Assembly (NCBI GenBank): GCA_963804825.1
Contig: CAWDRV010000004.1
Span: forward strand, 271,278 to 335,277
DNA from: an uncultured Planctomycetia bacterium
GTDB lineage: Bacteria > Planctomycetota > Planctomycetia > Pirellulales > Thermoguttaceae
Length of the DNA stretch: 64,000 nt
Reading direction: 5' to 3'
Shown here: in pieces, positions 1 to 64,000 of the stretch
How the letters are laid out: the number at the start of each line of letters is the position of its first letter
Position numbering within the stretch: the stretch's first letter is position 1
Translations under genes and position numbers: made by a program
Notes under the pieces: generated by a model
Database searches by the model: none
What the model saw: the letters and a program-made list of their open reading frames with translations, nothing else
Told to the model about the DNA's origin: nothing

Positions 1-488
1 CCGAAGAGCCCGGGGACGGCCATGCCGTCGTAGTCCACCAGTTTCAACCGTCCTGCCCGCGTAACGAGGATATTGGCGTGCTGCAAGTCGCCGTGAGCCA
101 CGCGGGCGTCGGCGAGTTTGGCGACCAGCGCGCACCAGTGCCGGCTTCCCTTGACCAGGGAGTCTGTCTTGCCTTTCCGGCACTTGCAGCGGACCCATTG
201 GAAGAGGGTTTGGCCCTCGACCCACTCCATCAACAGCATCGGATACCATTTCCCGTCGCCCGCGGAACGAATGGCGTCGTCACGATACTCGAAGTCGATC
301 AACGAGCGAAGTTTGTGTGACTTCAGGTAGTTGCCCAGAAGTTGATAATGCTCTCGCCGCAGCGGCGACTCCGTGGAGAAGGTCCGAACGGCCAGGGGTT
401 TTCCCTCGGGGTCAACGGCCTTGTAGACGACGGCGAATGCCCCGGACCTGGGCGCGGCTGCCCGCGCGAGTCCGTCTCGATGCGGCAA
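1..488 (-). CDS. Protein kinase-like catalytic domain protein (partial; C-terminus beyond window start)
   Basis: Minus-strand translation gives G-loop-like PRSGAFAVVYKA, then VAHGDLQHANILV (HRDLKxxN-like) and DYDG (DFG-like). No ATG; TTG at 486-488 preceded by GCAAGG is a possible start. Runs off the window edge. Confidence 0.55.
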   Translation of the reverse strand, partial: MPHRDGLARAAAPRSGAFAVVYKAVDPEGKPLAVRTFSTESPLRREHYQLLGNYLKSHKLRSLIDFEYRDDAIRSAGDGKWYPMLLMEWVEGQTLFQWVRCKCRKGKTDSLVKGSRHWCALVAKLADARVAHGDLQHANILVTRAGRLKLVDYDGMAVPGLF

Positions 489-621
489 CCTTGCAGCCGA
501 CGGTCGCGAAACGCCGCGTGCGGCTTCTGGAGCATCGCGCTGAAATGCGAAGCTAAAGGCCAGGACATGGCTGGAGACTACCGTTCTTCCACAAGGCTAG
601 ACCGCTTGCCCATTCATGCCG

Positions 622-3416
622 TTATTCGCTGAGCAGTTCCCGTGCTTGTTTACCGTCGGGCCCATCAGGATCAAGCGCCGCTGCGCGGCGCAGTTTGTCT
701 TCGTAAACCTCCGGTCTCTGATTCTTGAACGCCACCGCGGACGCGACCAGTTTGTGGGCCCGGACGGCTCCCTGGTGGCGGGCCCGCTCCAACAGCGCGC
801 GGGCTTCCTCGTGCGCCGGGTCCATCTCCAAGATCTCCGGCAGTGCAGCCAAAAGCGCCAGAACGTCGTCCTCGGTGAACAACTTGCGGTGCTTGTCAAG
901 CAGGAGGAACCGTGATCCCGCCTCGGCCCTGGCCTCCTCGATCCGCTGCTGAAGCCCGTGCAGGGCAGCGGCCTCCGCGGCAGGCAAGGGGGCAAGGCGC
1001 AACAGGTCGATCCGCGCGGGCTTTGGCCCACTGCTGGTCGGCCAGCAGGGCCTCCGCCTCGTGCAGGGCCTGTTGGCTGCGACGTTGTATGCGCTGTTTC
1101 GTTTGGGTGAGCAGGGCATCGACCTGCCCGGCATATGCGCCCTTGGGAAAGCGACGGCGAAACTGGCCAAGCTCCTTCCAAAGCTCAAACTCCGCGTCGG
1201 CCTGGCCGCGCAAGGCCTGGATGCGGTCCCACTGTTCCTGTTCGGCCCGGCGGTCGGCGCGGAGCTTGATTTCCGCTTGCCACTGGGCAGAAAGGCTGCG
1301 GGCACGCTGCCGCGTCAACAGCGCGCCGAGCAACTCCGTCGGCGCAGCCTCGGCGACCGCTTCCGCCAGCTTGTCCTCCGCGGCCAAGGCCACCGCACGA
1401 CCCAGCACCCTTCGAGCGCGTTCGTCACCCTGCTGTCGCAGCACGGCGTCCAGCGCCTTCCAACGGCCGTCTGCCTTCCACGGGGCAAGCTGATCGAGCC
1501 AGCGCCGCACGGCGGTCAGTTGCCGGAGCGGATCGGCCGGTCTGTTCGCGAGTGCGGCGGGCTGAAACTCGTTGGCTGCGAGCATTTCCAAGAACGTCGA
1601 AGACCATTACCCCCATGCGGGTATGCATCTGCTGCGATGCCGCTTCGCCGGGCGAAAGCAGCGCTTCAACCTGCAAGCAGGCGGACACCAATTCTTGCCA
1701 CTGGCCGTCGCCGTATTGTTCCAACGCGGTCTCGTAGAATTCGCGCCGATCGATCGACTGGGCCAGTGTCGAGGTGGGCCTGCGCACGCCAGCGGCCGCG
1801 TCGTCTTTCGTCCACGGTTGGATCTGTTCCAGCAGCGGCCGGATGCGGCTTTCCGGAAGCCCGGGGAGCAGAGACGTCGCCCGCCGGGCCTCGCGGTCCC
1901 TGCCGCCGGGATCTCCGGCACGTTCGCACGCCAACGCATCATCGACCGCGCGCTTGCCCCGGGCGAAATGGACCTCGGGAGCGAGGTCCCTCAGGGTTTG
2001 TTGGAATTCATTTCTCTCGTCGGCATTCAGCGGCGTGCGCCAACCGGCGTAGAACCTGGCTCGCTGCATGAATTCCAGACCTTCGGTGACTTTCCCTGCC
2101 GCCAACTCCTCGACGGCTTTCTTGAACCACTGGCGGATTCTGTCGCACGCCGTCGCGCACGGCCCGCTGTTTGGCGAATCCGGACTTCAACGTGAGCAGC
2201 CGGCGGCCATACGGCGCCAACTCGTCCGGGTGGGCCTGGGCAAGGCGCTCGGCCTGCTTGACAAGTTGGTCGAGTTGTTGGAGGAGTTCTTCGGCCCGGT
2301 CGAGTGCCTTGCTTTCTTCCGCGGCGTTCTCTTCTTTGAGCTTATCGGCAATCTGCTGGAGCAGTTTTTGGAAGTCGGCAAGATAGGGCGGCGGCGGCTG
2401 CGGCTTCGGCGTCAGGCGTTCCGTCATCGCCTCGATCACCTTGACCAGGCGGGCCAGTCGTGGGTCGCCGGTCGCCACCTTCTGATCGCGGAGCGCCTCT
2501 TGCCACACTTGGGCCTGAACGAGGGCCCCCGCCGGGTCCTTGCTCCCTAGCAGCTTCTCGATCATCTCCAACGTGATGGGCGGAGCCAGTTGCCTTTCCA
2601 ACTTCTCGATCACCTGGGCCAACTTGACCAGTCGCGGATCGTCTTTGCTCACGCTCGAATCGCGACGAAGCCAGGCGAGCCATCGCCGGGCGCCGATCAG
2701 CGCGCTGGTCGGGTTGCGATTCTGCGACATGGCGTCGATGTCCGCCAACGTCAGGACCCACTGAGGGCGATTTGCCTTCGCCCTGGCCGCGCGCTTCGGC
2801 TTGTGGGCATCCGTCGTGGCGGCATCGGGTTCCCCGGAACGCCACATCCGATAGGCGCCGAACGCCGCCAGTGCCAACATAAGGATCGCGGCCGTTGCGC
2901 CAGACGAGAACAAACACGCCGGAACCGCGACCGGGGAGGAGAAGTCTCACGGGCGGGGGTCGGCGTCGCGCCAGCGGCTTGGGCGATGCGATACTTCTCA
3001 CGGTCGAGCGTAGGGCCGACGTGGATTTCGGTCCCGCAAGACGGGCAGTAGACACTGCTGCCGTAGTCCTCGGCGCGTACCGGGATCTGCACCCCGCACA
3101 GGCAAATCTCGTCGCCGACCACACGGGTCGCCGCCTCGACCAGGCCGCTGGCGGAGAACACCCCAGCATCGCGCGGGCTGCCGGTCTCCGACGGGGAAGG
3201 CTCGGGCGGCGGTGACGCGGCAACCGGGGCGGCCACCTCAGGCGGCGCGGCGCCTTGTTCGGCGGAGGGCGGCAGCACGGCTGCGGCGCAAGGGGCGGAA
3301 TCCGGTCCCGCAGGCACAAAGTTGGCCCGGCCGCACGAGGGACAATAAACGTCACTCCCTCGATCTTCTTCGTCGAAGGGGATAAGCGAGTCACAGTGTC
3401 GGCAAGAAATCACCAT
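622..3416 (-). CDS. Large zinc-ribbon/TM/helical-repeat protein, split into 5 frames (>=4 frameshifts)
   Basis: N-terminus has two CxxC...CPSC zinc ribbons (3416-2990). ORF 2008..2913 carries a TM helix plus DPRLxKLxxVIE helical repeats. ORFs 1425..2105, 896..1591 and 622..1305 continue protein-like sequence in shifted frames. The junction near 1010 reads ...QQWAKA | RIDLLRLA in frames one base apart. Confidence 0.5.
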
Positions 3417-3419
3417 ACG

Positions 3420-4244
3420 TCAGTTCTTTATGCCTTTCCCGTGGCCGGAACTGAGTTCCAACTTTTCCCCGGATGCCATGGGCGACCATCCTGCATCGAA
3501 GCCGCGATCCCATACGATGGAGCGGGCCTCACGAAAGGCGGCGTAGCTGTCGGGCCAGACGTCAAACTTGACGTAATAGTCAGCCGATTTTCGCCCCGCA
3601 AGTGCCTTTGCAAATCGCGACCCGGGACGCCGGATCTCTTCCAGACTCTCGCCGGGATGATTCGCCTTGCGGATGGCTGTCAGCTTCACGTCGGTGCCTT
3701 CCAGGGTGCCCTCGATGCGAAAATCCGAATCCGTCAGGTCGAAATCGACCGCCTGCCTGCCGCCTCCCCCGCGAGCGGCGAGATCGAGGACCTTCTTCAG
3801 AATCTCCTCGAAGTCGATGAAACTGATGGTCCCGTTCTCGCAGACAAAGTTGACGGATTTTTGATCCGTCAATTGTTCGTGCGGTTTGCGATATCGGACC
3901 CCCGGTGTCGGCGGCGGTGGCGGCGGATTTGACTCGTGGCCCTTCTTTTGAACCTGGACCGAGTCGGTGTCCTTCATGAGTTGGCGCAGTTCTTGATCGA
4001 CTCTCGGCAGCCGGCTGCCCAAGTCTTGCAGGCCCTGGCGACTCTGCTGGAGACTGTCGTGGATCACGCGCTGTAGGTGTTGGGTCTCGGCGTCTTCCGC
4101 GGCCGCGGGCGCCTTCGACGGGGCCCTTTCCCCCGCCGCGCCCAGACACACCGCCAGGATTGCCGCGCAGGCCAGGCCGAGGGCCATTCTGCAAGACATA
4201 AGCCGAACCGCTCTCTTGCCAGGCGCCGTGATGCTTGCCGTCAT
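3420..4244 (-). CDS. Secreted/membrane-anchored hypothetical protein (coiled-coil)
   Basis: Start ATG at 4244 with RBS GAGGAGAAAG. N-terminus MTASITAPGKRAVRLMSCRMALGLACAAILAVC is signal-peptide/TM-like. The N-terminal 176 aa of the listed ORF is low-complexity junk. Confidence 0.5.
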   Translation of the reverse strand: MTASITAPGKRAVRLMSCRMALGLACAAILAVCLGAAGERAPSKAPAAAEDAETQHLQRVIHDSLQQSRQGLQDLGSRLPRVDQELRQLMKDTDSVQVQKKGHESNPPPPPPTPGVRYRKPHEQLTDQKSVNFVCENGTISFIDFEEILKKVLDLAARGGGGRQAVDFDLTDSDFRIEGTLEGTDVKLTAIRKANHPGESLEEIRRPGSRFAKALAGRKSADYYVKFDVWPDSYAAFREARSIVWDRGFDAGWSPMASGEKLELSSGHGKGIKN

Positions 4245-4642
4245 GGTCTTTCTCCTCGATGGGTCGGCGGGGCGAGAGCGACGCGGCGGTCGCCGTCCGG
4301 GGCGGCGGCTTTGCGGCGGAAAGGCTCCGCCCCGGTCTGCGCTGCGGCGGATTTCGCCCTGGCGGCCTGGCGAAGCTTCCCCACGCGGTCGCGCAGCGCG
4401 GGGAGTTCCTTTTCCAGCGCCGCCGTCTTGTTGTCCACGTCGCGGATCGCCGCCTTCAGCAGCTCGATGTCCGCCAGCAGGGGGCGTACCGGCCGGCCGG
4501 CGTGGCCCGCCTCCGTCGGAGGCCCTGGAGGCAGGAGGATTTCCGGGGTCTTGGCGTGGGTAATCAGCAGCACGAGGATGACGAGGCGGATCATGGCCGC
4601 GGCCACATTGGTGATCGTGTCGGTCATGGGGTCGAAGTTCAT
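4241..4642 (-). CDS. Small TM coiled-coil protein
   Basis: MNFDPMTDTITNVAAAMIRLVILVLLITHAK TM helix then coiled coil. ATGA overlap with the downstream gene at 4241-4244 suggests an operon. Confidence 0.4.
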   Translation of the reverse strand: MNFDPMTDTITNVAAAMIRLVILVLLITHAKTPEILLPPGPPTEAGHAGRPVRPLLADIELLKAAIRDVDNKTAALEKELPALRDRVGKLRQAARAKSAAAQTGAEPFRRKAAAPDGDRRVALAPPTHRGERP

Positions 4643-4687
4643 TTTCGGCCCTTCGTTTCGCGCCGGCTTTGGCATCTGCTTCTCCCT

Positions 4688-5470
4688 TCACTCCTCCGAG
4701 CCGATCAACAACCAATCGTCCGAGAAAGGCTCCACTCCCAGGTCGATGCGGGACTTTGTGATCTCCAACCAACTACGCCCCGGAATAATGTCCTCGCGGA
4801 TGGTCTCATTGAAGTTCTTCAGCAGGTACTTGCGGAGCTTCTCGTAAGTTGCCACGCCGTTGGGATGGACCAAGAGCAAGAGGTACTGGCTTGCGCGCTT
4901 ACGATCAATTTGGGCGAGGAACGTGGCCATTGGGGAACCGGTCCGATCCAGGTCGGCCACGGCATAGAGCCGCTTTTCGGGATGGACCACGAATCCCTCG
5001 GCCTTGACCTCGACGAGAACCGCCTTCTTGCGAAATGTGCTGTCGCCACCCTGGTCGGGAATCATGTGAACCCCGTGAATGTACGTCAAGGGCTCTCCCT
5101 GGACGACGCGATCGCCGCCGACAATACCCGCCACCTCGTCTTCTTTCGCCTGGATGTAGGCCTCGACCTCCGTCTTGAGCTTGGCCAGCCGGTTGTACTC
5201 CGCGGTGTGCTGGAGCAGTTGCTTGGCCAGCGCGTCGACCTGCGCCTTGCAAGCGACGCACTCGTCCTTGGGCAGACACGGCTCATGGACCTCGCCGCCA
5301 CCGCCGCCGGGGACCACGGACGGACGCGGGGGTGGCGGCTCGTCGCCGGGTATCGCCCGGGTGATGACGATGCCGGCCAAAAACAACGTCAATACGCCGA
5401 TCACGGCGAAGAGGATGCTGAGGAACGGGAAGGTCGAGACTTCCAATCCTGCTGGCTGGCGGCGACTCAT
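4688..5470 (-). CDS. Membrane protein (N-terminal TM; possibly ExbD/TolR-like partner of upstream MotA/ExbB-like gene)
   Basis: 260-aa ORF, N-terminal TM VSTFPFLSILFAVIGVLTLFLAGIV, protein-like throughout. Confidence 0.5.
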   Translation of the reverse strand: MSRRQPAGLEVSTFPFLSILFAVIGVLTLFLAGIVITRAIPGDEPPPPRPSVVPGGGGGEVHEPCLPKDECVACKAQVDALAKQLLQHTAEYNRLAKLKTEVEAYIQAKEDEVAGIVGGDRVVQGEPLTYIHGVHMIPDQGGDSTFRKKAVLVEVKAEGFVVHPEKRLYAVADLDRTGSPMATFLAQIDRKRASQYLLLLVHPNGVATYEKLRKYLLKNFNETIREDIIPGRSWLEITKSRIDLGVEPFSDDWLLIGSEE

Positions 5471-5488
5471 GATCCCCGGCCTCCCGCG

Positions 5489-7268
5489 TTAGCGATTGAA
5501 GATCCGGCGCCACAACGTTGTGCGGGCCTCGGCCGGCTCCGGCTCCGCCACCAGCGGCGCCTCGCTGAGCGGCACGGTGACCGAGGGAGCCCGCGGCATC
5601 GTCAGCGGTGGGCTCGGCGGCATCGTCAGCGGTGGACCGATCGCCGGCGCCTTGTCCTGGCCATCTCCTCGCTGCGGTTGGGCCCCATCGAGCCAATGAG
5701 TGAAGCGGCCAATTTGCGTCGCCAGCTCGGCGACGCTGTTTTGCAGTTCGGCGCTGAAGTGCTGCGGCGCGCCTTGGAGCTGTTGCTGCGACAACTCGTG
5801 GAAGAGCCTGCCGTGCTCGATCAAGGTCTGCTGCAATTGAACGACGGCCTGCTGGAAGGCCTGGGCCTCGGAGGCCATGCCTTGCTGAGAGCGGTGCCAG
5901 GTGGCGGTGGCGGCGCCGGCCTTCTCGAAGAACTCGGCCATGCTGCGGCCGATCTGGTCGAGTTTTTGGAATCGCGTGGCGTCGCCCTGGGCGATCTGCT
6001 GCTGCATGCGCGGCCGCGGCCTCGAAATCGCCGCCGATGAGCTGACCGAGCTGCCCGATCTGCGCCTGCCACTGCGCCAGCCACCGCTGGTGCTCCTGGA
6101 AGGCCGAATCGAGGGCGTCGCGCACCACCTCCGGGAGCTTCTCATGCTGGTAGCCGAGCCGCTCCTCGGCCATGCGACGCAGCAGCGACTCGTTGGAAAA
6201 TCCCTCGATGCGGTCCAGCATCCCGTACTCGGTTTTTCGCAGCCCTTCGACGGGAAAGACCATCACGATGGCCATCACCAGGGCCAGCAAGGTCGCATCG
6301 AAGGCCGTGGCCAGTCCCTTGGTGACTTCGCCCAGCCCCTTGAGCAGGTTTTCGCCCTTGGGGGCGGCGGGTGCCGGCGGGGCGCTGCGATCAGCCGGGG
6401 CGGTCGCCGCCGGCGCCGAACCGGAGTCGCCGAGGCTGGTGTGCAGGCCGGCCACGGCGGCACTGATGCCCAGCACCGTGCCGACGAAACCCAGCAGCGG
6501 GATGCTCCAGATGAACGTGCGGAGCAGGCTGTAACCGGAATCGACGCCGGAGGCGTCCAGATCGGCCTGCTTGGCCAGGTACTCCTGGACTTCGGGGACG
6601 CTGTTTCGCGATTTGAAGTGTTCCAGGGCGCCGCGGATGCGTCGGCCGAGAATGCTCTGGCGTTCGGCCGGCGGCAGCCCGTCCAGGTGCCCGAGAAACT
6701 GATCAACGTTCGTGGGAGTGATTTGCAGGCCGATGTCCAGGGGGATCAGCTTCAGTTCCAGCTCGGCGTAGCTGAGTTGCTTCTTGACCGCGATGTACTT
6801 CAGTGCCAACAACGACATTCCCCAGCAGACGACCATGGTAATGCAGATCTGCATCGGGCCACGGCGCGCGAACAGGTCGGCAATGAACCATCCCGATCCA
6901 GGTTTTTCCACCATCACGGGCCTGCCCGACTGATCGACAAGACCGTTGCCCTCCTGGTCCTTTTGCTGAACCAGTTCGCTCCGCAGCGGCATAAAGAGGC
7001 CCAGGTAGAGCACCGCGGTGAGGACCACTCCGATCGCCGCGCCCCACCAGGCGGGGACGCTCGTGGAGCTGAGGCGGGCATCGGTTTCGCGGCGGAGGCC
7101 GGCCGCCGCCGTGGGATGAAGGGTGGCAAACGACTCGTCACCTACGGGGGCCTTGATTTCCACCAGGGCTTTGCAGCCCGGGCAGCGGCCTTTGCGTCCG
7201 ATGTACTCGGAGGAGGCTCGCATCCGGTTGTTGCAGTGCGGACAGACGACGGTGATCGCGGTTGCCAT
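5489..7268 (-). CDS. MotA/TolQ/ExbB-family proton-channel protein with N-terminal zinc ribbon (frameshift near 6000)
   Basis: CPHCNNR...CPGCK zinc ribbon. TM helices ICITMVVCWGMSLLALKYI, FIWSIPLLGFVGTVLGI, LLALVMAIVMVFPVEGL are typical of MotA/ExbB. The C-terminal part continues in ORF 5489..6145 (MQQQIAQGDATRF...). RBS GGGAGAAAG sits before the ATG at 7268. Confidence 0.6.
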
Positions 7269-7372
7269 ACGTCTTTCTCCCATGGCGGCAATCGAGGATA
7301 AGATCGGTTAATTTACATACGCCTTCAAGCTCCGGGAATTACAGCCCCCTGTCGAGGTCTCTTGCCTGCCCG

Positions 7373-9330
7373 TCACGGCGGGGAGACCGGCTCCTTCTCC
7401 TCGCGGACGCAGCGGAACCCCACGCCCTTGTCCGTCACCTGTCCGCCGTAAAGGAATTGGTTGGAGCCGATGCCCCACACGTATCCCAGCGACTTGAACT
7501 CCCCCCCCTTGGCGGCGCGCCACATCTGTCCATCGACCTCGGTCCATCCGCGCAGGAACTCGCTCGCGTTGCCGACCATGTTGTACACCATGAAGGGGCT
7601 TACGTCCTTGGGCGTATCATACACGGAGGAAGTCGAGGGGAACTTGGGGTTGTCCTTAACGTTGTGCGCGCCGCATCGTATTTGTCACCCCAGGGGAACA
7701 ACCAATCGTGATCCCCGCGGTACGCCCGCATCCACTGCTCGCGGGTGGGCAGGTCCTTTCCGGCCCAGCGTGCATACGCTTCCGCGTCCTCGTAACGGAC
7801 GCCAACGACCGGGTGGTCGTCCTTGCCGGGAGGCGGGCTGCCGTCGGTCCAGTCGGCCGGCGCGGCCCGGCCGGTCTCCCGGATGAACTTGGCGTACTGG
7901 GCATTGGTGACTTCATACTGATCGATCCAGAACGCCGGCACGTGGACGCGCCGTTGCGGCTCCTGGCGGAAGAACTTCAAAAAGGCCTCCACCGACTGGT
8001 CGTTCATGTAGTCGGAAAGGCAGTTCCGCACCTTGAGTTCGCTGTTTCCTAGACGGGCGAAGCCGACCTCGACGAAGACCATCCCAGCAGGGGCCTCACG
8101 AACGCGAACGTCCGGGGGAGGCGGGGGCGGAAACGCCTTCTGCCCCATCGTGAAGTTCAAGACCAATCCCACGATGAGGAAGGCGGCCAGGATGGCCCCG
8201 CCGGCGTACAGCCACGGCAGTTTCTCCCGCAACCATTCCTTGCGCGTCTCGAGGGGGAGCAGCTCGATGACGGGAAGTTGCCCTTCCCGATGCGTCTCCA
8301 CCGAGGCGGCCGACAACTCGTCGGTTCTCCAGATCGAGTCGCTCCGAGCCGGGGCGGCGCGGATCAAGTCTCGCAGCTCGTTGGCCATGGCCAAGGCGGT
8401 GGGAAAGCGGGATTCGGCTCGCCGCGCCATCGCCCGGGCAAGAAACTCCTGGACCTTGTGGGGCACCTCGATATTGATCCGGTCCACGGGGGCCGGCGGG
8501 ATGCCGCTGGAAATCGCTCCCACGACTTCCCCGACGGTCCCCTCGAACGGCGGCTTTGCCGTGAGGAGACAGTACATCGTGCCGCCGAGCGAAAAAATAT
8601 CGCTCCGCCGGTCCAAGGGCTTGCCCTGGCATTGTTCCGGTGACATGAAAGCAGGGGTACCCACGACCTGTCCCGTGCGCGTCAAGCTCGAGTCGCTCTC
8701 CTCGCGCACCAGGCCGAAATCCATCAGCAGGACGCGGAGGTCCGAGGAGAGCATAATGTTGGTCGGCTTGACATCGCGATGGACCAGCCCCTGATTATGG
8801 ACTGCATGAAGCCCCCGGGCCACCAACTGGATGATGCGGGCGGCGGAGCGCCAGGGGAGGGGACCACCTTGGTCCTGGACAACCTGAAGGAGGTTTCTGC
8901 CCTGGATGTACTGCATAATGATGAAGTACAAGCCGCCTTCTTCCCCCACGTCGTGGATAACCACCACGTTGGGGTGTTCGATTCGCGAACAGACGCGTGC
9001 CTCCTTGAGAAACCGCTCGATATGTTCGCGTGCGCCGAGGTTGGGGGGGAGGATTCTCAGCGCCACCGGTTTTTCCAGCGCGAGGTGCTGGGCCAGATAG
9101 ACCTCACCCATCCCGCCCCGCCCGAGCAACCGGACGATTCGGCAGCCTCGAATGACCTGCCCGCTGGCCAGAGTCTGTGTTCGTTGACGGACTTCCACGT
9201 TCTTCGCCCGCACGAGATCGCGTCGGCAGATCGTCACCGTGGGAAGCGGCGGCGCTGGGCGACCGATCCGACAAAAGGGGTCCCTCGTTTGCAGGAAGGC
9301 CAGCTTACCATGGGAGCAAATTTCTTGCAA
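7373..9330 (-). CDS. Ser/Thr protein kinase fused to FGE-sulfatase (formylglycine-generating enzyme-like) domain; frameshift near 7630
   Basis: Kinase motifs GRGGMGEVYLA, HRDVKPTNIML, DFG, SPE. The C-terminal FGE domain (PAFWIDQYEVTNAQY...) continues in ORF 7373..7624 (GNASEFL...GFRCV). The listed start at 9330 is TTG; the true start is probably a few codons downstream. Confidence 0.8.
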
Positions 9331-9414
9331 CGGGCCTGATGCCCCTAAGTGGTGGGATGGAAGAAATCGGCCCCCCCGGAAATCGGCCCGTCCTGAGTGA
9401 ATTTGTTTTGGTAA

Positions 9415-9930
9415 TTACGCGTTCCTTCGATGCGGCTCGACGTGGCTTGAGAGGTCCAGAACCGCCCTCAAGTGTGCCTTGGCCCGGCACGTCGCCACGG
9501 CCAGTGCGCCGGGAGTGAGCCGTAACTCCCGGCAGATTGCCTCCCGATTCTTGCCCGCCATGTATGCCAGGCAGATCGCCAGTTGTCTCCCTCGGAGGGT
9601 CGCCAGGGCTTCCCGGACCACCAAGTGGCGCAGTAGAATGCCGGGTGGGTCCGGCTGCCTGCCAGCGGGGGCGGACTGCCGGGTGCGTCGCCGGTGCTGC
9701 CTTCTCGCCGAGTCGGCCATTTCCCAGCGCAGCGCGCGATAGAAATAGGTCGCGGCGTGAGCGGCAGAGCAGCGATCCGCGGACCAATGGCGGCGGCAGC
9801 GGAGATAGGCCGAATGCACCACGTCCTCGGCGTCTTCCAACGTGCCTCGCAGGTGCTTTCGGCAGCAACGGATGAGGGCCGGGTAGTAACGACAAAACAA
9901 GTCGTTGAGAGATGCGAGAGACGGTGACAT
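9415..9930 (-). CDS. ECF-type RNA polymerase sigma factor
   Basis: C-terminal 171 aa of ORF 9415..10770 has sigma region 2 (HSAYLRCRRHW) and a region-4 HTH (LAICLAYMAGKNREAICRELRLTPGALAVATCRAKAHLR). ATG at 9930. The upstream part of the ORF is antisense junk. Confidence 0.7.
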   Translation of the reverse strand: MSPSLASLNDLFCRYYPALIRCCRKHLRGTLEDAEDVVHSAYLRCRRHWSADRCSAAHAATYFYRALRWEMADSARRQHRRRTRQSAPAGRQPDPPGILLRHLVVREALATLRGRQLAICLAYMAGKNREAICRELRLTPGALAVATCRAKAHLRAVLDLSSHVEPHRRNA

Positions 9931-10020
9931 AAGGGTATTCTTTTTTGGGGATAATCGTGGAGTTTTGCGCGTGCCTGGCGTAGGACACCCGCATCCACAG
10001 TCCTTAATGGCTGTCGAACG

Positions 10021-10980
10021 ATGAGCGTGGGAAAAAAATCGCTCGCTAGGGACGGGCCGGTTGCCGACGGTCTTCGGCATGACGGCGGCCGTGGGGATAC
10101 CTTCCCAGAAACCCAGACCAAGATCCTTGCTGATGCGGCCGCCGGCGATTGGGGCCCCTTTCTTGATCATTACCTGCGACCGCTCTGGCGGGAGGTGATC
10201 CTGGCATGCCGTGCGCATAGCCTTCCCCTGACCGACGCCGACGACTTGTACCAGGAACTGATGCTGCGGCTGATGCGAGACGGCCGCTTCCGTCGCGAGG
10301 TCCGCAGCCTCTTCGGTCAAGGGGGAGCCGCCGAAGGCTTCCGCGGCAACCTGGTGAGCCGGTTCCTGAAGTACCGGGAACTGCCGTTGCTGTCGGCTCG
10401 TTTCCGCACCTTTCTCAAAGGAGTGGTGCGGAACCTCGTCTACGAAGCGGTGCGGAAGGCTAGGCGGCGCCCTCGGCAGCTCACCGATTCCCGCTGGGAA
10501 GTGCTGGAGCCCTCGCTGGAAGAGTCGTGGGCTTCCTCGCTGGACCGCACTTGGGTGTCCGACTGCCTGGCGACCGCGGCCTGGCGGCTGCGGATGGAAT
10601 GCCAGTCGGCGCGGACCCGCGGGCAGAAGCGGCTTTTCGACCTCCTTTACTTGTCTACGGTGAAGGATCAATCGCCCGGCAAGATCGCGGCCGACTACGG
10701 CGTTGACCGCACGACGGTTGCCGCCCTGCTGGCCGCCGCGCGGAAACGGTTCGCGATCCTGCTGGGGCAACTTACCGGGATCGACAGCGCCGCGGAGTTG
10801 AAGAAGCTGTTAGAGGGCCGGACCAAGGACTTGACGGAGGCCCTGGCTGTGGCTCACTCCAGCCGGCTCGAGTCGGCGGAAAATCGCGTAGAATTCCCAC
10901 AAGAACCCGACTTGGGACATAGAGGTTCCAGAGGCGCCGGCCAGCGGCGGCAATCAAGCGCGAGAGGTGTCAAACCATGA
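10021..10980 (+). CDS. Sigma-70 family (ECF-like) sigma factor, translationally coupled to downstream Hsp70
   Basis: Region 2-like DADDLYQELMLRLMRDGRF and a region-4 [28 protein letters not shown]. The stop TGA overlaps the ATG of the next gene (ATGA at 10977-10980). Confidence 0.7.
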   Translation: MSVGKKSLARDGPVADGLRHDGGRGDTFPETQTKILADAAAGDWGPFLDHYLRPLWREVILACRAHSLPLTDADDLYQELMLRLMRDGRFRREVRSLFGQGGAAEGFRGNLVSRFLKYRELPLLSARFRTFLKGVVRNLVYEAVRKARRRPRQLTDSRWEVLEPSLEESWASSLDRTWVSDCLATAAWRLRMECQSARTRGQKRLFDLLYLSTVKDQSPGKIAADYGVDRTTVAALLAAARKRFAILLGQLTGIDSAAELKKLLEGRTKDLTEALAVAHSSRLESAENRVEFPQEPDLGHRGSRGAGQRRQSSARGVKP

Positions 10981-12674
10981 ACGAGCGCGCGTGTGAAGCG
11001 GTGGGCATTGATCTGGGTACGACCTACTCGTCGCTGGCGTACATGGATCAGAACATGGTCCCGCGCGTCGTCACCGACAGTTCCGGCCAGTCGGTGATGC
11101 CGAGCGTCGTCTTTTTCGACGCCGACGAGATCATCGTGGGCGAGATGGCACTACAGCAGGCCAAGCTATGCGCCGAGCGGATCGTGCAGTTCATCAAGGT
11201 CCACATGGGCGACATGTGGCGAAAAGAGATTCTCGGCCGCACCCAAACCCCCGAGAGCATCTCCGCCATCATCCTCGGCCAGCTCGTCAAGGAGGCGGAA
11301 CCGCAGATCGGGCCCATCGCCAAGGCGGTGATCACCGTGCCCGCCTACTTCACGGAGAAACGCCGCCGCGCCACGCAGCAAGCGGGCGAAATCGCCGGTC
11401 TGGACGTGATCGGCACCCTCAACGAGCCGATGGCAGCGACCCTCGCCTACGGGTTGCATCGCACCGACCGCGAACAGATCGTCGTCGTCTACGACCTGGG
11501 CGGCGGGACCTTCAACGTCACCGTGGTGCGAATCTCTCCCAACGCGCTCGAGGAACTGGCGACAACCGGCAACCGGCAACTCGGCGGCCGGGACTGGGAC
11601 CAGGTCCTGATCGACTACGTGGCCGACGACTTCCAAAAGAAGCACGGCGCGGATCTTCGCACCGATCCCCAGGCCATGCAAGACCTCTTCCTGGAAACTG
11701 AAAAGGCCAAGAGACGGCTGGGACGAATGGCGAAGACCTCGATGCGCGTTCATGGTTTCGGGCACGATCATCACGTGGAGATCACGCGCGAGAACTTCGA
11801 GGAGCTTACCGCCCACCTCCTCCAGGCCACCAAGCTGACCACCGAGATGGCCGTCCGCGACGCGAGGTTGAAATGGAGCCAGGTGGCGCGGGTTGTCCTC
11901 GTCGGCGGCTCGACGCACATGCCGGCGGTGCGGGAGATGCTAAAGAAAGTCAGCGGGCAGCCGCCCGACGTGGGCGTCAATCCCGTCGTGGCGGTGGCGC
12001 TGGGGGCGGCCATCTACGCGCACATGCTGGAAACCGGCCATGCGATGAAGGCCATCCAGCAACGTGCCGCCACGGACACCGAAGAGCCGGCCCGCGCGGA
12101 GGAACCGCGGATCTTCGTCACGCCTCCGCCCGTCCCCGAGGTCCCCGGGGTGCCGACCGTCCGCTTCGTCACCGCCCACGGCGTGGGCGTGAAGGCCCAG
12201 GCCGGCACCTCGACGCGATGGGTCAACAAGGTGCTGATTCACAAGAACACCCGCGTCCCCTGCCAGACCACGATGCAGTTCCGCACGCGGAGGACGGGGC
12301 CGAATTCGGACATCAAGATCTGCATCACCCAGGGGGACACGACCGATGTCGCCGTGGCGGAGCAGTTGGGCATCGGAACGATCAGCGGCTTGCCACCCGA
12401 CGAGCCCGACGGCCAACCGGTCAATATCACGATGGAGTTCGACGCCCAGGGGCGCCTGCACATTCGCGCCATCTACGTGCCGCGGAACCAGCAGATGCAG
12501 ATGTCGCTGGAGATCCCCGGCGGACTCCGCCCGGAGGAAGTGGTCGAGCATCGCCGCTTCCTGGAGAGCACCGGCTTCTTCCAGGCCCCGGCCGCAGAGC
12601 CGCCGCTGGTGGCGCTGGAGAACGCCGATGACGACGATGACGACGACATCTCGCTCCTGGAGGCGATTGAATGA
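10977..12674 (+). CDS. Hsp70-family chaperone lacking the alpha-helical lid (HscC-like), acidic C-terminal tail
   Basis: NBD motifs GIDLGTTYS, DLGGGTFNV and VLVGGSTHMPAV. SBD-beta-like region (IHKNTRVP...ISGLPPDEPDGQPVNITMEFDAQGRLHIRA) but no lid. Ends DDDDDDDISLLEAIE. 565 aa, intact. Confidence 0.85.
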   Translation: MNERACEAVGIDLGTTYSSLAYMDQNMVPRVVTDSSGQSVMPSVVFFDADEIIVGEMALQQAKLCAERIVQFIKVHMGDMWRKEILGRTQTPESISAIILGQLVKEAEPQIGPIAKAVITVPAYFTEKRRRATQQAGEIAGLDVIGTLNEPMAATLAYGLHRTDREQIVVVYDLGGGTFNVTVVRISPNALEELATTGNRQLGGRDWDQVLIDYVADDFQKKHGADLRTDPQAMQDLFLETEKAKRRLGRMAKTSMRVHGFGHDHHVEITRENFEELTAHLLQATKLTTEMAVRDARLKWSQVARVVLVGGSTHMPAVREMLKKVSGQPPDVGVNPVVAVALGAAIYAHMLETGHAMKAIQQRAATDTEEPARAEEPRIFVTPPPVPEVPGVPTVRFVTAHGVGVKAQAGTSTRWVNKVLIHKNTRVPCQTTMQFRTRRTGPNSDIKICITQGDTTDVAVAEQLGIGTISGLPPDEPDGQPVNITMEFDAQGRLHIRAIYVPRNQQMQMSLEIPGGLRPEEVVEHRRFLESTGFFQAPAAEPPLVALENADDDDDDDISLLEAIE

Positions 12675-12695
12675 CTGGGCCGGCACCCTCGGCGC

Positions 12696-13127
12696 TCACC
12701 GTGACCCGCTGACGGACCCTTTCTCCAAGCACTCGACGACGCGGGCGCGGAGGCTGTCGCGGCTCGACTGGGCATCCTCCTTGCACACCACCGGGACGCC
12801 GATCATCCGCTCCAACTCCTCCCGCGTCGTCAACGCATCGGTCAAGGCCGAAGTGTAGACGATGATCGGCAAGTTGGGCTGCGTGCGGCGCAGGCGGGCG
12901 CAGACGGCGGCCGCGTCGTCCAGCGGCTGGGTGCCCGGCATGAGGTGGTCCAAGATCAGCAGGTCGACGCCCCCTTGCGCAAGGCGCGCCAGCGCAGACT
13001 CGAAGTCGTCGGCAAACTCCACCTCGTACTTGGGGGAAAACAGCGCCGATACATATTGCCGCCAGCCGCGCTCGTCGTCGGCGTGCAAGATCACCTTTCG
13101 TCGTTCAGTCATCGTCAATCTCCTCAC
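12696..13127 (-). CDS. Response regulator receiver (CheY-like) protein
   Basis: KVILHADDE...DLLILDHLMPG...IIVYTS receiver-domain pattern. Overlaps the 3' end of the upstream histidine kinase gene (operon). Confidence 0.7.
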   Translation of the reverse strand: MRRLTMTERRKVILHADDERGWRQYVSALFSPKYEVEFADDFESALARLAQGGVDLLILDHLMPGTQPLDDAAAVCARLRRTQPNLPIIVYTSALTDALTTREELERMIGVPVVCKEDAQSSRDSLRARVVECLEKGSVSGSR

Positions 13128-14889
13128 AAGTTGGTGCTTTCGATCCTGCGCGGTATTGCGCGTAATCGGGAATGATCGTCAAACGTGGTCGGATGGCCTC
13201 GACGGCCGCGAGGCGTGCCTCTTCGGTCTTGGGCAGGCTGAAGGAGACCACCGTGCCGGGCGCATACGTGCCTTGCGGCTCGGTCGAGGTGGCGATCCGC
13301 ACCTGGCCGCCGAGTCGCCCGACGATATCGGCGACCAGGTAGACTCCCAGTCCCATGCCTTGCCTGTTCTCCCCCGTCACGAAGGGATTGCCCAATTGAT
13401 CGAGAATTCCGCAGGGAATCCCGCCGGCGTCGTCGCAGACGCTCATCAGACAGAAGCGGCGGGGGGCGTCGAAATCGTCGCCGGAGACGAGCTGGATGGT
13501 CCCGCTCCGTTTTTCGTGCCGGCGCCATGCCTCGTGCAGCACGCACAAGGAGTTCTTCACGCAATTGACCAGCACCTGCTGGACGGCCGGCTGGTCAATG
13601 ACCGCGCGGTGCGACTCGCGGCAGGCGTTCACCAGTTTCACGTCGGCCCGGTGCGCTTGATCGAGGAAGTATCGCTGGCACATGTCGAGCACTTCGTCGG
13701 CCACGACGCGGAGCGCGACTTCGCGCGGCTGCAAGTCGCCCAGGCCGGTGCGGGCCCGGCGGATCGCATCGCGGGTGATCTGGCGGAGGAAGACCAGGTC
13801 CTGCTTGACAAATTGCCAGGAGGGGTCTTGGGCCAGGGCGGGAAAGCCCTGTTCCACGCCGATCATGTTCTTTCCCAGGGCGTCGAGTACCGGTCGGGCG
13901 TCGTGCGACAGCCCACTGACGGCCTCGCCGGCCGCGGCCGCCGCCCGCCAGCGGCTGCGCTGCTCGGCGTCGGCGGCCCGATTGATCAGCAACGAGGCCA
14001 CGGTCCCCAGCAAGCAGAGCAACTGGGTGTCACGGCGCGTCAGCGGCCGGCCTTGACCGGCGATCGTGTGGATCTGCAAGAAACCGTGGATGGCGCCCAC
14101 CCGCCACAGCGGCAGGCACACGCAGGAGTCCATCGTCCGGCGCAGCACGCTGGGGGCGTCGGGGAGCGACGTGCCGGTGCCGTAAAACAGCGGTTTCTTT
14201 TGGGCGTAGGTCTGCGCCAGGATGTGAAAGCTGTACTTCGCCTCGACTCCCTGGTCGGCGCCGCGGCGGGGCGCGAAAACCACGCTGCCGATGTCGATGG
14301 ACCCGGGCTGCAACTGCTCACCGCAACCGGGCAGCAAGTCGATCAGCACCACGTAGGCGGCATCGGGAAAAACCTTGGCCAAGGCGTCGCAGATGGCCGC
14401 CCGCGTCTCCTGCATGCTGGTCGCATCCAGCGAGGGCAGGTCGAGAAACGCCCGCAACTGGGCAATCTGCTGCGCCGCCAGGGGCACTTCCTCGTGCGGT
14501 CCCTGGTGGTTCGCGTCCACCGACATGGTGCCCAGGTAATCGCCCTCGTCGCCGCGCGACATCTGGGCCGCCTCGGCCGTGACCGCCTCGACCAGGATCG
14601 TGGTGTTTCCCAAAATGATCTCGTCGTCGCTCTTGACTTCCCAGTCCGATTTCAGCGGTCCCAGCCAAATCGTCTCGCCGCCGCTGCGGACGAACGAGCC
14701 GTTACGGCTCAAGAGGTCGCGGTAGAGGCAGCGGGCGCCGATGTAGAGGAACTCGCCGTGCAGGTGCGAAACCTTGTTGTCCTTGAGCACGAGGTCGCAG
14801 TCCGCCCAGCGCCCGACGCTCACGACGCCCTGCCGGGTCTTGATCTGCTCGCCCTTGTCCGGCCCCTTGGTCACGCGAATATGGATCAT
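13105..14889 (-). CDS. Sensor histidine kinase with FHA and GAF domains
   Basis: N-terminal FHA (GRWADCDLVLKDNKVSHLHGEF), central GAF-like region, HisKA (LSHDARPVLDAL), HATPase_c (GMGLGVYLVADIVGRLGGQVRIAT). 594 aa, intact. Confidence 0.8.
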   Translation of the reverse strand: MIHIRVTKGPDKGEQIKTRQGVVSVGRWADCDLVLKDNKVSHLHGEFLYIGARCLYRDLLSRNGSFVRSGGETIWLGPLKSDWEVKSDDEIILGNTTILVEAVTAEAAQMSRGDEGDYLGTMSVDANHQGPHEEVPLAAQQIAQLRAFLDLPSLDATSMQETRAAICDALAKVFPDAAYVVLIDLLPGCGEQLQPGSIDIGSVVFAPRRGADQGVEAKYSFHILAQTYAQKKPLFYGTGTSLPDAPSVLRRTMDSCVCLPLWRVGAIHGFLQIHTIAGQGRPLTRRDTQLLCLLGTVASLLINRAADAEQRSRWRAAAAAGEAVSGLSHDARPVLDALGKNMIGVEQGFPALAQDPSWQFVKQDLVFLRQITRDAIRRARTGLGDLQPREVALRVVADEVLDMCQRYFLDQAHRADVKLVNACRESHRAVIDQPAVQQVLVNCVKNSLCVLHEAWRRHEKRSGTIQLVSGDDFDAPRRFCLMSVCDDAGGIPCGILDQLGNPFVTGENRQGMGLGVYLVADIVGRLGGQVRIATSTEPQGTYAPGTVVSFSLPKTEEARLAAVEAIRPRLTIIPDYAQYRAGSKAPTCEEIDDD

Positions 14890-14917
14890 GGTTGCAGTCC
14901 CCGATGAGCGAGGCGAT

Positions 14918-16333
14918 TTACTTGCGCCGCCATTTCTGCAACTCGTCTCTGGCCGCGTCTTCCGTCTTCTTGGCGACGATCTTTGTTACCCAGTCGGGGT
15001 GGGAAGCCGATATCCGCCGATTCGAGCTGGCCCGTTGGGACTTCAACTCCTTGATCTGCTTTCTCGACTCGCTGCGCACCTCGTCGAGCGTGCCGGAGAT
15101 GACGTCGCCCCAGAGGAGTTTGCCTTTCTGGAACACGCCGACGACGTAGTATTTCTCGGATCCTTCCGGCTTGGCCAGCGGCTTCTTGCCGTCCTTTGCC
15201 GAGCGCCCGATGGCTGCGAAGTTGTCCACGCCGTCGGAGCCGCGCGAAGCGGCGGCCGTCACTTCGACGGCCACGCTGTCCCAATACGAGATCCCTGCCG
15301 GGTCCGTGACGGTGATTCTTACTCGATAGGACCCAGGTTCAGAGTACTCGTGCAACGCGGCGACGGAGCCGGCCGGATTACTGCCGGCAGAGCCGTCGGC
15401 CGGCGCGGAACAACTTGCCCTGACCGTTGCAGGTTGCACCTGACCGCCGTCGCCCCAGTCAATGGCGGCCGTACACCGACCACTGTCTTCCGGAAGCCAA
15501 ACGCTCGCTCGGACAAGCACCCGCGTGCCCGATTGAGCCGAAATCAATTTCCTCTCGGCGGTCACGACCAGGGGTGCACTGACAACGGAAATCCTGCTCC
15601 CCGCCCCACCGTGGTCGCCGCCTCGATTGGTGATCAACACCGATGCCATGTACGCGCCCTTGTGGGCATAGCGGTGCGTCGCGGAAACAGTCCCCTTGAT
15701 GCGCCCCGGCCGGGCGAACGTGTCCGCCGCCTGTTCGACCACCGTGCCCACCGTGATCACGCCGTCTCCCCACTCGATTTGGGCCTGGTGTGGTGACGAT
15801 AAGCCGGCGTCCTCGAAGGTCACCTGCAACTCCGCCACCCTCCCCTGCGTCACGGTCTGGTCGGCTATCGATTCGACCGCGAGCACTACAGGATGAGGGA
15901 GCGAACGCAAGAAAACGGGTGAAGCCTTTAGCACGATCTTGTCCCAGGTGCTCTCGGTGGCAACCGTGCCTTCGATCCACAGCAGATTGCCTGCGCGCTC
16001 ACGGGAGAAGTCGATCTCGCCAGCATCCGAAATATCGATCTCCAGCACCTGGACAGTCGTATCCGTTTGCCCCGGGGGTGGGCCGACGCAAAGGCGTCTG
16101 TCGTAGGGGCGATACGCTACGAAGCGGGCTGTTCCATGGACGATCGTCCCCGCGGGCGGATGAAATCGCCACGCCCTGGCCAGGTCGTCCGTCTCGACTT
16201 GTCCAGACGCGCTCCGCAGCATCACGATGATATCCCGCAGTTGGACTAGCCGCGCGTGCGGTTCGATGCGAAAGCGGACGTTTCCCGGCGGGGACGGGAC
16301 CGCTTCGCCTTCGATCCGGACCAAATCGCCCAA
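14918..16333 (-). CDS. PKD-domain repeat protein
   Basis: Two WGDG...H.Y...G.Y PKD-like repeats (IEWGDGVITVG...ATHRYAHKGAYMASV; IDWGDGGQVQP...ALHEYSEPGSYRVRITVTD). The N-terminus may instead continue from the upstream J-like ORF via a frameshift near 16290. Confidence 0.6.
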   Translation of the reverse strand: MGDLVRIEGEAVPSPPGNVRFRIEPHARLVQLRDIIVMLRSASGQVETDDLARAWRFHPPAGTIVHGTARFVAYRPYDRRLCVGPPPGQTDTTVQVLEIDISDAGEIDFSRERAGNLLWIEGTVATESTWDKIVLKASPVFLRSLPHPVVLAVESIADQTVTQGRVAELQVTFEDAGLSSPHQAQIEWGDGVITVGTVVEQAADTFARPGRIKGTVSATHRYAHKGAYMASVLITNRGGDHGGAGSRISVVSAPLVVTAERKLISAQSGTRVLVRASVWLPEDSGRCTAAIDWGDGGQVQPATVRASCSAPADGSAGSNPAGSVAALHEYSEPGSYRVRITVTDPAGISYWDSVAVEVTAAASRGSDGVDNFAAIGRSAKDGKKPLAKPEGSEKYYVVGVFQKGKLLWGDVISGTLDEVRSESRKQIKELKSQRASSNRRISASHPDWVTKIVAKKTEDAARDELQKWRRK

Positions 16334-17235
16334 GAAAAACCTTCCCTCATCATTCCTGCCGGAAAATCGTGCTGCCAGGCGCGCGAGACAGCGGCGTCTG
16401 GGGTGAAAGCCTCCACCAGGCTCGGCCCCCCAGGATTCGTACTAGGCAAGACCGTGCCGACAAGCACGTGGAGCTCGTTGCCATGGCTGCGAATGTCGAG
16501 CAACTTGCCTTCCCAGGCTTTGTCCTGCGCTGTCGGGGTCACCGTGCCGGACGCTGCTCTCGTCTTGGTGGAAGACGATCCTCGATCAATCGCGCCGGCC
16601 ATCGGGTCGCCGCCGAACCATCCGGCAGCGTGATATCCCGCCAAGGCCAGGATTCCCAGAAGCGTCGTGGCGATCGCAGTCACCCCCCACTCTTTCGTCC
16701 ACAATCCGTGGAAGAGGCGTCTGGACCGCGGTCTGCCGCTCTTGGAGGACGGTTGCAGCGCGGCGTAGGAAGGAGACAAAACCGGTTCGACGGCCTGGGT
16801 TTCGGCAACCCCAAGCACAAGTGTATCGCCCTGTGCCTTCAGAACCGCTTCGGCCACCGCGGGCAACTGGTCCGGCACCACGTTACCTTCCGCTTCCAGC
16901 CACTCCTGCACGCCATCCAAAGACCAAGGCACGCTCGGATCCCCGCAGATCGCACCGTAAGCCTCTCGGAAAGAAGCGACGATCTTCCCGTGGTGCGCCT
17001 CGATCTTTTGCGGGTCGGAAAGAATGTCCTCGGCGCGGCCAAGCTCCCTCTGAAGCTTGACGGCCCGCGCCGCGACCTGCGGATCGGCGTGGTTCTGATA
17101 GGGGAGCAAGTCGGCGTACGCCGTGCGAACGCCTTCGAGCAATTCTTCCCGGTGCGGATCGAATCGCCGTCGGCCCAGCAGATCGTACAAATCCGCAGGC
17201 TGTCGCTCGGTCTTGAGCCAATCGCGAATCGCCAT
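16246..17235 (-). CDS. J-domain-like membrane protein (HPD replaced by HAD), DjlC-like candidate
   Basis: N-terminal DLYDLLGRRRFD...VRTAYADLLPYQNHADPQ...LSDPQK resembles a J-domain but lacks the HPD tripeptide. Internal TM VTAIATTLLGILALAGYHAAGWFGG. The C-terminal tail is low quality. Confidence 0.45.
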   Translation of the reverse strand: MAIRDWLKTERQPADLYDLLGRRRFDPHREELLEGVRTAYADLLPYQNHADPQVAARAVKLQRELGRAEDILSDPQKIEAHHGKIVASFREAYGAICGDPSVPWSLDGVQEWLEAEGNVVPDQLPAVAEAVLKAQGDTLVLGVAETQAVEPVLSPSYAALQPSSKSGRPRSRRLFHGLWTKEWGVTAIATTLLGILALAGYHAAGWFGGDPMAGAIDRGSSSTKTRAASGTVTPTAQDKAWEGKLLDIRSHGNELHVLVGTVLPSTNPGGPSLVEAFTPDAAVSRAWQHDFPAGMMREGFSWAIWSGSKAKRSRPRRETSAFASNRTRG

Positions 17236-17661
17236 GGTTGCCCTTCGTCCAAGCGGCGTCCATGAAGCAACCCCTCCGCCCGCACCGTCGCGGGACGGAC
17301 GGTTTGCGATAAGTCAATTCGCCTCCGCTCTTTGATACGCCACAGCCTGTTCCAGATTTCAGCGTCCCGCCGATGGCTGGCCGCTAGATTACCATTATAG
17401 CCTCGCCGTTGGGGAGGACAATCACCACACCGCGACCGGGGGCGAGCTATCGACGGCGAAGATTCTGCCTTTGGACCGCTTCGGGTCGGATGGCGCAAGT
17501 GTCAGTCGCGAAAGCACTTGCCGAGTGCCTTACCCGCTGCGCAAGTGTGTCACTGGTCTTGCCGGTGGCACACCACCTCGGCCCCGTTATCGTCAGTGCC
17601 ACTCGCCGCCTTGGCGTGAAATACTCATGTCCGGCGGCGCTTAGGTTCCGGGGTGATCATG

Positions 17662-17886
17662 TCAACGCTGGATCGTGCAATTCGGCAATGCCTGCTGGAG
17701 CTTCCGTACACCGGCGTCCGTGACGCTCGTGTTTCGCAGGTCCACGTGCCGCCCGTCTCCGATGCGAAACCCGGCGCGGGAGCGGTGCCGCAGCAACTGC
17801 CGCTCGCCGATCACCTCGCCCAGGGGCGTCGAGTTCAGCAGGCGGACCAGTTCGTTCGGTCGCAGCTGTCGCGGGTCAATCGGCAT
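17662..17886 (-). CDS. Hypothetical small protein (LRR-like C-terminal motif)
   Basis: 74-aa ORF ending VDLRNTSVTDAGVRKLQQALPNCTI. Overlaps the upstream small ORF by 11 nt. Confidence 0.3.
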   Translation of the reverse strand: MPIDPRQLRPNELVRLLNSTPLGEVIGERQLLRHRSRAGFRIGDGRHVDLRNTSVTDAGVRKLQQALPNCTIQR

Positions 17887-18100
17887 TGCTCAACTCCCGC
17901 ACCAACCAGGCAGCGTAATGCACAAGGTTCATTGTCCCGTTGGGGTTGGTCGGTGCGCCTTCGGCGATGTCCGCCTCGAGCATTTCCACAGTGACTGGCC
18001 TCGAACCCGAGGCGGAAAGGATGCGGGCCATATCCGCCAGCCGTAATGCCTGGGGGTTTAATGGGCCGTCCGGCCGTCCTTCAGGGTTAAGGTCACTCAT
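17876..18100 (-). CDS. Hypothetical small protein
   Basis: 74-aa ORF with non-repetitive composition, paired with 17662..17886. Confidence 0.3.
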   Translation of the reverse strand: MSDLNPEGRPDGPLNPQALRLADMARILSASGSRPVTVEMLEADIAEGAPTNPNGTMNLVHYAAWLVRELSNAD

Positions 18101-18248
18101 CAGCGAGCCTTTCGGTGCCCAGCCATTACAAATGAATTACAGAAATCTGGCCCCCGGGCCTCGTAATCCGCTTGATCTTTTTCCGAAAACACGGCTCATG
18201 TGTGGATGTGCGAACGAACATGCGACATCCAACCCAAGGAGAACCAAG

Positions 18249-18599
18249 ATGACCACCAACCGCAAACGGAAAGGAGCCCGCAAGACCAACGCCTACGAGT
18301 TGGGCGACGACCTCGTAATCACCAAGACGACACGTCGGGCCTCCGGCGGCGGAACCTGGGTGTGCGGGACGATCGCCGGATACCGCTTCAACGCCCTGGT
18401 CTTTGCCGAGCACGCCGAATGCCCTGACTACGAGTTGGGCGACAGCCGCATCTCGAAGCTCTGGATCGCCCGGCTCAAGAACAAAGAGACGGTCTTCAAC
18501 TGGGACCGCGGAATGGACCAGCCGGCCACCTCTGCCAAAACGCAGGCGGTGGTCGATTTTCTGGCCGACGGATTGGCCGAACACGTTTACGGCAACTAA
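18249..18599 (+). CDS. Hypothetical protein
   Basis: ATG at 18249 preceded by AAGGAGAACC. 116 aa, [12 protein letters not shown].... Confidence 0.5.
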
Positions 18600-18634
18600 C
18601 CCCTGTTTCCCTTTTTCCCAAGGAGAATGTGTGA

Positions 18635-19239
18635 TGAAGAAGAACGAAGTGAAGATTGGCAAGGTGTACACCGCGAAGGTGACCAACAAGGTCGTCCAGG
18701 TGCGGATCGATGCGGAGAGCCGGTACGGCGGCTGGGACGCGACCAACCTGACCACCGGCAAGAAGGTCCGTGTCCAGTCGGCCCAGCGCCTGCGGGCGGC
18801 CGTCGGGGGCGACAGTGCCCAGACGGGCGGCAAGAAGGGCAAGGCCACCAAGAAGGCCAAGGCCCCGGCCGAGGCCCAACCGGCGCAAACGTCGGGCCCC
18901 ACGGCCGAAGATACGGCCAAGGACCAGCCGGTCGCCGGCACCGAGCCCGCTGCGGCCGAGAAGGCCGACAAGCCCAAGCGGACGCGGGCCAAGAAGGAGC
19001 CCAAGGAGAAACGCATTAGCGGCCTGGATGCGGCGGCCAAGGTGCTTGAAGAGTCTGGCCAGCCGATGACCTGCAAGGAGATGGTCGAGGCATCCGAGGC
19101 CAAGGGCTACTGGAAGTCGCCCGGCGGTAAGACACCCCACGCGACTCTTTACAGCGCGATCGCCCGCGAGATCAAGGCCAAGGGCGCCGAGGCCCGGTTC
19201 TCCAAGGCCGACCGCGGCAAGTTCACCCGCAAGAGCTGA
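18635..19239 (+). CDS. DNA-binding protein with C-terminal HARE-HTH winged helix and Lys/Ala-rich histone-like linker
   Basis: ATG at 18635 preceded by CCAAGGAGAA. N-terminal KOW/SH3-like region, then a [15 protein letters not shown] linker. C-terminal [34 protein letters not shown] matches the HARE-HTH pattern. Confidence 0.6.
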
Positions 19240-19261
19240 TTTCATTCTCTTCCCTCCTTCC

Positions 19262-19292
19262 AACCCCGGCTAGCCCGGGGTTCTCTTCGGCC
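19262..19292 (+). terminator. Intrinsic terminator-like hairpin (CCCCGGCTAGCCCGGGG + TTCTCTTC)
   Basis: Perfect 7-bp GC stem with a T-rich tail directly after the 18635..19239 CDS. Confidence 0.45.
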
Positions 19293-19416
19293 TGATCGGC
19301 TGGCGGAAGCCGAACTGCCGGATCGACTCGGCCACGGCATCAACAGCGGCATCGTTTTGGCGGGGATTGCCCGGGTAGGGCGTGATTCTTGCCAACTCCC
19401 ATTGCTCGATCTTCAT
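19270..19416 (-). pseudogene. ParB/Srx-like nuclease N-terminal fragment (48 codons)
   Basis: MKIEQWELARITPYPGNPRQNDAAVDAVAESIRQFGFRQPI resembles the ParB N-terminal domain. A premature stop lies inside the terminator hairpin. Confidence 0.4.
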
Positions 19417-20023
19417 ATCGCGTCTCCTCCAGTGCGTAAGTACATTGTTTTCAATGGTTTAGAAAAGTCGGACAAGCAAAAGAAAGTCTGTCTATCCGGG
19501 GGCCTGTTCCCGCGGGCCAATCGGCGACGCAAGTTCCTGGGAGGACCCAAGGCCGGGGGGCCCAAAGCGGATACGCTACGTTGGGCCGTGTTGGGCCGCG
19601 CGCAACGTTGGGGGAAGGGCAAACGGCGCGACACCGGGCCAACGTGCGCAAACGTGGGGCAACAAGGGGCATTGCCTGCGGAGCGGCCGGCCTCCGTCTT
19701 GCCGGCGCCGAGGTGTGCGCCTCTGCGGTTGAATTGTCAGAATATCCAGAGCGCTTTTCGGCAAGGTCGTGCGCGATGGCCAGGGTTGATTGGCGCAGCG
19801 CGGAATGGAGAGCGCGGGAAGCACTACGCATGGCGTCCTCCCGTTGCCTGGATGATAGCGGCGATAGTATCGCGGATCGCAGAGGGAAGAGTGGGCCACG
19901 CGTCGATTACGCTGGCCAGTTGCGGGTCGGCAGGAGGGGTTTCTGGCGAGAGTGCTGCGCCTGTGCTGCGCTTGTTGGAGAAATGCCAGATTTCTCGGGG
20001 TTCTTGGGGTCTTCGTCTAGACT

Positions 20024-20068
20024 CGAAATCAGGTGCCGGGCAACCGGTTGAGGGTTCGAATCCCTTGC
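20024..20068 (+). tRNA. Partial tRNA (3' half of a class-II Ser/Leu-like tRNA): probable att-site remnant
   Basis: GGTGCCGGGCAACCGGTTGAGGGTTCGAATCCCTTGCCCTCCGC is a variable-arm, T-arm and 3' acceptor segment. No matching 5' half upstream. Similar to the 3' ends of array tRNAs at 26218 and 27879. Confidence 0.4.
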
Positions 20069-20319
20069 CCTCCGCTTCGCACTGTCTCGCACTGACTCGC
20101 ACAAGCCCGCAACTCGTAAAGAGTTGGGGCTTGTGCCATTTCTTGGGGGCGGCCTTTCTTCGTCGCACCCCGTCGCATCGTCCAGCACCAAATCGCGCCC
20201 TGAGTGCTGCGCATGCGCTGCGCTTTTTTGGGCCGACCCTGGATCGAAGCCCCCGGTCTTCATGGGCAACCGGAGTACCGGTGCCTCGTCGGTCCCTGTC
20301 GCCCGGAGGGCCATGGGCT

Positions 20320-20839
20320 CGCTGGCCATCATATTCGGCAGCCGGGCGACCGTGGCGGCGTCCTGGCCCGGGAAGAGGTGCCCGTAGGTATCCATCGTCA
20401 GCACGATCGTCGAGTGCCGCATCACCGATTGCACCGCCTTGGGGTGGGCACCGGCCATCGCCAGCCAGGCCCCGCAGGTGTGTCGGAGACTGTGGAAGTC
20501 GAGGAACTCCCCCTCGTGGTTCTTCTCTCCCAGGAAATCGCTCTCTCCCCGCCGCATAGATTCCTTGGCGTCCCGCTTGGCGGCCTTCAGCCAGGCCTGC
20601 CGGGCGTCGGCCACGTCCGCCCGGAACATCGCGGCGACGTCGGGCCGCGGCTTCATGGCCTCGGTACGAAACGGCGAAACTTCCTTCGTCTCTCCTGTCT
20701 TCCACGTTCGCCACGCTTCCTTCCACGTTTCGTATTCGGCGGCCACTGCCTGTTCCATCGCGCTGGCAAAGCCGCCCTCCCGGTAGTGGCCTAATTTGGC
20801 CGGATTCGCCCTAAAAATGGGTGTGACTTTGAAAGCCAA
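20320..20839 (-). pseudogene. Tyrosine recombinase/integrase C-terminal catalytic fragment (N-terminally truncated, stop lost)
   Basis: FHSLRHTCGAWLAMAGAHPKAVQSVMRHSTIVLTMDTYGHLF is the box II H-x-x-R...Y region. About 155 aa of catalytic domain with no N-terminal domain. The ORF then runs about 160 aa beyond the catalytic Tyr as low-quality sequence. Confidence 0.6.
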
Positions 20840-21144
20840 AAACGTCAGCGGCCCGCAAGGCTGATGCGGGTTCTAGCATTAGCCGGTTGTCTTTTCTAAC
20901 TCGTTGTCTCCATTAGGTTTGGGAGAGTTACGCAGCCCCGCTCTTGCGCCATAGCGGTTCGTAGAAGCCTGCCGGTATGGGGTTCTTGGGCCTTGGAAGT
21001 TTCGGCCCGTTCTTGTAACGATCCGGCTGGCGCTTGTCCCCGCTAAAGCGTGTTTCGGTCGCCTTGTTGCATTGTCTTCCTCTTGACTCGCTCTACGATT
21101 CGTCGTGTGTCAACAAACACCCATTAGAAAAGCGAGTTTTGGAC

Positions 21145-21384
21145 ATGTCTAATTTAGAAGCTGCGTTAATTGGGGCAATTTGCGAGGAGGGACGCGCCCC
21201 AAAAACCAAGGAGGCAATCCTAGCTGAACTCAACCACCCGGACGTAACATGCTATTGGTGGTGGTGGCAGTATTGTCCCCTCGTCATTACGAATAACTGG
21301 CAATCCCTGTCATTTGAAAGCAAACTCGTCGCAATGCTCATCGGCGCAGAGACGGCGAGTTACATACTTGCGAACATGGATTGA
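21145..21384 (+). CDS. Hypothetical small protein (lower-GC island)
   Basis: 79-aa ORF MSNLEAALIGAICEEG...CYWWWWQYC in a lower-GC segment. Confidence 0.3.
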   Translation: MSNLEAALIGAICEEGRAPKTKEAILAELNHPDVTCYWWWWQYCPLVITNNWQSLSFESKLVAMLIGAETASYILANMD

Positions 21385-21525
21385 ATTACACGGCGGTCGC
21401 ACCCTTGTAAGTGCTGGGGTCTATTCGCCATTGAACATTCGCAAGCCCGACGTAAAGCATGATGATACAACCTAAAAAGACATACTGCTCAGGCTTAACC
21501 GTTGGCGTCAATTGGCCCGCTCGCA

Positions 21526-21996
21526 TCAGCGCGCCGCCCATCCGGGAATCATTGTTCCATCCGTGGTTTGCATCTGCCACTTAGGTTGCTCGGCTTCAAG
21601 CCATTGTTGCAAAATTTCCATCTGGGCCATTACTTCTTTATCCACAAGTTTGATCGCAAAATCAGCGTGCGCGATCGCATTGCGAATATCTCTAATCGCT
21701 TTCAGCGCCTTTAAGGGCTCGCCGTCGAATAAACCAAACTTCACGCCACGACTGAGGTTTTTGCCAATACTCAATGCACCCTTACACCCCGGTTTCTTTG
21801 CCTTCAGGCATCGTATGACGGCGTTATTAAGGAACTCTGTTCCTATGAGAACCTGTGCCAGTTCGCTTTCCGGTTTGAGCACATCCAATAGGGGTTGCCC
21901 CTTCTTGTTAAGAAACTCCGCGGCTACCACCATCTTGCCATCGGGCGTTCCCTGCGCGGTCGTGCCGCGTGGAAACGGAAGAAAATACATCTCCAT
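21526..21996 (-). CDS. HEPN-domain protein (Rx4-6H motif RNAIAH)
   Basis: ATG at 21996 with GGAGG RBS. IRDIRNAIAHADF matches the HEPN Rx4-6H motif. Lower GC. Confidence 0.5.
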   Translation of the reverse strand: MEMYFLPFPRGTTAQGTPDGKMVVAAEFLNKKGQPLLDVLKPESELAQVLIGTEFLNNAVIRCLKAKKPGCKGALSIGKNLSRGVKFGLFDGEPLKALKAIRDIRNAIAHADFAIKLVDKEVMAQMEILQQWLEAEQPKWQMQTTDGTMIPGWAAR

Positions 21997-22022
21997 TTTC
22001 TGCCCTCCTATAACAGTGCCCC

Positions 22023-22069
22023 TTGACACGTAAGTGTCTTATGATACAATTCCGCCTAGAAAGGGTCAA
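22023..22069. promoter_or_regulatory. Overlapping divergent sigma70-like promoters (plus: TTGACA-N16-TACAAT; minus: TTGACC-N17-TATCAT)
   Basis: Plus strand: TTGACA 22023-22028, TACAAT 22045-22050, then ATG at 22073. Minus strand: TTGACC (rc of 22064-22069) and TATCAT (rc of 22041-22046), upstream of the HEPN gene start at 21996. Confidence 0.5.
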
Positions 22070-22072
22070 CCC

Positions 22073-22267
22073 ATGAGACGAGAACCGATACCCCAGAGAC
22101 TTAGAACCGCCATTAGGCGGACGGGCAAGAGCATTTACCGGGTCGCAAAGGACGCGGGTGTCGGCCACCCGATCATTCTCCGCTTTCTGAGCGGAGAGCG
22201 AGACATACGGCTGGAGACGGCCGAGAAGCTAGCGCGGTCGCTAGGCTTGGAATTGAAAGAAGTGTAG
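22073..22267 (+). CDS. XRE-family helix-turn-helix transcriptional regulator
   Basis: SIYRVAKDAGVGHPIILRFLSGERDIRLETAEKLARSLGL is an HTH_XRE pattern. 64 aa. Confidence 0.65.
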   Translation: MRREPIPQRLRTAIRRTGKSIYRVAKDAGVGHPIILRFLSGERDIRLETAEKLARSLGLELKEV

Positions 22268-22299
22268 CAATAAAAACGCCCGGAGCGGTGGCAACCGTT

Positions 22300-23330
22300 C
22301 CGGGCAACCACAACCGGGCTTTCGCCCAATTGCGGGTTCGATGCTTGCATTATAGCGAAAGCCCCCAACAAAGGGAAGGCTTCGCTATGTGCAACGTCGT
22401 GAAACCGGAGCGCCAAAAGCAGGTGCTCCACATGCTGGTGGAGGGCAGTTCAATCCGATCCACGTCGCGCCTTACGGGAATCCATCGGGATACCATTGGT
22501 CGGCTGTTGGTCCGTTTCGGGCAAGGGTGCCGTCGTTTGCTCGATAACCGGTTGCAGGGATTGGCTTTACGGCACCTGGAATTGGACGAAATGTGGACTT
22601 TCGTGCTCAAAAAGGAGGGGCGATTGACCCTGGAAGAGCGCCAGGAGCGTTACGACATTGGGGATATTTACCTATGGACCGCCCTTGACCAGAAAACCAA
22701 GCTGATTCCCGCCTTTTTGGTTGGGAAACGGTCGGCAGACAACGCAAGGCGGTTTCTGCGGGACGTGGCCGGCCGGCTGCGGTTCCCCACGGCCCATGAC
22801 TCCGATCCGCACCACTACCAGCCGGGCGGGTATTCGCTGGTAGTGCAGATTTCCAGCGACGCCTTCCGGGCCTATCCCGAAGCGGTTGACTTGGCTTTCG
22901 GCCCCTATTGCAAATACGGCCAGATCATCAAGAACTATCGCAACGCCGACCAGCCGGGGCGCTATGCTCCCCCGGAGATGGTCGAGACTGAGCGCCGGAG
23001 GGTGTTCGCGTTGAGAGAAGACGAGGAGCGGACAATATGCACGTCCCACGTGGAGCGCCACAACTTGACCGTCCGCACCTTGTTGCGGCGGTTCACTCGC
23101 CTTGCTCTGGGATTCTCCAAAAAACTAGAGAACCTCGAGGCGGCGTGCGCGGCGTTTCTGGCGTACTACAACTTCGTTTGGCGAACCAGATACCCGGATG
23201 ACAGCGGGAAGGCAGGGCGGTATCGTCCGCCGGCCGCGGTCATGGCAGGCGTGGTTTCCAACCTCTGGACATTCACAGACCTGTTCAATCGTGTAATGGG
23301 GTAGAACCGGGCTGTTGTGGAGGCATACAT
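22300..23330 (+). mobile_element. IS1-family insertion sequence
   Basis: Contains an IS1-type transposase. Imperfect terminal inverted repeats around CCACAACCGGGCT (about 22307-22325) and CCGGGCTGTTGTGG (about 23300-23325). Confidence 0.55.
22386..23304 (+). CDS. IS1-family transposase (InsAB-like single ORF)
   Basis: N-terminal HTH IRSTSRLTGIHRDTIGRLL (InsA-like). The C-terminal HVERHNLTVRTLLRRFTRLALGFSKKLENLEAACAAFLAYYNF parallels IS1 InsB [41 protein letters not shown]. Confidence 0.7.
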
Positions 23331-23731
23331 GGCAGATACTTTTTCGCCAATGGAGAAAGCATCATGGGAAAAAACATGTATGCTTCTCCATCGTTCGCTT
23401 CATCAAGATGGCCGTGCGCACTCGCGCGAACAAAGATGTTCTTCTTTAGCAACCCAGCGACTAGAGGGGTATCTAATGGAAAGTCTAAGGTGTTCCGTTG
23501 CTGTTTCGTGAATCTGTTTATCGCCTCCCATTCGGAGGGATCAAGAGAAGCAATAGCTTGCTTTATGGCCTGTGTTTTTTGATCGTTGATTTCAACATGT
23601 TCCGTTTGGCAAGGACGGCTAATGCAGAAGAAAAAGGCAACGATGATCGCGCCAGACACTATCCCTACTCCGATTGCCGACAAGATCGCTGGAATGAGAT
23701 GCCATCCGCCCACCCAAGCGATAAGGTACAC
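23285..23731 (-). CDS. Membrane protein, 3' end possibly disrupted by the IS1 element
   Basis: N-terminal TM helices IAWVGGWHLIPAILSAIGVGIVSGAIIVAFFFCI. The ORF tail overlaps the IS1 right end. Confidence 0.35.
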   Translation of the reverse strand: MYLIAWVGGWHLIPAILSAIGVGIVSGAIIVAFFFCISRPCQTEHVEINDQKTQAIKQAIASLDPSEWEAINRFTKQQRNTLDFPLDTPLVAGLLKKNIFVRASAHGHLDEANDGEAYMFFPMMLSPLAKKYLPCMPPQQPGSTPLHD

Positions 23732-23943
23732 GGCCGCGCCTCCGATTACAGCAGCAGTAGCCGCAACGTTTTTTGCGAACGACCAAGCGGCATTAACCCG
23801 GATAACCCATTTTCAACACCATTCTTCGCTCATCGGACGCCCTCTTGCAATAGCGGCCGAAGGGCGTACAATGACAGCATCATTCAACCAGTGCCGCCCT
23901 ACGGCACGAGAACAGAAAGCGGCCGGATTTCCCCCGGCCGCTT

Positions 23944-24258
23944 TCATTTTATCCCGACCAGCGGCACGTGCAACCCACCATACCACCCAGAGGTGCAAAT
24001 TAGGCCACTGCCGCCCTCCCCGGTGGCTTGAAAGCGAACTTCAAAGGCAGTCGGATGATTCGCAATGGTCGAGCGCAGCCAACCGCGGCGTTCGACCATG
24101 CCGGCGGCCGTCAACAGAAACAGGGCATTGTCTTGAATGACGGTCAGCCGGTCGAGATCGAAGTCAGCCCACGTTTCGGGGATCGTCCGCAGCAACTCGG
24201 CGATTGCCCGCTTGAGAAGATCGGCTTCAGCGTCGGTTCGCGGGAGACGTTCTGCCAT
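23944..24258 (-). CDS. Hypothetical protein
   Basis: MAERLPRTDAEADLLKRAIAELLRTIPETWADFDLDRLTVIQDNALFLLTAAGMVERRGW... Protein-like composition. Confidence 0.35.
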   Translation of the reverse strand: MAERLPRTDAEADLLKRAIAELLRTIPETWADFDLDRLTVIQDNALFLLTAAGMVERRGWLRSTIANHPTAFEVRFQATGEGGSGLICTSGWYGGLHVPLVGIK

Positions 24259-24796
24259 GAATTCGCCCTTCGTTCTGCGGGTCGGCCCGCGCCGGCTGGG
24301 TTGTCCAGGTGGCCACCCGGCACAACCGTCCGGACGATTCTGCTCCACCCGTTTCTATCCCAGCATGCCCGCCATTTTACCCTCGGCGATGGCGTTTACC
24401 AGCCAGCGGGCGTAACGGCGGCTGCAGGGAGACGGACGGCAATCACTGGCCGCCCCGGGCAAAGGCACGACCTTCTCCATGGGTCACCGGCTCGCACCGT
24501 GGAAAATTTTCCGCGGGGCGGGAATAATTTCGCCCGTTCGAGCGTCTTATAGATAAGGCCGCCGTGCTCGGGAAAATTTCGTGAACTTCTGTAGCATCGG
24601 CGGCGTCTATACGATATAATAGCGATAGTGCGGCCCTCGGCGGGCTGCCAGTTTGAGAGAAAGAGCCATGACTTCGATACGGCTAAGTCACAAACAGCGA
24701 AGATGGATGGGTACATTCGCCGCCCAAGCGGCGAATACGCTCCCGTCCTATCCATTGCGCGTTTGACACCGGCCGTACCTATTCCGAAGAATACCG

Positions 24797-24832
24797 AAAG
24801 CCCGGTGTCATAACGACATCGGGCTTTTTTTA
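24797..24832 (+). terminator. Rho-independent terminator (AAAGCCCGGTG...CATCGGGC + TTTTTTTATT)
   Basis: GC stem agcccg/cgggct followed by a run of 7 T. Lies about 150 nt upstream of the first tRNA of the array. Confidence 0.6.
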
Positions 24833-24985
24833 TTGGGTCGGTAGCTGAGATGCGGGCACCGACCGAAGGTTGGTCGGCGGCGGCCTGAAAAGCCGCAGAC
24901 GCGGATTCGAGCACCGCCCGACCCACTGCGTGAAACGTGCGCGCGAACCCCTTGCTTCAACTGCGTGGAAGGTGCGCGCTGAGAT

Positions 24986-25059
24986 GGCCTGTTCGTCTAT
25001 CGGTTCGAGGACACCGGCCCTTCAAGCCGGGAAGACGGGTTCGACTCCCGTACGGGCCG
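24986..25059 (+). tRNA. tRNA-Glu(UUC), non-canonical (C33)
   Basis: Acceptor ggcctgt/acgggcc. The D-arm TTCGTCTATCGG resembles bacterial tRNA-Glu. Anticodon stem ccggc/gccgg with loop CCTTCAA. T-arm acggg-TTCGACT-cccgt. Confidence 0.7.
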
Positions 25060-25066
25060 CTGTGGG

Positions 25067-25160
25067 CAGAACGTAGCGAAGCCTGGTTATCGCGCGGGCA
25101 CCGATGCGCAGCATTGGTCCGGGGACCAGGAGACCGGCGGTTCAAATCCGCCCGTTCTGA
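25067..25160 (+). tRNA. tRNA-like, 94 nt, Pro-type D-loop, hairpin repeat where anticodon arm should be (probable pseudo-tRNA)
   Basis: Acceptor cagaacg/cgttctg, T-arm ggcgg-TTCAAAT-ccgcc, D-loop AAGCCTGGTTAT. The interior carries GGGCACCGATGCGCAGCATTGGTCC (array hairpin repeat). No standard anticodon arm. Confidence 0.35.
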
Positions 25161-25168
25161 CTGGATGA

Positions 25169-25241
25169 CGGGATGTAGGGTAGCGGCGAACCCGTGTGTT
25201 CTGGGAACACAAGATCGCAGGTTCGAGTCCTGCCATCCCGA
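25169..25241 (+). tRNA. tRNA-Pro(UGG), non-canonical (C33)
   Basis: Acceptor cgggatg/catcccg. Anticodon stem tgtgt/acaca with loop TCTGGGA. T-arm gcagg-TTCGAGT-cctgc. Confidence 0.65.
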
Positions 25242-25267
25242 CCTGACGGACAACGACGTTGGCACAT

Positions 25268-25339
25268 GGTAGTCGAGGGCCGGTTGCCCAAACCCGGCTG
25301 ATAACCGAGTGGCGCTGAGTTCGACTCTCAGGGCTACCA
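25268..25339 (+). tRNA. tRNA-Ile(GAU) (short D-loop; possible indel)
   Basis: Acceptor ggtagtc/ggctacc. Anticodon loop CTGATAA. T-arm ctgag-TTCGACT-ctcag. The D-arm looks truncated. Confidence 0.6.
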
Positions 25340-25405
25340 CTGGAAAGTGAGGAGCATGACCATGAAGCAAACCCGATGGAAACGCATACGCCCGGCCTGC
25401 ATTTC

Positions 25406-25477
25406 GGGGTCGTGGTGTAACGGCAGCACTCCGGACTTTTAATCCGGTAGGTGAAGGTTCGAGTCCTTTCGGCCCCA
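25406..25477 (+). tRNA. tRNA-Lys(UUU)
   Basis: Acceptor ggggtcg/cggcccc. Anticodon stem ccgga/tccgg with loop CTTTTAA. T-arm gaagg-TTCGAGT-ccttt. Confidence 0.8.
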
Positions 25478-25487
25478 CTCGCCGTGA

Positions 25488-25576
25488 CGGCGCGTAGCTC
25501 AATGGTCAGAGCGGGCCTCTTATAAGGGTCAGGACCACCTGCGGTGGTGCCCAGGGTTCGACTCCCTCCGCGCCCA
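25488..25576 (+). tRNA. tRNA-like with long variable hairpin, anticodon loop CTTATAA (UAU?); anticodon and acceptor ambiguous
   Basis: Canonical D-arm TAGCTCAATGGTCAGAGC. Anticodon stem ggcct/gggtc needs two G-U pairs. Variable hairpin ACCACCTGCGGTGGT. T-loop TTCGACT. The 5' acceptor pairing is imperfect. Confidence 0.4.
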
Positions 25577-25602
25577 CTGCTGCGCGTAACGAAGCAGACG
25601 AC

Positions 25603-25675
25603 GGGACCAAGGTGCTAGCGGCAGCACAGCGGATTCTTAATCCGCCAGGTGAGGGTTCAAGTCCCTCTGGTCCCA
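25603..25675 (+). tRNA. tRNA-Lys(CUU)
   Basis: Acceptor gggacca/tggtccc. D-arm gtgc/gcac. Anticodon stem gcgga/tccgc with loop TTCTTAA. T-arm gaggg-TTCAAGT-ccctc. Confidence 0.8.
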
Positions 25676-25690
25676 CTGATGTGAGCACTG

Positions 25691-25790
25691 GTCCGGGCAC
25701 CGACGCGCAGCGTTGGTCGTGGCGAGGATACCGCACCCGTAATGCGGCGACGAGGGTTCGAGTCCGGGCACCGACGCGAAGCGTTGGTCT
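25691..25790 (+). pseudogene. Pseudo-tRNA: Thr(CGU)-like anticodon arm (loop CCCGTAA, C33) flanked by two copies of the hairpin repeat, T-arm broken
   Basis: A direct repeat GTCCGGGCACCGACGCG[C/A]AGCGTTGGTC sits at both ends. Anticodon stem ccgca/tgcgg. The sequence around GGTTCGAGTCC cannot form a 5-bp T-stem. Confidence 0.35.
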
Positions 25791-25827
25791 GGTGCTCCTG
25801 TTGTTTGACAATTCGGCACACCACGAC

Positions 25828-25917
25828 GCGCCCATGGGGCACCGTCGCGAAGCGATGGTCGCGGCAGCCTGCTGCCTTGCCATGGCAGAAGTGCGGGTTC
25901 GACTCCCGCTGGGCGCT
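25828..25917 (+). tRNA. tRNA-Gly(GCC) with expanded D-region containing the hairpin repeat
   Basis: Acceptor gcgccca/tgggcgc. Anticodon stem ctgcc/ggcag with loop TTGCCAT. T-arm gcggg-TTCGACT-cccgc. 34 nt lie between the acceptor and the anticodon arm, including GGGGCACCGTCGCGAAGCGATGGTC. Confidence 0.5.
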
Positions 25918-25925
25918 TTTCAGCG

Positions 25926-26000
25926 CAGGACGTAGGAAAGCCTGGTATTCCGCGTGCCCCGGGCAGCACGAGATCGCGGGTTCAAATCCCGCCGTCCTGA
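25926..26000 (+). tRNA. tRNA-Pro(CGG)-like, 8-nt anticodon loop CCCGGGCA / C33
   Basis: Acceptor caggacg/cgtcctg. D-loop AAGCCTGGTAT. Anticodon stem cgtgc/gcacg. T-arm gcggg-TTCAAAT-cccgc. Confidence 0.5.
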
Positions 26001-26007
26001 CTTTGAT

Positions 26008-26082
26008 TGCGGTGGGGCCTGTGTTGGCACGGGCGGGCGCTTGTTAAGCGTCATGTCGCAGGTTCGATTCCTGCCACCGCAG
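26008..26082 (+). tRNA. tRNA-Asn(GUU)
   Basis: Acceptor tgcggtg/caccgca. Anticodon stem ggcgc/gcgtc with loop TTGTTAA. Variable loop ATGTC. T-arm gcagg-TTCGATT-cctgc. Confidence 0.7.
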
Positions 26083-26096
26083 CCTGTTGAGAGAAC

Positions 26097-26218
26097 GGAA
26101 GGGCAAGCCGGACCACCGCTTCGCGGCGGTGCCCGCGATGGCAGCCGCCGGGCACCATGCGAAGCATGGTCAGCGGCCGAGCGATGAGCCTTGAGGGTTC
26201 GACTCCCTCTCCTTCCGC
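26097..26218 (+). tRNA. Ser-type tRNA-like element, 122 nt with two hairpin insertions (probable pseudo/unusual tRNA)
   Basis: Acceptor ggaaggg/tccttcc (Ser-like), T-arm gaggg-TTCGACT-ccctc. The interior contains CACCGCTTCGCGGCGGTG (UUCG hairpin) and GGGCACCATGCGAAGCATGGTC (array repeat). Confidence 0.3.
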
Positions 26219-26223
26219 CTGCT

Positions 26224-26312
26224 GTGCCCTTGGCCGGCCGGCAGAGGTGCCAGCCTTCCAAGCTGGCGCGACCAACCTTCGGTCGGTGCCCGGTTCGACT
26301 CCCACAGGGCAC
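26224..26312 (+). tRNA. tRNA-Gly(UCC)-like with reverse-orientation hairpin repeat in variable region, defective T-arm (pseudo)
   Basis: Acceptor gtgccct/agggcac. Anticodon stem ccagc/gctgg with loop CTTCCAA, followed by GCGCGACCAACCTTCGGTCGGTGCCC. Relative to the paralog at 27439 it lacks about 18 nt, so the T-stem cannot pair. Confidence 0.35.
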
Positions 26313-26327
26313 TCTCAGCGATGACGA

Positions 26328-26398
26328 TCGGGGATCAGCTAGTGGCAGGCTTCCTGGCTTTGAACCAGGCAACGGAGGTTCAACCCCTCCTCCCCGAG
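26328..26398 (+). tRNA. tRNA-Gln(UUG)
   Basis: Acceptor tcgggga/tccccga (U1-A72 as in bacterial Gln). Anticodon stem cctgg/ccagg with loop CTTTGAA. T-arm ggagg-TTCAACC-cctcc. Confidence 0.75.
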
Positions 26399-26435
26399 CT
26401 TGCAGCCGGCGAGCCGTGTCTCGTCACGCAAACGA

Positions 26436-26506
26436 TGCGGAGTCATCTAACGGTAGGATGAGACTCTCTGAAGGTCTTCATGTTGGTTCAACTCCAGCCT
26501 CCGCAG
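26436..26506 (+). tRNA. tRNA-Gln(CUG)
   Basis: Acceptor tgcggag/ctccgca. D-stem catc/gatg. Anticodon stem agact/ggtct with loop CTCTGAA. T-arm gttgg-TTCAACT-ccagc. Confidence 0.7.
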
Positions 26507-26515
26507 CTTGATAAC

Positions 26516-26601
26516 GGAAGCCATCCGGCCGGATGAGGAGCCTGTCTTGAAAACAGGTGGCGGCCCGACGCCGCTTGTGGGTTCGAGTCCCACGGCTTCC
26601 G
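26516..26601 (+). tRNA. tRNA-Ser(UGA)
   Basis: Acceptor ggaagcc/ggcttcc. Anticodon stem cctgt/acagg with loop CTTGAAA. Long variable arm TGGCGGCCCGACGCCGCT. T-arm gtggg-TTCGAGT-cccac. Confidence 0.75.
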
Positions 26602-26606
26602 CCTTT

Positions 26607-26677
26607 GGGGTCATGGTCCAACAGGACGACGCCAGCTCCGCACGCTGGAGATCCGGGTGCGACTCCCGGTGACTCCA
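26607..26677 (+). tRNA. tRNA-Ala(CGC), non-canonical (C33, T-loop TGCGACT), G3-U70 present
   Basis: Acceptor ggggtca/tgactcc gives G3-U70 and discriminator A. Anticodon stem ccagc/gctgg with loop TCCGCAC. T-arm ccggg-TGCGACT-cccgg. Confidence 0.65.
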
Positions 26678-26689
26678 CTGTAGAAACAT

Positions 26690-26761
26690 AGCCCCGTGGT
26701 CCAACGGCAACGACGCTTGGTCCACACCCAGGAAACGATGGTTCGACTCCATCCGGGGCTA
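26690..26761 (+). tRNA. tRNA-Val(CAC), non-canonical (C33)
   Basis: Acceptor agccccg/cggggct. D-arm GTCCAACGGCAACGAC. Anticodon stem cttgg/ccagg with loop TCCACAC. T-arm gatgg-TTCGACT-ccatc. Confidence 0.65.
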
Positions 26762-26765
26762 CTGC

Positions 26766-26839
26766 GGCTCGGTAGGCAACCGGCAGACCACCTTGGCTTA
26801 GAACCAGGGATGCTGTGGGTTCGACTCCCACCTGAGCCA
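26766..26839 (+). tRNA. tRNA with anticodon UAG (Leu) on a class-I body (short variable loop), non-canonical
   Basis: Acceptor ggctcgg/ctgagcc, discriminator A. Anticodon stem cttgg/ccagg with loop CTTAGAA. Variable loop GATGC. T-arm gtggg-TTCGACT-cccac. Confidence 0.55.
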
Positions 26840-26853
26840 CTGTGAACGACCCT

Positions 26854-26928
26854 GCCCTCGTGGAGCAGCCTGGAGTGCTCGCCTGCCTGTCACGCAGGAG
26901 ATCGCGGGTCCAAATCCCGTCGAGGGCG
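26854..26928 (+). tRNA. tRNA-Asp(GUC) (T-loop TCCAAAT, C54)
   Basis: Acceptor gccctcg/cgagggc, discriminator G. D-stem gagc/gctc. Anticodon stem cctgc/gcagg with loop CTGTCAC. T-arm gcggg-TCCAAAT-cccgt. Confidence 0.7.
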
Positions 26929-26942
26929 CTTTCAAGTATGAC

Positions 26943-27017
26943 GGCGCGGTACGCAAATCGGCAAAGCGGTCAAGCTCAAACCTTGGTGATCTGCGGGTTC
27001 GACTCCCGCCTGTGCCA
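26943..27017 (+). tRNA. tRNA with anticodon CAA (Leu) on a class-I body, non-canonical
   Basis: Acceptor ggcgcgg/ctgtgcc. D-arm CGCAAATCGGCAAAGCG. Anticodon stem tcaag/cttgg with loop CTCAAAC. Short variable loop. T-arm gcggg-TTCGACT-cccgc. Confidence 0.5.
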
Positions 27018-27028
27018 CTGGAAACCAT

Positions 27029-27112
27029 GCGTCAACTGGGCATCGGCGAGCCCAACTGCCCGTAAAACAGCCAGCCCGAAAGGCTATGCAGGTTCGACTC
27101 CTGCCCGGCGCA
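27029..27112 (+). tRNA. Class-II-like tRNA element, anticodon arm degenerate (loop CCCGTAAAA), acceptor mismatched (probable pseudo/chimera)
   Basis: D-arm GGGCATCGGCGAGCCC. Variable hairpin AGCCCGAAAGGCT. T-arm gcagg-TTCGACT-cctgc. The 5' gcgtcaa does not fully pair with the 3' ccggcgc. Confidence 0.3.
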
Positions 27113-27122
27113 CTGACAACAT

Positions 27123-27195
27123 GGCCCGTTCGTCTATCGGCCAAGGACACCGGCCCCTCACGCCGGAAAGGCGGGTTCAATTCCCGCACGGGCTG
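27123..27195 (+). tRNA. tRNA-Glu(CUC), non-canonical (C33)
   Basis: Paralog of 24986. Acceptor ggcccgt/acgggct. Anticodon stem ccggc/gccgg with loop CCCTCAC. T-arm gcggg-TTCAATT-cccgc. Confidence 0.65.
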
Positions 27196-27202
27196 CTGAC
27201 AT

Positions 27203-27284
27203 GACCAAGTGGCGCAACTGGTAGACGCGCGACGCTCAGAACGTCGTGCCGCAAGGCATGGGAGTTCGAATCTCCCCTTGGTCA
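27203..27284 (+). tRNA. tRNA-Leu(CAG), class II
   Basis: Acceptor gaccaag/cttggtc, discriminator A. D-arm GGCGCAACTGGTAGACGCG. Anticodon stem cgacg/cgtcg with loop CTCAGAA. Variable hairpin TGCCGCAAGGCAT. T-arm gggag-TTCGAAT-ctccc. Confidence 0.75.
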
Positions 27285-27295
27285 CTGAGGAATTG

Positions 27296-27362
27296 CAGGC
27301 GCGGCAGGTGCCCAACTGGCTCCCATAAGGCCGGTGCGCCCGGCTCGATACCGGGGCCTGCA
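27296..27362 (+). tRNA. Degenerate tRNA-like element, anticodon loop CCCATAA (CAU, C33)
   Basis: Acceptor tgcaggc/gcctgca. T-arm cccgg-CTCGATA-ccggg. The interior is only 38 nt, with a 4-bp anticodon stem ggct/ggcc. Confidence 0.3.
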
Positions 27363-27364
27363 AC

Positions 27365-27429
27365 TGCGGGTGGGCCAGTGCTCAGCCGGGCCCCATAAGC
27401 CTGGACCGCCGGGCGCAACACCCGGACCC
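27365..27429 (+). tRNA. Degenerate tRNA-like element, anticodon loop CCCATAA (CAU, C33), 1-72 mismatch
   Basis: T-arm ccggg-CGCAACA-cccgg. Acceptor tgcgggt/acccgcc has a T1xC72 mismatch. Anticodon stem gggc/gcct. Confidence 0.25.
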
Positions 27430-27438
27430 GCCACTTGC

Positions 27439-27530
27439 GACCGGGTACGCAAATTGGCATAGCGGCGCGACCAACCTTCGGTCGGTGCCCGAGAGCCTCG
27501 TGCCTGTGGGTTCGACTCCCACCTCGGTCA
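27439..27530 (+). tRNA. Class-II-like tRNA with reverse-orientation hairpin repeat occupying the anticodon-arm position (loop AACCTTC)
   Basis: Acceptor gaccggg/ctcggtc. D-arm CGCAAATTGGCATAGCG. The anticodon-position segment CGACC-AACCTTC-GGTCG is part of GCGCGACCAACCTTCGGTCGGTGCCC. Variable arm GAGAGCCTCGTGCC. T-arm gtggg-TTCGACT-cccac. Confidence 0.4.
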
Positions 27531-27544
27531 CTGACAAGGAAAAC

Positions 27545-27617
27545 GATCCCGTGGTCCAACGGCGAAGACGCCTGGGTGACAACCAGGAAAGCGATGGTTC
27601 GACTCCATCCGGGATCA
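27545..27617 (+). tRNA. tRNA-Val(GAC)
   Basis: Acceptor gatcccg/cgggatc. D-arm GTCCAACGGCGAAGAC. Anticodon stem cctgg/ccagg with loop GTGACAA. T-arm gatgg-TTCGACT-ccatc. Confidence 0.7.
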
Positions 27618-27711
27618 TGTTGGAAAAACGGTCTGTAGGTGTTTCGGCAGCACACCTCCTCGGTAAAGAGGAAGACCCGGTTCATCTCCGGGACGGACCT
27701 CTTGATGATGC

Positions 27712-27782
27712 GGGCCGCTGGTCCAACGGGAAGACGCTTGGTTTGCACCCAGGCAATCGGGGTTCGATTCCCCGGCGGTCCA
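27712..27782 (+). tRNA. tRNA-Ala(UGC)
   Basis: Acceptor gggccgc/gcggtcc with G3-U70, discriminator A. Anticodon stem cttgg/ccagg with loop TTTGCAC. T-arm cgggg-TTCGATT-ccccg. Confidence 0.8.
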
Positions 27783-27791
27783 CTGAAATAC

Positions 27792-27879
27792 GGAAGGTAG
27801 CCGGATACCGGGTTGCCGGGCCGCCCCGCTAAGGCGGTTCTCCCCTGTGGAGATGAGGGTTCAACTCCCTTGCCTTCCG
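27792..27879 (+). tRNA. tRNA-Ser(GCU), class II, non-canonical (C33)
   Basis: Acceptor ggaaggt/gccttcc, discriminator G. Anticodon stem ccgcc/ggcgg with loop CCGCTAA. Variable hairpin TCTCC-CCTGT-GGAGA. T-arm gaggg-TTCAACT-ccctt. Confidence 0.65.
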
Positions 27880-27898
27880 CTTGGTGTGTCGGGTTGAC

Positions 27899-27969
27899 GC
27901 CCCGATAGTGAAACGGAAATCATGCCTCGCTTCTAACGAGGCGATCCAGGTTCAACTCCTGGTCGGGGT
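27899..27969 (+). tRNA. tRNA-Arg(UCU)
   Basis: Acceptor gccccga/tcggggt. Anticodon stem cctcg/cgagg with loop CTTCTAA. T-arm ccagg-TTCAACT-cctgg. Confidence 0.75.
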
Positions 27970-27990
27970 GCTGGCGGAGACAGTTATATA

Positions 27991-28066
27991 TGGTGTCCGT
28001 GGTGTAGCGGTTCCTGCACGCCTGGCTGTGAACCAGGAGGTAGGGGTTCGATTCCCCTCGGATACC
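27991..28066 (+). tRNA. tRNA-His(GUG) with encoded G-1 and C73
   Basis: G at -1, acceptor gtgtccg/cggatac, discriminator C. Anticodon stem cctgg/ccagg with loop CTGTGAA. T-arm agggg-TTCGATT-cccct. Confidence 0.8.
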
Positions 28067-28096
28067 CCTGGGGAGAATTGTGGGAAGGAGAACGTT

Positions 28097-28693
28097 ATGG
28101 TCACCAAGGTACTCCAGCGGCCGACGCTGGTGCTGAACCGCAACTGGCAGCCGGTGAACGTCGCCACCGTGACGCGGGCACTGGTGCTGCTGTGGAACGA
28201 GTCTGCGCGCGTCGTGGACCCGGCCGACTACCAGCTCTACACCTGGGCCGACTGGGCCAAGCTGCGGCCGGGCAACGGCGAGGACTGCATCCAGGCGGTG
28301 AGGTTCAAGCTGCGGGTGCCGGAAGTGGTCGCACTGAGCGGCTACGATCGGCTGCCGACGGCCCACGTGACCTTCAGCCGCCGGAACATTTTCAAGCGGG
28401 ACCACTACACCTGCCAGTACTGCGGCGCCCAGCCGGGCAGCGATGAACTGACGCTGGACCACGTCCTGCCGCGTTCCCAGGGTGGCGTGTCGGGTTGGGG
28501 GAACTGCGTGCTGGCCTGTGTGGCCTGCAACAAGCGGAAGGCCGATCGGACACCGGAGCAAGCACGGATGCACCTGCGCCGTAAGCCGGTCCGGCCGACG
28601 TGGAAGCCGCTCTATGCGGATCACGAGGTGCGGATCGAGAGCTGGTCGAAGTTCGTCAGCGAAGCGTACTGGAACGTAAGGCTTGAGACCTGA
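28097..28693 (+). CDS. HNH endonuclease
   Basis: ATG at 28097 with RBS GGAAGGAGAA. HNH motif CQYCGAQPGSDELTLDHVLPRSQGG...NCVLACVACNKRK. 198 aa. Embedded in the tRNA array; the larger listed ORF 27881..28693 overlaps tRNAs and is spurious. Confidence 0.8.
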   Translation: MVTKVLQRPTLVLNRNWQPVNVATVTRALVLLWNESARVVDPADYQLYTWADWAKLRPGNGEDCIQAVRFKLRVPEVVALSGYDRLPTAHVTFSRRNIFKRDHYTCQYCGAQPGSDELTLDHVLPRSQGGVSGWGNCVLACVACNKRKADRTPEQARMHLRRKPVRPTWKPLYADHEVRIESWSKFVSEAYWNVRLET

Positions 28694-28736
28694 GACCTGA
28701 GACCTGAGACCTGAGGCTTGAGGCTTGAGTGGTGAG
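28681..28736. repeat. Tandem heptad repeats (GCTTGAG/ACCTGAG x8)
   Basis: gcttgag acctgag acctgag acctgag acctgag gcttgag gcttgag tggtgag overlaps the HNH stop codon. An inverted complement array lies at 29117-29196. Confidence 0.7.
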
Positions 28737-28740
28737 GAAG

Positions 28741-29121
28741 TTAGGCACTTCGGCGAAGAGACCGCACTAGACCTGCCAGGACCTTTGCGGTCTCGTCCGC
28801 CTGTTGTGCGACTTTCTGGGCGGCATCGTCCGGCACGTATCCTAGGCGATGAGCGACCGTAAGCTGGTACTGGACCTCACGCGATGAACCAAACGCCATG
28901 TCGAGAAAACGAATGTAGTCGGCCTGCGAGTGCCTGGCGCAGCCCTCGACGATATTCGAGGCAATGGAGATTGCGGCACGACGCAATTGGATGGTCAGTC
29001 CGAACTGCTCCTGCCTAGGAAATGTCTTGGTAATTGAATAGATCGACAGAACAAGATTGTCGGCTAACTCGAACGCACGGAGTTTTCGATGGTCTCGCAT
29101 CGCTGTATTGTGCCACTTCAA
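28741..29121 (-). CDS. Four-helix-bundle protein (23S rRNA intervening-sequence protein family, TIGR02436-like)
   Basis: MRDHRKLRAFELADNLVLSIYSITKTFPRQEQFGLTIQLRRAAISIASNIVEGCARHSQADYIRFLDMAFGSSREVQYQL matches the conserved family pattern (FGLTSQLRRAA.SI..NIAEG). The start may be the Met at 29100 rather than 29121. Confidence 0.7.
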   Translation of the reverse strand: MKWHNTAMRDHRKLRAFELADNLVLSIYSITKTFPRQEQFGLTIQLRRAAISIASNIVEGCARHSQADYIRFLDMAFGSSREVQYQLTVAHRLGYVPDDAAQKVAQQADETAKVLAGLVRSLRRSA

Positions 29122-29196
29122 GCCTCACAACTCAAGCCTCAGGCCCCAGGCCTCAAGCCTAAGGCCCCAGGCCTCAAGCCTAAGGCCTCAGGCCTA
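29117..29196. repeat. Tandem heptad/21-bp repeats (CTCAAGC/CTAAGGC/CCCAGGC), inverted complement of the 28681-28736 array
   Basis: caagcctcacaactcaagcctcaggccccaggcctcaagcctaaggccccaggcctcaagcctaaggcctcaggcct. Together with the left array it can form a long imperfect stem around the 4HB gene. Confidence 0.65.
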
Positions 29197-29200
29197 TTAC

Positions 29201-29270
29201 AGGAGTGTCCTCCTGGGAGAGGAAGCGGCCTCCAAAGCCGCTGCACGGGGTTCGAATCCTCGCGCTCCTG
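29201..29270 (+). tRNA. tRNA-Trp(CCA)
   Basis: Acceptor aggagtg/cgctcct, discriminator G. Anticodon stem gcggc/gccgc with loop CTCCAAA. T-arm cgggg-TTCGAAT-cctcg. Confidence 0.75.
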
Positions 29271-29273
29271 CTT

Positions 29274-29345
29274 GCCGACGTGGCCGAAAGGCAAGGCGGC
29301 GGTCCTGTAAACCGCATGATGCTGGTTCGAATCCAGTCGTCGGCT
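29274..29345 (+). tRNA. tRNA-Thr(UGU), non-canonical (C33)
   Basis: Acceptor gccgacg/cgtcggc. D-arm GCCGAAAGGCAAGGC. Anticodon stem gcggt/accgc with loop CCTGTAA. T-arm gctgg-TTCGAAT-ccagt. Confidence 0.6.
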
Positions 29346-29356
29346 TTGGTACGTTT

Positions 29357-29428
29357 GTCCCGATGGTGTAGCGGATCGCACGGGGCTCTCCTAAGGCCCT
29401 GGCCCTGGTTCGACTCCAGGTCGGGACA
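29357..29428 (+). tRNA. tRNA-Arg(CCU)
   Basis: Acceptor gtcccga/tcgggac. D-arm GTGTAGCGGATCGCAC. Anticodon stem gggct/ggccc with loop CTCCTAA. T-arm cctgg-TTCGACT-ccagg. Confidence 0.75.
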
Positions 29429-29434
29429 CTATTC

Positions 29435-29506
29435 GTCTCGATGGTGTAGCGGATCGCATAGGACCCTCCGAAGGTCCAGGTCCAGGTTCGACTCCTGGTC
29501 GAGACA
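29435..29506 (+). tRNA. tRNA-Arg(CCG)
   Basis: Acceptor gtctcga/tcgagac. Anticodon stem ggacc/ggtcc with loop CTCCGAA. T-arm ccagg-TTCGACT-cctgg. Confidence 0.75.
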
Positions 29507-29509
29507 TTT

Positions 29510-29582
29510 GCCCTGCGAGTGTGCCGGATTAGCACGGCAGACTACGAATCTGCAAGACGGGGTTCGATTCCTCGGCGGGGCG
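29510..29582 (+). tRNA. tRNA-Arg(ACG)
   Basis: Acceptor gccctgc/gcggggc, discriminator G. Anticodon stem gcaga/tctgc with loop CTACGAA. T-arm cgggg-TTCGATT-cctcg. Confidence 0.75.
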
Positions 29583-29593
29583 CTGAAACGAAT

Positions 29594-29666
29594 GTCCTCG
29601 GAGTGTGCCGGATAAGCACGCGACCGTGCGAAGGTCGTAGACCAGGTCCAATTCCTGGCGAGGACG
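29594..29666 (+). tRNA. Arg-type tRNA body with anticodon arm CGACC-GTGCGAA-GGTCG (GCG; stem identical to the hairpin-repeat core), T-loop TCCAATT
   Basis: Paralog of 29510 (same D-arm GTGTGCCGGATAAGCAC). Acceptor gtcctcg/cgaggac. Purine at position 32, anticodon GCG. Confidence 0.45.
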
Positions 29667-29690
29667 CTTGACAATTCGGCGCTGGAGCCA
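29667..29690. repeat. Direct repeat DR1 (CTTGACAATTCGGCGCTGGAGCCA): promoter-like TTGACA plus a copy of the first 13 nt of tRNA-Cys
   Basis: 21 of 24 positions identical to 30734-30757, which is the true 5' end of tRNA-Cys. The two repeats flank a 1.04-kb lower-GC insert. Confidence 0.6.
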
Positions 29691-29859
29691 CAGCATAGCA
29701 TTTGGGCGGCGGTCGCCCATCGCAGATGTAAGCGGGCCAACTGGCGCACCCCACCACAATTCGGTGCGACAGCGCATCGTGTCGGGCCATAGCCCGCCCG
29801 AGAATGCGCTAATCTCACTGTGGATAACAAGGGATTCCCAGTCAACGCGGAGAAATGCA

Positions 29860-30738
29860 ATGGCCATCAATTACCAACGAGCGAGTGAACTGCTACTAGA
29901 GACCCAACAAGCAATGCAGTGCGACGAAAGCACGCGTCTGTGCGAAGCGGTGGGCAAGTTGCTGGATGCGCGTCTATGTGGGGCTGATCCTTGGGACTGG
30001 CGCTACAACACCACGCATTGGGCATTGGATGTGGTCAATGTCTGTAAGGAGATCGGGTACAGCGTTGCATGGATGCGAGCGTTGGCTCGCTACTGCTCGG
30101 AGTCGGAGGAGCAGGATCGGCAATCCGTCGAGGGCCTCGTGTCGTATTATGCGGACAACGCTGCAACGAGGATCAGTTCGTGCCGTGACAAACTCGCGCT
30201 CCTTGCATGGTCGTATTATTGCCCATTCAACCCTGACAAGAAGGACGACGTCTTGAGTTTTGAGCAGGTTCACGCCCGATTGACCACCCCGCTTAGGTTC
30301 GGCCTCCACTTCAACGGTCACAATGAGTTCCTCGTCGAACTGAACAAGCTCCTGGGATCAGGCTTTGAAAGGGCTATTGCCTACCGACACAAAAAGGTAC
30401 ATCGCATGGAACCGCGCGTTATGATGCGTAAGCCCGAGGTCCCCGACCAACGATGTTACATGTTTGCGGTAACGACAGAAAAGGACGTTCGCGGATTCGA
30501 CGATAAGCTCAAGAAGATGTACCCAGATGATGGGTTTCGAGCAGAAGTCCGACAGGGGTGCTTCCTCGATGGCGTGCTTTTTGACCGGCGAGCGCCCGAG
30601 GAATTGCTCTGGCACTTCGAGGATTTCGACGGATTCACTTATCCTTGTTGGAAGAGTCTATGTGATGCGACCGCGGGCTCGTGCGAGATACTGTTACGTC
30701 GTGAACCAATGCTTTCAAAGGCTGGCCAAGGCACTTGA
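29860..30738 (+). CDS. Hypothetical protein (cargo of insertion within tRNA array; lower GC)
   Basis: ATG at 29860 with RBS GGAGAAA. 292 aa, no recognisable motifs. About 50% GC against about 65% for the flanks. Confidence 0.5.
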   Translation: MAINYQRASELLLETQQAMQCDESTRLCEAVGKLLDARLCGADPWDWRYNTTHWALDVVNVCKEIGYSVAWMRALARYCSESEEQDRQSVEGLVSYYADNAATRISSCRDKLALLAWSYYCPFNPDKKDDVLSFEQVHARLTTPLRFGLHFNGHNEFLVELNKLLGSGFERAIAYRHKKVHRMEPRVMMRKPEVPDQRCYMFAVTTEKDVRGFDDKLKKMYPDDGFRAEVRQGCFLDGVLFDRRAPEELLWHFEDFDGFTYPCWKSLCDATAGSCEILLRREPMLSKAGQGT

Positions 30739-30757
30739 CAACGTGGCGCTGGAGCCA
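30734..30757. repeat. Direct repeat DR2 (CTTGACAACGTGGCGCTGGAGCCA), overlaps 5' end of tRNA-Cys
   Basis: Matches DR1 at 29667-29690. Confidence 0.6.
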
Positions 30758-30816
30758 GACGGCACGGCGGCTGCCTGCAAAGCAGCTTCAAGTGGGTTCG
30801 ACTCCCACCGGCGCCT
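30745..30816 (+). tRNA. tRNA-Cys(GCA)
   Basis: Acceptor ggcgctg/cggcgcc, discriminator U. D-arm GCCAGACGGCACGGC. Anticodon stem gctgc/gcagc with loop CTGCAAA. T-arm gtggg-TTCGACT-cccac. Confidence 0.8.
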
Positions 30817-30927
30817 TTTTGGAAGCAATGATACGGCCGGGCCAACGGCGCAGCGCCGCCCTGTCCTCCAGCGAGGCGGTCGGCGACGTGCGTTCCGTAC
30901 ATGGGTTCTGACCGATGGTCGTGTCAA

Positions 30928-31000
30928 GCGAGGTTAGCTCAGTGGATAGAGCACCAGACCAATAATCTGGCTGTCGCGGGTTCGACTCCCGTACCAACAC
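30928..31000 (+). pseudogene. Pseudo-tRNA (canonical D-arm TAGCTCAGTGGATAGAGC, loop CCAATAA, 3' acceptor does not pair with 5' end)
   Basis: T-arm gcggg-TTCGACT-cccgt is followed by accaaca, but the 5' acceptor is gcgaggt. Anticodon stem ccaga/tctgg with A34 and C33. Confidence 0.35.
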
Positions 31001-31447
31001 CGCAGGCTAAACCCCTGCTCCAAACGGCCCGCGACCAACGCGGGGCGTTGGTGCCCGGCGGGCCAACGTGTGATCGGCCACCGGCGGCCGAGCGACCGAC
31101 GGCGCCGAGGACTCTGGGCATACTGCCTGTAAGGCAGCGCCCGGAGGAATCGACGCCCAAGGGAGCACACGGTTGTCCGGTGGCAGCACGGCCGAGTGCC
31201 ATGTAGTGCGTGGATACCGCTTCCGCCGGCCTCCGGCAAGCGGCAACGGATGCCTGGCGACTCGCCCCAGGGCTTTGCCCCTTCGGCGACCAGCCCGGCG
31301 GAAACTGCCGCACCGCCGCAGGCTATGCGGATGCTCAAACGACACTCCGCAGTTGTCCGTGTGATCGCCGCTGGCTCCGCCGCCCGACGGCTTTATGAAA
31401 CGCAGACAAGAGCGGCCCACGAAAGGCCGCAGGAAGGAAGGTGAAGG

Positions 31448-32554
31448 ATGTTCGTCATCAAGACCGTCAAGATTCGCAGCTACGAAACGGGCCTGCACTT
31501 CCGTGACGGCGAGTTCAAGGGCCTGCTCGGCGCCGGCCGGCACTGGTTCTTCGACCCGCTGGGCAAGGTCAAGGTGGAGGTCGTCTCGCAGCGCAGCCCG
31601 TGGCTGGCCCACGAGAAGCTCGACGTGATCGTCAAGTCGGGGGCGCTGAAGGACCGCGCCGTGGTGCTGGACCTGAAGGACTACCAGCGGGCCGCTGTGT
31701 GGGTGGACGGCCGGTTCAGCCACATCCTGCCGCCGGGCCTGTACGCCTACTGGACCACCTTCCGCGAGGTCGCCGTCGAGGTGATCGACGCCCGCCGTGT
31801 CCGCTTCGAGCACAAGGACCTCCAGGTGATCGTCCGCTCGGCGCTGGCCGATCGGCTGCTGGATGCCTTTGCCGTCGAGCAGGGCCACGTCGGCGTGCTG
31901 TTCGAGGACGGCCGCTACGTCGAGACCCTGCCGCCGGGCAAGTACGCCTTCTGGAAGAACATGGCCAAGGTCATGCTCGTGCCGATGGACCTGCGCGAGA
32001 CGATGCTGGACATCGGCGGCCAGGAGATCATGACCGCCGACAAGGTCACGCTCCGCCTGAACGCGGTGGCCACTTACCGGGTGGCCGACGCCCACAAGGC
32101 GCTGAGCGCGGCCGACGACGCCCGCCAGGCCCTGTACCGCGAGGCCCAGTTGGCCCTGCGGGCGGTGATCGGCGGCCGCGAACTCGACCAGTTCCTGGCC
32201 GACAAGGACGCCGTGGCCAAGGAACTGGAGGTCATCGTCCGGCAGCGGGTGGCTGCGCTGGGTCTGGAGGTCATCTCGGTGGGCATCCGCGACGTGATCC
32301 TGCCGGGCGACATGAAGGACCTGATGAACAAGGTCACGGAGGCCAAGAAGGCGGCCGAGGCCAACCTGATCGTTCGCCGCGAGGAAACCGCGGCCATGCG
32401 CAGCCAGGCCAACACGGCCAAGGTGCTGGAGGGCAACCCGACGCTGATGCGGCTCCGGGAACTGGAAGTCCTGGAGCGGGTCGCCACCAGCGGCAAGCTG
32501 AACGTCGTGCTGGGCGAGAAGGGCCTGGCCGAGCGGGTCGTGAACCTGCTCTGA
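31448..32554 (+). CDS. SPFH/band-7 domain protein
   Basis: 368 aa. A hairpin terminator follows at 32562-32600. Confidence 0.75.
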   Translation: MFVIKTVKIRSYETGLHFRDGEFKGLLGAGRHWFFDPLGKVKVEVVSQRSPWLAHEKLDVIVKSGALKDRAVVLDLKDYQRAAVWVDGRFSHILPPGLYAYWTTFREVAVEVIDARRVRFEHKDLQVIVRSALADRLLDAFAVEQGHVGVLFEDGRYVETLPPGKYAFWKNMAKVMLVPMDLRETMLDIGGQEIMTADKVTLRLNAVATYRVADAHKALSAADDARQALYREAQLALRAVIGGRELDQFLADKDAVAKELEVIVRQRVAALGLEVISVGIRDVILPGDMKDLMNKVTEAKKAAEANLIVRREETAAMRSQANTAKVLEGNPTLMRLRELEVLERVATSGKLNVVLGEKGLAERVVNLL

Positions 32555-32561
32555 TTGAACC

Positions 32562-32600
32562 TGATGCCCGGAGGCTGGGAGCGATCCCGGCCTCCGGGCC
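32562..32600 (+). terminator. Hairpin terminator-like element (CCCGGAGGC...GCCTCCGGG)
   Basis: 9-bp GC stem immediately after the SPFH gene stop, with a weak T-tract. Confidence 0.4.
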
Positions 32601-33035
32601 TATTTCGAACATCTGGAGCGTCCGCAATTCCATTCTTGTAACTGTCGTATCCGTTCTACCCGCAAGGGTCGCCAATCAATCTTGCGGACCGGGCTCGGCC
32701 CACGCTAATGGTTGCGTTGTGACGGAAATCGAGGCGGTGAAACCGCCCCCAGTTCCTCTGTTGGGATCAGGAATGTTCTAGTTTCAACAACACTGATACC
32801 CGTTTCCTGGGCGGCCATCGGCTGGTACACTGACGCTATCGCCCCGGTCAGCCCGAGATTGCCATCTATGTCCCAGGACCAACACTCCTTCCGCAAGCTG
32901 CTGCCCAATTTCGTCATCTCGGCGGGCACCCAGGTGGTGCTCAAGGTGGCCAAGGTTCTGGTGGATGGCCAGCAGTTCAAGCCGCCGGGCTGCGTGGGCG
33001 TCGTCTTGCAGAGTCCACCGGATAATCCCTACGGG

Positions 33036-33497
33036 TCAAGACGCCGGTTGTCTACACGACCGTCTTCCCCGTCGTTGAGCAGATACCTGTCTCCTCACGC
33101 TTTGCAACACGACGTATTGCTTCCGGAACTCGTAGCCGGCGGCGGGCCAGCTCGTGGCATATTCCCGCAGCGCCTGGGCTCCCTTCTCCCAGTCCTCGCC
33201 GTTCACTCGACAGTCGGCCTGCGGCATCCCTTCCGCGTCACGGGCGGCAAACAGGCGCAGCCCATAGAAGCCGTCTCCTTCGAGGAAAGTCCGGAATGCC
33301 TCGAAGGTCTTCGTCAACAGGCAGCAGGGGCAGAAAGGATGCTCGTCGGGCGATTCTTCCTCGCCTTGGCTCGGCGGTTTCTGCCTGAAATGGCCGACCG
33401 GCCCCAAGACGGCGCGGCGGATTCGCGACGGCTTACCGCCGCCTGCCGGACTACAAATCGGGATTTCGATGTGATACCCTGAGACATAGTAATACAA
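33036..33497 (-). CDS. Hypothetical protein
   Basis: 153-aa ORF, partly protein-like (HPFCPCCLLTKTFEAFRTFLEGDGFYGLRLF). Start uncertain. Confidence 0.3.
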   Translation of the reverse strand: MYYYVSGYHIEIPICSPAGGGKPSRIRRAVLGPVGHFRQKPPSQGEEESPDEHPFCPCCLLTKTFEAFRTFLEGDGFYGLRLFAARDAEGMPQADCRVNGEDWEKGAQALREYATSWPAAGYEFRKQYVVLQSVRRQVSAQRRGRRSCRQPAS

Positions 33498-33606
33498 ACC
33501 ATGCTACCCCCCCTGCACGGGGCTTGGTGATGGGGTGCAGTCATGGCGCAGACGACAAAGACCGTGGCGATAGCAGGCCAAAAGCCCTGAAGAAAGAAAG
33601 GAGCAG

Positions 33607-34140
33607 TTGCCAATGTTCAAAGAAGAACGCGAGGAATCTGCTTTTCAATGGACCATGCTTGGGCAGATCGATGTAGGCCGGCCAAATCTTGGGTTTAAGA
33701 CAGACGTTGCCGTCTACCGGCTGATGCAGTTCACGCTTCGGGATGTGCTCATCAGGCAGTATGGCGTGGAGGCGGCGGACAAGGTTTTCTACTCCGCCGG
33801 CGAGACTGCCGGAAGGCATTTCTACGAGAACCTCATCACAAAGCGAGATTCCTTCGGCGACTTTGTTGCCGAACTCCAGGAGGTGCTAAAGAATCTGGGC
33901 ATCGGCATCCTGCGGGTCGAGAAAGGGGATTTGGAGAATCTGACCTTCACCTTGACGGTCGCCGAGGACCTCGATTGTTCCGGCCTGCCCGCGTGCGGCG
34001 AGCAGATCTGCACTTATGACGAAGGGTTCATCAGCGGCCTCCTTTCCGCCCACACCGGCAAGCGATTCCTGGTCAAGGAGGTGGACTGCTGGTGTTCGGG
34101 TGACAGAGTATGCCGCTTCGATGTGAAGCCCATTTCTTAA
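33607..34140 (+). CDS. V4R-domain protein (hydrocarbon/ligand-binding 4-vinyl-reductase-like)
   Basis: C-terminal DEGFISGLLSAHTGKRFLVKEVDCWCSGDRVCRF matches the V4R signature with conserved Cys/Gly. Confidence 0.65.
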   Translation: MPMFKEEREESAFQWTMLGQIDVGRPNLGFKTDVAVYRLMQFTLRDVLIRQYGVEAADKVFYSAGETAGRHFYENLITKRDSFGDFVAELQEVLKNLGIGILRVEKGDLENLTFTLTVAEDLDCSGLPACGEQICTYDEGFISGLLSAHTGKRFLVKEVDCWCSGDRVCRFDVKPIS

Positions 34141-34150
34141 AGGCAATCGC

Positions 34151-35350
34151 ATGCTTGAAGTACGGGAAGAGGACATTGACAGGATCACGGCGCTGTTCTA
34201 CCGCGTTCTGAAGGGCGAGTTGCCTCCGCCGCTGGACTTGCCGAAGGACTATCCGGACAACGAGGTCAGGCAGGTCGTGGAGTACGCCAATCGATTCGTC
34301 GCGGAGTATCAGGCTCTGGCCGGCGCGATATCCGCCGTGTCACGTGGCGACCTCGACCTCAATGTCCCCGTCGGCAAGATGCATGTCCTTCAATCGTTCA
34401 AGAATCTCCACGCGAACCTTCGCCACCTGACTTGGAAGACCCAGCAGATCGCTGGGGGCGACCTAAGCCAGCGCGTCGATTTCATGGGAGACTTCTCCAA
34501 GGCATTCAACAGCATGACGCACCAGTTGCAGGAAGCCTTCGCGAAGATCGAGCGGCAGAACCAGGATCTCTTCCGTGCGAATCAGCGCATGAAGCGAGAC
34601 CTGGATGCCGCCGCCCGTGTACAACGGACGCTCCTGCCCGAAGGCTTTCCTGAAATCCAGGGGTTGAACTTCGCCTGGACATACAGGCCCTGTGACGAGT
34701 TGGCCGGAGACGCCCTCAACATCGTCCGGATCAACGATGACCTGATCGCCCTTTACCTGCTGGACGTCAGTGGGCACGGCGTGCCGGCCGCCCTGCTTTC
34801 GGTGACGGCCACCCGTAGCCTGCACCCGCGTGCGGGGGGCGCGCCTTCCCTCGTGGCCGGTCCCGGTATGAGCCCCGATGCCGTGGACCCGGTACTGGTG
34901 GCCTCCAGGCTGAACACACTCTACCCGATGGAGTCGAACGGAGATCACTATTTTACGATGATCTACGGACTCTTGGACGTTCGTACCCATCGGTTTCGCT
35001 TCACGGTTGCCGGGCATCCCGCGCCAATCTTGGTCCGCGAGGGAAGTCCCCCCAAACGTCTCGATGTGATGGGCTTTGCTATTGGCATGATCGATGAGGC
35101 AGAATATGACGAGTCGGTAATCGATTTGCAGCGTGGCGATCGCTTGTATCTCCATTCGGACGGCGTGACCGAGGAGGTGAATGCCCAGGATGAGGAGTTC
35201 GGCAATGAGCGGTTGCTTAGCGCTATCGCCGATGGCCAGGCACTCGGCTTGCAAGAAACCGTCGAATCCCTGGTCCAGAAGGTCCTTGCCTGGCGAGGCG
35301 AAGAGCACCTCAGCGACGACCTATCGATTCTGGCCGTCTCAGTCCCCTAG
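34151..35350 (+). CDS. RsbU/SpoIIE-type PP2C Ser/Thr phosphatase with HAMP-like N-terminal region
   Basis: ELAGDALNIVRINDDLIALYLLDVSGHGVPAALL...MIYGLLD...RFTVAGHPAPILVR...LYLHSDGVTE is the SpoIIE/PP2C pattern. Confidence 0.8.
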   Translation: MLEVREEDIDRITALFYRVLKGELPPPLDLPKDYPDNEVRQVVEYANRFVAEYQALAGAISAVSRGDLDLNVPVGKMHVLQSFKNLHANLRHLTWKTQQIAGGDLSQRVDFMGDFSKAFNSMTHQLQEAFAKIERQNQDLFRANQRMKRDLDAAARVQRTLLPEGFPEIQGLNFAWTYRPCDELAGDALNIVRINDDLIALYLLDVSGHGVPAALLSVTATRSLHPRAGGAPSLVAGPGMSPDAVDPVLVASRLNTLYPMESNGDHYFTMIYGLLDVRTHRFRFTVAGHPAPILVREGSPPKRLDVMGFAIGMIDEAEYDESVIDLQRGDRLYLHSDGVTEEVNAQDEEFGNERLLSAIADGQALGLQETVESLVQKVLAWRGEEHLSDDLSILAVSVP

Positions 35351-35635
35351 GCCAAGGATTCCAGCAGAAAACGGCGACCAGCGTCAACGTGCGGTCGGTC
35401 CATGATCCGCAGAGTTTTCAGCACCGAACTGCGCACCATGTGGAAGATCGACGACTTTCTCGAATGTGTTTGCGACTCGCCGCCAAACAGGCCGGTGATG
35501 GACCGATTGCCAGCCACCAAGTGGTTCAACAGATTGGTGTGGTACGAATAGCGAAAGTCTGAAAGGACTGGTATACTGGTGATAATTCCAGGCCGGCGCA
35601 TCGTTGGCCCAAACTTGATTCGAAGGGAGCGAGCC

Positions 35636-36037
35636 ATGGCAGTAGTCAAGAGCGAAGTTAAGGACGAGATCCGCATCATTTTCGTGGACGTGGCACGGTT
35701 CGTGGATGGAGCGGTCATCGAGCAGTGCTATCGAGAGATCGTGGAACTCTTGGACAAGACCGAGGAGAGCAACGTGCTGTTGCACTTCGGTCGCGTGGGG
35801 TTCATGTCCTCGGCGGCGTTGGGCATGCTGATTCGGGTGATGAAGAAGTGCAAGGAACTCAAGATCACCCTGAAGCTGTGCAACATCAGCCCCGACATCG
35901 TCCAAGTGTTCAAGATCACCGGCCTTGACAAGGTGTTTGACATTCATGCGGACGCTGCCGATGCTATGGCGTCGTTCAAGGCGAGCGGCACGTCATTCTT
36001 TCGCAGGCACCGCGAATCGCGTCATGACTTGACGTGA
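35636..36037 (+). CDS. STAS-domain anti-sigma factor antagonist (SpoIIAA/RsbV-like)
   Basis: MAVVKSEVKDEIRIIFVDVARFVDGAVIEQCYREIVELL...LLHFGRVGFMSSAALGMLIRVMKKCKELKITLKLCNISPDIVQVFKITGLDKVFDIH. Confidence 0.75.
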   Translation: MAVVKSEVKDEIRIIFVDVARFVDGAVIEQCYREIVELLDKTEESNVLLHFGRVGFMSSAALGMLIRVMKKCKELKITLKLCNISPDIVQVFKITGLDKVFDIHADAADAMASFKASGTSFFRRHRESRHDLT

Positions 36038-36129
36038 CGGTGGATACCCGATTCTATTTCGGCTCGGCACCGACCTTCAGAGATCGATTTCCATCAACGT
36101 AACCCGTCCTCGCGCCCTTAGAGGATCGT

Positions 36130-36954
36130 ATGAACATTGTTCGACGCTTGGCTGGGCATGGAACTCTTCTACTGGCGGTCCTCGGCCTGTTTCTGTGCAT
36201 CGTAGGGATCGTCGGTGTTTGGGTGGGCAAGAGTCGCGTGGACCCCTTTGGCGCTGCCGTGTTCGGAACCGCCGACGAGGCGCTCGGCTTTGTGGACATC
36301 AAGCTTGATCGCGTGAAGCAGGTGTTGGAAAGGAGCCGCCATCGGGTCAGCGACATGTCGAAGCTCGCAGAGCGGTTGAACAGCGCGGAGGCAAACGCAA
36401 GAAGAGAGTGCGAGCCGTTGCTGAAAACCTTGGAAGAGGTCTATCAGGAGTTGAAGTCGGCGGAATCTTGGCTGGATTCCAGCCAGGCGCTTGCCAGCGG
36501 TGTCAGTAGGGTGTCCGAAGCTGTGGTGTCCTCCGACTATGCCGCCTCGCATCAAGAAGCCGTAGGATTGACTGTAGCCCGCCAGCTTCAGGCGTGCGCG
36601 GACGCCCTGACCGACGCCATTGCCAAGCTCCAGGCCATACGCGTGGAACTCATCGAACTTCGGGACACGGGAAAACTCGCCCGCAAAGCCACCGTAGGCA
36701 TCATCGCCCGTGTGGCGGATCTGGATGGGAAGTTGGCGAGCATGTACGCTCGAATCGAGAAACTGGATGCGAGGGTGGTGACGACCAGGGCGTCCTGCGC
36801 CGACCTCGGTCAGAGATTCCGCTGGTGGACTCTGGTTGCGGCGGTGGTGGTCACCGTTATCCTGGCGTGGTTCGGCATTTCGCAGATCGTGATGATGGGC
36901 TGCGGATGGCGGCTGGCGCACGCCTTGGCGAATCCCTTGTCCCAGAAGCGATAA
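36130..36954 (+). CDS. Membrane protein with N- and C-terminal TM helices and central coiled coil
   Basis: 274 aa, TM helices LLLAVLGLFLCIVGIVGVWV and LVAAVVVTVILAWFGISQIVMMGC. Confidence 0.5.
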   Translation: MNIVRRLAGHGTLLLAVLGLFLCIVGIVGVWVGKSRVDPFGAAVFGTADEALGFVDIKLDRVKQVLERSRHRVSDMSKLAERLNSAEANARRECEPLLKTLEEVYQELKSAESWLDSSQALASGVSRVSEAVVSSDYAASHQEAVGLTVARQLQACADALTDAIAKLQAIRVELIELRDTGKLARKATVGIIARVADLDGKLASMYARIEKLDARVVTTRASCADLGQRFRWWTLVAAVVVTVILAWFGISQIVMMGCGWRLAHALANPLSQKR

Positions 36955-37526
36955 AGAAGTCAGGATTCCTCAATTCTGGTCCAAGGCAACTGCGGAAGGG
37001 GTTGCTGTTTTCCATCAAGCGCTCCGATAGGAACGATACCACTCTTGGGTTATCCATCCCCCGAAGGTGTTAGTCATAACCTATTGCAACATAAGGATTT
37101 GGCGTAATTCCAGTCAGGATGGAAGGACTCTATGTAGGACGCAATTGCCCAGGATGGGAAGGCGCCCCGTAGCTACCCCCTTGCTCCCTTTGCCTTCTCT
37201 GCCTTGGCCAGCAACTCCCCCCAGGTGCCGCTCGGCCTGCACCTGCGCAACCTGCACCCTTTTTGGTGTTTGGATTCCGAACACGCCTTCGCCGAAAGGT
37301 TCGCGTCGAACCTTTTTTCCCTGACGGACGGCATGTCGGCACGGAAATGTCGGGAGGCGGTTCCTGGCTGAAGTTTCGGCATCAGGAGCGTTGCTTGCCG
37401 ACCGGTGCCGGGTTATGCTCAGGAGTGCCGTTTCCCGCCTGCCCCGAAGGCGGCCGCGACGAGCACCGCTCGCGGCAAATGGCCAAGGAGCAAACCAAAT
37501 CACGCCTTTTGCAGAAGGAGCTTCCC

Positions 37527-40362
37527 ATGACCCGTCTCGTTTCCCCCCTGCTCCTGTTGGGCATGCTCTCCCAAGCGGTCTTCGCGACGGCGGCCGACGC
37601 GCCGCCGGCGAGGAAGTATTTTGCCCACTCGGTCGTCGAGGACGGCGACGGGGTCATCGCCCCCTGGTACCAGGGCCAGAATGGCCAAATCGACCTCCGC
37701 ATCCGCGTCGCCGTCGAAACGCTCAAACGCTATCCCTGGGCCGACAAGCCCGTGGCGATCACGCCGGCGCCCCATTTCGTCTTCAATAGCTCCTGGGGCA
37801 TCGAGCCCAACGGCACCATCCACGTCAACCCCGCCCTGGACGACTGGATGAATGCCGATCTCGGCCAGCGGTCGATCAGCACGCTGTTGGGCTTCACCCA
37901 GTATTATCGCTACACGGGCGATCCGGCGGCCATCGGCTTGATGACCTTGACTGCCGACTACCTCCTGGACTACTGCCGGACCCCGGCCGATCACCCCTGG
38001 CCGAATTTCATCATCAGTTGCCCGACGAAGGGCAAGGCCTATGGCCGGGCCAACCCGCACGGCTTGATCCAACTGGACCTCTGCCGCGCACCTCGGTTCG
38101 GCCGTCTTGTCCGCCTACAAGGTGACCGGCAACCCGCGTTATCTCGCGGCGGCCACGCATTGGGCCGACCTGCTGGCCCAGCATTGCGATCTGCGGCGCG
38201 GCGCGGTGCCGTGGCCCCGCCACGCCGTTTTGGCCGACGCCCCCAGGGATTGGAGCCAGAACGCCACCGGCGGCGTGTCGCTCATTTTGCGGTTTCTCAA
38301 CGACATGATCCGCATGGGGCACCGCGGGCCGGGCGACTCGCTCGTAAAGGCCCGCGATGCCGGCGAGACCTACCTTCGCGACGCCCTGATGCCGGTCTGG
38401 AGCGACAATCCCACCTTCGGCCGACATTTCTGGGACTGGGACAACTCCGTCTACTCCTGTTCGGTGCCGGGCTTTGTGGCCGAATACATGATGGATCGCC
38501 GCGAGGCTTTCCCGCAGTGGAAGACCAACGTCCGCAATTTTATGTCCTTGTTCTTCTGTCGCTCCAGCGTCGATCCGGGCTCGGCGGGCGGCGTGTACTC
38601 AGGGGCCTGGGGGACGCCCGAGTCCAGCGGCTGCTGCGGTAAGACGCTGCAAGCCTCGATGATGCTGGTTCCGCCGTTGGCTCGCTACGCGCTGGTTGCC
38701 GACGACGCCTGGGCCCGGGAGATCGCCCGCCGACAAACCATCCTCACCACCTACGATGCCCGGGAAAATGGCGTGGTGGAAGACCTTGTCGACGGCGGTG
38801 CCAATACAGCGGCGGGGTGGTTCAACTCGGCCCATCCTTGCCCCTTGCGGATGGTGATGGAGATGCTCGCCTGGCAGCCGGAGCTCTTCGGCCCTGCCCG
38901 CGAGAACCACATCATGCGCACCAGTTCTGTGGTCCGCACCGTCCGCTACGGCAAGGCGCGGATCGCCTACTCGACGTTCGACGGCCTGTCGCCCTGCGAG
39001 GACGTGCTGCGGCTGGCGTTTGCTCCCAAATCGGTCACGGCCGACGGGATGCCCTTGCCGCTCCGGCAGGAAGCGGCGGGCAGCGGCTTCGTCGTCAAGC
39101 CGCTCTCCAACGGCGACTGCATCGTGACGATCCGCCACGACGGCTGCCGTGACATCGTGGTCGAGGGGGCCGATCCGCAAGAAACGCTTTCCCACGAGCG
39201 GCTGCGGTATGAAGGACCGTGGACGACGGAGGATTGCGCCGGGGCGGCGGATGGCAAGCTGCACGTGGCCTCGCTGGCCGGCGCGCGGGCCCGCGCGGAC
39301 TTCACCGGCAACCAGGTCCGCCTCATCGGCCGCGCCGACCCAGGCGGCGGCCGTGCCGACGTGTATCTCGACGGAGTGAAGCAGCTCTGCGGCATCGACT
39401 TCTGGTGCCCGCAGGCCCGCGACCAGCAGGTCCTTTGCTACAAGAACGGCCTGGCGCAGGGGCCGCACCGGCTGGAGATCGTGGCCACGGGAACGAAGAA
39501 CCCCGTCTCGACCGGCACGCGGGTCTACGTGGACGCCGTGCAGTGGTCGGCCGCGCAAGGGGAGAGCGGCTTCGGCTCCGGCAGCGGCCCGACCCAGACG
39601 CAGCGGGTGATCTTCGGCTACGTGGGCCGGAAGGATTACGTCGATACGGCGGGCCGCGCCTGGCGCCCGGCCACCGAGTTCGTCATGCGGCTGGGGACGC
39701 TGGTGGATCTGGTGCCGGCGTCGTTCTGGAGGGAGCCGCAGTTGAAGGAGGTGGGCGGCACGGCGGACCCCGAGCCTTACCGCCACGGCGTCTACGGCCG
39801 GGACTTTACGGCCTACTTTACGGTGGCCCCTCGGCACGCTTACCACGTGCGGCTGAAGTTCTGCCAGGCGAGAAAGCCGCCGAAGCCGGGCGGCTACATC
39901 ACCAACGTCGAGATCAACGGCAAGCCGGCGGTCCGCGATATGGACGTGGCCGCCGCGGCAGGGGGATTGGGCAAGGCGATAGACCTCGTGTTCGACGATG
40001 TCCGCCCGCAGCACGGCGTGATCGCCGTCCGGTTCTTCGGCAGCCCCGGGGCCGTTGCCATGATCCAGGCGATCGAGGTCGGTCTGGCGCGGGGGCGCCG
40101 GCGCCAAGCGGGCAGCCGTGTCCCCGGAGCCGCCTGTCCGATCCCGGCCCTAAAGCGCCCGCCGCTCACGCTGGGGCCACAGGACAAGCTACTGCCTTTC
40201 TCCATGCCACGCCACCGGCACCACGCCGGTGATGCTCACCACCAGGAGCACCGCGGCCCCCAACGCCGCCTGCGGCCCGCGGGGTCAGCCAACTGGGACT
40301 GTTCCAAGACCCCCGTGGAGTACAACGCCGCACCGTCGTCCCATCGAAGCAACATACCTTGA
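37527..40362 (+). CDS. Secreted glycoside-hydrolase-like protein with C-terminal malectin-like carbohydrate-binding domain (frameshift near 38090; C-terminal end uncertain)
   Basis: ATG at 37527 with RBS AAGGAG. Signal peptide MTRLVSPLLLLGMLSQAVFATAA. Continues in ORF 38107..40362. Malectin-like region HVRLKFCQARKP...GGYITNVEINGKPAVRDMDV...IQAIEV. Probably ends near 40090; the later tail is low-complexity. Confidence 0.55.
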
Positions 40363-40404
40363 CACCTGGTGGCAAATCACTAGATTGAGGGGAGTGGTGT
40401 CCGT

Positions 40405-40462
40405 ACCGTGCAGGAACTCCTCGGGCACAAGGACGTGAAGACGACCATGATCTACACCCGAC
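40405..40462 (+). pseudogene. Relic of a tyrosine recombinase 3' end (encodes [19 protein letters not shown])
   Basis: [15 protein letters not shown] is the highly conserved extreme C-terminus of XerC/integron-type integrases. No upstream integrase body. Confidence 0.4.
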
Positions 40463-40481
40463 GTGGATCATCAAGGATGTT

Positions 40482-41370
40482 GTGATGACGCCCCGGAAAG
40501 TCAATTCTGTTCTGGAGTTAATCGGAAACACATCGCTGGTGCGCATCAATCGTCTGAACCCCGTCCCAGGTGTCGAGGTGCTGGTGAAACTGGAGGGGCT
40601 GAATCCTGGGGGCTCGGTCAAGGACCGCATCGCGCTGAAGATGATCGAGCAAGCTGAGGCCACCGGCGAACTGATTCCCGGCAAGATCGTGCTCGAGGCC
40701 AGCAGCGGCAACACCGCCATCGGCTTGGCCATGGTCTGTGCGGTCAAGGGCTACCAGCTCTTGGTCACGATGAGCGAGTCGGCGAGCGAAGAACGCAAAC
40801 GCATTCTGAGGGCCTACGGGGCACAAATCCTCCTGACGCCGGGCTACCGCGGCACCGACGGGGCCATCGAAGAGGCCTACCTCTTGGCCAGGGAAGAGCC
40901 CGGAAAGTATGTCCTCGTCAACCAGTTCAACAACGAGGCCAACTGGCAAGCTCACTATGAGGGCACGGGCAAGGAGATTTGGGAAGCCACCGAGGGCAAG
41001 GTCAATGTCGTGGTGGTCACGATGGGGACCACGGGCACGTTGATGGGCACAACCCGTGCGCTCCGGGAATTCAACCCCGCGGTCCGCGTCGTCGGTGTCG
41101 AGCCCTTCAAGGGCCACAAGATCCAAGGCCTGAAGAACATGAAGGAAAGCTACCCGCCGGGGATCTTCAAGCCGGATGAGCTGTGCGCGATCGTCAGCGT
41201 GGATGACGATTCGGCCTATGCGGTGGCCAGGCGGCTGGCGCGAGGAGGGGATCTTCGTCGGAATGAGCGCCGGGGCCGCCATGAAGGTCGCCCTGGACGA
41301 GGCCCAGGCGTTGGGAAAGGGCACGGTTGTCGCCCTGCTTCCGGACGGGGGCGAGCGGTATCTTTCCACC
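40482..41370 (+). CDS. cysK: Cysteine synthase (CysK/CysM family), frameshift near 41240; no stop before cysS in the corrected frame
   Basis: [35 protein letters not shown]-terminus [22 protein letters not shown]...[10 protein letters not shown] is in ORF 41176..41748. Confidence 0.75.
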
Positions 41371-41394
41371 TCGCTGTTCGTTTTCGAGACCACT

Positions 41395-42787
41395 CCGGAG
41401 CCCCTGCGTTTCTACAACACGCTGACCGGCCAACTGGAGCCGCTGGAGCCCGTCTCTCCGGGCAAGATCACCATGTACTCCTGTGGGCCGAGCCTGGATG
41501 GGCCTCCCGACTTGGGGCTTTGCCGCCGGGTCGTCTTCTCCGACGTCCTTCGACGCTATCTCGAATGCCGCGGCCATCAGGTCAAACATGCCATGAATCT
41601 CGGCGACATCGATGACCGCACCGTCAAGGAGTGTCTGAAGGCCGGGAGCAATTTCGCGCGAGTTCACCACGCGATGGGAGAAGGTCTTTTTCAAAAGCCT
41701 GGAGACGCTGCGCGTCAAACGCGCACACTACTATCCCAAGGCCAGTGAGCATGTCGGCGACATGGTTGAACAGACTCGCAGCCTCCTGGAAATGGGATTG
41801 GCCTACGAGAAACTGCGATCGGTCTACTTCCGCATCAGCAGTTTCTCCGACTACGGAAGGCTGTCGGGCATCGAGCCGGACCGGATGCGGAGCGAGGCTT
41901 CCACGACCTACGACTACTATGATAAGGACAACCCCGGCGACTTCGTTCTCTTCAAACGTTCCACGTTGGCAGAGCTCAAATCGGGCATCTTCTGGCAAAC
42001 TCCTTGGGGCAACGCCAGGCCGGGCTGGCACGTGGAGTGCGCCTGTATGGCGGTGCGGTACCTGGGCCAGCCCATCGACATCCACACCGCAAGCACCGAC
42101 CTGACCTTTCCGCACGGCGACAACGAGATCGCCATCGCCAGCGGACTGAAACACAAGCCCTTGGCCAAGCTCTGGATGCACTGCGAAGTGGTCATGGCCG
42201 ACGGCAAGAAAGTCAGCCGCGCCGGCGGCAATGAGTTGACCCTCGAAGACCTGAGGGAACAAGGTTTCGACGGGCCGACGGTCCGCTACTGGCTGTTGGC
42301 CACGCATTACCGCACGGTGCTCCACTATTCTCTCCACGAACTTCAGCGGGCGGCGCAGTGTGTGGCCCGGCTGAATGAGTTCGCCGCGCGGCTGGCGCGT
42401 TTCCAATCCGGTCGGCGAGGCCCCGACGTGGGGCAGGCCCTGCACGACGTTCAAGCCGCTTGGCGGGACGCCATGGACAACGATCTCAACATCCCCAAGG
42501 CCCTCGGAAAGCTCTTTCGCTTCGTTCGCCAGATCAACCGGCTTCTGAATCGCGAAGAACTGGATGGCGACCAGGTCGGGCAAATTCTCGACTTCATGCA
42601 CCAGGCCAATGAGGTCCTCAACGTGGTGGACTTCCAGCCCGAAGAGCCCAATACCCAAGTGGCCAAACTGATCGAGGCACGCGAGAAAGCACGTCAAATA
42701 AAGGATTTCCGCACGGCGGATACGATCCGGAAAGAATTGGAGTCGATGGGCGTCCGTGTGGCGGATAGTCCCATAAGCACATCGTGA
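41395..42787 (+). CDS. cysS: Cysteinyl-tRNA synthetase (frameshift near 41650; start codon unclear)
   Basis: LRFYNTLTGQLEPLEP...MYSCGP, YYPKASEHVGDMVEQTRSLLEMGLAY (in the third frame), WHVECACM, KKVSRAGGNELTLEDL (KMSKS-like). Confidence 0.75.
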
Positions 42788-42816
42788 TAGGAAATGTCCG
42801 TTAAGAGGGAGGGGTT

Positions 42817-44723
42817 ATGCGGAAGGCAACAAAGCTACTCGCAGCGGCCGTGATCGCGGGCGGAGTCGTCATGGGACTGCTCGGATCACGCCTGCCGTGG
42901 CACGTAGGGCCGGGCTTGGCGCTCGGCGCCGACATCGTGAGCACCATGCCGCCGGAGGCGGTCGGGTTCAACGGCACGCTGTCCGGCCAGGTCGCGAAAC
43001 CCGGCGGCCAGGGATGGTTTGTGATCAAGGTGGTCAAAGTGATCGGATTGGCTCCGAACAACCGGACCAGGCTCAATGCCAAGGCCCTGACCGCCGCGTG
43101 GAAGGACAAGTACGTGACCATCGTGGGCAAGAACCTGCCGCCGGTCGCCGTGGGCGACATGGTGACCGTGGTGGGCACGCAGTTCGAAATGCACATCCGC
43201 TCGTCGAAGGTGACGAAGCAGGACGGGGGCCGACCGGGCGGACATGCGCAAGCCCGTCGCGGGAGGCCGGAACTACGACCTCGTATTTTCCACGTATTTC
43301 GGCCAGAAGATGGACTGCCGCGGGATGACCGTCGACGCCCAGGGCAACGTCTATCTCGCCGGGTCCACGTGGGACGCGGAGTGTCCGACCACCAAGGGCG
43401 CCTATGACCGGATATTCCACGGCGAGGCCGACATGGCCATTTCCAAGTGGTCGCCTGAGGGAAAACTTCTCTGGTCCACGCTGGTGGGGAGCCCGGGGCA
43501 CGACCGCCCCTATTCGGTCAAGGTGGACAGTCATGGCTGTGTCTACGCGGCGGGGATCGGCGGCGTGGGAATGCCCGTCTCGCCGGACGCCTTCCAGCCC
43601 AAACCGCTGGCCCGCACGAAGAACGTGAAGATCCCCGGCGAGGAGTACGTGGGGGCCAACGGCTACATCGTCAAGCTCAGCGCCGACGGCTCGAAGGTCC
43701 TATGGGGCAGTTACGTCGGCAGCAACATCGAGTGCCGCGACCTGGCGATCGACGACGAGGACAACTTGTACCTGACGTTCGGCTGGAGGAAGGATTCAGC
43801 CGGGGAATTGCCCGCGCAGTTGGTTCGCCAACGCCTACCGCAAGCGGCCCCATGCAGGCCGCACGCCGCCTGGTCGCATCGAGGATCTTGGCGTGATGAA
43901 GGTTTCCAGCGACGGGAAGAGGGTCTTCTGGGCGACCTACATCGGCGGCACCGGCGGGAACGCCCTTGAGGCGAGCCTCTGCGTCGGCCCCGACCATTGC
44001 CCGGTCGTCTTCACCGGCACCTCGTCCCGCGACATGCCGACGACTCCCGGCGTTTTCAGCAACAAGCCCAACTCCTCCTGGTTGGGCAAGTTCTCCGCCG
44101 ATGGATCGAAACTGATCTTCGGCACTTACCTGGGCGCGGGAAAGGTGTCGGTCCCGAGAACGCACGACGTCGCCATGGATTCCAGGGGCCACATCTTTGC
44201 GACCTTCAGCGTTGACGGCACGTGGCCCACGACCCCCGGCGCCTTCCAGCGGAAATACGGCGGCGGCAAGACGGATTTCGGCATCGTCAAGCTCTCTCCG
44301 ACAGGGAAGCTGCTGGCATGCACCTACCTCGGCGGGAGCGGGGACGAAATCAACGGCCCGGATACCCTATCGGTGGGCAAGGACGGCAGCGTCCTGATCA
44401 CCAGCGGATGGGGGACCACGTCGCCCGATTACCCCGTCACCGCGGGGTGTTTTCAGCCGAACCTCCGGGGAAAGAACAATGCGTTCTTCTCGCTGCTTTC
44501 CAACGACCTGGGCACGCTTCTCTATTCGACCTACATGGGAGGCAATGGGGCCAATCTTCGCGCCAACGCCTTTGCCCCGGACGGGTCGATCTGGGTAGCC
44601 GGACACTCGCCGGGGCCGGACTGGCCGCTGAAGAACGCCTACCCGAACGTCCGCAAGGCCGGCCTCGTGCTGGCCAAGTTTTCGCCCCGTTCCTCGGCCT
44701 CCGGGGGATTGCCGTCACGGTGA
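42817..44723 (+). CDS. Secreted SBBP beta-propeller repeat protein (2 frameshifts, near 43240 and 43890)
   Basis: Signal peptide MRKATKLLAAAVIAGGVVMGLLG. Repeats of the type YSTYMGGNG...D.SGNVY..G in ORFs 43244..43969 and 43893..44723. Confidence 0.6.
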
Positions 44724-44769
44724 GGAAGCACCGGCTGCCCCCCTGAACGCGGTGGGTCAACTTGTTCGT

Positions 44770-44925
44770 TTACGATGCCTTACGGCTTGTGCTCCAGTTG
44801 CTTGGCCTTGGCGAAGTCCTGGTTGGCCTTGTCCAACTGGCCGTTTTGCTGATAGGCCAGGCCGCGATTGCTGTACGCCAGAGCGAATCCCGGGTCCAGC
44901 CGGATGGCTTCATCTAATCGCAACA
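44770..44925 (-). pseudogene. TPR-repeat fragment (C-terminal part only)
   Basis: Minus-strand translation ...LDPGFALAYSNRGLAYQQNGQLDKANQDFAKAKQLEHKP*. No start codon or N-terminal body. Confidence 0.3.
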
Positions 44926-45005
44926 AAATGGGCCCGGGGGGCGACAACCTTGCCCCTCCGGGCCCCTGGTCCCCGGTCCTTGCTTCGATCCCCGGTTCTT
45001 ACTTA

Positions 45006-45148
45006 GTTTCTGTTGCGGAAGCGGTTTTCGACGGCGGGTAGGGTGGGACGAGCACAGCGAAGTCCCACCATAATACGCGAAAAACCGATGGTGGGTCTTC
45101 GCTGCGCTCGACCCACCCTACCAATTTCCAACCTTCCGCAACAGAAAC
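45006..45148. repeat. Nested palindromic element (~140 bp): outer IR GTTTCTGTTGCGGAAG, inner 35-bp arms GGTAGGGTGGGACGAGCACAGCGAAGTCCCACCAT
   Basis: The arms at 45038-45072 and 45088-45122 are near-perfect reverse complements. A second copy of the family is at 56835-56965. Confidence 0.75.
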
Positions 45149-47346
45149 TACTTAATGGTCATGCCGTCGAGCCAGGCGCGGAACGGCCCGCCGCCCCACG
45201 GGAAGAACTCGATGGTCATCCAATTCATGGTGGCGGGGACCTCTCCCTCGAGATTCCACACTTCGTTGCCGTGCAGCGGGATGCTTTTGTGGATCCAATC
45301 GAGACCGCCCTGCCAATTCAGCGGGTCGTCGTTCGGCCGGAGTTGGCAGAACTTGGTGGGCGACTCGTAGATCACCACGGTGGGCATCAGGCCTTTCCAG
45401 GCGTGGGTGTTGTTGTTGATCATCTTGACCCAGAAGACCAGGCTGGTCTTGCCCGCCAAGGGGATCCCGGCGTTCTTCGTGCGCGGATAGAGCAGGCGGA
45501 TGGCGGCTTCGCTGGCGGGCGTGACGCGGAGGGCCAGCGACGACTGGCCCACCAGGTGGACGTCGCGGTCGTCGCTGATCTCGACCTTGGTTTTCGGGTC
45601 TTTGACGGGCGTGACCTTTGCGTCCGAGGCCTTCTGCCCACGCGGCACGTGCCACTGATAGTTGCGGCCTTGGAGTTCTTCCCAGGACCAGTCGGCGGCA
45701 TGGCCCTCGGTGGCGGGCTCAACGACGTCCTCGTAAGCGAGGAAGTCGCCATAGGCGAGGTCCGAGAAGCGGCCGTTGGTGACGGTCATGCCGATGCTGT
45801 GCGGGCCGACCTTGTGAAAGGCGTGGGTGACGCGGGGTCCGGTGGCGGCGGTCGTCCCGTCGTTGAAGTCCCAGCGGAAGGTGAGCGGATGACCGTCGGG
45901 GTCGGTGCTGCCCGAGGCGTCGAACACCAGCTCCTGGCCCGTTTTGACGGGGGTCAGCTCGCCCGGTTTGGCGGCAATCGGCAGGACCAGCTTGGCGTGG
46001 GGCGAGCGGGTGATCTTGGGATCGTCCCTGTGGATCGTGATGTTGGTGTTGAAGCCGCCCTGAATGTCGCCGTCGCGGTTGCCTCCCATGACGTTGCCGG
46101 CGATGTCGATCCAGTCGGCCGACTCCATGTAGATGCCCCAGCGGTTGTCGCGGATGACGTTGTTTTCGATGACCCAGTGGAAGACCCTGGATTGCTGCTT
46201 GGGCGACGCGTTGATGGCCAAGCAGATGCCGGCGCCGTTATTGCCGACGCACTTGTTGCCGCGAACGATGATATGGTTGCACCAGCCGAGCATGATGATG
46301 CCGCCGGCGCCGTTTTGCGGCCCGTTCGGCACGTACTTGAACTGCCACGGCGCGTTGTGCAGCCCGCTGGGCACACCGTTGTAGCAGCACTCGTTGTCCT
46401 CGACGATCGACTCGTTCGACAGGCCGATCCAGATGCCGTGGCTGCCGTGGTTGGCCTTGTTGTGGCGATAGATGTTGCGCGGGCATTGGGCCTCGATGCA
46501 ATTGTTGTTGGCAAACGAGGTGTCGTTCGACTCGATCACGTTGCCGCTGCTGGCACCACCGGACGGACGCAGGAACAGCCCGTCGCCGCCGTAGGTGATG
46601 TCGTTGTCGGCGAAGTAGTTGTCGTTCGAGCAGGCCAGGACCAGCACGCCGGCCGAATCGCGGGCGTGGACCTCGCCCGGACGGATGCGGATGCCATAAC
46701 TGAGATTGTTCTTCAGGAAGCGGTTGCGGCAGGCGGCCCACAGCCTCACGCAGTTGTTCGAGGTGACGGAGAAGTTGTTTTCCTCGACCAGGTTGTCGTT
46801 CGAGTCGGCCAACTGGCAGGCGTCCCAGACCCGATTGGCCTTATTCTTGCGGAGGGTGGAATGATCGACGCCCTCCAGCACGATGCCGCCGTGCTGGCCG
46901 ATTTCTCCCCAGCCTGCCTCAGGATAGTGGAAATTGTCGGAGAAGTTGCAGTTCTCCACCAGCCACTTGCTGCCTTTTTCGACTTTCAGCCCGATGTCCC
47001 AGCCCTTGGCATTGACGTTCCTCAGGGTAACGTTCGAGACGCCCTTGGCCGCGATGCCGATGCCTTTGAAGTCTTTCGGATCGCCCTGGCGGGCGCCGAT
47101 GACCCATGCCCCGTGGCCGTCGATGGTGATGTTCGAGGCCTTGATGACGATGGGTCCGTAGGTCTTCGCGGGGTCGAGCACGGTGTCGGCGGTGATTTCC
47201 AGCGGGGGCGGGCCCGCGGGCGCCGGCGCCTGGGCACGCGCGATGGCGGCCGCCACGCACACGGCCCCGAGCGCGGACAACACCCACGTCCGCGAGATTT
47301 CAAAACGCGACCAGCCGCGACGGCGAGAACAAGACGGTGCAATCAT
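45148..47346 (-). CDS. Secreted right-handed beta-helix (pectate-lyase-fold) protein with PKD domain
   Basis: Signal peptide MIAPSCSRRRGWSRFEISRTWVLSALGAVCVAAAIARA. Parallel beta-helix repeats (NITIDGHG, NVTLRNV, NCNFSDN). PKD TFRWDFNDGTTAATGPRVTHAFHKVGPHSIGMTVTNG. Intact. Confidence 0.75.
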   Translation of the reverse strand: MIAPSCSRRRGWSRFEISRTWVLSALGAVCVAAAIARAQAPAPAGPPPLEITADTVLDPAKTYGPIVIKASNITIDGHGAWVIGARQGDPKDFKGIGIAAKGVSNVTLRNVNAKGWDIGLKVEKGSKWLVENCNFSDNFHYPEAGWGEIGQHGGIVLEGVDHSTLRKNKANRVWDACQLADSNDNLVEENNFSVTSNNCVRLWAACRNRFLKNNLSYGIRIRPGEVHARDSAGVLVLACSNDNYFADNDITYGGDGLFLRPSGGASSGNVIESNDTSFANNNCIEAQCPRNIYRHNKANHGSHGIWIGLSNESIVEDNECCYNGVPSGLHNAPWQFKYVPNGPQNGAGGIIMLGWCNHIIVRGNKCVGNNGAGICLAINASPKQQSRVFHWVIENNVIRDNRWGIYMESADWIDIAGNVMGGNRDGDIQGGFNTNITIHRDDPKITRSPHAKLVLPIAAKPGELTPVKTGQELVFDASGSTDPDGHPLTFRWDFNDGTTAATGPRVTHAFHKVGPHSIGMTVTNGRFSDLAYGDFLAYEDVVEPATEGHAADWSWEELQGRNYQWHVPRGQKASDAKVTPVKDPKTKVEISDDRDVHLVGQSSLALRVTPASEAAIRLLYPRTKNAGIPLAGKTSLVFWVKMINNNTHAWKGLMPTVVIYESPTKFCQLRPNDDPLNWQGGLDWIHKSIPLHGNEVWNLEGEVPATMNWMTIEFFPWGGGPFRAWLDGMTIK

Positions 47347-47692
47347 GGCGAGACTCTCCAAGGTGGGGCGGTCATGCGGCAACGGGATCGACCGCGGTCG
47401 TTTTTTGGTAGGAAACACCCGCGGAAGGACGCACGCCGGATGACTGCTACAAGGGGGGGTAAACTTAGGCAGGACGGCAACGAACGCCCCTCATTATACT
47501 CTGGCGCGAAGCAAGAGCAACCAAATTCCCGAAATCGATCTTCGGGCCCCTACTTTTTTCGTTCCCATGTCGCCACTACAATAACGCCCGCGGCGGCGTG
47601 GTGGGCTTGTCGTCCGGCGTCCTCGGGGCCGTCGGCCGGCGGTCGTTTTTTTCAGGGGTCATCGGCACCGGGCATGAAGCGGAGGGTCAAGC

Positions 47693-48942
47693 ATGAATTG
47701 GGCGGTTTATCTTGAACTCAGCGGGGTGTTTCTGCTGGAATTTGCCGTCTGGGGCGCGTGGATGCCGGTGTTGGCCGCCCGATTGCTGGGGCCGTTGAAG
47801 CTGAGCGGGAAGCAGACCGGGTGGATATATGCCACTCTGCCGCTGGCCAGCCTGATCGCCTTTCCTTTGGCCGGCCACTTGGCCGACGGATACGTGGACC
47901 TCCGCACAATCTTGATCGTCTCGCACGCGGCGGGGGTGGCGCTGCTCTATCTGGCCTCGCGGATGGAAAAATTCGGCGGGCTGTTCGTGACCATGTTTCT
48001 TTACTCGCTGTTTTATGGGGCCACGCTGCCGCTGGTCAACGGCTTGGTCTTTCGTCATGTCGCCGAGACCGGCGTTGCAGAGGCAACCATCATCCCGTGG
48101 ATTTTCGTTTGGGGGCCCATCGGCTGGTCGCTGACGGGATACGTGCTGGCCGGCCTGCGGCAATGGGGGATCACGAAGGCCGACGGCAGCGACGCCCTGA
48201 AACTGGCGGCCGTCCTGTCGCTGGTCATGGTTCTGATTTGCGTGGCGGCGCCACTGTCGCCTCCGGGAAACAAGGGCACGCCGATTCTCCAGGCATCTCC
48301 CTGTTCCGCGAACCCAATTTCGCGATCTTTATGGTCGTTTCCTTGGTCTTGGCCGCCACGACCTCGTTCTACTTCCAGGGGACGGCCCAGTTCCTCCAGG
48401 ACATCGGCGTCTCCGGCAAGAACGTCTCGGCGGCCATGAGCATCGCTCAAGCCGTCCAGGCGGTGGCGACCATGACGATCCTCGGTCTCCTTTATTACCA
48501 CGGGCCAAAGTGGACGGTCGCGCTGGGCGCCGGCTGCTGGGTACTGATGTACGCGATCTACGTCGGCAGCCGGCAACGATGGCTCATCGTCCCGGCGCAA
48601 GCGCTGCACGGGGTGGCCTACCTGTTGGCGTTCAACGCCGGCTGGCTGTTCGTCAAGGACATTGCCCCGGAGGAAATCCAGAATTCCGTCCAGTCGCTTT
48701 TCAACCTGGCGATCGTGGGCGTCGGGCCGTTCCTCGGCACGCAACTGGCGGGTGTGGTCATGGACCGGTTCGCCGTGGAGGGCAAGTTCCAGTGGCGGAA
48801 AATATTCTTGGTGCCGCTGCTTTGCACGCTCCTGGGAACGATCGTTTTCGCCGCGGCGCTGCACGATCCGCAGAAGATGTCGGGTGAAAAGGCCCCCGCC
48901 GGCAAGACCGCCCAGCCCGCGACGGCGACCGACAAGCCGTAA
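47693..48942 (+). CDS. MFS transporter (nucleoside:H+ symporter-like), frameshift near 48290
   Basis: 12-TM pattern split across ORFs 47693..48439 and 47758..48942. Confidence 0.65.
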
Positions 48943-49002
48943 CCTTCCCGGTTTGGACATAAGCCGCGGCAAGGTTGTCGGCGGCCCGATCCTCCTGTAT
49001 AA

Positions 49003-50126
<1,124 letters not shown>

Positions 50127-50477
50127 TCGTAACCGTGCACGCCCCCGGCAGAGAAACCGCGGATTAACGCAGATAAACGCGGACAGAGATGGATTTCATC
50201 AACTGCGTTGATCCGCGTTTATCCGCGGTTCCCTCGCTGGATTTTCCGATCTGTGAACGGTTACCTGTAATCTGCCAAGTGCCCATGAATTTTCCACGAC
50301 GAGGAGGGCGGACATGGTTGTCCGTCCTCCTTCCTCGTTTTTTTCCTGGTCTCGGGTTCGATTTCCCCGCCGCGGCCCGGACCCGTATAATACACGGAGG
50401 ATCGTGGGGGACTGTCCCGATTTTCGTCCGACGAAAATGGGACTGTCCCCTTGGGAAGTGCCTCCGTGAACCGAACG

Positions 50478-51903
50478 ATGTCCACCACCCTGAACAGGAC
50501 GAGACTGAGCGACAGCGGATACGACTTCATCGACGAGCCGTATCTCTTGGGGCTGTTGAAGCGGCCGTCGTCGCCGGGCCGCCTGCGCGACGTGATCGCC
50601 AAGAGCATGGCCAAGGAATCGCTCGACGTCGAGGAGACCGCCGTGCTGTTGGCCGCCGCCGACGCCGAGAGCGTCCAGCGGATTTTCGACGCGGCCCGGC
50701 AGCTCAAACGCAACGTCTACGGCAATCGCATCGTGTTGTTTGCGCCGCTGTACGTCGGCAACGAATGCACCAACGATTGCCAATACTGCGGCTTCCGCCG
50801 GTCCAACCGCGAGGCGGTCCGCCGGACGCTTTCGCCGGCCGACCTTCGCGCCCAGGTCGAGGCCCTGGAAAGCCGCGGCCACAAGCGGATCATCCTCGTC
50901 TTCGGCGAGCACCCGTCGTATACGCGCCCCGTACATGGCCGATTGCATCCGGCAGGTCTATGCGGTCAAGGTCGGCCGCGGCGAGATTCGCCGGGTGAAT
51001 CTCAATGCCGCCCCGCTGGACCACGCCGGCTACGAGATCATCCAGGCAGCCGGCATCGGCGCCTATCAAATCTTCCAGGAAACCTATCACCACGAAACCT
51101 ATGGCCGCGTGCACCCCCGCGCGACGGCCAAGGCCGACTATCTCTGGCGGTTGGACGGCGTCGCCCGGGCCATGGAATCGCAGTGCGGCGACGTGGGCAT
51201 CGGCGCCCTGTTCGGACTGTACGACTGGCGTTTCGAGGTGCTTGCCCTGGTGGCGCATGCCAGGCACTTGCAAAAGCATTACCAGGTCGGGCCGCACACG
51301 ATCAGCTTCCCGCGGCTGCGGCCGGCCAGCGGCGTGCGGTTGGACGACACCTGCCTGGTCGGCGATGAGGCGTTCAAGCGGCTGGTGGCCGTGCTGCGGC
51401 TGGCGGTGCCCTACACGGGCTTGATCTGCACCGCGCGCGAGCCCCCCAGCTCCGGCGCGAGGTCCTGGCCCTGGGCGTCTCGCAAATCGACGCCGGCAGC
51501 CGCGTCGAATTGGGCGGTTATACCGAGGTCGGCGACGCCCAGGTCATGGAACGCGGCAATTCGAGCTCGGCGACATCCGCAGCCTCGACGCCGTGTTGGG
51601 CCAACTGGTGACCGACGGCTACATCCCCAGCTTTTGCACCGCCTGCTATCGGCTCGGCCGCACCGGCGAGCACTTCATGGAGTTTGCCATCCCCGGCTTC
51701 ATCCAGAACTTTTGCACCCCCAACGCCCTGAGCACGTTGATGGAATACTTGCAGGACTACGCCTCGTCGGAGACCTATGCGGCCGGCCATCGGCTGATCG
51801 AGCAAGAGCTGGCGAAGATGCCCGAGGGAAAACGCAAGACGGAACTGATCGACCGGCTCCGCCGCATCCGCGAGACCGAGCAGCGGGATTTGTATTTTTG
51901 AAA
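50478..51903 (+). CDS. ThiH/HydG-family radical SAM enzyme (2-iminoacetate synthase-like), >=3 frameshifts
   Basis: CTNDCQYCGF radical-SAM cluster motif. QETYHHETYGRVHP. The C-terminal GYIPSFCTACYRLGRTGEHFMEFA is typical of ThiH. Pieces lie in ORFs 50451..51368, 50740..51924 and 51593..51901. Confidence 0.7.
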
Positions 51904-52009
51904 GGCAGTGAGCCGGCGGCGTAAGCCGGCGGATGAGGCTTGCCGCGATGGGTCCCGGGCAGTAGAATCAGACGCACCAGAACACAGCCCCGATCGGTGG
52001 TTTTCAGCC

Positions 52010-52549
52010 ATGACCGCGAAACAATTCTACGATTGGCAAACTGCCGGCGGCACCGACGACGTCATGCGGCTGGTGGACTGCCTTGAGAGGGCGGATATCG
52101 CTTGGTGCGCCATCGGCGGCGTGGCTGTGAATCACTGGGCGAAAGAACCCATGGTGACCCAGGACGTTGATTTCGTCGTGGCCAGCAACGCCGTCCCGCG
52201 CACCGTCGCGTTGCTCGAGGAAGCGGGATTCCGATCCGAAAGATTCGAGTGGTCCGTCAACTTCCAGGGCCGCTCGAAGCTGACCCTTCAACTCAGCACC
52301 GAGGAATTCTACCGGGAGTTTCCCGCCCGAGCCGTGCCAGCCGACGTTCACGGCATTCTCTTGCGGGTGGCCTCGCTGGAGGACACGCTGCGGGGAAAGA
52401 TCAAAGCATGGGCCGAACCGTCGCGGAGGCAAAGCAAGCGGATCAAGGACCTCGGGGATATCGCCCGGCTGGTGGAAGCGCATCCCCGGCTCTGGGACCA
52501 TTTGCCGGACGAACTGAAACGGCAAATTCAACGGCCGGAGGGGAAATAG
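52010..52549 (+). CDS. Nucleotidyltransferase-fold protein (DVDFVV motif)
   Basis: MTAKQFYDWQ...CAIGGVAVNHWAKEPMVTQDVDFVV. Minimal NTase-like pattern; function not established. Confidence 0.45.
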   Translation: MTAKQFYDWQTAGGTDDVMRLVDCLERADIAWCAIGGVAVNHWAKEPMVTQDVDFVVASNAVPRTVALLEEAGFRSERFEWSVNFQGRSKLTLQLSTEEFYREFPARAVPADVHGILLRVASLEDTLRGKIKAWAEPSRRQSKRIKDLGDIARLVEAHPRLWDHLPDELKRQIQRPEGK

Positions 52550-52573
52550 TCGCTTACGCCTCCGGCCCGCTTT

Positions 52574-53685
52574 TCATCGCAGCGTCGGGCCGTCGATCAC
52601 GTCGATGTGCTGGGCCATGAGGTGGCTGGCCTGCTGCTCGGGCACGTAGCCGCGGGTGCCGTTGATGCCCACTTGCCGGCCGAGATAATAGCGCAGGTTC
52701 ATGCCGGGCTCGGGCGTCACGTAGCAACGCACGCGGCCGTAATCGTCCAACAGGGCGTATTGCGGCGCCCCGATCCGCGACGGACTCACCCGCGCCAGCT
52801 TGCCCACCCCGTCGTACCGCCCGTCGGTGTCGAATTGCGGCGCGACGCCGCGTAGCCGCGGGCCGACGCGGGCCGATTGGCGGTCCATGCGGTCGATCTC
52901 GTCGTGCATCGCGTTGATGTGGTCGTAACGTTGTTTCATGTCCTCGAAGCGGGCGATCTTGCCCAACAGCAGCCGGGCCCGGCCGCGATCGACCGCGGTC
53001 TCGGCCTGGTCCAACAACGCCTCGCTCCGCGTGCGCAACTCGCCGAACTGCCAAACGGTCGGCTCCTCGACCACGACGCTCGAAAGATCGAGTTCGATCC
53101 GGTTGACCGCGGTCTCAAAGGGCGCGGCCGAGGCGGCCCGACCGTCGCCACGGGTCTTCCGCAGACCGTTGTAGGGGAAGTCGGCGTCGACGAACCGGCC
53201 CGAAATCCAGCGGAACTCGCCCGCCGGCGGGGCAATCTTGACCCAGGCGCCGGCGGCCGTGCCGGCGTCCGGACCCTCTCGCTTGGCCTCCAAGACTTCG
53301 ACCAACTCGCCGCGGTGCAGGCGGACCTGGATCACGTCGCGGATGTCGCTGAAGCGGCTGCCCACGCGGGCGGCCACGTGCTCTTCGCTCACGGTGGCGA
53401 GGTTCTTGTGGCCCAGTTCCAGGTACCGCCCGGAAACCCAGGAAAAACTGCCCCGGCCGGCCGAATGGCCAGCCAACCGCCGGGATCCTGGCGATAGACC
53501 TCGACCGGATCGCCCGTCTTGAGCTTGTCGGTGGGGTAGTAGTTGTCGCCCGGACCGCTGCGGACGTAGACATCGTTGGCGATGACGTAAGCCTTGTAGG
53601 GGAAGGTCTGGCCCGGGGCGGCCCGCGCCGTGGCAACCCAACAGCCAAGAAAACAGCACGAAATCGCGGCAAGGGACAATCGCAT
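52574..53685 (-). CDS. Secreted SH3b-domain protein (frameshift near 53440)
   Basis: Signal peptide plus SH3b YVIANDVYVRSGPGDNYYPTDKLKTGDPVEVYRQDPGGWLAI in ORF 53389..53685. The rest is in ORF 52574..53887. Confidence 0.5.
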
Positions 53686-53764
53686 GGTTCCATACCTCCC
53701 AGGACAGTGGGAAGAGATCGGGTTGATTTCGAGTTAGGCGGTTTCTTCGTTCGGGCGAAGCAGT

Positions 53765-53915
53765 AGTGCCACGGGCATCTTGCCCGTGCCCTCGTGCGGG
53801 GTGCCACGGGCATCTTGCCCGTGCTGCAATCGGCATTGGCACACGCACCAGTGTTGGCTTCGGGCACTGGCAAGATGCCAGTGGCACCCGTGCCAGATGC
53901 CAGTGGCACCCGTAT
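53765..53915. promoter_or_regulatory. Cluster of short palindromes/direct repeats in divergent intergenic region (2x CACGGGCATCTTGCCCGTG, CACTGGCAAGATGCCAGTG, 2x ATGCCAGTGGCACCCGT)
   Basis: 7-3-7 inverted repeats ACGGGCA-tct-TGCCCGT at 53770-53788 and 53805-53823. ACTGGCA-aga-TGCCAGT at 53866-53884. They lie between the SH3b gene start and leuS. Confidence 0.4.
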
Positions 53916-54132
53916 CCGTGCTACCCAACGCTATGTGAAAAGTGGCTGGAAAAGTAGACCGAGAAAAGTAGACCGCGGACTTGTAGCGAAAATGGGCCGC
54001 CGATTCAAGGGCAATTGTGGTTTGCCGCGGAGGGCCGGTTCTCGATAAAATCATGGTTTCGTCTTCCGCTCCCTCTTCCTCCGGGAGGGGGGGAGACCGT
54101 TTTCACGCCCTTTCCCTGAAGCAGGCTGTGCC

Positions 54133-56803
<2,671 letters not shown>

Positions 56804-56834
56804 CGACGGCGCAATCGCTTCGGGATGCGAATTA

Positions 56835-56965
56835 GTTTCTCTCGCGGAAGGCTGAGAATTTGTAGGGTGGGTCAAGCGCAGCGAGACCCACCATCAGTCT
56901 TTCGCGAATTTTGGTGGGTCTCGCTGCGCTTGACCCACCCTACCATAGTTTTCCGCAACAGAAAC
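56835..56965. repeat. Nested palindromic element, second copy (outer IR GTTTCTCTCGCGGAAG; arms GTAGGGTGGGTCAAGCGCAGCGAGACCCACCAT)
   Basis: Same architecture and about 85% identity to 45006-45148. Sits between the convergent leuS and GYD genes. Confidence 0.75.
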
Positions 56966-56969
56966 GCAT

Positions 56970-57254
56970 TTAGATGCCGGCCACCAGGGCGTCGAAATCC
57001 TGCACGGAAACGGCCGGCGACGTGTTGAACGCGATGCCGGTCAGCTTGCTCAGGGCGACGGACGCCTTCATCGCGTCGCCGTTGCCGGGAAACGACACGA
57101 CGAACACCAGGTCGTACCGCCCGAGCGTCGCATACAGGCCAATCACCTCGCCGCCGTAACGCTTGATCAACTCCGTCGCCTTTTCGGTCCGCTGCCGGCT
57201 GATTTGCCGCGAGCCCTCGGGCGAGTACCGTCCGAACATGATGAACGTGGACAT
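56970..57254 (-). CDS. GYD-domain protein
   Basis: MSTFIMFGRYSPEG...GEVIGLYATLGRYDLVFVVSFPGNGDAMKASVAL matches the GYD family pattern. 94 aa. Confidence 0.65.
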   Translation of the reverse strand: MSTFIMFGRYSPEGSRQISRQRTEKATELIKRYGGEVIGLYATLGRYDLVFVVSFPGNGDAMKASVALSKLTGIAFNTSPAVSVQDFDALVAGI

Positions 57255-57350
57255 GGCTCTACTCCCTGTCAGGTTGTGAGGTTCGTACCCCGTGTCACCG
57301 CAGTACCATTATACGGGGCGGTCCAGGGGCATCAAGCGGCAGCACCCCGG

Positions 57351-58106
57351 CTACCAGAGCCACCACGCGCTGAACTTCAACACGTAGAGTCCCAACAGCA
57401 GGTTGGTCAACGCATGCGCGGCCACGCAGTCCCAGATGTTCTTGGTCTTGGCCATCAGCCAGGTGATCAGCGAGAACCAGACCAGGACCGCCGGCGTCTC
57501 GACGGGAAAGTGGTGATACAGGACCGGCACGCCCACGCCCACCGCCACCGCGACGGGGGTCAACTTGCCGAAGGGCACTTCCCACCAGCGCGGCTGAATG
57601 ACGTATCGCATGAGGAAGCCGCGGAGGAAGAACTCCTCGATCATCGGCGCCACGACGACCAGTCCCAGGAAACGGACGCCCAGGAAGCCCCAGGCGCAAA
57701 CGGGGCAGGCGGCCAGTTGCTCGAAGGGGTCGTAGGCCGTTCGGGCCCCGACGTTGGTGAGCCAGCCGAGAGACAGCGTCTTGCCGATCCAGGTTTCCAG
57801 TCCCAGTCCCAGGTAGCAGAGGCCGATCCAAGCGGCGCCGCCCCCGACGCCGGCGAGGATCGCCCAGGGACTCAGCCGCAGCGGGAATTGGCGATAGCCG
57901 GACCACACCAGGGCCACGGCCGCAAGCGTCAAGACGATCTTCAACGTGTAGAGCCACGGATACCAGGCGTAGGGGATGGGCAATGCCCAGGCGCTGCGGG
58001 CGGCGCCGTCGGGCCCCGGCTCCAACGTGCCCAGCAACAGGAAGACGAGAAAAGGGAGCAGGAAAACCAGCCAGCGGTGCTTGGTCAGAAGGTCTTGCTT
58101 CAGCAT
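57351..58106 (-). CDS. CPBP-family intramembrane metalloprotease (CAAX protease/Abi)
   Basis: Multi-TM protein with an EEFFLRGFL (EExxxR) motif and conserved His residues. Confidence 0.7.
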   Translation of the reverse strand: MLKQDLLTKHRWLVFLLPFLVFLLLGTLEPGPDGAARSAWALPIPYAWYPWLYTLKIVLTLAAVALVWSGYRQFPLRLSPWAILAGVGGGAAWIGLCYLGLGLETWIGKTLSLGWLTNVGARTAYDPFEQLAACPVCAWGFLGVRFLGLVVVAPMIEEFFLRGFLMRYVIQPRWWEVPFGKLTPVAVAVGVGVPVLYHHFPVETPAVLVWFSLITWLMAKTKNIWDCVAAHALTNLLLGLYVLKFSAWWLW

Positions 58107-58169
58107 GGCCAGGGGTCCAAGGCTCGGCTAAAGCACCGGACTTGAAGAGTGTGCTTCCGGGAACACCGC

Positions 58170-58687
58170 TCAATCGTTCATGTCCAAGAACACCTCGTCC
58201 GAGAGGCCGCGCTCCGCCGCCATCCCCAGCTCATCCAAGCGGCGGCGCTTGCCCACGGCGTGCCAAGGACTGACGCCCCGCAGTTCGGGCATCATCTCGG
58301 TCAACTGGTCGATCAGCGTCTGGGCCATCAGGTGGACGGGCTCTTGCTCGGCCTGTTCCAAGATGGCCAGCGCCGTTTTCATCAGGCGGACCAATTGCGC
58401 CCGCTTCATCAGCGGCTCCGAAAGCGAATCGTCCGACTCGACCAGCAATTCGCCCACGGGCACTTCCAGCGCTTTTTGCCACTGGTAAAGTTTGCTGAGC
58501 GGCAGATCGGAAAACTGGTTCTCCTGCGCCTGATCTCGGCGATATCGACGTTCAATCGCCGCGCGACCGCCCGGCGCGAGATGCCTTGCAACTGGCGGAC
58601 GGCTGCCAGCCGGTGCAACGGCTGCTTGACGGGAAGGTTCAACCCCTGGGAACCCTCGGCCCCACACGCGCAATCCACGATGCTCAT
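58170..58687 (-). CDS. XRE-family HTH regulator (frameshift near 58530)
   Basis: HTH ISRRAVARRLNVDIAEI in ORF 58409..58687. The C-terminal domain is in ORF 58170..58709. Confidence 0.45.
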
Positions 58688-59040
58688 GGCACGTTCCTTC
58701 CGTGATCACGGCTGGTCGTTTGCCTTACGGAATCTCCGGGATAAACGTGAACGAAGCGACAAAGACATTCCGTTTCCCGCGACCAGACATGATCCAGCGT
58801 TCCCCATTGGGCAGCGACGGTCTAGCGACAAACCCACACTGCCACGTAATCCAACTCACTGGCGGATGGCTCACTGGAAGACCGGCGAAGAAAAGAGCCC
58901 GACTCGAAAGCACGGCCTTCGTGGTCTATCCTAACCTAGCCGCAAGCGATCCGCAAGCAAGTTCCGCACAATCGGCAAAAGAATTGCCGGCGGCATAACC
59001 GTAACAGGGGGTGCCATCGCCCGGAATGACCGCTCCCGGT

Positions 59041-59418
59041 CTATTCACCCAGGGCAAGCTGCCGCAGCCGGGCCAGGTAGTTCGGCCGCGCCGGCCGGTT
59101 GGCATGGGCGAGCCGCTCCATCCTGCGGCGGTCCTTGTCGTGGACAAAGACCATCTCGCCCCGGCTCTCGGACAGCCCGGTACGCAAGGCCGCCTCTCGC
59201 CCTAAAGGCTTGCCGTGCCGAATCATTCGCACTTGGGGATAGTGCCGGGTCAGCTCGTGGGCCACCTCGCTGGTGGCGTCGGCCGAGCCGTCGTCGATGA
59301 TCAGCAACTCGAAACGGTCGGCCAAGGCGGCCGTCGCGTCCAGGACCTCTTCGACCGTCTCCGCCAGGGTTGCTTGGGCGTCTTGGACGGGCAAAAGAAC
59401 GGTCAAGAATCGCTTCAC
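59041..59418 (-). CDS. Glycosyltransferase family 2 N-terminal-domain protein (short; possibly truncated)
   Basis: GTG at 59418 with RBS GGAAAGGAAG. VKRFLTVLLPVQD...LLIIDDGSAD...MIRHGKPLGREAALRTG is a GT2 pattern, but only 126 aa. Confidence 0.45.
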   Translation of the reverse strand: MKRFLTVLLPVQDAQATLAETVEEVLDATAALADRFELLIIDDGSADATSEVAHELTRHYPQVRMIRHGKPLGREAALRTGLSESRGEMVFVHDKDRRRMERLAHANRPARPNYLARLRQLALGE

Positions 59419-59607
59419 AGGATGCTTCCTTTCCCCTCCCGCGGGCAATAAGTTCGAGGAATGCCCCGCTTCTACCGGGGGCGCATATCCTCGTAGTTGC
59501 TTTCGGACCGGCACAAACCATAGCTCTAGACAAGCGGAGAATAATGGTTTTGCACCATCCGTAGGGGCATCGACGAAGGTGCCGCCTTTGCCGCCTTCTG
59601 CGAAAGA

Positions 59608-60405
59608 AACCGGGACAGGTCCGGTATTGACAAGATAGGTAAGATTCTCTTATCCTCTACGCCATGCCGCGTGCTGCCAGAGTCGCCCCCGGTGGAATGG
59701 TCTTCCATGTCCTCAACCGAGCCATTGCGCGGGTTCGGATATTCGAGAATAATGGGGATTATGCCGCGTTCGAGCAGACCTTGGCGGAGACGTTGCGACA
59801 ACGGCCCATGCGGGTATGCAGCTATTGTCTGATGCCGAACCACTGGCACTTTCTCCTTTGGCCGGAACGCGACGGCGAATTGGCGGCATTCCTGCAGCGA
59901 CTCACCATTGCTCACGTTCGGAAGTGGCAAGAATATCGGGGCGTCACTGGCACGGGGCATTTGTACCAGGCGCGTTACAAATCGTTTCCCGTGGAGGATG
60001 ACGAGCATTTCCTGGCGGTGGCCCGGTACGTGGAACGCAACCCGCAACGTGCTGGGTTGGTGTCGCGCGCGGAAGACTGGCAGTGGGGTAGCCTGTGGCG
60101 GCGATGCCGAAACGCCATCGCGCCGAGTATTCCGCTGTCGGCGTGGCCGATGCCGATACCCGCCTCTTGGTTGGATTGGGTGAACGCCGCGGAGGACGAG
60201 GACCAGTTGAAGCAATTGCGGACGAGTATTGGACGAGGCCGGCCGTTTGGTCGCGTGGAGTGGCAGCACCGCGTGGCCAAGCAGCTTCGCTTGGAGTCGT
60301 CGTTTCGGGAACCGGGCAGGCCCAAGGGATTCAAACGTTCGTGATCAACAAACCATCAAGACGTTAAATTACCCATTTTCACAATACCGGACCTGTCCCG
60401 GTTTC
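59608..60405 (+). mobile_element. REP-associated tyrosine transposase unit (RAYT gene flanked by inverted REP copies)
   Basis: REP AACCGGGACAGGTCCGGTATTG at 59608-59629 and its reverse complement CAATACCGGACCTGTCCCGGTTT at 60383-60405 bracket the RAYT CDS. Confidence 0.7.
59664..60344 (+). CDS. REP-associated tyrosine transposase (RAYT, IS200/IS605 TnpA-like HuH Y1)
   Basis: HuH motif CLMPNHWHFLLW and catalytic Tyr region GHLYQARYKSFPV. 226 aa. Confidence 0.8.
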   Translation: MPRAARVAPGGMVFHVLNRAIARVRIFENNGDYAAFEQTLAETLRQRPMRVCSYCLMPNHWHFLLWPERDGELAAFLQRLTIAHVRKWQEYRGVTGTGHLYQARYKSFPVEDDEHFLAVARYVERNPQRAGLVSRAEDWQWGSLWRRCRNAIAPSIPLSAWPMPIPASWLDWVNAAEDEDQLKQLRTSIGRGRPFGRVEWQHRVAKQLRLESSFREPGRPKGFKRS

Positions 60406-60461
60406 TGCCTCAAGAAACGACGCGGTGTCAAAGCGGTCTCTTTCCAGAAAGGAGCTGGATC

Positions 60462-61487
60462 ATGTACCGACTGCAAGTGGTAGGGGCGATGGCGATCCTT
60501 GTCCCGTTGCTGGCCGCCGTGCCGGCCGCGTCCCAGGACGCGGGCAGCCCCGCGTTGTCCCCCCAGGAGGCGATTGAGCGGCTGGCGAAGGTCGCTAGAG
60601 TGCTGCCCAAACCGTGGCCAAGGGAACTCGCTGCGCGGGTAACAAAGGCCGAACTACCGAGCGATCTATTTACGATTTTTGAGGGGGAAGCAGTTGAGGG
60701 CGGCGCGCTAGGTTATGGGTTTGAGGACGACAACGGCTGGCCGGCGCTCTATTGGGACATTTCGGGCCTTTCGATTAAGGGAGAGGACTGGTCGGAAGTA
60801 GGCGGTCGCCTCCACAAACGGCTTGAGAAGCTCGGCTACCGCCAGGTGACGCACACAACCTTCCTTTTCGACTGGGCGTTCCACCGCAAGACCGCCGATG
60901 CGGACTTCGTGGTCTTCTTAACGAATGCGGAGCGTGGCGGTGGTGGCAGGATGCCGCCGCTAACCGGTAAGAAGGAGCCCGGCCCAGTTGGCCCGTCATT
61001 TGCCGAACTGCGCGTTCACTGTTGGGTCCGGTCCACGCATCGCTCGTCGCTGCCCACCTACGCCGAGACCCTGCGGGCGATTCCGTCCCTGGAACTGTCT
61101 CAGGGTACAAACCGCCTCATCCCCCCCCAAGTGTTGAAGACGCTCATGGACTGGCCTGTCACTTCCGTACAGACAAGGCCAGGCTCGGAGACGAAGGTTT
61201 GTATTCAGTTCCCCCGTCCGGTGATCTCCCCGGGCAAGGCGTTATATCCGAGAGACCTTGTCGAAGGAATTCCCGATGCCTGCCTAGCGGCCGGTTATAA
61301 TCGCTATAAACCCCTGAATGGTCGGGGCGAGCACGCGGTACGGGTCGAAAAGTTCGACTCCAACGCGCAGCCGGGCGAGTGTGATGGCAGTTCGGTCGAG
61401 ATCGACTCGGAACCACTCGCAGCAAAGGCCATAGTTACAATCAACCTTCAGTATAAAGAGGTGTTGCCTTGGCAAAAGGTCCCTTGA
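60462..61487 (+). CDS. Secreted hypothetical protein (between REP elements)
   Basis: Signal peptide MYRLQVVGAMAILVPLLAAVPAASQ. 341 aa. Confidence 0.5.
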   Translation: MYRLQVVGAMAILVPLLAAVPAASQDAGSPALSPQEAIERLAKVARVLPKPWPRELAARVTKAELPSDLFTIFEGEAVEGGALGYGFEDDNGWPALYWDISGLSIKGEDWSEVGGRLHKRLEKLGYRQVTHTTFLFDWAFHRKTADADFVVFLTNAERGGGGRMPPLTGKKEPGPVGPSFAELRVHCWVRSTHRSSLPTYAETLRAIPSLELSQGTNRLIPPQVLKTLMDWPVTSVQTRPGSETKVCIQFPRPVISPGKALYPRDLVEGIPDACLAAGYNRYKPLNGRGEHAVRVEKFDSNAQPGECDGSSVEIDSEPLAAKAIVTINLQYKEVLPWQKVP

Positions 61488-61500
61488 TGAGGGCAGGGGG

Positions 61501-61582
61501 AAAACCGGGACAGGTCCGGTATTGGCAAAATAGATAATGTAATAAACATCCCAATTATACAATACCGGACCTGTCCCGGTTT
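61501..61582. repeat. REP doublet (two inverted copies of the same REP separated by 34-bp AT-rich spacer)
   Basis: AAACCGGGACAGGTCCGGTATTG at 61501-61523 and CAATACCGGACCTGTCCCGGTTTT at 61558-61582. Confidence 0.7.
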
Positions 61583-61637
61583 TATTCCTTCCGCCCTCCG
61601 CCTTCCTCCTTCCTCCTTCCTCCTGTATGCTGAACGA

Positions 61638-62054
61638 ATGACCCCAACACCCCCCACGGGACCCGATTTTTCCCGCGGCGACGGCCTGCTGCCCGCCATT
61701 GCCCAGGATGCCCAGACGGGCGAGGTCCTGATGCTGGCTTACATGAACGCCGAAAGCTACGCCGAGACCGTGGCGACCGGCCGGGCCGTCTACTACAGCC
61801 GCAGCCGGAAGAAACTCTGGCGGAAAGGCGAGCAGAGCGGCAACGTCCAACGGGTCCGCGCCATTTACCTGGACTGCGACCTGGACACGATCCTGCTCCG
61901 CGTCGAGCAAGTGGGGGGGGCCGCCTGCCACGAAGGTTATAAGAGCTGCTTCTTCCGCCAGGTCGGCCCGGACGGGCTCGACGTGATCGGCCAGCGCGTG
62001 TTCGACCCGGCGGAAGTTTATGGAAAGAAGTCCATGGAAAGAAGTGAACCATGA
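61638..62054 (+). CDS. hisI: Phosphoribosyl-AMP cyclohydrolase
   Basis: [24 protein letters not shown]...[18 protein letters not shown]...[27 protein letters not shown]. Confidence 0.85.
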
Positions 62055-62926
62055 GCACCGTCCTGAAACTCGGCATTCCTGCCGGCAGCCTCCAGGAAGC
62101 GACGGCCGAACTGTTTCGCCGCGCCGGCTACAAGATCACGTTCGGCGCCCGGAGCTATTATCCGAGCATCGACGACGAGGAGATCGAGTGCCTGTTGATC
62201 CGCGCCCAGGAGATGGCCCGCTACGTCGAGGACGGCGTATTGGACGCGGGCCTGACGGGCCACGATTGGATCGTTGAGAACGGATCGGACGTTCACGAGG
62301 TGGCGGAGTTGATCTTCTCGAAGGTCAGCCGGCGGCCGGTCCGCTGGGTGCTGTGCGTGCCGGAGGACTCGCCGGTGCGGAGCGTTGAAGACCTCCAGGG
62401 CAAGCGGATCGCCACGGAGGCGGTCGGGCTGACCACGCGCTGGCTGCACGAGCACGGCGTCGCCGCCCGGGTCGAGTTCAGTTGGGGCGCCACCGAGGTC
62501 AAGCCGCCGCGGCTGGCCGACGCCATCGTCGAGGTGACCGAGACCGGCGGCTCGCTGAGGGCGAACAACCTGCGGATCATCGACGAGGTGCTGCAAAGCA
62601 CGCCCCGCTTGATCGCCAATCGCCGGGCGTATGCCGACCCGTGGAAGAAGCAGAAGATCGACGACATCGCGCTGATGCTCCGCGGCGCCATGGCCGCGGA
62701 GGGCAAGGTCGGGCTGATGATGAACGTGCCGCGGGCGAAGCTCAAGCAGGTGCTGGCGCTGCTGCCCGCCTTGCAGCAGCCGACCGTCTCCAGCCTGGCC
62801 GACGAAAACTGGGTCGATGTGAACACGATCCTCGACGAATCGGTCGTGCGCCGGATCATTCCCCGGCTGAAGGCGGCCGGCGCCCGCGGCATCGTCGAAT
62901 ATCCCCTGACCAAAGTGATCGACTGA
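62051..62926 (+). CDS. hisG: ATP phosphoribosyltransferase (long form)
   Basis: [14 protein letters not shown]...[10 protein letters not shown]...[15 protein letters not shown] plus the C-terminal regulatory domain. Start overlaps the hisI stop (ATGA). Confidence 0.9.
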
Positions 62927-62935
62927 GGACCCCGA

Positions 62936-63408
62936 TGAGCGCGGAAGCCCGGCTTGCGGAAAAACTGAAGGAATTGGGCATCGCCATGCCACCGGCGCCG
63001 GAACCCAAGGGCGTGTACCGCCCGCTGGTCACCCGGGGCGACCTGGTCTATACGTCCGGCCACCTGCCGGTGCAACCGTCCGGCGAGTTGGTTGTCGGGC
63101 GGCTGGGCGCCGAATTGGACGTGCCGGCGGGCTACGCGGCCGCGCGGCTGGCGGGCCTGGCCATCCTCGCCTCGCTCCGCAAGGAGTTGGGCACGCTGGA
63201 CCACGTCCGCCGCGTGCTCAAGGTGTTGGGCGTGGTCAACGGCACGGCCGAATTCACCCAGCAGCCCGCCGTGCTCAACGGATGCAGCGAATTGTTCGCC
63301 GAGGTCTTCGGTCCGGAGGCCGGCGTCGGGGCCCGCAGCGCGATCGGCGTCGCTTCGTTGCCGTTGGGCGTGCCGGTCGAAATCGAAGCGATCTTCGAAA
63401 TCGCGTAA
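62936..63408 (+). CDS. ridA: RidA/YjgF-family reactive-intermediate deaminase
   Basis: Chorismate-mutase-like family pattern. 157 aa. Confidence 0.8.
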
Positions 63409-63493
63409 CGCGAAGTTTTTTGCCGGTCCACGTCGCCTGCAAAACGGCAAGCGAAGGACGGGGATTTTGCGGCAGCAACCCGAGGAACACACC

Positions 63494-64000
63494 ATGTGGA
63501 AGAACGTTGGTTGGGGCATTTTTCTCCTGGCATGTTGGACGGCCGTGTTGGCCGCGGCCGCGGCCGACCAACGGATCGAATATCCCCGCACCCGCCGCGT
63601 CGAGCAGGTGGACGATTATTTCGGCGTCAAGGTGCCCGACCCGTATCGGTGGCTGGAGGACGACGTTCGCAAGTCCCGCGAGGTGGCCGACTGGGTGGCC
63701 GCGGAAAACAAGGTCACGCGGCGCTGGCTGGATTCGATCCCGCAGCGGGAGAAGATCGGCCGTCGGCTGACGGAGCTGTGGAATTTCGCCAAGTACGACG
63801 CGCCTCGAAAGGCCGGCGGACGTTACTATTATCTGAAGAACGACGGGCTTCAGAACCAGCCGGTCCTCTATGTGATGAATTCGCTGGAGGGCCGGCCCCG
63901 GGTCCTCCTCGATCCCAACACGTGGACGAAGGACGGCACGATCGCGCTGGCCGGGCTGGCCGCCAGCGACGACGGCCGGTACCTGGCCTACGCCCGGGCC
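63494..64000 (+). CDS. Prolyl oligopeptidase (S9A) N-terminal region, partial at window end
   Basis: Signal peptide, YPRTRRVEQVDDYFGVKVPDPYRWLEDD...AENKVTRRWLDSIP...YYYLKNDGLQNQPVLYV matches the prolyl endopeptidase N-terminal propeller lead-in. Confidence 0.8.
   Translation, partial: MWKNVGWGIFLLACWTAVLAAAAADQRIEYPRTRRVEQVDDYFGVKVPDPYRWLEDDVRKSREVADWVAAENKVTRRWLDSIPQREKIGRRLTELWNFAKYDAPRKAGGRYYYLKNDGLQNQPVLYVMNSLEGRPRVLLDPNTWTKDGTIALAGLAASDDGRYLAYARA

Follow-up and report, generated by a model that had tools for sequence, protein, structure and literature searches.

The frame breaks that split 12 genes in a soil planctomycete contig are very probably uncorrected consensus indels of a Nanopore-type long-read metagenome assembly and, as consensus errors, would be an artefact to correct, not biology. 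The window (the whole 64-kb stretch of DNA analysed here) was decoded without homology along a six-frame codon-usage Viterbi path trained on 8 of its own ORF segments, which yielded 20 same-strand frame switches (Table 1). The split genes occupy 2-5 reading frames each and represent about one gene in four, with long genes predominating; there are ~20 indels of 1-2 bases in ~52 kb of coding sequence. Both open frames overlap at all 20 junctions, so one small indel suffices to join each pair; no in-frame stop was found in any fragment of the split genes, and the ratio of net +1 to net -1 events is 10:10. HMM coordinates or intact orthologs confirmed 17 of the 20 switches, and the remaining three, in the MotA-like gene (~6010) and the SBBP gene (~43228 and ~43822), have codon usage and open-frame overlap as their sole basis.

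An earlier note on this DNA had described genes split across frames, and switches were found at or near all of the coordinates it listed. About 14 of its 16 positions lie within ~15 nt of the final junctions, with larger offsets for 51480 (32 nt), 7630 (42 nt) and 43890 (68 nt). Its list of 13 split genes holds except for the separate cysK and cysS entries, which constitute one fused ORF and thus bring the total to 12. The Hsp70-like, HK, beta-helix and hisG genes are intact, as it had stated. The breaks fall into three blocks, and no frame break was detected in the tRNA array region at 8-36 kb (~7 expected, P ~ 0.001).

Table 1. Split genes and frame breaks in the 64-kb window.
Feature	Position	Strand	Change	Viterbi switch	Remarks
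Zinc-ribbon gene, 2.8 kb	622-3416	-	4 breaks		
Zinc-ribbon break 4	954..1013	-	net +1/-2	1011	
Zinc-ribbon break 3	1531..1594	-	net +1/-2	1594	
Zinc-ribbon break 2	2138..2146	-	net +1/-2	2137	
Zinc-ribbon break 1	2862..2946	-	net -1	~2920	
MotA/ExbB-like gene (5525-7283)	6000..6020	-	net +1/-2	6010	otherwise overlapping frames only
Ser/Thr kinase-FGE gene (7385-9330)	7672..7702	-	net -1	7672	
Malectin-domain 'glycosidase-like' gene (37527-40130)	38085..38089	+	+1 insertion, TGC[C]GCGC	38083	
CysK-CysRS-like fusion gene	40482-42787	+	2 breaks		
Fusion gene, CysK domain	41238..41245	+	-2 deletion, GGC[GC]GCGAGG	41239	
Fusion gene, second break	41653..41657	+	+1 insertion, TTT[C]GCGCG	41655	
SBBP-repeat gene (42817-44723), probable break 1	43214..43244	+		43228	G5 run; overlapping frames
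SBBP-repeat gene, break 2	43800..43830	+	net +1/-2	43822	
MFS (Nuc_H_symport-like) transporter gene (47693-48942)	48285..48300	+	net -1	48292	
gap (49105-50126)	49487..49492	+	-1 deletion, C4 to C3	49489	
HydG-like radical SAM gene (50478-51901)	50922..50929	+	+1 insertion, ACG[C]GCC	50923	L135 alignment
HydG-like gene	51440..51449	+	-1 deletion at C6 run	51444	L135 alignment; frames 1 to 3
HydG-like gene	51553..51558	+	-1 deletion, CGCG-GC	51555	L135 alignment; frames 3 to 2
SH3b-domain gene (52580-53685)	53450..53460	-	-1 deletion	53428	window -1 at 53456 vs L135
leuS (54133-56803)	55177..55183	+	-1 deletion, CAG-GGGCGG	55180	window -1 at 55180
leuS	55427..55432	+	-1 deletion, CCG[G]ATGCG	55435	window -1 at 55430 vs L135
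XRE-like regulator gene (58173-58699)	58524..58530	-	-1 deletion	58531	window -1 at 58527 vs L135

Homologs of the zinc-ribbon protein (P0363-P0371) match the window in five frame pieces. The N-termini of P0362 and P0363 align to 3167-2901 in one frame and resume at 2862/2832 in another (break 1), and residues 126-337 of P0363 align to 2832-2143, followed by residues 341-526 at 2144-1581 in a different frame (break 2). P0363, P0365, P0366, P0369 and P0371 change frame between 2144-1581 and 1531-1013 (break 3) and again between 1531-1013 and 954-625 (break 4). The MotA_ExbB Pfam match of the MotA/ExbB-like gene lies upstream of the ~6010 break. Full-length kinase-FGE homologs (606-616 aa; among P0122-P0127) align in two frames that join at 'WGDKYDA'/'GAHNVKDN', and the truncated kinase-FGE product P0121 (503 aa) ends in an out-of-frame tail. 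The exact P0121 sequence occurs in a public NCBI/ENA record, on a contig of 767,200 nt; the breaks therefore belong to the deposited assembly.

For the malectin gene, P0241-P0245 align in frame 3 over residues 1-192 and in frame 1 from residue 194 on, and nucleotide alignment to contig L136, where the gene is intact, placed the +1 of the window at 38087. The PF03825 profile continues across the MFS break (10-189, then 202-397). SBBP-like sequence runs on in the next frame by eye, with the Pfam SBBP match confined to the middle fragment; the first SBBP break is possibly a gene boundary, because an ATG is located at 43244 in the downstream frame.

Contigs L135 and L136 derive from one JGI metagenome and represent a close relative. 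L135 is syntenic to 49-64 kb, with nucleotide identities of about 84-90% in the split genes and 78-92% over all aligned blocks. The gap, HydG-like, SH3, leuS and XRE-like genes are all intact in L135, from which the window differs by a single -1 or +1 at the exact junctions; at the gap site, for instance, GCGCCCCGGCC in L135 corresponds to GCGCCC-GGCC in the window. The L135 SH3 ortholog (372 aa) falls into two window frames, the break cutting the SH3_3 domain at profile position 40/54, and so does the XRE-like ortholog (172 aa). Orthologs of the HydG-like gene in L018 and L135 pass from frame 3 to frame 1 across its first break. leuS is intact in both L135 and P0001 (890 aa, 88% identity); an 8-nt duplication considered at the second leuS break was excluded, as the ortholog has GDAPGAPRED. 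HMM coordinates are contiguous over the breaks for GAPDH (TIGR01534, 1-123 and 126-330), LeuRS (TIGR00396, 1-~283, 284-360 and 367-843) and HydG (TIGR03955, 35-145, 151-320, 324-352 and 358-469), and, when summed, the fragment scores pass family cut-offs that each fragment by itself misses. The HydG-like gene had been named thiH-like with at least three shifts in the earlier note; the three breaks were found, and the name has to be replaced according to the TIGR03955 match.

Alignment to relatives resolved 11 indels to the base. The JGI comparison contigs were characterised by intactness alone and, being from other species (78-94% identity), are no proof of the true bases in this organism. dN/dS was 0.07-0.34 in all 13 fragments from both sides of the breaks; intact controls gave 0.12-0.53, and wrong frames ~1 or higher. 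By this measure, purifying selection is as strong downstream of the breaks as upstream. Relative to their orthologs, the split genes contain no nonsense codons or larger deletions, only net indels of 1-2 bases, and the shift sites are not conserved, the orthologs being in frame at all tested sites. The comparison with orthologs suggested earlier has thus been run and returned intact relatives with 1-2 base indels at the junctions. The proposal that came with it, assembly indel errors instead of pseudogenes, is supported by the intact JGI orthologs, low dN/dS and lack of nonsense codons.

The CysK-CysRS-like fusion gene allowed comparison across sequencing projects. All in-frame relatives have two more bases at the -2 site, where the JGI contig L058 of the same clade reads CTCGCGCGCGAGGAG, and at the second site L001, L003-L006 and L055-L058 all have one C fewer than the window. 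Restoring GC at ~41240 together with the edit at 41655 gives one 767-aa ORF. Of 14 Nanopore-only Microflora Danica (MFD) MAG loci, 10 have a broken gene, versus 1 of 40 other loci (Fisher P = 4e-7), the other 39 non-MFD loci having it in a single frame. The 2-nt contraction GCGCGCG to GCGCG is common to the window, L001 and L003, the latter two being Nanopore MAGs, and the same contraction is found at another copy of the motif (a 'LAREE' codon string) in L022, a fourth Nanopore MAG. All four occurrences of the contracted form CTGGCGCGARGA are in the window or in MFD loci, each at a frameshift, and all three of the full form CTGGCGCGCGARGA are in non-MFD loci. L058, which is nested within the clade and 92-94% identical to the window (L003 being the outgroup), is uncontracted and in frame, indicating that breakage follows the sequencing project and not phylogeny. 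Breakage of this kind, including the identical 2-nt contraction, is typical of Nanopore-only MAGs of related organisms, and the contraction is absent from other assemblies. Since the contraction recurs in independent Nanopore MAGs, a frameshift shared between assemblies is no proof of its reality. dN/dS downstream of the shared -2 is 0.07.

The CysRS reported as broken in the earlier note does carry a break, but its identity as the housekeeping CysRS was rejected, since it is the C-terminal domain of this fusion paralog. The domain falls slightly short of the cysS equivalog cut-off and has degenerate HIGH and KMSKS motifs; the fusion gene is therefore no evidence of a broken essential gene. 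Separately, the L003 copy of the fusion gene is truly disrupted by an IS30-like insertion, and the L002 copy has a 556-bp deletion.

We infer that the window is a piece of a Nanopore-type metagenome-assembled contig from a Thermoguttaceae/Pirellulales planctomycete. Basecalling or polishing is the probable source of the indels, which would arise where the sequence is rich in GCGC/CGCG or has short G/C runs; low coverage, a mixture of strains or DNA modification may have made matters worse. The ~20 indels left in the consensus would each shift an otherwise healthy gene into another frame, leading to truncated or split gene calls. The MFD MAGs come from Nanopore data alone; Flye was used for their assembly and a single Medaka round for polishing (PMC12313526). 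Nanopore consensus indels are known to cause frameshifts in gene calls, above all in bins with less than ~40x coverage (PMC9262707). Like the consensus indels of Nanopore-only (Flye plus Medaka) assemblies, which give truncated calls in the IDEEL test, those of the window are isolated 1-2 base events in conserved genes without stops; long genes are preferentially affected in both, and related MFD-LR MAG loci behave alike. Observations that count against an artefact include the small number of homopolymer sites (4/11), which is not the textbook Nanopore signature, and the clustering of the breaks. Neither the gene calls and protein lengths of the contig nor its 'pseudogene' flags and completeness estimates can be relied on until it is polished. 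Genes that look truncated, fused or split, and RNA loops of odd length, call for comparison with relatives before they are interpreted.

Real pseudogenisation, in which a decaying genome has its genes inactivated by frameshift mutations, would account for breaks at short repeats and runs, which such mutations favour, and the fusion gene has real disruptions in L003 and L002. However, dN/dS is the same downstream, upstream and in intact genes, 20 frameshifts stand against 0 nonsense codons, the breaks affect even leuS and gap, and the orthologs are whole in close relatives. Breakage that tracks the sequencing project is likewise at odds with decay, and an inherited -2 would need exact reversion in L058. 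Mycobacterium leprae has a pseudogene-rich decaying genome, and many frameshifted genes are common to it and the window, but in the window selection is kept, nonsense codons are missing, relatives are intact and essential single-copy functions are affected. We therefore regard decay as highly improbable. A mixed origin, with most breaks being consensus errors and a few being real variants (accessory-gene alleles or a strain-mosaic consensus), is unlikely. The three-block clustering is what strain differences or coverage drops would produce, three junctions are without homolog support, and relatives hold real disruptions of the fusion gene; yet no single break stands out by its type, context or conservation, and accessory-gene homologs are collinear over the breaks. 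The SBBP, zinc-ribbon and MotA-like genes are examples of such accessory genes.

Programmed ribosomal frameshifting or transcriptional slippage could also join the frames in vivo, and the downstream frames are indeed under purifying selection. The best candidate is the -2 site: it is found in three lineages (window, L001, L003), and an SD-like AGGAGG comes after it. Nevertheless, no slippery motif is common to the 20 sites, which would need +1, -1 and -2 shifts, and relatives are simply in frame at all compared sites. A slip near AGGAGG gives 'RGGDL' in place of the conserved CysK 'REEGIF', whereas the restored GC gives the conserved peptide, and the same contraction is found at the different 'LAREE' codon string in L022. 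Programmed frameshifts are known from prfB (+1), dnaX (-1) and IS3/IS1 transposases. They resemble the window in having two overlapping frames per protein, but the sites here are unconserved and have no shared slippery sequence. To our knowledge, none of the split genes belongs to known recoded families such as prfB, dnaX or IS transposases. Recoding is thus extremely unlikely as a general explanation, and it is very doubtful that the 41240 contraction (GGC^GCGAGGAGG) is real DNA representing a conserved +1/-2 recoding in the fusion gene of the Thermoguttaceae clade.

Within the preferred reading of consensus errors, the sequence context of the indels is distinctive. Homopolymer indels had been proposed, which fits the 4 of 11 base-resolved indels located at runs of at least 4 bases (background 12%, P = 0.035) but not the remainder; GCGC is no more than 8 nt away from 7 of the 11 (background 8.7%, P ~ 1e-5). 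Compared with usual Nanopore indels, only about one third are at runs of at least 4 bases, most adjoin GCGC/CGCG, a dinucleotide contraction recurs, and +1 and -1 events are balanced with no deletion bias. The GCGC-linked indels could be a sign of unmodelled DNA modification at GCGC-type sites in the clade, which is conjecture. The systematic modification-mediated Nanopore errors at methylation motifs in the Modpolish study (PMC10687267) are mainly mismatches and not indels; in common with the indels of the window, they recur at the same short motif in independent related assemblies and survive consensus polishing. In this high-GC lineage, residual errors lie mostly beside GCGC/CGCG strings.

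At a GC content of 63%, and with Pirellulales/Thermoguttaceae planctomycete MAGs as its closest relatives, the window gave a GC3 frame plot that was non-discriminating when used alone, and frames were instead assigned from the Viterbi path of a six-frame codon-usage model, for which eight ORF segments of the window served as training data. Over the whole window the path revealed 20 same-strand frame changes lacking a stop-start boundary (see table). Open frames overlap at every one of these junctions, and no stop codon lies inside the fragments on either side of them. Further switches at 4186-4260, 9909-10000, 13152, 16347, 18594, 34134, 60294-60348, 62046, 62922 and 63405 were left uncounted as ordinary gene boundaries or noise. 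The pervasive frameshift splitting described in the earlier note is thus confirmed: all 16 of its coordinates are among the Viterbi switches and for 14 of them the nearest finally accepted junction is at most ~15 nt away; for 51480, 7630 and 43890 the junctions are present but offset by 32, 42 and 68 nt, respectively.

Frame junctions in the window and, where aligned, the indel relative to the collinear contig L135 or to L136, another contig from that metagenome
Viterbi switch	Strand	Aligned indel position	Indel in window	Context
1011	minus
1594	minus
2137	minus
~2920	minus
6010	minus
7672	minus
38083	plus	38087	+1 vs L136	malectin gene
41239	plus
41655	plus
43228	plus
43822	plus
48292	plus
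49489	plus	49490	-1 vs L135	C4 to C3
50923	plus	50925	+1 vs L135	ACG[C]GCC
51444	plus	51448	-1 vs L135	at C6 run
51555	plus	51556	-1 vs L135	CGCG-GC
53428	minus	53456	-1 vs L135
55180	plus	55180	-1 vs L135	CAG-GGGCGG
55435	plus	55430	-1 vs L135	CCG[G]ATGCG
58531	minus	58527	-1 vs L135

Of the 20 junctions, 17 were confirmed by homology. Profile positions run on from one fragment to the next in the family-model matches of LeuRS (TIGR00396, profile positions 1-~283, 284-360 and 367-843), GAPDH (TIGR01534, 1-123 and 126-330), a HydG-like protein (TIGR03955, 35-145, 151-320, 324-352 and 358-469) and the MFS transporter (PF03825, 10-189 and 202-397). The NCBIfam cut-offs for LeuRS, GAPDH and HydG are passed by the summed fragment scores and by no fragment singly. 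The third of these genes, a radical SAM gene at 50478-51901 previously labelled thiH-like, has to be renamed HydG-like on its TIGR03955 match, since it covers positions 35-469 of 470 of the equivalog model with a summed score of 423 bits, where the cut-off is 312; HydG is the [FeFe]-hydrogenase maturase. It lies immediately downstream of gap, an arrangement also seen in L135. Intact homologs likewise span several window frames in the kinase-FGE gene (606-616 aa) and the malectin-domain gene first described as glycosidase-like, and homologs of the zinc-ribbon gene align in five frame pieces, corresponding to four breaks. One database homolog of this last gene (P0362, 518 aa), 63% identical to the fragment at 2137-2901, changes frame once more near 1800 and falls short of the 780-1007 aa of other family members; it may itself be the product of another frameshifted assembly. 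Codon usage was the sole basis for calling three junctions, the one in the MotA-like gene and both in the SBBP gene, Pfam giving no continuity information for them, and the SBBP junction at 43228 could be a gene boundary instead of a break. ARAGORN also called a tRNA-Leu(gag) on the plus strand at 5854-5926, where the MotA-like gene is encoded on the minus strand; this call is probably spurious.

The corrected LeuRS was used as query and retrieved a protein of 890 aa (P0001, 88% identity) on the 54.8-kb JGI contig L135, which is collinear with the window from 49 to 64 kb. Gap (339 aa), the HydG-like gene (474 aa), the SH3 gene (372 aa), leuS (890 aa) and an XRE-like gene (172 aa) are all intact there, and each of these five proteins aligns to two to four window frames; genes unbroken in the window align to one. 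Nucleotide alignment accounts for the differences at the junctions by single indels. At 55435 an 8-nt tandem duplication (GATGCGCC twice) had been considered and was rejected, the ortholog reading GDAPGAPRED and the alignment giving a 1-nt deletion. Relative to L135, dN/dS is 0.07-0.34 in 13 of 13 fragments, upstream and downstream of the breaks alike, compared with 0.12-0.53 for intact neighbours and about 1 or more for wrong frames. Real disruptions would be expected, from general mutation spectra, to include several nonsense codons; the broken genes of the window contain 20 frameshifts and none, and they show no sign of decay. Between its SH3 gene and leuS, L135 additionally carries an N6_N4 DNA methyltransferase gene (L135:8670-9608), where the window (53700-54130) has only ~0.4 kb, apparently non-coding.

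The cysK and cysS genes of the earlier note are indeed broken; they are not two genes, however, for relatives encode them as one 770-800-aa protein. Two edits to the window gene (40482-42787), addition of GC at 41240 and removal of C at 41655, restored a 767-aa ORF that joins a complete CysK/M domain to a CysRS-like domain scoring just under the cysS equivalog cut-off, in which, by eye, PPDLGL stands in place of HIGH and KKVSR in place of KMSKS. Dozens of loci from Pirellulales and Desulfobacterota (L004-L050) conserve the fusion in unbroken form, with ~49% identity between the phyla. Because the gene is a paralogous fusion, the argument from CysRS essentiality fails; that argument is still carried by LeuRS and GAPDH. 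One intact fusion protein was mapped onto all 54 GTDB loci found via the CysRS-like domain, which share no synteny with the window beyond the fusion gene and are informative only for it and, by chance, for HydG. The gene is single-frame in 39 of 40 loci from outside Microflora Danica (MFD), the exception being L002 with a 556-bp deletion, whereas it is broken into 2-8 pieces in 10 of 14 MFD loci (Fisher P = 4e-7). The deletion in L002, a SPRUCE MAG contig (~2187), corresponds to window 41138-41693 and starts at the same base (window-equivalent 41137/41138) as a 1092-bp IS30-like element with terminal inverted repeats that interrupts the gene in L003 (L003:8288-9379); the coincidence may reflect an IS target hot spot with adjacent deletion, or misassembly.

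The -2 at 41240 recurs in L001 and L003, which at first sight suggests a real mutation inherited by all three sequences. Downstream of this site, however, dN/dS is 0.07 against both L001 and L003 and exceeds 1 in the wrong frames, indicating that the segment has been translated in the frame of the protein since the lineages split. L001 and the JGI contig L058 are equally close to the window (92-94% identity; L003 is the outgroup), and L058 has the in-frame sequence CTCGCGCGCGAGGAG and is without the additional C at 41655, so that inheritance would require an exact reversion. Moreover, the gene of L022, another MFD MAG, has the same contraction at another of its 'LAREE' sites, and over all loci CTGGCGCGCGARGA was found three times, in non-MFD loci only, and CTGGCGCGARGA four times, in the window and MFD loci only and at a frameshift every time. 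Bridging of the -2 by recoding is also disfavoured, as the conserved REEGIF peptide would be lost to other residues. A motif-specific technical error explains all four observations on this site.

The MFD MAGs derive from Nanopore reads only, with Flye assembly and a single round of Medaka polishing (PMC12313526), and Nanopore consensus indels are documented to frameshift gene calls, especially below ~40x coverage (PMC9262707). Exact look-ups found no record of three intact window proteins. The truncated kinase-FGE product (P0121, 503 aa) is recorded from NCBI and ENA on a single 767,200-nt contig and is identical to window 9111-7603 down to its out-of-frame tail; the breaks are therefore present in the deposited assembly. 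For such an organism, a contig of 0.77 Mb implies long reads. With relatives intact, dN/dS low and breakage tracking MFD, the frame breaks are very probably an artefact of sequencing and assembly, not a biological feature, in support of the original interpretation as indel errors rather than pseudogenes. The homopolymer origin proposed with it holds in part: 4 of 11 base-resolved indels lie at runs of at least 4 bases (background 12%), but the majority lie elsewhere. GCGC occurs within 8 nt of seven of the 11 (background 8.7%, P ~ 1e-5); three are an extra C immediately before GCGC or GCC and one is a GC contraction. The net direction is even, with 10 junctions of net -1 and 10 of net +1/-2. 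A global depletion of (CG)3 and longer in Nanopore assemblies was not supported, the window having as many as short-read loci. Methylation is conceivable, as a conjecture, as the cause of the GCGC-linked indels; published modification-mediated errors are mostly mismatches (PMC10687267).

The breaks are clustered, with six in 0-8 kb, five in 36-44 kb and nine in 48-59 kb; the 8-36 kb interval, with ~18 kb of coding sequence, yielded none, against ~7 expected from the rate elsewhere (P ~ 0.001). Motif density does not account for this, as GCGC, CGCG and homopolymer densities there resemble those elsewhere in the window; a conjectural explanation is local coverage or strain heterogeneity. The same interval holds an array of ~36 ARAGORN tRNA genes (24835-30816), only 24 of which reach the Rfam tRNA gathering score. 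The anticodon loop is 6 nt long ('cc') in one of them (25067-25161) and 8 nt ('cggg') in another, Pro-like one (25926-26001); since no protein frame breaks were detected in this interval, such unusual loops are not necessarily indel errors. GC content is lower around the array, and genes for an integrase (19907-20839) and a transposase (22288-23304) adjoin it, a setting suggestive of a mobile element.

Follow-up and report, generated by a model that had tools for sequence, protein, structure and literature searches.

An ECF-like sigma factor linked to a lidless Hsp70 and a degenerate J-domain protein in planctomycetes suggests a chaperone-operated switch

In about a dozen related genomes a cluster of three genes is kept, encoding a divergent ECF-like sigma factor, an Hsp70 and a J-like protein. 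The best explanation, to which we attach a probability of roughly 0.45, is that the cluster represents a conserved planctomycete signalling module in which a private Hsp70/J pair controls the sigma factor in the manner of DnaK/DnaJ and sigma32. The core of such a module would be the sigma factor, a lidless Hsp70 directly downstream and at least one protein with a cryptic J-domain, bearing HxD for HPD. Linkage of the genes points to a transcription factor switched by a chaperone, though it falls short of proof. No paper was found describing a sigma factor with its own Hsp70 and J-like protein, in agreement with an earlier note on this DNA that had called the arrangement undescribed.

Genes of the cluster and their conservation

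The window, by which we mean the whole 64,000-nucleotide stretch analysed, contains the following features (residue numbers refer to the encoded proteins).

7600–9330, minus strand: Ser/Thr protein kinase with TM segment and, at its C-terminus, an FGE-sulfatase-type domain (Pfam Pkinase 1.3e-43, FGE-sulfatase 1.3e-27)
9415–9945, minus strand: ECF2, a canonical ECF sigma factor divergent from the sigma gene at 10021–10980 (TIGR02937 46.9 bits, above cut-off)
9946–10020, no strand: divergent intergenic region of 75 nt containing a CCTTAATGG motif
10021–10980, plus strand: divergent ECF-like sigma factor, 319 aa (ORF list, Pfam, NCBIfam, AF2 model)
10977–12674, plus strand: lidless Hsp70 of a planctomycete-specific clade, 565 aa (PF00012 E=2e-111)
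10998–12032, plus strand: Hsp70 NBD, residues 8–352
12033–12167, plus strand: Pro-rich spacer and linker motif VPTVRF, residues 353–397, in place of the canonical DVLLLD linker
12168–12548, plus strand: Hsp70 SBD-beta, residues 398–524
12549–12674, plus strand: helix-A remnant and acidic tail ending DISLLEAIE, no SBD-alpha lid
12696–13127, minus strand: receiver-only response regulator (Pfam Response_reg 1.7e-11)
13105–14889, minus strand: FHA-GAF-HATPase histidine kinase (Pfam FHA, GAF_2, HATPase_c)
14918–16333, minus strand: PKD-domain protein (Pfam PKD_4 4.2e-12)
16246–17235, minus strand: J-like membrane protein, 329 aa, with J-like N-terminal module, TM helix and small beta-rich C-terminal domain
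16615–16692, minus strand: predicted TM helix, residues 182–207 (AF2 model helix; hydrophobic sequence WGVTAIATTLLGILALAGYHAAGWF)
16840–17235, minus strand: constant N-terminal module, residues 1–132, a cryptic J-domain plus two further helices (pLDDT >94)
17083–17091, minus strand: H49-A50-D51, counterpart of HPD in alignments

The sigma and Hsp70 reading frames are exactly as the earlier note had given them, with stop and start overlapping as CC-ATG-A (10977–10980), and the two co-oriented genes are probably co-transcribed. The J-like gene is the first of a four-gene minus-strand operon that converges with them. The pairing first noticed in the window is conserved: an intact sigma gene lies immediately 5' of an orthologous Hsp70 gene in nine loci (the window, L001, L003, L007, L011, L017, L018, L026 and L028), with sigma identities of 46–57% and Hsp70 identities of 59–86%. 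The most constant neighbour of the Hsp70 is the J-like gene, found convergent downstream in 7/7 loci whose sequence extends far enough (the window, L003, L015, L017, L018, L028 and L029). Since independent loci from metagenomes and MAGs show the same arrangement, it is far beyond chance.

The 1:1 translational coupling put forward in the earlier note does not, by contrast, extend to the family. The 4-nt ATGA overlap is not unique to this assembly, being present also in L001 and L028, but with just three of nine loci it is the minority state, the others having gaps of 115–355 nt. The sigma factor and the chaperone pair are also separable, since five sigma orthologues, scattered over an NJ tree of the sigma family computed without support values, lack an Hsp70 gene in the flanking sequence available (L002, L004, L005, L010 and L012) and two Hsp70/J-like pairs have no sigma gene (L015 and L029). 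In these unpaired cases, seen on MAG contigs, the partner gene may lie in another part of the genome.

The response regulator, the FHA-GAF kinase and the PKD protein are lineage-specific insertions. The kinase (H-box LSHDARPVL on direct reading) and regulator do lie between the Hsp70 and J-like genes in the window, as previously described, but the kinase is absent from all other loci, and no homologue of the regulator was found in any related locus, so that both fall outside the conserved module. The PKD gene may start further downstream, as with the start listed it would share 88 nt with the J-like gene.

An Hsp70 and a J-domain protein with matching departures

The Hsp70 has a full NBD and SBD-beta, both of which align to DnaK structures. 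Catalytic residues of the NBD are kept except for Asn (codon AAC) at the position of DnaK D201, which is Asp in 119/119 relatives and Asn only in the window; this substitution may weaken the ATPase of the window's protein. The hydrophobic pocket of SBD-beta is retained (equivalents of F426, I436 and I438) and the arch position, M404 in DnaK, is Gln in the window and mostly Arg in the family. Only around 40 residues follow SBD-beta, made up of a single segment resembling helix A and of the tail DDDDDDDISLLEAIE, and the lid is therefore absent, as the earlier note had recognised. Its loss is a family trait: all 119 relatives listed are of 510–630 aa or carry other fusions, so that the short length is no assembly truncation. 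The family C-terminal motif is IPLLEPID, with DISLLEAIE the window's variant.

In the clade, which keeps the catalytic residues, DnaK R167 is replaced by Gly (111 of 119 members), T173 by Met and Q378 by Tyr. We take R167 and T173 of DnaK to be J-domain contact positions. The VLLLD linker is not conserved in the family alignment; a Pro-rich spacer, with a median of about 51 aa, and LPxVRF take its place, and [LI]PxVRF is shared by 119 of 120 relatives.

The membrane protein in which HAD had been seen to replace HPD is a degenerate J-domain protein, its J-domain unrecognised until now. A J-domain match is obtained with hhalign (94.7%), in which H49 aligns on H33 of HPD. The helices of the cryptic domain span residues 16–20, 29–46, 52–73 and 75–97, and DSSP assignment of the model puts the HAD triad in the loop that joins helix II to helix III. 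The module defines a family of some 191 cluster representatives, ranging from 100 to 1287 aa, whose variable C-terminal parts include TM plus small domain, WD40, FGE-sulfatase-type and MshEN; tandem copies occur in L015 and L027. Among 155 members the first triad position is His in 130 and the third Asp in 94, while the middle residue varies (Ala 40, Pro 24, Ser 18, Arg 13, Glu 12) and HPD is still present in 24.

Non-canonical features of the two partners match at the Hsp70/J interface, with Gly at R167 and LPxVRF for VLLLD in the Hsp70 and partner J-domains without the Pro of HPD. These signs make it quite probable that the two proteins are a dedicated pair, in which the J-like module, as private co-chaperone, would recruit the private Hsp70 and activate it.

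The sigma factor and its possible control

The sigma protein matches Pfam Sigma70_r2 at 29.1 bits (cut-off 24) and NCBIfam sigma70-ECF TIGR02937 at 34 bits, under the cut-off of 42.9. Best PDB matches of its AF2 model are all ECF sigma factors, headed by SigL and followed by AlgU, SigH and sigmaE, although Foldseek E-values are weak for both AF2 models (0.015 for sigma, with SigL, and 0.1 for the J-like protein). Sigma2 helices are at residues ~45–87 and 125–149, sigma4 at ~200–252 and conserved C-terminal helices at 257–285, after which comes a basic tail of 35 residues (285–319) peculiar to the window's protein. Between the sigma2 helices is a conserved but unstructured insert (residues 89–123, FRGNLxxRYLKYRELPL). 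It holds FRGNLPGRYLKYRELPL, the most conserved segment outside sigma4, predicted to be unstructured (pLDDT 36–45). From alignment and model, the invariant N110, L116, A126, R127 and F128 lie within or adjoin this segment, N110 and L116 being part of it.

Promoters of both sigma genes should lie in 9946–10020, where a search for a sigma70-type consensus found none. Motifs of the CCTTAATGC type, resembling the window's own, occur 15–35 nt 5' of the sigma start in L003, L007, L012 and L001.

A functional tie between the Hsp70/J-like pair and the sigma factor appears likely. More tentatively, at a little under even odds, the pair would control sigma at the post-translational level and not just depend on it for expression; we infer each physical interaction and direction of control in what follows. 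The pair would hold sigma inactive or remodel it, like DnaK/DnaJ on sigma32, with the invariant basic-hydrophobic motif of the sigma2 insert a plausible client site. The input signal would enter through the J-like protein's variable C-terminal domain, a role normally that of an anti-sigma factor, and co-expression of Hsp70 with sigma would provide negative feedback. No anti-sigma domain was found by Pfam among the neighbouring genes, nor an HxxxCxxC motif in ORFs of at least 50 aa at 7–18 kb of the window.

Alternatively, the Hsp70 and J-like protein may simply belong to the sigma factor's regulon as a dedicated chaperone system. Sigma would then only switch the system on, and the chaperone, not acting on sigma, would serve in folding, assembly or quality control of the large and variable proteins (WD40, FGE-sulfatase or membrane) to which the J-like module is attached, or of their clients. 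The pair is indeed the invariant core of the cluster, occurring in all seven informative loci, and each partner is found without the other, sigma in five loci and the pair in two. Lidless Hsp70 paralogues related to this one have gene neighbourhoods of other kinds (such as SrfB/Virul_Fac-PQQ or kinase/PP2C), so that this type of chaperone is not intrinsically sigma-directed; such paralogues adjoin many other large-protein systems, and a 2026 review regards the DnaK-derived paralogues of complex bacteria as co-chaperones with specialised roles (PMC13580251). Nevertheless, the slot directly 3' of an ECF-type sigma gene normally belongs to its cognate regulator, here with the 4-nt overlap in three lineages; no other regulator of sigma is visible, and the conserved unstructured motif of sigma would be left unexplained. 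We consider this alternative rather doubtful.

It is less probable still that the adjacent Ser/Thr kinase controls sigma, ECF2 or both, with the Hsp70/J-like pair a mechanistically separate neighbour. Its gene belongs to the ECF2 operon, downstream of ECF2 and divergent from sigma, and not to the sigma operon. ECF2 is divergent from sigma in L001, L003, L004, L005, L011, L013, L017, L018 and L026; L001, L004 and L005 lack the kinase although their two sigma genes are still paired, but an orthologue with the same FGE-sulfatase ectodomain holds the same position by ECF2 and sigma in L003, L017, L018, L026, L028 and L029. An FHA-domain kinase is also present in the window, and STK-associated ECF groups, with which the arrangement can be likened (ECF43, ECF59, ECF60), have been described, some first in planctomycetes (PMC7826278, PMC8103513). 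In STK-regulated ECFs, however, the acidic DAED motif of sigma2 is swapped for uncharged, phosphorylatable residues (PMC8103513), whereas both sigma factors here retain an acidic motif on direct reading (LEDAEDVV in ECF2, LTDADDLY in sigma).

The earlier note had favoured an HscC-type chaperone with membrane J partners of the DjlB/DjlC type, acting on sigma in the way that HscC acts on sigma70; despite similar lengths (565 and 556 aa), a membrane-anchored J partner with a non-HPD triad (HPE in DjlB and DjlC) and the reported binding of sigma70 by HscC (PMC3861889), this is very improbable, being contradicted by BLASTP (34% identity to E. coli HscC, over the NBD only), by the best NCBIfam matches (DnaK and HscA models), by an NJ tree, computed without support values, that gives the family a planctomycete clade of its own, separate from ordinary DnaK, HscA and, at a great distance, E. 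coli HscC, and by the conserved linker and SBD-alpha lid of HscC, the latter with a 9-residue deletion (PMC8215388), which make HscC no similarly truncated Hsp70.

Comparison with known systems

HscC and DjlB/DjlC nonetheless offer a parallel to the proposed private pair, as a short specialised Hsp70 stimulated only by its own membrane J-protein; HscC also co-purifies with and inhibits sigma70 (PMC8215388, PMC3861889). Besides the differences of clade, linker and lid, the hscC gene is not linked to a sigma gene, and DjlB and DjlC retain the triad Pro that is lost in the J-like family. The extra helical subdomain of the J-like module is arranged as in HscB, but HscB has a true HPD and no variable sensor fusions, and HscA, whose client is IscU, has both lid and linker. 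Ssz1-Zuotin of the ribosome-associated complex, like the lidless HSPA12/HSPA14, differs in being eukaryotic; it is ribosome-bound, has no link to a transcription factor and, in Ssz1, does not need ATP hydrolysis.

The gene organisation resembles that of ECF/anti-sigma pairs, where a regulator is encoded beside an ECF-type sigma factor and a constant cytoplasmic module is joined through a TM segment to variable extracytoplasmic or sensor domains. Here, though, a J-domain takes the place of the anti-sigma domain as constant module, and an ATPase, Hsp70, is interposed. The kinase-linked ECF2 next door recalls the STK-linked ECFs; the modes of ECF control covered in a review are anti-sigmas, extensions, two-component systems, kinases and TetR, with no chaperone among them (PMC7826278).

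The proposed logic has a precedent in E. coli sigma32, on which DnaK and DnaJ act while the chaperone genes are under sigma32, giving a homeostatic loop (PMC8215388): an Hsp70 and a J-protein act there, as they would here, on a native alternative sigma factor. The sigma32 system employs the housekeeping DnaK/DnaJ/GrpE on a group-3 sigma factor without genetic linkage, whereas the proposed planctomycete system has a dedicated, lidless, non-canonical Hsp70 in an operon with an ECF-like sigma factor, and J-proteins that carry sensor-type domains.

Gene order and conservation of the locus

The ORF map and domain scans reproduce, with the same boundaries, the sigma, Hsp70 and J-like genes that an earlier note had read from the sequence. 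Upstream lies a second set of genes, divergent from sigma, of which the ECF factor (ECF2) and the Ser/Thr kinase were assigned by domain scans.

Features of the locus
5283-7283 (-): MotA/ExbB-like ORF, upstream of and divergent from sigma
7600-9330 (-): Ser/Thr kinase with an FGE-sulfatase-type domain, upstream of and divergent from sigma
9415-9945 (-): ECF2, a canonical ECF sigma factor, upstream of and divergent from sigma
10021-10980 (+): sigma, a divergent ECF-like sigma factor of 319 aa
10977-12674 (+): Hsp70 without a lid, 565 aa
16246-17235 (-): J-like membrane protein of 329 aa, with H49-A50-D51 at the HPD position of J-domains

The divergent genes run from ECF2 through the kinase to the MotA/ExbB-like ORF, sigma and Hsp70 run in the opposite direction, and the J-like gene faces them from downstream. 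Related loci (L numbers) were gathered by sigma searches and from contigs carrying close relatives of the Hsp70, and were compared by tblastn and with a profile of the J-like module; conservation is to be read across few loci, many short contigs, NJ trees without support values and weak Foldseek E-values. An intact sigma gene lies directly upstream of an orthologous Hsp70 gene at nine independent loci (the window, L001, L003, L007, L011, L017, L018, L026 and L028), which bears out across Planctomycetota relatives the pairing on which the earlier note had built. The labelled relatives are all Planctomycetota MAGs, from Planctomycetaceae, Pirellulales, Thermoguttaceae and Gemmataceae together with a Blastopirellula MAG. 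The overlap of the sigma stop with the Hsp70 start, ATGA in the window, is real and recurs as a 4-nt overlap in L001 and L028, so that it is not peculiar to this assembly, but it is not universal, the other loci having gaps of 115-355 nt. L006 seemed to have the overlap as well, but its sigma copy is disrupted after about residue 149 and was left out of the count.

The J-like gene is convergent in 7/7 loci with enough downstream sequence, standing immediately downstream of Hsp70 in six (L003, L015, L017, L018, L028 and L029) and 3.5 kb away in the window. The parts of the module are nevertheless separable: five sigma orthologues, scattered in the sigma tree, have no Hsp70 nearby (L002, L004, L005, L010 and L012), and two Hsp70/J-like pairs lack sigma (L015 and L029). 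The chaperone pair is probably tied genetically to the ECF-like sigma factor in most, not all, lineages.

In the window the J-like gene is the first of four tightly packed genes on the opposite strand, the others encoding a PKD protein, an FHA-GAF histidine kinase and a receiver-only regulator. The kinase and regulator are indeed present between Hsp70 and the J-like gene, as had been observed earlier, but neither they nor the PKD protein have a counterpart in any other related locus compared, and they were accordingly dropped as conserved parts of the module. They are an insertion in this genome, as a result of which the J-like gene shares an operon with a two-component system.

Several further features of the neighbourhood deserve mention. 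The divergent genes (7600-9945 (-) in the window, and orthologous loci) form a conserved unit comprising ECF2, the Ser/Thr kinase with its FGE-sulfatase ectodomain, MotA/ExbB and a small protein, in which ECF2 keeps its acidic DAED motif despite the kinase linkage. At its C-terminal end the MotA/ExbB-like ORF has some 270 residues that are rich in Arg and Pro and resemble out-of-frame read-through, and its orthologues have about 490-530 aa; the excess may reflect a frameshift or a true stop lying earlier. On the far side, between the J-like gene and a tyrosine-recombinase-like ORF (19907-20839 (-)), positions 17940-19239 (+) encode a DUF7678 protein and a Lys/Ala/Pro-rich protein with a C-terminal HARE-HTH. 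Downstream of the recombinase and of a lower-GC stretch (20000-24000; 0.56 vs 0.63-0.67), 35 tRNA genes are packed into about 6 kb (24835-30816 (+)). One possible origin of this region is an integrated mobile element, or a prophage, that brought the tRNA genes with it as an array.

The lidless Hsp70 and the J-like protein

The nucleotide-binding domain (NBD, residues 8-352) and SBD-beta (398-524) of the Hsp70 align to DnaK structures. The NBD has the actin fold, with the residues equivalent to catalytic D8, K70, E171, D194, T199 and D201 of DnaK kept in 114-119 of 119 relatives, and SBD-beta retains its hydrophobic pocket through conserved equivalents of F426, V436 and I438. The window protein itself carries Asn at the D201 position (residue 180; 11514-11516, codon AAC, in GGGTFN), where 119/119 relatives have Asp; the change may be genuine and attenuating, or an error of sequencing. 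The DVLLLD interdomain linker is absent, its place being taken by a variable Pro/Ala spacer (median about 51 residues) and a motif conserved in the clade, [LI]PxVRF, just ahead of the SBD-beta start VTAHGVG. There is no SBD-alpha lid: SBD-beta is followed by about 40 residues, the acidic tail included, and the same holds across the clade. Since every relative is lidless, the missing lid noted earlier is a family trait and truncation in assembly is ruled out. The acidic run and a conserved IPLLEPID-type motif (DISLLEAIE in the window) form the C-terminus of the clade. This ending, at 12630-12671 in the window and in Hsp70 relatives P0017-P0058, extends across the lidless Hsp70 superfamily and recalls the eukaryotic EEVD docking motif.

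DnaK and HscA are the top NCBIfam models for the protein, with scores far below their cut-offs, and an NJ tree, without support values, separates the 119 relatives, as a single clade, from E. coli DnaK and HscA and from HscC. The clade has a signature at DnaK positions R167 (Gly in 111/119), T173 (Met), Q378 (Tyr) and N13 (Tyr), of which R167 and T173 belong to the DnaK surface contacting the HPD loop of J-domains. Because its more distant members (54-61% identity) occupy unrelated contexts, the clade is a set of paralogues, one subclade of which is linked to sigma and J-like genes; the relatives in L022-L025, which fall in that identity range, were for this reason dropped as further module loci. 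In L023 and L024, both large contigs, members of a paralogous lidless subclade are encoded downstream of Virul_Fac/SrfB-like genes and of a gene for a PQQ propeller, which gives this type of Hsp70 a second conserved setting. Two other relatives carry fusions, P0088 (903 aa) with a Ser/Thr kinase domain and P0084 (957 aa) with an AAA_22 domain, which points to signalling roles.

The J-domain of the partner protein came to light by profile-profile and fold comparison, simpler profiles having failed or proved marginal: Pfam DnaJ (PF00226) matched none of six family members even at E<=10, and a profile search of PDB sequences gave E=0.56. Profile-profile comparison with canonical J-domains gave 83% with six sequences and 94.7% (E=6e-8) with a profile of 155, in whose alignment H49 falls on the His of HPD. 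In the AF2 model residues 1-132 have pLDDT above 94 and form the four helices of a J-domain (16-20, 29-46, 52-73 and 75-97), with QNHAD as the loop between helices II and III; two extra helices follow, and then a TM helix (182-207). The HPD triad itself is not kept: the window has HAD, and in the family His is present in 130/155, Pro in 24/155 and Asp in 94/155, the middle residue being most often Ala (40), then Pro (24), Ser (18), Arg (13) and Glu (12). The profile-profile match, the fold and these counts together identify the module as a genuine but cryptic J-domain family in which Pro is mostly lost, with an HscB-like extra helical subdomain and sensor-type fusions.

A word-index protein search with the N-terminal domain returned no matches, whereas an exhaustive HMMER search of 1.84 billion cluster representatives recovered the family as 191 relatives. 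With few exceptions the module occupies the N-terminus; the proteins have 100-1287 residues, and their C-terminal parts vary: WD40 propellers in 15/81 members, and otherwise FGE-sulfatase and Ig-like domains, or MshEN. Tandem copies occur in L015 and L027. The 854-aa protein of L003 (9653-12217 (-)) has in series a second, more degenerate J-like segment, MshEN, a TM helix and a WD40 propeller.

We conclude most firmly that the J-like proteins and the lidless Hsp70 very probably constitute a dedicated chaperone/co-chaperone pair. From the 7/7 adjacency and the complementary changes at DnaK R167, T173 and the linker, we infer that the J-like proteins would stimulate the Hsp70 ATPase. Given also that Pro has been lost from the J-domains of the partner, the changes at the R167 and T173 positions suggest a private interface that has been rewired.

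The sigma factor

Sigma scores 29.1 bits against Pfam Sigma70_r2 (cut-off 24), so a sigma2 domain is present; with the NCBIfam ECF model TIGR02937 it scores 34.0 bits, below the cut-off of 42.9, in an alignment covering model positions 10-160 of 165. The acidic core-binding motif LTDADDLYQEL is retained. An AF2 model built with 15 homologues has the two-domain sigma2 plus sigma4 fold, without sigma1.1 or sigma3, and is very confident for sigma4 (pLDDT above 95) and moderately so for sigma2. Foldseek searches of the PDB returned ECF sigma factors as the top four and most of the top 30 matches, over 215-240 columns and with weak E-values (0.015-1), the closest being SigL, AlgU, SigH, sigmaE, BldN, SigK and SigW.

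The protein is atypical for an ECF factor in its C-terminal helices and in an insert of about 35 residues between sigma2 helices, which is predicted to be unstructured (pLDDT 36-45). Within the insert, FRGNLPGRYLKYRELPL is the most conserved motif of the family outside sigma4, with N110 and L116 invariant. This conserved, exposed, basic-hydrophobic segment resembles an Hsp70 client site and is, from the model, a putative one. Promoter recognition and binding of the RNAP core are predicted functions, and sigma may instead act as a sigma mimic, as in PhyR.

A CCTTAATGC-like motif at about 9995-10005 in the window recurs 15-35 nt upstream of the sigma start in L003, L007, L012 and L001, and may be a promoter -10 element or the marker of a very short leader. 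Scans for sigma70-type promoters and terminators were uninformative, and the ECF-type GGAAC -35 motif, of which about four were seen by eye in sigma-Hsp70 spacers vs roughly one expected, is too weak a signal for use. No anti-sigma domain (ASD or zf-HC2) or HxxxCxxC motif was found in genes near sigma.

Regulatory readings and comparison with known systems

The earlier note had proposed a chaperone-controlled sigma switch; its observation stands, and its interpretation is supported in part. The case for the module is made from sequence, synteny and predicted structure. By analogy with sigma32 and DnaK/DnaJ, we favour a control loop in which the pair would control sigma, and give it a probability of roughly 40%. 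In such a loop sensing, the part otherwise played by an anti-sigma factor, would fall to the J-like proteins, and feedback on sigma would come from the Hsp70 expressed with it. A bolder version, put forward tentatively, is a new type of ECF regulation in which an ATP-driven chaperone would replace the anti-sigma factor: sensors with a cryptic HxD J-domain, a family of about 190 sequence clusters that includes membrane-anchored members and fusions to WD40 or FGE-sulfatase domains, would enlist a private lidless Hsp70, which would capture sigma or let it go according to signals read by the variable domains of the sensors. If this is true, the lidless Hsp70 paralogues expanded in Planctomycetota would be signalling switches, not protein-folding machines.

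The direction of control might also be reversed, the chaperone pair being simply an output of sigma, a possibility that we take seriously while doubting it. It is improbable that the neighbouring kinase is the real regulator: the mark of kinase-switched ECF factors is loss of the acidic DAED motif (PMC8103513), and this signature is absent from both sigma and ECF2. The HscC-like identity given to the Hsp70 in the earlier note is very unlikely and membership of that subfamily was rejected, since BLASTP to E. coli HscC aligns the NBD only, at 34% identity, the NJ clade is separate, and HscC, far from being similarly truncated, retains a conserved linker as well as an SBD-alpha lid shortened by 9 residues (PMC8215388), both of which are absent here. 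A defence-system reading was discarded, PADLOC models giving no match for sigma, Hsp70 or the J-like protein and generic kinase and receiver similarities alone.

Neither the sigma-Hsp70-J operon nor the J-like family is described in reviews of bacterial Hsp70s (PMC8215388, PMC13580251), in the ECF classification and ECF reviews (PMC7826278, PMC8103513), in a review of E. coli anti-sigma factors (PMC3861889), in papers of the Aravind group on conflict systems (PMC7159879, PMC8195603) or in a J-protein census (PMC10410713), prior mention elsewhere being possible. The main curated dataset of that census consists of full-HPD sequences, HPE and other variants being analysed separately (PMC10410713); a family mostly without the Pro would escape large censuses requiring the full HPD. 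Chaperones are missing from the modes of control given in reviews of ECF regulation, which are anti-sigma factors, protein extensions, two-component systems, kinases and TetR repressors. A sigma-Hsp70-J operon that is conserved would extend them by a new one that is open to testing. What the many DnaK-derived, domain-truncated paralogues do in 'complex' bacteria is a standing question in the field (PMC13580251), made experimentally approachable now that, for the lidless clade, a partner family has been defined and a candidate client proposed. As a J-domain family undetected by Pfam, whose partner Hsp70 has changed in step (Gly at DnaK R167 and a new linker motif), the J-like module forms with that Hsp70 a natural experiment on rewiring of the Hsp70/J interface.

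Among known systems, the Hsp70-containing GTPase conflict systems of Kaur et al. 2020 differ in composition from the sigma-Hsp70-J module. Specialised Hsp70/J pairs and the control of sigma factors by chaperones are both known; the module is a variant of these kinds, and it may represent a new mode of ECF regulation.

Follow-up and report, generated by a model that had tools for sequence, protein, structure and literature searches.

Eleven copies of a palindromic hairpin of 22–26 nt were found within positions 24854–31056 of the 64-kb stretch of DNA analysed here (the window), and none elsewhere in it. This hairpin is the cause of damage in 8 of the ~41 units of a tRNA array. We conclude that the repeats are probably a tiny non-coding palindromic DNA element of Pirellulales/Thermoguttaceae-type planctomycetes, of the REP or small-dispersed-repeat kind, acting at the DNA level. 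The DNA of the window is planctomycete (Pirellulales-like), and its long tRNA array, which encloses an HNH gene, holds about 40 same-strand tRNA genes with no encoded CCA; many of its tRNAs are degraded. Long tRNA arrays of this type and degraded tRNAs within them are already described (PMC8421152, PMC4807772), and HNH genes are conserved companions of such arrays (PMC8421152). The available text passages and supplement of PMC8421152 and PMC4807772 do not mention a palindromic element as the agent of tRNA degradation.

Searching the window with a 24-mer consensus (≤3 mismatches) gave five matches against 0.00 expected. A structural regular expression run on the whole window returned 11 copies, every one inside 24854–31056, and a covariance model run with filters off recovered the same 11 (18–46 bits, E ≤ 0.01), the best separate-locus match beyond them reaching 13 bits, which is noise level. 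The hairpin family proposed in an earlier note on this DNA is therefore real, and its stem with one G.T wobble and its loops CGAAG/CGCAG are as described there. Of the copy positions given in that note, those at 25754, 26141 and 26255 were 8–14 nt off, and the minus-strand copies at 25533 and 26111 had been missed.

The unit reads C-GGGC-ACC-stem-c(GNA)g-stem-GGT-C-G, or in fuller form 5'-C GGGC ACC(G)NN..c(GNA)g..N'N'(T)GGT C G-3'. It folds into a hairpin of 7–8 bp in which a G.T wobble is conserved; the tip is a GCGNAGC-type mini-hairpin, and three nucleotides, GGC, bulge out at the foot. Stem covariation is real, with 93% of cells paired in the copy alignment and the interior pair counted as AU 37, CG 24, UA 2 and unpaired 0, and it could reflect quasipalindrome correction instead of selection. 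The wobble is retained in 79 of 92 distinct copies, while c(GNA)g forms the loop in 79 of 100, always on the GGGCACC strand. Predicted DNA folding is −6.0 kcal/mol for the top strand versus −4.1 for the bottom strand. Orientation relative to tRNA transcription was 55:45 overall and 6 plus to 5 minus in the window.

Copies are given below in core coordinates (GGGC...GGTC), and all host tRNAs lie on the plus strand. The copy at 24854–24875 (plus, 33.6 bits) has a core of 22 nt, GGGCACCGACCGAAGGTTGGTC, preceded by C and followed by G; the copy overwrites the D loop of tRNA-Phe(GAA) (24835–24926), replacing the G18/G19 segment, and is 24/24 identical to 26269–26292 and 27468–27491. At 25096–25119 (plus, 24 nt, interior GAT/ATT, 38.7 bits) the element replaces CTGGT, the anticodon-stem 5' strand of tRNA-Pro(GGG, C33) (25067–25161). 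The shortest copy, 25533–25552 (minus, 18.3 bits, E 0.01), has 20 nt, GGGCACCACCGCAGGTGGTC on the minus strand, and lies in the variable loop of tRNA-Ile(UAU) (25488–25577, 44.5 bits), which may still fold with the hairpin as an extra variable arm. The orthologous sites of these three copies are all empty in the related loci L002, L005, L006 and L007.

Two tRNAs carry two copies each. Aligned to intact orthologues, 25685–25797 is a tRNA-Thr(CGU), for which neither ARAGORN nor Rfam gave a call. Its copy at 25695–25718 (plus, 45.7 bits) replaces GTCYA in the D region (aligned to L002, L007, L010, L012 and L060), and that at 25766–25789 (plus, 41.3 bits) replaces CTC(C) in the T-stem 3' strand, at a site where the tRNA-Thr of L009 also has the element. 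tRNA-Ser(CGA) (26097–26217), likewise uncalled by ARAGORN, has had its D loop (AATTG) replaced by the copy at 26111–26134 (minus, 39.4 bits; aligned to L002, L005 and L006) and has lost its anticodon, since the copy at 26150–26171 (plus, 22 nt, without the G.T pair, 32.4 bits) replaces the anticodon loop. The repeats assigned in the earlier note to intergenic DNA at 25694, 25754 and 26141 are actually inside these two broken tRNAs. Between them, the copy at 25837–25860 (plus, interior GTC/GAT, 38.5 bits) replaces ATGTA in the D region of tRNA-Gly(GCC) (25828–25917), the D arm being disrupted and ARAGORN making only a truncated call at 25846–25916.

Further downstream, the copy at 26270–26291 (minus, 34.6 bits) sits where the variable region meets the T-stem 5' strand of tRNA-Gly(UCC) (26224–26314), interrupting that strand with its head towards the T loop. 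The copy at 27469–27490 (minus, 33.6 bits) replaces ACCT (AGGT on the tRNA strand), the anticodon-stem 5' strand of tRNA-Leu(GAG) (27439–27531); the anticodon stem is destroyed and ARAGORN miscalls the gene as Val(aac). This copy is missing in L002, L003 and L006 and is a recent gain, because it is also absent from the relative L001, whose flanks are ~92% identical. The sole copy outside tRNAs, 31033–31056 (minus, 37.4 bits), lies 38 nt beyond the last tRNA-like unit at the tip of a longer hairpin, GGCCCGC...GCGGGCC, with the loop CCC; its stem is perfect, with A-T in place of the G.T that the orthologous copy of L001 retains. Upstream of the array, the leader hairpin TTCGCCGC-CCAA-GCGGCGAA (24716–24735, plus) is an empty target site, and in L007 the loop of its counterpart has been swapped for an element copy (L007 6515).

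At least seven of the eight host tRNAs are thereby without a stem strand, the anticodon or the D-loop G18/G19, which bears out the suggestion that they are disabled. The Arg-like tRNA at 29594, said to have the same stem, possesses an ordinary 5-bp/7-nt Arg(GCG) anticodon arm with no covariance-model match and so does not belong to the family; the resemblance is coincidental. An anticodon-arm-like origin of the repeats is not supported.

For comparison, 80 related arrays, all retrieved via the HNH gene, yielded 87 filled/empty site pairs, in which some of the 'empty' alleles are possibly paralogues and not orthologues. The family was present in 37 of the 80 arrays. Occupancy varies between orthologous tRNAs of syntenic arrays, copies occur in either orientation and some are nested within others; together with the one recent gain, this agrees with the earlier idea of a miniature insertion element. 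Over the 87 pairs, a median of 26 nt came in and 5 nt went out, with 4–7 nt lost in 68. The alignments that had been proposed as a check thus defined the insertion boundaries, with a sharp left (5') edge at C and a ragged 3' boundary (G, GG, GGC...), and revealed no target duplication in any of the 87 pairs; target bases are replaced instead. Polarity was marked in the T arm, where variable/T-stem-5' sites were 23 minus to 1 plus and T-stem-3' sites 9 plus to 0 minus, so that the GGGC head lies 2–4 nt 3' of TCGA on whichever strand carries it. Outer stems of ≥6 bp surrounded 20 copies versus 4.9 expected (copies in arrays, 14 versus 4.9). Insertion into hairpin loops nevertheless seems a tendency rather than a rule, because only ~1/4 of copies have clearly complementary flanks.

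Per base, arrays contain the element at ~24 times the density found in the 1 Mb of DNA around them. At the HNH-anchored loci, 88 of 100 copies were inside arrays, and all but ~2 of the other 12 were within ~300 nt of an array or on tRNA remnants. An unbiased metagenome pattern scan, covering the 24-nt class of the element, gave at least 156 copies; among the matches listed, 42 were near a tRNA or T-loop motif and 114 of 156 were far from any tRNA. Among the assessable copies listed, 79 of 93 were outside coding-like ORFs and 14 were in frame inside ORFs. Metagenome copies were often at the tips of other hairpins, passenger copies occurred inside IS91- and IS3-family transposase genes, and at least one contig with non-tRNA copies was of the same clade (Thermoguttaceae/Pirellulales). 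The element is therefore not array-specific, contrary to what had been supposed, because ~3/4 of the metagenome copies listed are far from tRNAs. The counter-possibility, a generic genome-wide REP equally frequent outside tRNAs, is right as to the genome-wide occurrence and wrong as to the equal frequency.

We propose that the element works at the DNA level, separately from tRNA function. New copies arise in both orientations, typically with a 26-nt unit entering and ~5 nt of target leaving without duplication. Insertion tends towards hairpin-capable DNA, such as tRNA arms, the leader hairpin, other palindromic repeats and other element copies, and the long accessory tRNA array serves as both hot spot and tolerant sink, where insertions inactivate individual tRNA genes. 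The recognised form may be the single-stranded top-strand hairpin, cut and joined by a putative host enzyme acting in trans. The 6:5 split of orientations within one 6-kb stretch speaks against a mechanism in which the element simply enters the lagging-strand template alone. To our knowledge, a −5/+26 replacement in both orientations is matched by no known transposition chemistry.

Spread of the hairpin tip without a dedicated enzyme, by replication slippage, template switching or short-patch gene conversion, is possible though unlikely. A stalled nascent strand would copy the tip of another hairpin and re-enter a few bases downstream, and quasipalindrome correction would maintain the complementarity of the arms. 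This would suit the replacement of target bases without duplication, the ragged 3' boundary against the sharp 5' one, the frequent microhomology between element end and target (TGGTC, CGGGCAC~CGGGAGCAC, GGCA, AGGTT, GCC), the excess of hairpin-forming targets and nested copies, and a donor for the newest copy within the same array. However, hundreds of copies have an identical sharp C-GGGC start and the donor flank is never co-transferred; the G.T wobble, which correction should remove, is conserved, as is the family across families of one order, and 1–2 nt of microhomology is weak for such reproducible events. We consider improbable a tie to the HNH endonuclease of the array, with the hairpin as a cleavage or homing target or its repair scar. 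The concentration of copies in arrays at HNH-anchored loci would fit, as would the conserved place of HNH genes beside long arrays (PMC8421152) and the decayed array of L031, where the HNH gene still has a copy on either side, at −87 and +95 nt. This association is partly circular, because all 80 loci were fetched through HNH; moreover, ~28 arrays with ≥10 tRNAs and the same HNH (72–84% identical) have zero copies, the contigs of the 114 copies listed away from tRNAs are without an HNH gene, and copy positions vary freely relative to the window HNH, the nearest being 600 nt and 2.3 kb away. No link between element and HNH was found in the window, the 80 related loci or the metagenome matches listed.

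It is very doubtful, too, that the hairpin is a selected functional module and not a parasite, whether as a processing, stability or protein-binding signal in a polycistronic tRNA precursor or, in DNA, as a priming, SSB-free or topology site as suggested for REPs and mini-hairpins. Compensatory changes and a kept wobble accompany a strongly conserved geometry, distant genomes are occupied at the same tRNA positions, G.T pairs in REPs are frequently taken to signal RNA function (PMC3733652), and phage ssDNA mini-hairpins are primase/polymerase entry sites (PMC13037366). Against this, the two orientations occur equally often with respect to transcription and the reverse transcript is predicted to have an A.C mismatch and to fold worse, overwritten anticodons and stems destroy the host RNA, occupancy is patchy even among close relatives, copies lie within transposase genes and ORFs, and Rfam has no family matching the element. 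Diverged ordinary tRNA arms or protein-spliced tRNA introns have almost no probability as an explanation, although ARAGORN can accept several of the copies as extended variable arms or unusual anticodon loops and the 3' arm partly resembles D-loop sequence (GTTGGT). The filled/empty alignments refute this reading, including a diverged normal anticodon arm in every case: the hairpin-free orthologues are canonical, and the anticodon in Ser(CGA) and the L009 Thr, and stem strands in Leu(GAG), Pro(GGG), Thr and Gly, have been replaced. Excision could not restore the tRNA, because essential nucleotides are replaced by the hairpin, and the 24–26-nt unit also occurs in leaders, spacers, transposase genes and non-tRNA DNA.

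The mobile palindromic DNA element preferred here resembles REPs/REPINs, which are imperfect palindromes of 20–40 nt with short loops, G.T pairs, complementary stem variants and an unpaired conserved 'tag' at one stem foot, dispersed and mainly extragenic with a minority in frame within ORFs, and present as single units, occasional inverted doublets and clusters (PMC3733652, which also mentions Rickettsia palindromic elements, RPEs). It differs in its tag, a GGC bulge in C-GGGC instead of GTAG or CGTC, and in being mostly singletons with tRNA genes as a hot spot and ~5 nt of target replaced. No RAYT transposase flanked by element hairpins was found, and the one Y1 transposase in the clade is flanked by hairpins of a different family. 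Small dispersed repeats (SDRs) of cyanobacteria were reportedly described by Elhai et al. in 2008 (Genome Res 18:1484). Like our element, SDRs are 21–27 nt long, behave as mobile with zero coding capacity, nest in one another or in other repeats, and have precise insertion points with occupancy variable among relatives (via PMC4390886 and PMC5861425); they are reported from Nostocaceae only (PMC5861425). The planctomycete element is unrelated to them in sequence and phylum, has no target such as the HIP1 octamer of SDR5, and shows a GNA mini-hairpin tip and a tRNA-array hot spot that are not described for SDRs. RPEs, palindromic repeats of 100–150 bp, enter functional genes, RNA genes among them, and are retained in the gene product, while the host gene typically keeps its function. 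By comparison, the planctomycete element is smaller by a factor of 5, and where it inserts, tRNA stems and anticodons are destroyed. Finally, the exact d(GCGNAGC) motif, a mini-hairpin of exceptional stability and nuclease resistance as DNA and far less stable as RNA, forms the tip of 79% of copies on one defined strand (PMC13037366); that motif is a structural module and not mobile, whereas here it caps a longer conserved stem with its own foot sequence.

The repeat family that the earlier note had recognised around the tRNA genes is real, since a 24-mer search, a structure-aware regular expression and a covariance model agreed on it. In the 64-kb window the consensus 24-mer, with at most 3 mismatches allowed, gave 5 matches (0.00 expected), the regular expression gave 11 hairpins, all within 24854-31056, and the covariance model, built from 28 diverse hairpin copies and run without filters, recovered the identical 11 copies at 18-46 bits. 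Nothing further above 13 bits was found by the model in the 64 kb, except the palindromic copy at 31033 read on its other strand. In the copy list of the earlier note the family was right, two minus-strand copies (25533 and 26111) were overlooked and three copies were misplaced by 8-14 nt. The anticodon arm of tRNA-Arg(GCG) at 29594, which had been assigned to the family stem, is an ordinary arm without a covariance-model match, and the copies called intergenic actually lie within tRNA-Thr(CGU) at 25685-25797 and tRNA-Ser(CGA) at 26097-26217, two genes left uncalled because they are too damaged. Only the tRNA clan and chance matches were returned by Rfam for 24000-32000, so a known RNA family was ruled out for the hairpin; an intrinsic terminator was also ruled out, as no T run follows the window copies.

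The anatomy of the hairpin was described on 100 regular-expression copies and 107 covariance-model matches from the window and 80 loci (81 sources). The unit is C-GGGC-ACC-(G)NN...N'N'(T)-GGT-C-G, with C preceding GGGC in 86% of copies and G following GGTC in 73%. The outer C and G are able to pair, as is the first G of GGGC with the final C, and a 3-nt GGC bulge is therefore left at the hairpin foot. Paired cells made up 93% of the model-fitted alignment; the fifth stem pair was AU in 37, CG in 24 and UA in 2 distinct copies and unpaired in none, while the fourth was a G.T wobble in 79 of 92 distinct copies. The loop was c(GCA)g, c(GAA)g or c(GTA)g in 79 of the 100 copies, always on the strand reading GGGCACC (the top strand). 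The sequence GCGNAGC is known as 'mini-hairpin DNA', a motif of exceptional stability and nuclease resistance in DNA form whose RNA counterpart is markedly less stable (PMC13037366). Predicted folding energies of the top strand and its complement were -6.0 and -4.1 kcal/mol as DNA and -11.0 and -7.6 kcal/mol as RNA, respectively, the top strand folding better because of the G.T wobble. For such short GC-rich sequences these energies were indistinguishable from shuffles (z about -1), so the case for a hairpin structure rests on covariation.

The host locus is of an already known type, since it matches the L-array and the degenerate tRNA gene cluster of published work. Long tRNA operons of the 'L-array' type with a conserved HNH gene are described (PMC8421152) and a 'degenerate tRNA gene cluster' is reported in planctomycete genomes (PMC4807772). 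An L-array has at least 20 dense same-strand tRNA genes and an associated HNH gene; the window carries such an HNH gene and about 41 same-strand tRNA units at 24835-30995 (35 called by ARAGORN, a few more by Rfam, and about 6 broken or uncalled), none of which encodes CCA; 540 relatives were found. A CTG conserved after the discriminator base of the array tRNAs at 24835-30816 (e.g. CCACTG, TCACTG) suggests a common 3'-processing context. The array is interrupted by the HNH endonuclease gene (28097-28693), by a 23S-IVS-type four-helix-bundle gene (23S-rRNA-IVS/bAvd-like, minus strand, 28741-29100) and by a plus-strand ORF of 292 aa (29860-30738) with a weak HEPN-like match (HEPN_Cthe2314, E 1.5e-5, under the Pfam cut-off). 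Relatives of the HNH protein number in the thousands (about 75-97% identity) and are labelled Planctomycetota, Pirellulales or Thermoguttaceae. In the 80 genome loci fetched through HNH (L001-L080; handles from L081 upwards are mostly metagenome contigs), its location inside 20-40 tRNA genes is near-universal.

Several further features of the locus were observed. The segment at about 29690-30722 with the HEPN-like ORF is absent in L001, L002 and L005 and is therefore a lineage-specific insertion. The IVS/bAvd-like gene lies between inverted blocks of heptamer tandem repeats, (GAGACCT/GAGGCTT)n, at 28679-28737 and 29123-29195; similar blocks without the gene occur in the L006 array, and the gene family also adjoins a VWA gene in contigs L201 and L204. 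A leader upstream of the array (24560-24790 and 24790-24834), including a terminator-like hairpin and T run directly before the first tRNA, is kept in L002 and L005-L007 and has persisted even in L031, whose array is decayed, and an IS1-like transposase ORF is located about 1.5 kb upstream of the array (22288-23304, plus strand). Anticodon-loop position 33 is C, not the near-universal U, in particular array isoacceptors and is kept so across genomes: C33 was present in 239 of 1540 ARAGORN calls from the window and L001-L080, among them Leu(GAG) 41/42, Glu(CUC) 32/41, Pro(GGG) 13/14, Thr(CGU) 22/33 and Val(CAC) 8/11, with window examples at 24986-25060, 27123-27196, 27792-27880 and 29274-29345. 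The closest relative, L001 (CAWDSU010000008.1; HNH 97% and DNA about 92% identical), was deposited as a 'Methanoregulaceae archaeon' MAG and is almost certainly mis-binned planctomycete DNA; the label Dechloromonas of L046 is equally suspect.

Occupancy by the hairpin differs between syntenic arrays, which bears out the miniature insertion element suggested in the earlier note. The tRNAs that bear a hairpin in the window were canonical and intact in L002, L005, L006, L007, L009 and others, and the converse was also found. The Leu(GAG) anticodon stem is intact in L001 (GCG-AGGT-CGAGAG) and replaced by 22 nt in the window, where the copy is identical at 24/24 nt, flanking C and G included, to the copies at 24853-24876 and 26269-26292. 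The Leu(GAG) copy was gained recently, its source lying in the same genome. Filled and empty alleles of one site were sought systematically and obtained together for 87 sites, and the footprint was measured by trimming the prefixes and suffixes common to both. The median was 26 nt in and 5 nt of target out, with a target loss of 4-7 nt in 68/87 pairs. The left boundary was sharp, at C or GGGC in 70/87 pairs, and the right one was more ragged (G, GG, GGC). The alignment check proposed earlier for target duplications gave none in the 87 pairs; target bases are lost instead.

Comparison with intact orthologues confirmed that host tRNAs are disabled, as anticodons, stem strands and the D-loop G18/G19 are replaced. 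The anticodon loop and D loop of Ser(CGA), part of the D region and the T-stem 3' strand of Thr(CGU), the anticodon-stem 5' strands of Leu(GAG) and Pro(GGG), the D arm of Gly(GCC) and the G18/G19 stretch of the D loop of Phe(GAA) are overwritten, and the T-stem 5' strand of Gly(UCC) is interrupted. Ile(UAU) has gained an extra arm in its variable loop only and may still fold. Excision could not restore the overwritten tRNAs because essential nucleotides were replaced. A tRNA intron or spliced insert (group I or bulge-helix-bulge) was rejected on the same replacement of anticodons and stem strands, and further by the occurrence of both orientations and of copies in the D, anticodon, variable and T regions. 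In the window, the anticodon loop of tRNA-Pro(CGG) at 25926-26001 is 8 nt long (CCCGGGCA), against the canonical TTCGGGA of orthologues (L002); this site bears a hairpin in L007, L010, L012, L037, L060, L140 and L149. The decay of accessory tRNA clusters in planctomycetes, noted for a long time, now has a concrete agent in a palindrome of 26 nt overwriting D loops, anticodons and T stems; for annotators, 'odd' array tRNAs of 90-97 nt or with unknown anticodon are usually hairpin-disrupted genes.

Orientation relative to the tRNA strand was 55 plus and 45 minus over the 100 regular-expression copies and 6:5 within 6 kb of the window, and it was coupled to the position in the tRNA. The variable region or T-stem 5' strand carried 1 plus and 23 minus copies, the T-stem 3' strand 9 plus and 0 minus, and the anticodon arm 23 plus and 6 minus. 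At the T arm, a near-palindrome, copies on either side have their GGGC head 2-4 nt 3' of TCGA as read on the carrying strand, a polarity that fits DNA recognition on either strand. The preferred target has C at -2 in 60% and a hot spot at TCGA-N-CC, with no fixed word; TCGA as a general target word was rejected, its enrichment coming solely from the T arm and one composite repeat. Different sequence variants occupy one site across genomes in the Gln CUG loop, Pro CGG, Leu UAG and Leu UAA, which reflects either hot spots or conversion between copies. In L007 the conserved leader hairpin has a copy of the element in place of its CCAA loop, a site that is empty in the window (24716-24735), and in L030, L040 and L077 copies lie within loops of other copies. 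Outer stems of at least 6 bp were found for 14 array copies against 4.9 expected (shuffle maximum 11); complementary flanks, though over-represented, are present in only about 1/4 of copies.

Among the HNH-anchored loci, 88/100 copies are inside arrays; with arrays accounting for 303 kb of 1313 kb, the density there is about 24-fold higher than in the flanks, and all but about 2 of the remaining copies adjoin arrays or lie on tRNA remnants. In metagenome contigs, an unbiased search for GGGCACCGNCGCGNAGCGNTGGTC gave at least 156 copies on at least 120 contigs, and among the matches listed only 42 of 156 copies were near a tRNA or T-loop motif. The gene neighbouring an intergenic copy in L132 is 60-96% identical to Thermoguttaceae/Pirellulales proteins, and therefore non-tRNA copies exist in the window's own clade; the array specificity proposed in the earlier note does not hold. 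Among the matches listed, 79/93 assessable non-tRNA copies were outside ORFs with coding-like GC3 (by a crude gene call) and 14/93 were in frame inside ORFs; 20 non-tRNA copies were at tips of longer hairpins with an outer stem of at least 6 bp (4.9 expected), 10/109 were nested in another copy, with three levels in L108, and some formed tandem runs or inverted doublets (L139 11959/12003, L121 215/330). A second dispersed palindromic repeat, tggggtcgac[..]ggcgagcccca, repeatedly has the GGGCACC element in its loop (L081 4551, L083 660, L097 4171, L104 1016, L113 2127, L119 7420, L123 1141). A phage origin was rejected, the pattern being found in only 3 viral contigs.

As to the enzyme, the suggested link to the embedded HNH nuclease is unsupported because about 28 arrays with the same HNH and at least 10 tRNAs have no hairpin copy and most metagenome copies among the matches listed have no HNH on the contig. 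In L031, where the array is decayed, two copies still flank HNH. Ten contigs among the matches listed (L086, L109, L115, L128, L182, L185, L188, L190, L195, L198) have the hairpin at one fixed point of an IS91-family (Y2/HUH) transposase gene, in the N-terminal zinc-binding region, and the reading frame is apparently broken downstream of it; the interior is GTC/GAT in 4/10 (L109, L182, L190, L198) and different in the others. Several contigs among the matches listed have it in an IS3-family transposase gene. Both transposases were rejected as mobilisers, since one fixed site per IS inside the gene marks these copies as passengers. Beyond the two IS types no recurrent gene was found near 116 non-tRNA copies among the matches listed, nor a recurrent Y1 gene in the ORFs near them, and no Y1 gene adjoins the array in the window. 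A Y1_Tnp (RAYT/IS200-like) gene is present downstream of a conserved VWA gene in two Thermoguttaceae contigs related to L132 (L201 4734-5195, L204 4730-5362), and hairpins of a separate family (GCCCGTTTACGGGC, GGCCGTAAACGGCC, CCCCGTGAAACGGGG) lie on either side of it. These flanking hairpins gave no match to the covariance model of the element and belong to another family, so no RAYT association of the element emerged from this gene; together with the Y1_Tnp gene they probably make up another REP-RAYT system of the classical kind in this clade.

Our best guess is that the folded top strand would be acted on in trans by a host enzyme; the chief alternative is enzyme-free template switching between hairpins. 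The footprint (about -5/+26 nt without duplication, and a polarity set by the target) is precise enough to constrain the mechanism, and the tRNA array is a natural trap for insertions, where events can be dated and counted because orthologous filled and empty sites align easily. It is possible, though rather doubtful, that the mechanism is one without prior description, in which a 26-nt cassette with a sharp C-GGGC start replaces about 5 target bases, takes its polarity from the target (head 2-4 nt 3' of TCGA on either T-arm strand) and prefers hairpin tips or arms. If so, the element would be among the smallest units with transposon-like behaviour and would imply a hitherto undescribed hairpin-recognising nuclease/ligase or recombinase in planctomycetes; that the array HNH is this enzyme is conceivable. 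The available portions of the literature on related repeats and arrays gave no description of the -5/+26 footprint, the target-set polarity or the tRNA-array hot spot.

Among known repeat classes, MITEs have terminal inverted repeats and a target-site duplication and are usually longer than 50 bp, whereas the hairpin unit is 24-26 nt and loses target, with no duplication in 87 pairs. IS200/IS605-type (PATE-like) elements insert precisely 3' of a fixed tetra- or pentanucleotide, without target loss and with a replication-linked strand bias; in contrast, about 5 nt of target are lost here, there is no fixed target word and orientation is 6:5 in 6 kb. REPs are imperfect palindromes of 20-40 nt that carry a tag, contain G.T pairs and vary in a complementary manner; most lie outside genes and some within them (PMC3733652). 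This description also fits the hairpin element, which is 22-26 nt long and dispersed in many copies (107 model matches in 81 sources and at least 156 in metagenomes) that are mainly extragenic with an intragenic minority. It works like a REP, but two REP features are lacking: instead of a GTAG/CGTC tag or its complement it has a C-GGGC...C-G foot with a GGC bulge, and instead of the usual doublets of REPINs its copies are mostly single, inverted doublets being few. Elhai (2008) reportedly described the small dispersed repeat (SDR) families SDR1-8 in Nostocaceae, of which SDR5 is said to insert into HIP1. Going by their descriptions, SDRs are like the hairpin element in size, non-coding character, turnover between relatives and nesting; the consensus of the element contains no HIP1, and the phylum is a different one. 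These 21-27-nt repeats are stated to be unknown outside Nostocaceae (PMC4390886, PMC5861425). The hairpin element is most like SDRs in its size, nesting and turnover, and very small mobile-looking repeats of the REP/SDR kind are extended by it to another phylum, with a new foot motif.

Follow-up and report, generated by a model that had tools for sequence, protein, structure and literature searches.

The window, that is, the whole stretch of 64,000 nucleotides of DNA analysed here, contains a very large tRNA gene array which, in our judgement, is probably an L-array operon of a Pirellulales type, namely an old, collinear, supernumerary and attenuator-controlled backup set of about 42 tRNA genes. 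Arrays of this kind have already been described (Tran 2016, PMC4758250; Santamaria-Gomez 2021, PMC8421152; Kim 2016, PMC4807772), in Planctomycetes as "degenerate tRNA gene clusters" that are, according to Kim 2016, degenerate and possibly dispensable, and the present array belongs to this known L-array class, a "spare tRNA set". What appears to be new is the leader peptide and terminator switch ahead of the array, a regulatory design that seems not to have been described before.

Comparison with related arrays gives 42 tRNA or tRNA-like units between 24835 and 31000, all on the + strand, every one of which has orthologues in related arrays, and by anticodon all 20 amino acids are represented. 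They are arranged as follows:

24835..28068, + strand: array part 1, 34 units from Phe to His (ARAGORN, Rfam, related arrays), in an order that matches related loci: Phe, Glu, Pro GGG, Pro UGG, Ile GAU, Lys UUU, Ile UAU, Lys CUU, Thr CGU, Gly GCC, Pro CGG, Asn, Ser CGA, Gly UCC, Gln UUG, Gln CUG, Ser UGA, Ala CGC, Val CAC, Leu UAG, Asp, Leu CAA, Tyr, Glu CUC, Leu CAG, Met (two units), Leu GAG, Val GAC, Thr GGU, Ala UGC, Ser GCU, Arg UCU, His
29201..29667, + strand: array part 2, 6 units (ARAGORN, Rfam, related arrays): Trp, Thr UGU, Arg CCU, Arg CCG, Arg ACG, Arg GCG
30745..30816, + strand: tRNA-Cys(GCA) (ARAGORN, Rfam)
30925..31000, + strand: terminal tRNA-like unit (Rfam tRNA model positions 5-66, 45.6 bits)

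An earlier note on this DNA had described a giant one-strand tRNA array, and it is borne out by 35 ARAGORN calls (+ strand, 24835-30816) and by 27 of the 42 units reaching the gathering score of the Rfam tRNA model. Its count of about 38 units was too low, its first block is real and holds 33 units in 24986-28068 instead of 30, and its start at 24986 overlooked the tRNA-Phe at 24835. The paralogues and degenerate copies it had noticed are there as well: hairpins have been inserted into eight units, and ARAGORN does not call the Tyr unit or two Met-like ones. The Rfam model found 26607-26677 and 30932-30995, both missed by ARAGORN. The terminal unit has D, anticodon and T arms and an acceptor stem of only 3 bp, and its anticodon triplet is hypervariable across relatives, as seen by alignment and entropy analysis.

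The array is preceded by a conserved leader at 24521-24831, with the following elements:

24521..24548, + strand: upstream ECF-sigma-like promoter motif, GGAAT-N17-CGTCTT, conserved in most of 15 aligned leaders
24582..24609, + strand: second ECF-sigma-like promoter motif, TGAAC-N17-CGTCTA (sequence; 15 aligned leaders)
24668..24766, + strand: leader ORF of 32 codons (MTSIRLSHKQRRWMGTFAAQAANTLPSYPLRV) plus UGA stop; an ORF of such kind in 37 of 41 loci examined
24678..24688, + strand: predicted attenuator segment 0 (codons 4-7), partner of segment 1, with an anti-antiterminator role
24716..24735, + strand: apical hairpin inside the leader ORF, TTCGCCGC-CCAA-GCGGCGAA (sequence, leader alignment, predicted folds)
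24765..24777, + strand: predicted attenuator segment 1, overlapping the UGA stop (folds and covariation)
24800..24831, + strand: predicted intrinsic terminator, arms 24800-24809 and 24815-24824, then seven T's

The upstream promoter motif may be of the ECF type, judging by its likeness to known ECF consensus sequences (GAAC/GGAAT ... CGTC), and in the second motif GAA within the -35 element and TCT within the -10 element are invariant in 15 of 15 aligned leaders. The leader ORF follows a purine-rich, Shine-Dalgarno-like stretch (24655-24665), and its frame survives indels: counted from a conserved AGY codon, the TGA lies a multiple of 3 nt away in 29 of 29 loci, with 10 different lengths among them. 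Its C-terminal P-L-R codons vary synonymously among loci. It contains many rare codons, and 42% of its codons end in A or T, as opposed to 12% in the HNH gene embedded in the array and 5% in the SPFH gene 3' of it. Codon-position entropy at third positions is not generally raised over the last 8 leader codons, and conservation of the peptide could partly come from RNA-structure constraints.

Taken together, the leader is predicted to fold as a four-segment attenuator, with an anti-antiterminator, an antiterminator and a terminator. In folding, segment 1 has two alternative partners, segment 0 or, in the antiterminator pairing, the terminator's 5' arm, and the alternative pairings are present in the predicted folds of 30 of 37 loci; in the minimum-energy fold of the full leader, segment 0 pairs with the stop-codon segment (30/37 loci). 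The helix between segments 0 and 1 covaries, with 82.5% of cells paired and 25 cells changed on both sides, a level reached by 0 of 500 shuffles. The antiterminator helix is 93.0% paired and the terminator helix 97.7% (35 loci; folding energy -18 kcal/mol), compared with 22-43% in slid controls; covariation in these two helices is weak (1-2 pairs) because their sequences are nearly invariant. A scan of 24-33 kb for terminators gave only two + strand matches, of which this one is the stronger, and its T-tract ends only 3 nt before tRNA-Phe. The apical hairpin is possibly an RNA polymerase pause hairpin. The leader has no family match in Rfam.

How might such an operon work? Judging from the sequence, transcription would start at one or both of the ECF-sigma-like promoters (24521-24609), presumably in response to stress, and RNA polymerase would then have to clear a ribosome-sensing attenuator. 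Here the leader would fold with segment 0 paired to segment 1, for which segment 2, the terminator's 5' arm, would be the alternative partner. Were ribosomes to reach the leader's stop without hindrance, or to translate none of it, segment 1 would be hidden or bound to segment 0, the terminator would form and the array would be off. If a ribosome were to stall early in the leader, be it through scarcity of charged tRNAs for its rare codons, through tRNA cleavage or through a translation inhibitor, it would cover segment 0, leave segment 1 free for segment 2 and permit readthrough into the array and the HNH gene. The polycistronic transcript would then, following general tRNA biology, be processed by RNase P and RNase Z, and the CCA-adding enzyme would supply the 3' ends, since no CCA is encoded in the array, yielding a backup tRNA pool. 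Promoter use, readthrough and aminoacylation are putative steps. A biological precedent is the L-array of Anabaena, a silent array that ribosome-targeting antibiotics induce (PMC8421152).

Inserted in the array and next to it are several protein-coding elements:

19907..20839, - strand: integrase fragment upstream of the array (Pfam)
22288..23304: IS1-like transposase upstream of the array (Pfam)
28097..28693, + strand: HNH endonuclease gene, 198 aa (Pfam HNH/HNH_5)
28684..29181, - strand: IVS-like insert, a 23S_rRNA_IVP ORF with inverted CTGAGAC/CTGAGGC-type repeats at both sides
29691..30722, + strand: HEPN-like inserted cassette, with a 292-aa ORF at 29860-30738
31448..32554, + strand: SPFH/Band 7 gene, the conserved neighbour 3' of the array (Pfam)

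The HNH gene, which the earlier note had recognised, sits between tRNA-His and tRNA-Trp and encodes a protein whose N-terminal alpha/beta domain is uncharacterised and whose second domain is an HNH of the Cas9/IscB type. It is a full-length homologue of the HNH protein beside a cyanobacterial L-array and of that inside several phage tRNA clusters. With the cyanobacterial family it aligns over its full length at 35-39% identity, the N-terminal domain included, and on a Nostoc plasmid that homologue lies directly 5' of a 21-tRNA array, which matches what PMC8421152 reports. From general biology, the most likely role of the HNH would be that of a homing-type nuclease that acts on DNA to keep or spread the array.

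Could the array be a recent arrival, a mobile tRNA island acquired horizontally together with the adjoining integrase and IS elements? The earlier note had leaned this way, and its observations of the IS1 element, the integrase remnant and the IVS-like element all hold (the last is a four-helix-bundle 23S_rRNA_IVP ORF, 28741-29121, - strand; Pfam E = 1.8e-33, NCBIfam), as does its picture of a very large array in which an HNH gene and an IVS-like element are embedded; what it called a "partial tRNA" near 20.0 kb scores weakly (21.6 bits, E = 0.88). In favour of a recent island one may also count the low-GC patches 5' of the array, the genes 5' of the array and beyond the SPFH gene, which are common to no related locus, the two array copies in some MAGs, the relatives of the HNH in phage tRNA clusters, and the general view that L-arrays have spread horizontally (PMC8421152, PMC4758250). 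We nevertheless regard it as unlikely, and the local context as a poor sign of recent acquisition. Namely, array order and embedded HNH are collinear in about 35 of the 43 related Pirellulales/Planctomycetia loci scanned, so that conservation across relatives, half of what the earlier note had named as speaking against its reading, is indeed found. Homology of the module runs exactly from ~24500 to ~32600, among the 80 best loci 30 have an SPFH homologue 3' of the array, at up to 94% identity, and this array type is found in only 1 of 2.9 million IMG/VR contigs. What is more, the IS1-like ORF has no match at any related locus compared and the integrase fragment only a weak one (40-43% identity) at two. 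Nor does composition set the array apart: its G+C (0.62-0.63) equals that of its flanks, and the low-GC patches within it are two later inserts. The IVS-like insert is present in the closest relative, L001, and missing from L002, L004, L005 and L009; the HEPN-like cassette segment, flanked by a ~36-nt duplication that takes in the 5' end of tRNA-Cys, is missing from all five (its HEPN match, Cthe_2314-like, is weak: Pfam E = 1.5e-5, under the gathering score). An ancient acquisition by the order Pirellulales, perhaps from phage, is possible.

As for the L-array operon itself, its tRNAs are, by comparative sequence analysis, under structural selection. The cloverleaf of Leu(GAG) is held by compensatory changes (13 of 22 pairs with double changes, 40 orthologues), and so is that of Phe (9 of 20 pairs, 37 orthologues). 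They are also unusual. U33 is near-universal in tRNAs and is kept in most array isoacceptors, but C33 takes its place in Leu(GAG) (41 of 42 copies), Pro(GGG) (13/14), Glu(CUC) (32/41) and Thr(CGU) (22/33). An A53:A/G61 pair occurs in the array tRNA-Phe, several Leu tRNAs have the size of class I, and covariance scores are lower than those of tRNAs outside the array; given these non-canonical features, the array tRNAs are only putative in translation. On related contigs, more canonical tRNAs with the same anticodon adjoin the array: at L039, tRNA-Lys(UUU) scores 78.7 bits outside it versus 57.5 bits inside, and at L003, tRNA-Leu(CAA) is a class-II tRNA of 84 nt outside versus 75 nt inside. Kim et al. 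2016 (PMC4807772, S2 Text) likewise judged the clusters supernumerary. On the basis of these contigs and that paper, the array is probably a supernumerary set and not the housekeeping complement, much as the earlier note had supposed.

The C33 tRNAs invite a further reading, in which they resist nucleases and rescue translation once anticodon nucleases or toxins have cut the tRNAs of the host, or the array acts as antidote to an HNH that attacks canonical tRNAs, that is, as an addiction module. The HNH domain weakly matches PADLOC PtuB models (E = 6.5e-9), PtuAB being the effector of retron-Eco7. One relative of the HNH, from a phage, sits in a group of 13 tRNAs near an RtcB-type ligase gene, and an attenuator sensing stalled ribosomes would suit such a role. 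Phage tRNAs with altered anticodon loops escape anticodon nucleases (PMC10264068), and phage tRNAs counter the retron-Eco7 effector (PMC11555353). However, the PtuB match is limited to the generic HNH motif, matches to Cas9/IscB HNH domains are equally good or better, nuclease resistance through C33 is only putative, and most isoacceptors retain U33. This reading is compatible with the L-array operon and does not exclude it; as an explanation of its own we consider it very doubtful.

It is equally improbable that the array is a decaying, non-functional fossil preserved only by a selfish HNH: ten hairpins break eight tRNAs, some units escape ARAGORN or the Rfam gathering score, array content varies among relatives and Kim 2016 (PMC4807772) points the same way, but the cloverleaves are kept by compensatory substitutions, conservation of the leader ORF, the attenuator and the promoter motifs extends over dozens of loci, the HNH is 70-97% identical in the best 80 loci, and conservation of C33 within an isoacceptor, as in Leu(GAG), indicates constraint rather than drift.

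The window's copy of the array is partly eroded, with at least 8 units clearly broken and the leader and HNH gene intact. The ten REP-like hairpins, of 20-24 nt (GGGCACC...GGTC), and a further one outside the array, are placed as follows:

24854..24875, + strand: D-loop of tRNA-Phe
25096..25119, + strand: in place of the 5' strand of the anticodon stem, tRNA-Pro(GGG)
25533..25552, - strand: variable loop of tRNA-Ile(UAU)
25695..25789, + strand: two hairpins in tRNA-Thr(CGU), one in the D arm (25695-25718) and one in the T arm (25766-25789)
25837..25860, + strand: D arm of tRNA-Gly(GCC)
26111..26171: two hairpins in tRNA-Ser(CGA), 26111-26134 (- strand) in the D loop and 26150-26171 (+ strand) in place of the anticodon loop
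26270..26291, - strand: junction of variable loop and T stem, tRNA-Gly(UCC)
27469..27490, - strand: in place of 4 nt of the anticodon stem, tRNA-Leu(GAG)
31033..31056, - strand: just 3' of the array

The hairpin at 27469-27490 is missing from L001, to which its flanks are otherwise identical, and the one just 3' of the array has a matching copy in L001 at 11820-11843.

The large one-strand tRNA array that an earlier note on this DNA had claimed was recovered in each of the counts made here, namely as 35 tRNA genes in ARAGORN (all on the + strand, 24835-30816), as 27 units at the gathering score of the Rfam tRNA model, below which 15 of the 42 units fall, and as 42 units when each was matched against the tRNAs of related arrays. 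That note's own list of units turned out to be largely accurate, although it had overlooked tRNA-Phe and a few interrupted units. Two units missed by ARAGORN, at 26607-26677 (Ala CGC) and 30932-30995, were positive with Rfam. All 20 amino acids are represented among the anticodons, all units lie on the + strand at spacings of mostly 3-100 nt, and a stretch of 3.23 kb (24835-28068) holds 34 of them, all 42 together taking up 6.2 kb.

Parts of the array, with tRNA units delimited by matching to related arrays, and its downstream neighbour
24835-28068, + strand: array part 1, Phe to His, 34 units
29201-29667, + strand: array part 2, Trp to Arg GCG, 6 units
30745-30816, + strand: tRNA-Cys
30925-31000, + strand: terminal tRNA-like unit
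31448-32554: SPFH/Band 7 gene, downstream neighbour of the array in 30 of 80 related loci, up to 94% amino-acid identity

Two adjoining Met(CAU)-like units of about 70 nt (27290-27437), with the non-standard T-loops CTCGATA and CGCAACA, were not called by ARAGORN; their orthologues in at least 20 loci were called as tRNA-Met of 69-71 nt. Outside the array, ARAGORN reported a 73-nt tRNA-Leu(GAG) at 5854-5926, which has no Rfam match at the gathering score, lies inside a long - strand ORF and is therefore probably a false positive; this call was left out of the evidence for tRNAs outside the array.

The array belongs to kinds already known, namely the L-arrays and the degenerate tRNA clusters of planctomycetes. 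As in L-arrays or tRNA array units (PMC4758250, PMC8421152), such as the trn operon of Anabaena PCC 7120, the tRNA genes number more than 20, exceed a density of 2 per kb, share one strand and are spaced such that they could be co-transcribed, which places the array within the size range set for L-arrays (at least 20 tRNA genes and at least 2 per kb; Tran 2016, PMC4758250). As there, too, the set includes several non-canonical tRNAs and encodes no CCA; judging from related contigs, it is probably supernumerary. With the "degenerate tRNA gene clusters" of Planctomycetes (Kim et al. 2016, PMC4807772, S2 Text) it shares the phylum, partly degraded tRNAs and lower covariance scores, and the features by which such clusters are recognised, many low-scoring tRNAs together with a tRNA-Ile(UAU), are both present. 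This tRNA, the one codon class found only in degenerate clusters (PMC4807772), is single and well formed in each of the published clusters, whereas in the window (25488-25577) it carries a hairpin in the variable loop; in the related locus L039 no other tRNA of the array scores as high as its 67.9 bits. The published clusters, thought to be of foreign origin, hold 2-28 genes with weak similarity and disrupted synteny (PMC4807772), whereas many MAGs here show collinear arrays of up to about 40 genes with a conserved HNH gene and leader; a term search of that text found no mention of either the HNH gene or hairpin inserts. What sets the present array apart from described cases is its order-wide collinearity, an HNH gene that it encloses, a predicted attenuator in the leader, the C-U trailer and C33 loops, which are conserved, and an invasion by hairpins.

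Relatives of the array were collected through the embedded HNH gene, of which more than 540 homologues were found in one-genome-per-species contigs; the best 80 of these (loci L001-L080) are 67-97% identical and come almost all from Pirellulales, Thermoguttaceae or Planctomycetia MAGs. In about 35 of 43 scanned loci the gene sits within a tRNA array of the same order, namely Phe-Glu-Pro-Pro-Ile-Lys-Ile(UAU)-Lys-Thr-Gly-Pro-Asn-Ser-Gly-Gln-Gln-Ser ... Leu(GAG)-Val-Thr-Ala-Ala-Ser-Arg-His-[HNH]-Trp-Thr-Arg(x3-4)-Cys. The sporadic distribution that in L-arrays speaks for horizontal transfer is not seen within Pirellulales/Planctomycetia, where the array is widespread and collinear across the entire order. 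DNA homology to the relatives spans about 24500 to about 32600, a stretch that takes in the SPFH/Band 7 gene as well as the array and its 330-nt leader. Outside these limits, on either side, the relatives have nothing in common with the window, and there is no conserved upstream neighbour gene, any one being common to at most 4 loci. The closest relative, L001 (CAWDSU010000008.1; HNH protein 97% and DNA about 91% identical), was deposited in a MAG labelled Methanoregulaceae archaeon and almost certainly represents planctomycete sequence that was mis-binned; its array is cut short and lacks the part ahead of Leu(CAG).

Relative to four other relatives (L002, L004, L005 and L009), the window's array has two inserts, an IVS-like element (28684-29181), common to L001 only among the relatives compared, and a 1-kb cassette (29691-30722), absent in all five. 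The lower-GC patches that the earlier note had taken as a sign of mobility do exist, but inside the array they are due to these two inserts, and the array proper has the same G+C as its flanks (0.62-0.63). Several other elements named there were found as described, namely the HNH gene (28097-28693), an IS1-like transposase (22288-23304), a C-terminal integrase fragment (19907-20839, - strand) and the IVS-like element itself, while a supposed partial tRNA near 20 kb dissolved into a chance-level match. Between inverted repeat blocks of CTGAGAC/CTGAGGC type, the IVS-like element carries a 23S-rRNA-IVP (IVP/Avd-like) four-helix-bundle ORF on the - strand (28741-29121), which matches PF05635 with E = 1.8e-33. 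It works like an IVS, though sited outside rRNA: instead of an rRNA helix, its host is a spacer of the tRNA operon, overlapping the 3' end of the HNH gene. Its left repeat provides the final codons and stop of that gene, and L034 and L077 have IVP homologues inserted elsewhere in their arrays. The cassette, adjoining or in tRNA-Cys (29668-30744), has about 36 nt, cttgacaaNNNggcgctggagcca, duplicated at its borders; the duplication includes the 5' end of tRNA-Cys and leaves a 5' fragment of it at about 29679-29691. The ORF of the cassette (29860-30738, 292 aa) matches a HEPN family (Cthe_2314-like) below the threshold, and HEPN domains are often RNases. A PADLOC search with the HNH, HEPN-like, SPFH and IVP proteins returned generic HNH-motif matches only.

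The leader of the array, upstream of tRNA-Phe, was analysed in an alignment of the 360 nt preceding that gene in 15 loci.

Features of the leader
24521-24548: ECF-sigma-like motif GGAAT-N17-CGTCTT, in the conserved leader alignment
24582-24609: ECF-sigma-like motif TGAAC-N17-CGTCTA, in the conserved leader alignment
24668-24766: putative leader ORF of 32 codons, MTSIRLSHKQRRWMGTFAAQAANTLPSYPLRV and a stop, with a purine-rich Shine-Dalgarno-like stretch ahead
24800-24831: strong intrinsic terminator with seven T's, -18 kcal/mol, ending 3 nt before tRNA-Phe

The two motifs are like those of ECF-sigma promoters, a candidate class assigned by consensus resemblance only. The terminator is the only strong one on the + strand in 24-33 kb, the scan's other match there being a weak 5-bp stem (29087-29102) within the IVS-like insert. 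As for the ORF, it occurs in 37 of 41 loci with a common N-terminal pattern and the C-terminal (Y/H)-P-L-R-(L)-UGA, and in 25 of 28 loci an ATG stands six codons ahead of a conserved AGT. When tested without assuming a frame, the stretch between the conserved AGY and the TGA proved to be a multiple of 3 in all 29 loci, with 10 lengths between 75 and 117 nt. Moreover, the P-L-R codons vary synonymously (CCN, YTG, CGN), and 42% of the codons of the leader ORFs end in A or T, compared with 12% of those of the HNH gene and 5% of those of the SPFH gene. This pattern of conservation is evidence that the ORF is probably translated.

What is more, the leader can be folded into mutually exclusive helices. 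The segment that overlaps the stop codon (segment 1, 24765-24777) and the 5' arm of the terminator (segment 2, 24800-24809) have complementary sequences, and in folds running from the stop codon to that arm the two are paired in 30 of 37 loci. Across 35 loci, 93.0% of antiterminator and 97.7% of terminator positions can pair, while slid controls reach 22-43%. Since the sequences of both helices hardly vary, they show only weak covariation. The stop-codon segment also pairs with codons 4-7 of the ORF (segment 0, 24678-24688), and the minimum-energy fold of the full leader has this helix together with the terminator in 30 of 37 loci. Here the covariation is clear, with 25 double-change cells and none of 500 shuffles reaching the observed values; one pair alone is G-C in 9 loci, A-U in 7, C-G in 6 and G-U in 4. 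Codons 3-7, which overlap segment 0, are mostly rare and A/T-ending (TTT, TTG, TTA, ATA, CGG, CTA, AGT), no amino acid dominating. As predicted from these pairings, the leader is the classical four-segment arrangement of a ribosome-mediated attenuator, with an intrinsic terminator directly before the regulated genes and a short leader ORF whose translation is suggested by its conserved frame.

In particular, it has in common with the ribosome-mediated attenuators of trp, his, thr and pheA, and with the antibiotic-responsive leader ORFs of resistance genes, the short ORF with its stop codon within the switching segment, the three mutually exclusive helices (0:1, 1:2, 2:3) and the U-tract terminator. 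It differs from them in that the regulated genes are tRNAs, and not genes of amino-acid biosynthesis or resistance, and in that the run of codons for a single amino acid is replaced by early codons that are generally rare and A/T-ending. It also differs from the Anabaena array, which is reported to be controlled via direct repeats in the promoter (PMC8421152), whereas here control would apparently lie with a leader-peptide attenuator and ECF-like promoters. A T-box or another known leader RNA can be dismissed, since 24300-24900 has no match to RF00230, or to any other Rfam family, even at E <= 10. A full-text literature search of incomplete coverage returned no paper combining tRNA arrays with leader peptides or attenuation.

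Are the genes behind this leader worth regulating, or are they mere remnants? In Leu(GAG), double changes occur in 13 of 22 predicted pairs among 40 orthologues, and in Phe in 9 of 20 among 37, with the cloverleaf retained in both cases. By virtue of these compensatory substitutions, they are selected, structured RNAs and not drifting pseudogenes; in other words, the "degenerate" planctomycete clusters are under structural selection. That said, their features are unusual. C-U follows the discriminator base in the large majority of 1534 ARAGORN calls (array tRNAs of the window and L001-L080), the tRNAs for Leu (UAG, CAA, GAG, UAA) have class-I size at about 75 nt, and tRNA-Phe has a conserved A53:A/G61 pair. 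U33, which is near-universal in tRNAs, is replaced by C33 in 41 of 42 Leu GAG, 13 of 14 Pro GGG, 32 of 41 Glu CUC, 22 of 33 Thr CGU and 8 of 11 Val CAC units. Neither the C33 loops nor the N73-C-U trailer were seen in a Nostoc plasmid array (L201), the one Nostoc array checked. In related contigs, tRNAs of the same anticodon and of a more canonical form adjoin the array: tRNA-Lys(UUU) of L039 scores 78.7 bits outside versus 57.5 bits inside, and tRNA-Leu(CAA) of L003 is an 84-nt class-II copy outside versus a 75-nt copy inside. This agrees with the canonical tRNA sets reported elsewhere in the genomes of Planctomycetes with degenerate clusters (Kim et al. 2016, PMC4807772, S2 Text).

The HNH gene has its own Shine-Dalgarno sequence, GGGAAGGAGAA, before its ATG (28097). 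It encodes an HNH domain of the Cas9/IscB type and an N-terminal domain of about 85 residues that matches no recognised family; the catalytic motif CxxC ... DH ... N ... CxxC and the fold are present, and the AlphaFold2 model has a mean pLDDT of 77. The exact protein sequence is not on record in public assemblies, and full-length homologues in annotated phage and plasmid records are 31-42% identical. Among them are proteins on plasmids of Nostoc, Tolypothrix and Acaryochloris; the cyanobacterial family is 35-39% identical with the N-terminal domain aligned too, and the planctomycete and cyanobacterial clades, each 74-95% conserved within itself, align end to end. On a Nostoc plasmid, an array of 21 tRNAs follows directly downstream of the homologue, as Santamaria-Gomez et al. 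(2021, PMC8421152) reported for L-arrays of cyanobacteria, whereas in the window the gene stands inside the array, between His and Trp. An HNH gene of the L-array family, alignable over its full length, is therefore found here as well, as judged from the homologues on cyanobacterial plasmids. Further homologues lie amid 13 tRNAs in phage Tunturi_5, in or next to the tRNA clusters of S-CRM01 and Arthrobacter phage Mimi, and on two large IMG/VR contigs with tRNA clusters (49-53% identity); members of the family in a Tsukamurella record and a 595-kb phage are not beside tRNAs. A single HNH family links the tRNA clusters of several large phages with those of cyanobacteria and planctomycetes. In phages, homing endonucleases are known from tRNA clusters (T4 SegB, a GIY-YIG and not an HNH enzyme; the tRNA regions of large phages), and HNH relatives of the same two-domain layout lie inside or alongside such clusters; in contrast to them, the present array is chromosomal, conserved across the order, about 42 tRNAs strong and preceded by an attenuator leader. 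Only one IMG/VR contig carries an array of the Pirellulales type.

This copy of the array is being eroded, and a tiny hairpin that invades tRNAs was identified as one agent of the decay. The pattern GGGCACC-[stem-loop]-GGTC, 20-24 nt long, has 12 matches in the window versus 0.98 expected by chance, and 11 of them are hairpins, that is, imperfect palindromes with conserved ends and covarying stems. Ten lie inside eight tRNAs (Phe, Pro GGG, Ile UAU, Thr CGU twice, Gly GCC, Ser CGA twice, Gly UCC and Leu GAG) and one lies just past the array end. By comparison with uninterrupted orthologues, each takes the place of about 4-6 nt of its target, and neither a target-site duplication nor a target consensus was found. 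The hairpin in Leu(GAG) is missing in L001 although the flanks are identical, and is therefore a recent insertion. One could think of tRNA introns removed at the RNA level; however, an identical 22-nt sequence occurs three times in both orientations (24854, +; 26270, -; 27469, -), stem strands and one anticodon are replaced, close relatives differ in presence and absence, and copies exist outside arrays. All this points to a putative mobile element acting at the DNA level, and not to an intron.

Nor are the hairpins more than partly specific to arrays. The HNH-anchored loci have 112 pattern matches (59 + and 53 -), 97 of them within arrays, where the raw counts of 105 and 112 include at least two probable regex false positives in HNH coding sequence (L001 10304 and L004 464). 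At least 120 metagenome contigs carry the element, and in an unbiased scan about 40% of the element-bearing contigs had tRNA arrays and about 60% had no tRNA at all. Taken together, these two distributions describe a genome-wide REP-like repeat that strongly prefers arrays. Like REP elements and bacterial MITE-like palindromes, it is short and palindromic, its ends are conserved, and its many copies, some of them nested, point either way and occur outside arrays too; unlike them, it inserts largely inside structured RNA genes, and even in the HNH ORF, replaces a few nucleotides without target-site duplication and is strongly enriched in arrays. Outside arrays (tRNA-free metagenome contigs L167, L151 and L181), a second conserved motif, GGGTGCCTGGGGTCGAC, or partial copies in tandem often stand ahead of it, an arrangement resembling compound REP clusters. 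In L040 (2531-2600), in-frame hairpins, one nested inside another, stand within the HNH gene in place of TWKPLY, and in L037 (10001-10660) and L077 (9447-10130) unrelated in-frame inserts of 72-90 nt follow the CxxC motif of that gene; these inserts probably correspond to the 225-237-aa HNH variants of the protein database.

How might the operon work? Transcription would start at a stress-responsive promoter, if the resemblance of the two motifs is a guide, and the leader would sense translation: termination would follow when ribosomes reach the stop codon smoothly and also when the leader goes untranslated, while a ribosome stalled early in the leader would free the middle segment, so that the antiterminator could form and transcription would enter the array. 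The resulting polycistronic tRNA precursor, which would also carry the HNH mRNA, may then be processed by RNase P and RNase Z and receive CCA before charging, the end product being a backup tRNA pool. Long tRNA arrays have been known for about 10 years, and to our knowledge the Anabaena study is the only functional study of them. The leader offers a concrete and easily testable mechanism for the control of L-arrays: while the array itself will not surprise specialists, the attenuator makes the question of its purpose directly testable, and a trp-type, ribosome-sensing attenuator before some 42 tRNA genes throughout an order would tie tRNA supply to ribosome stalling. The backup-tRNA reading fits the behaviour of the Anabaena L-array, which is silent until translation is impaired and is induced by ribosome-targeting antibiotics (PMC8421152), as the predicted attenuator would have it here.

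Another reading sees the array as a party to tRNA conflict. It is kept in play by the conserved C33 loops and by published work on phage tRNAs evading anticodon nucleases (PMC10264068, PMC11555353). One can also join it to the backup-tRNA reading in a self-regulating "translation insurance" operon, which we put forward tentatively and hold to be rather unlikely as a whole. Namely, a leader of rare codons would report stalling, the attenuator would open onto a complete second tRNA set, several of these tRNAs, with deliberately altered C33 loops, would survive the tRNA-cleaving toxins or phage defences behind the stall, and the HNH protein would be a working partner (in array maintenance or tRNA conflict) and not a mere parasite.

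Finally, two observations concern the downstream end of the array. Located 2-4 kb downstream (34151-36037) are genes for a HAMP-SpoIIE (PP2C) phosphatase and a STAS-domain protein, the components that make up a partner-switching module for sigma-factor regulation; they are not conserved beside the array in relatives. The terminal tRNA-like unit (30925-31000) has conserved D, anticodon and T arms and an acceptor stem of only 3 bp. Among its orthologues (L001, L002, L004, L005, L008-L011, L015, L018, L024, L026, L027, L030, L054-L056, L061, L062, L071, L072, L077 and L080), all three anticodon positions are hypervariable in otherwise similar copies, with an entropy of 1.8-2.0 bits versus 0.46 in the core; the triplets are AAT, GTG, ATC, TGG, GAT, CCG, GTA, GAG, CAC, GTT, CAG, AAG, ATG, TAA, CGT, CAA, TTA and GCT. 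Between the window and L001, there are 5 differences in 85 nt, and 3 of them are exactly the anticodon.
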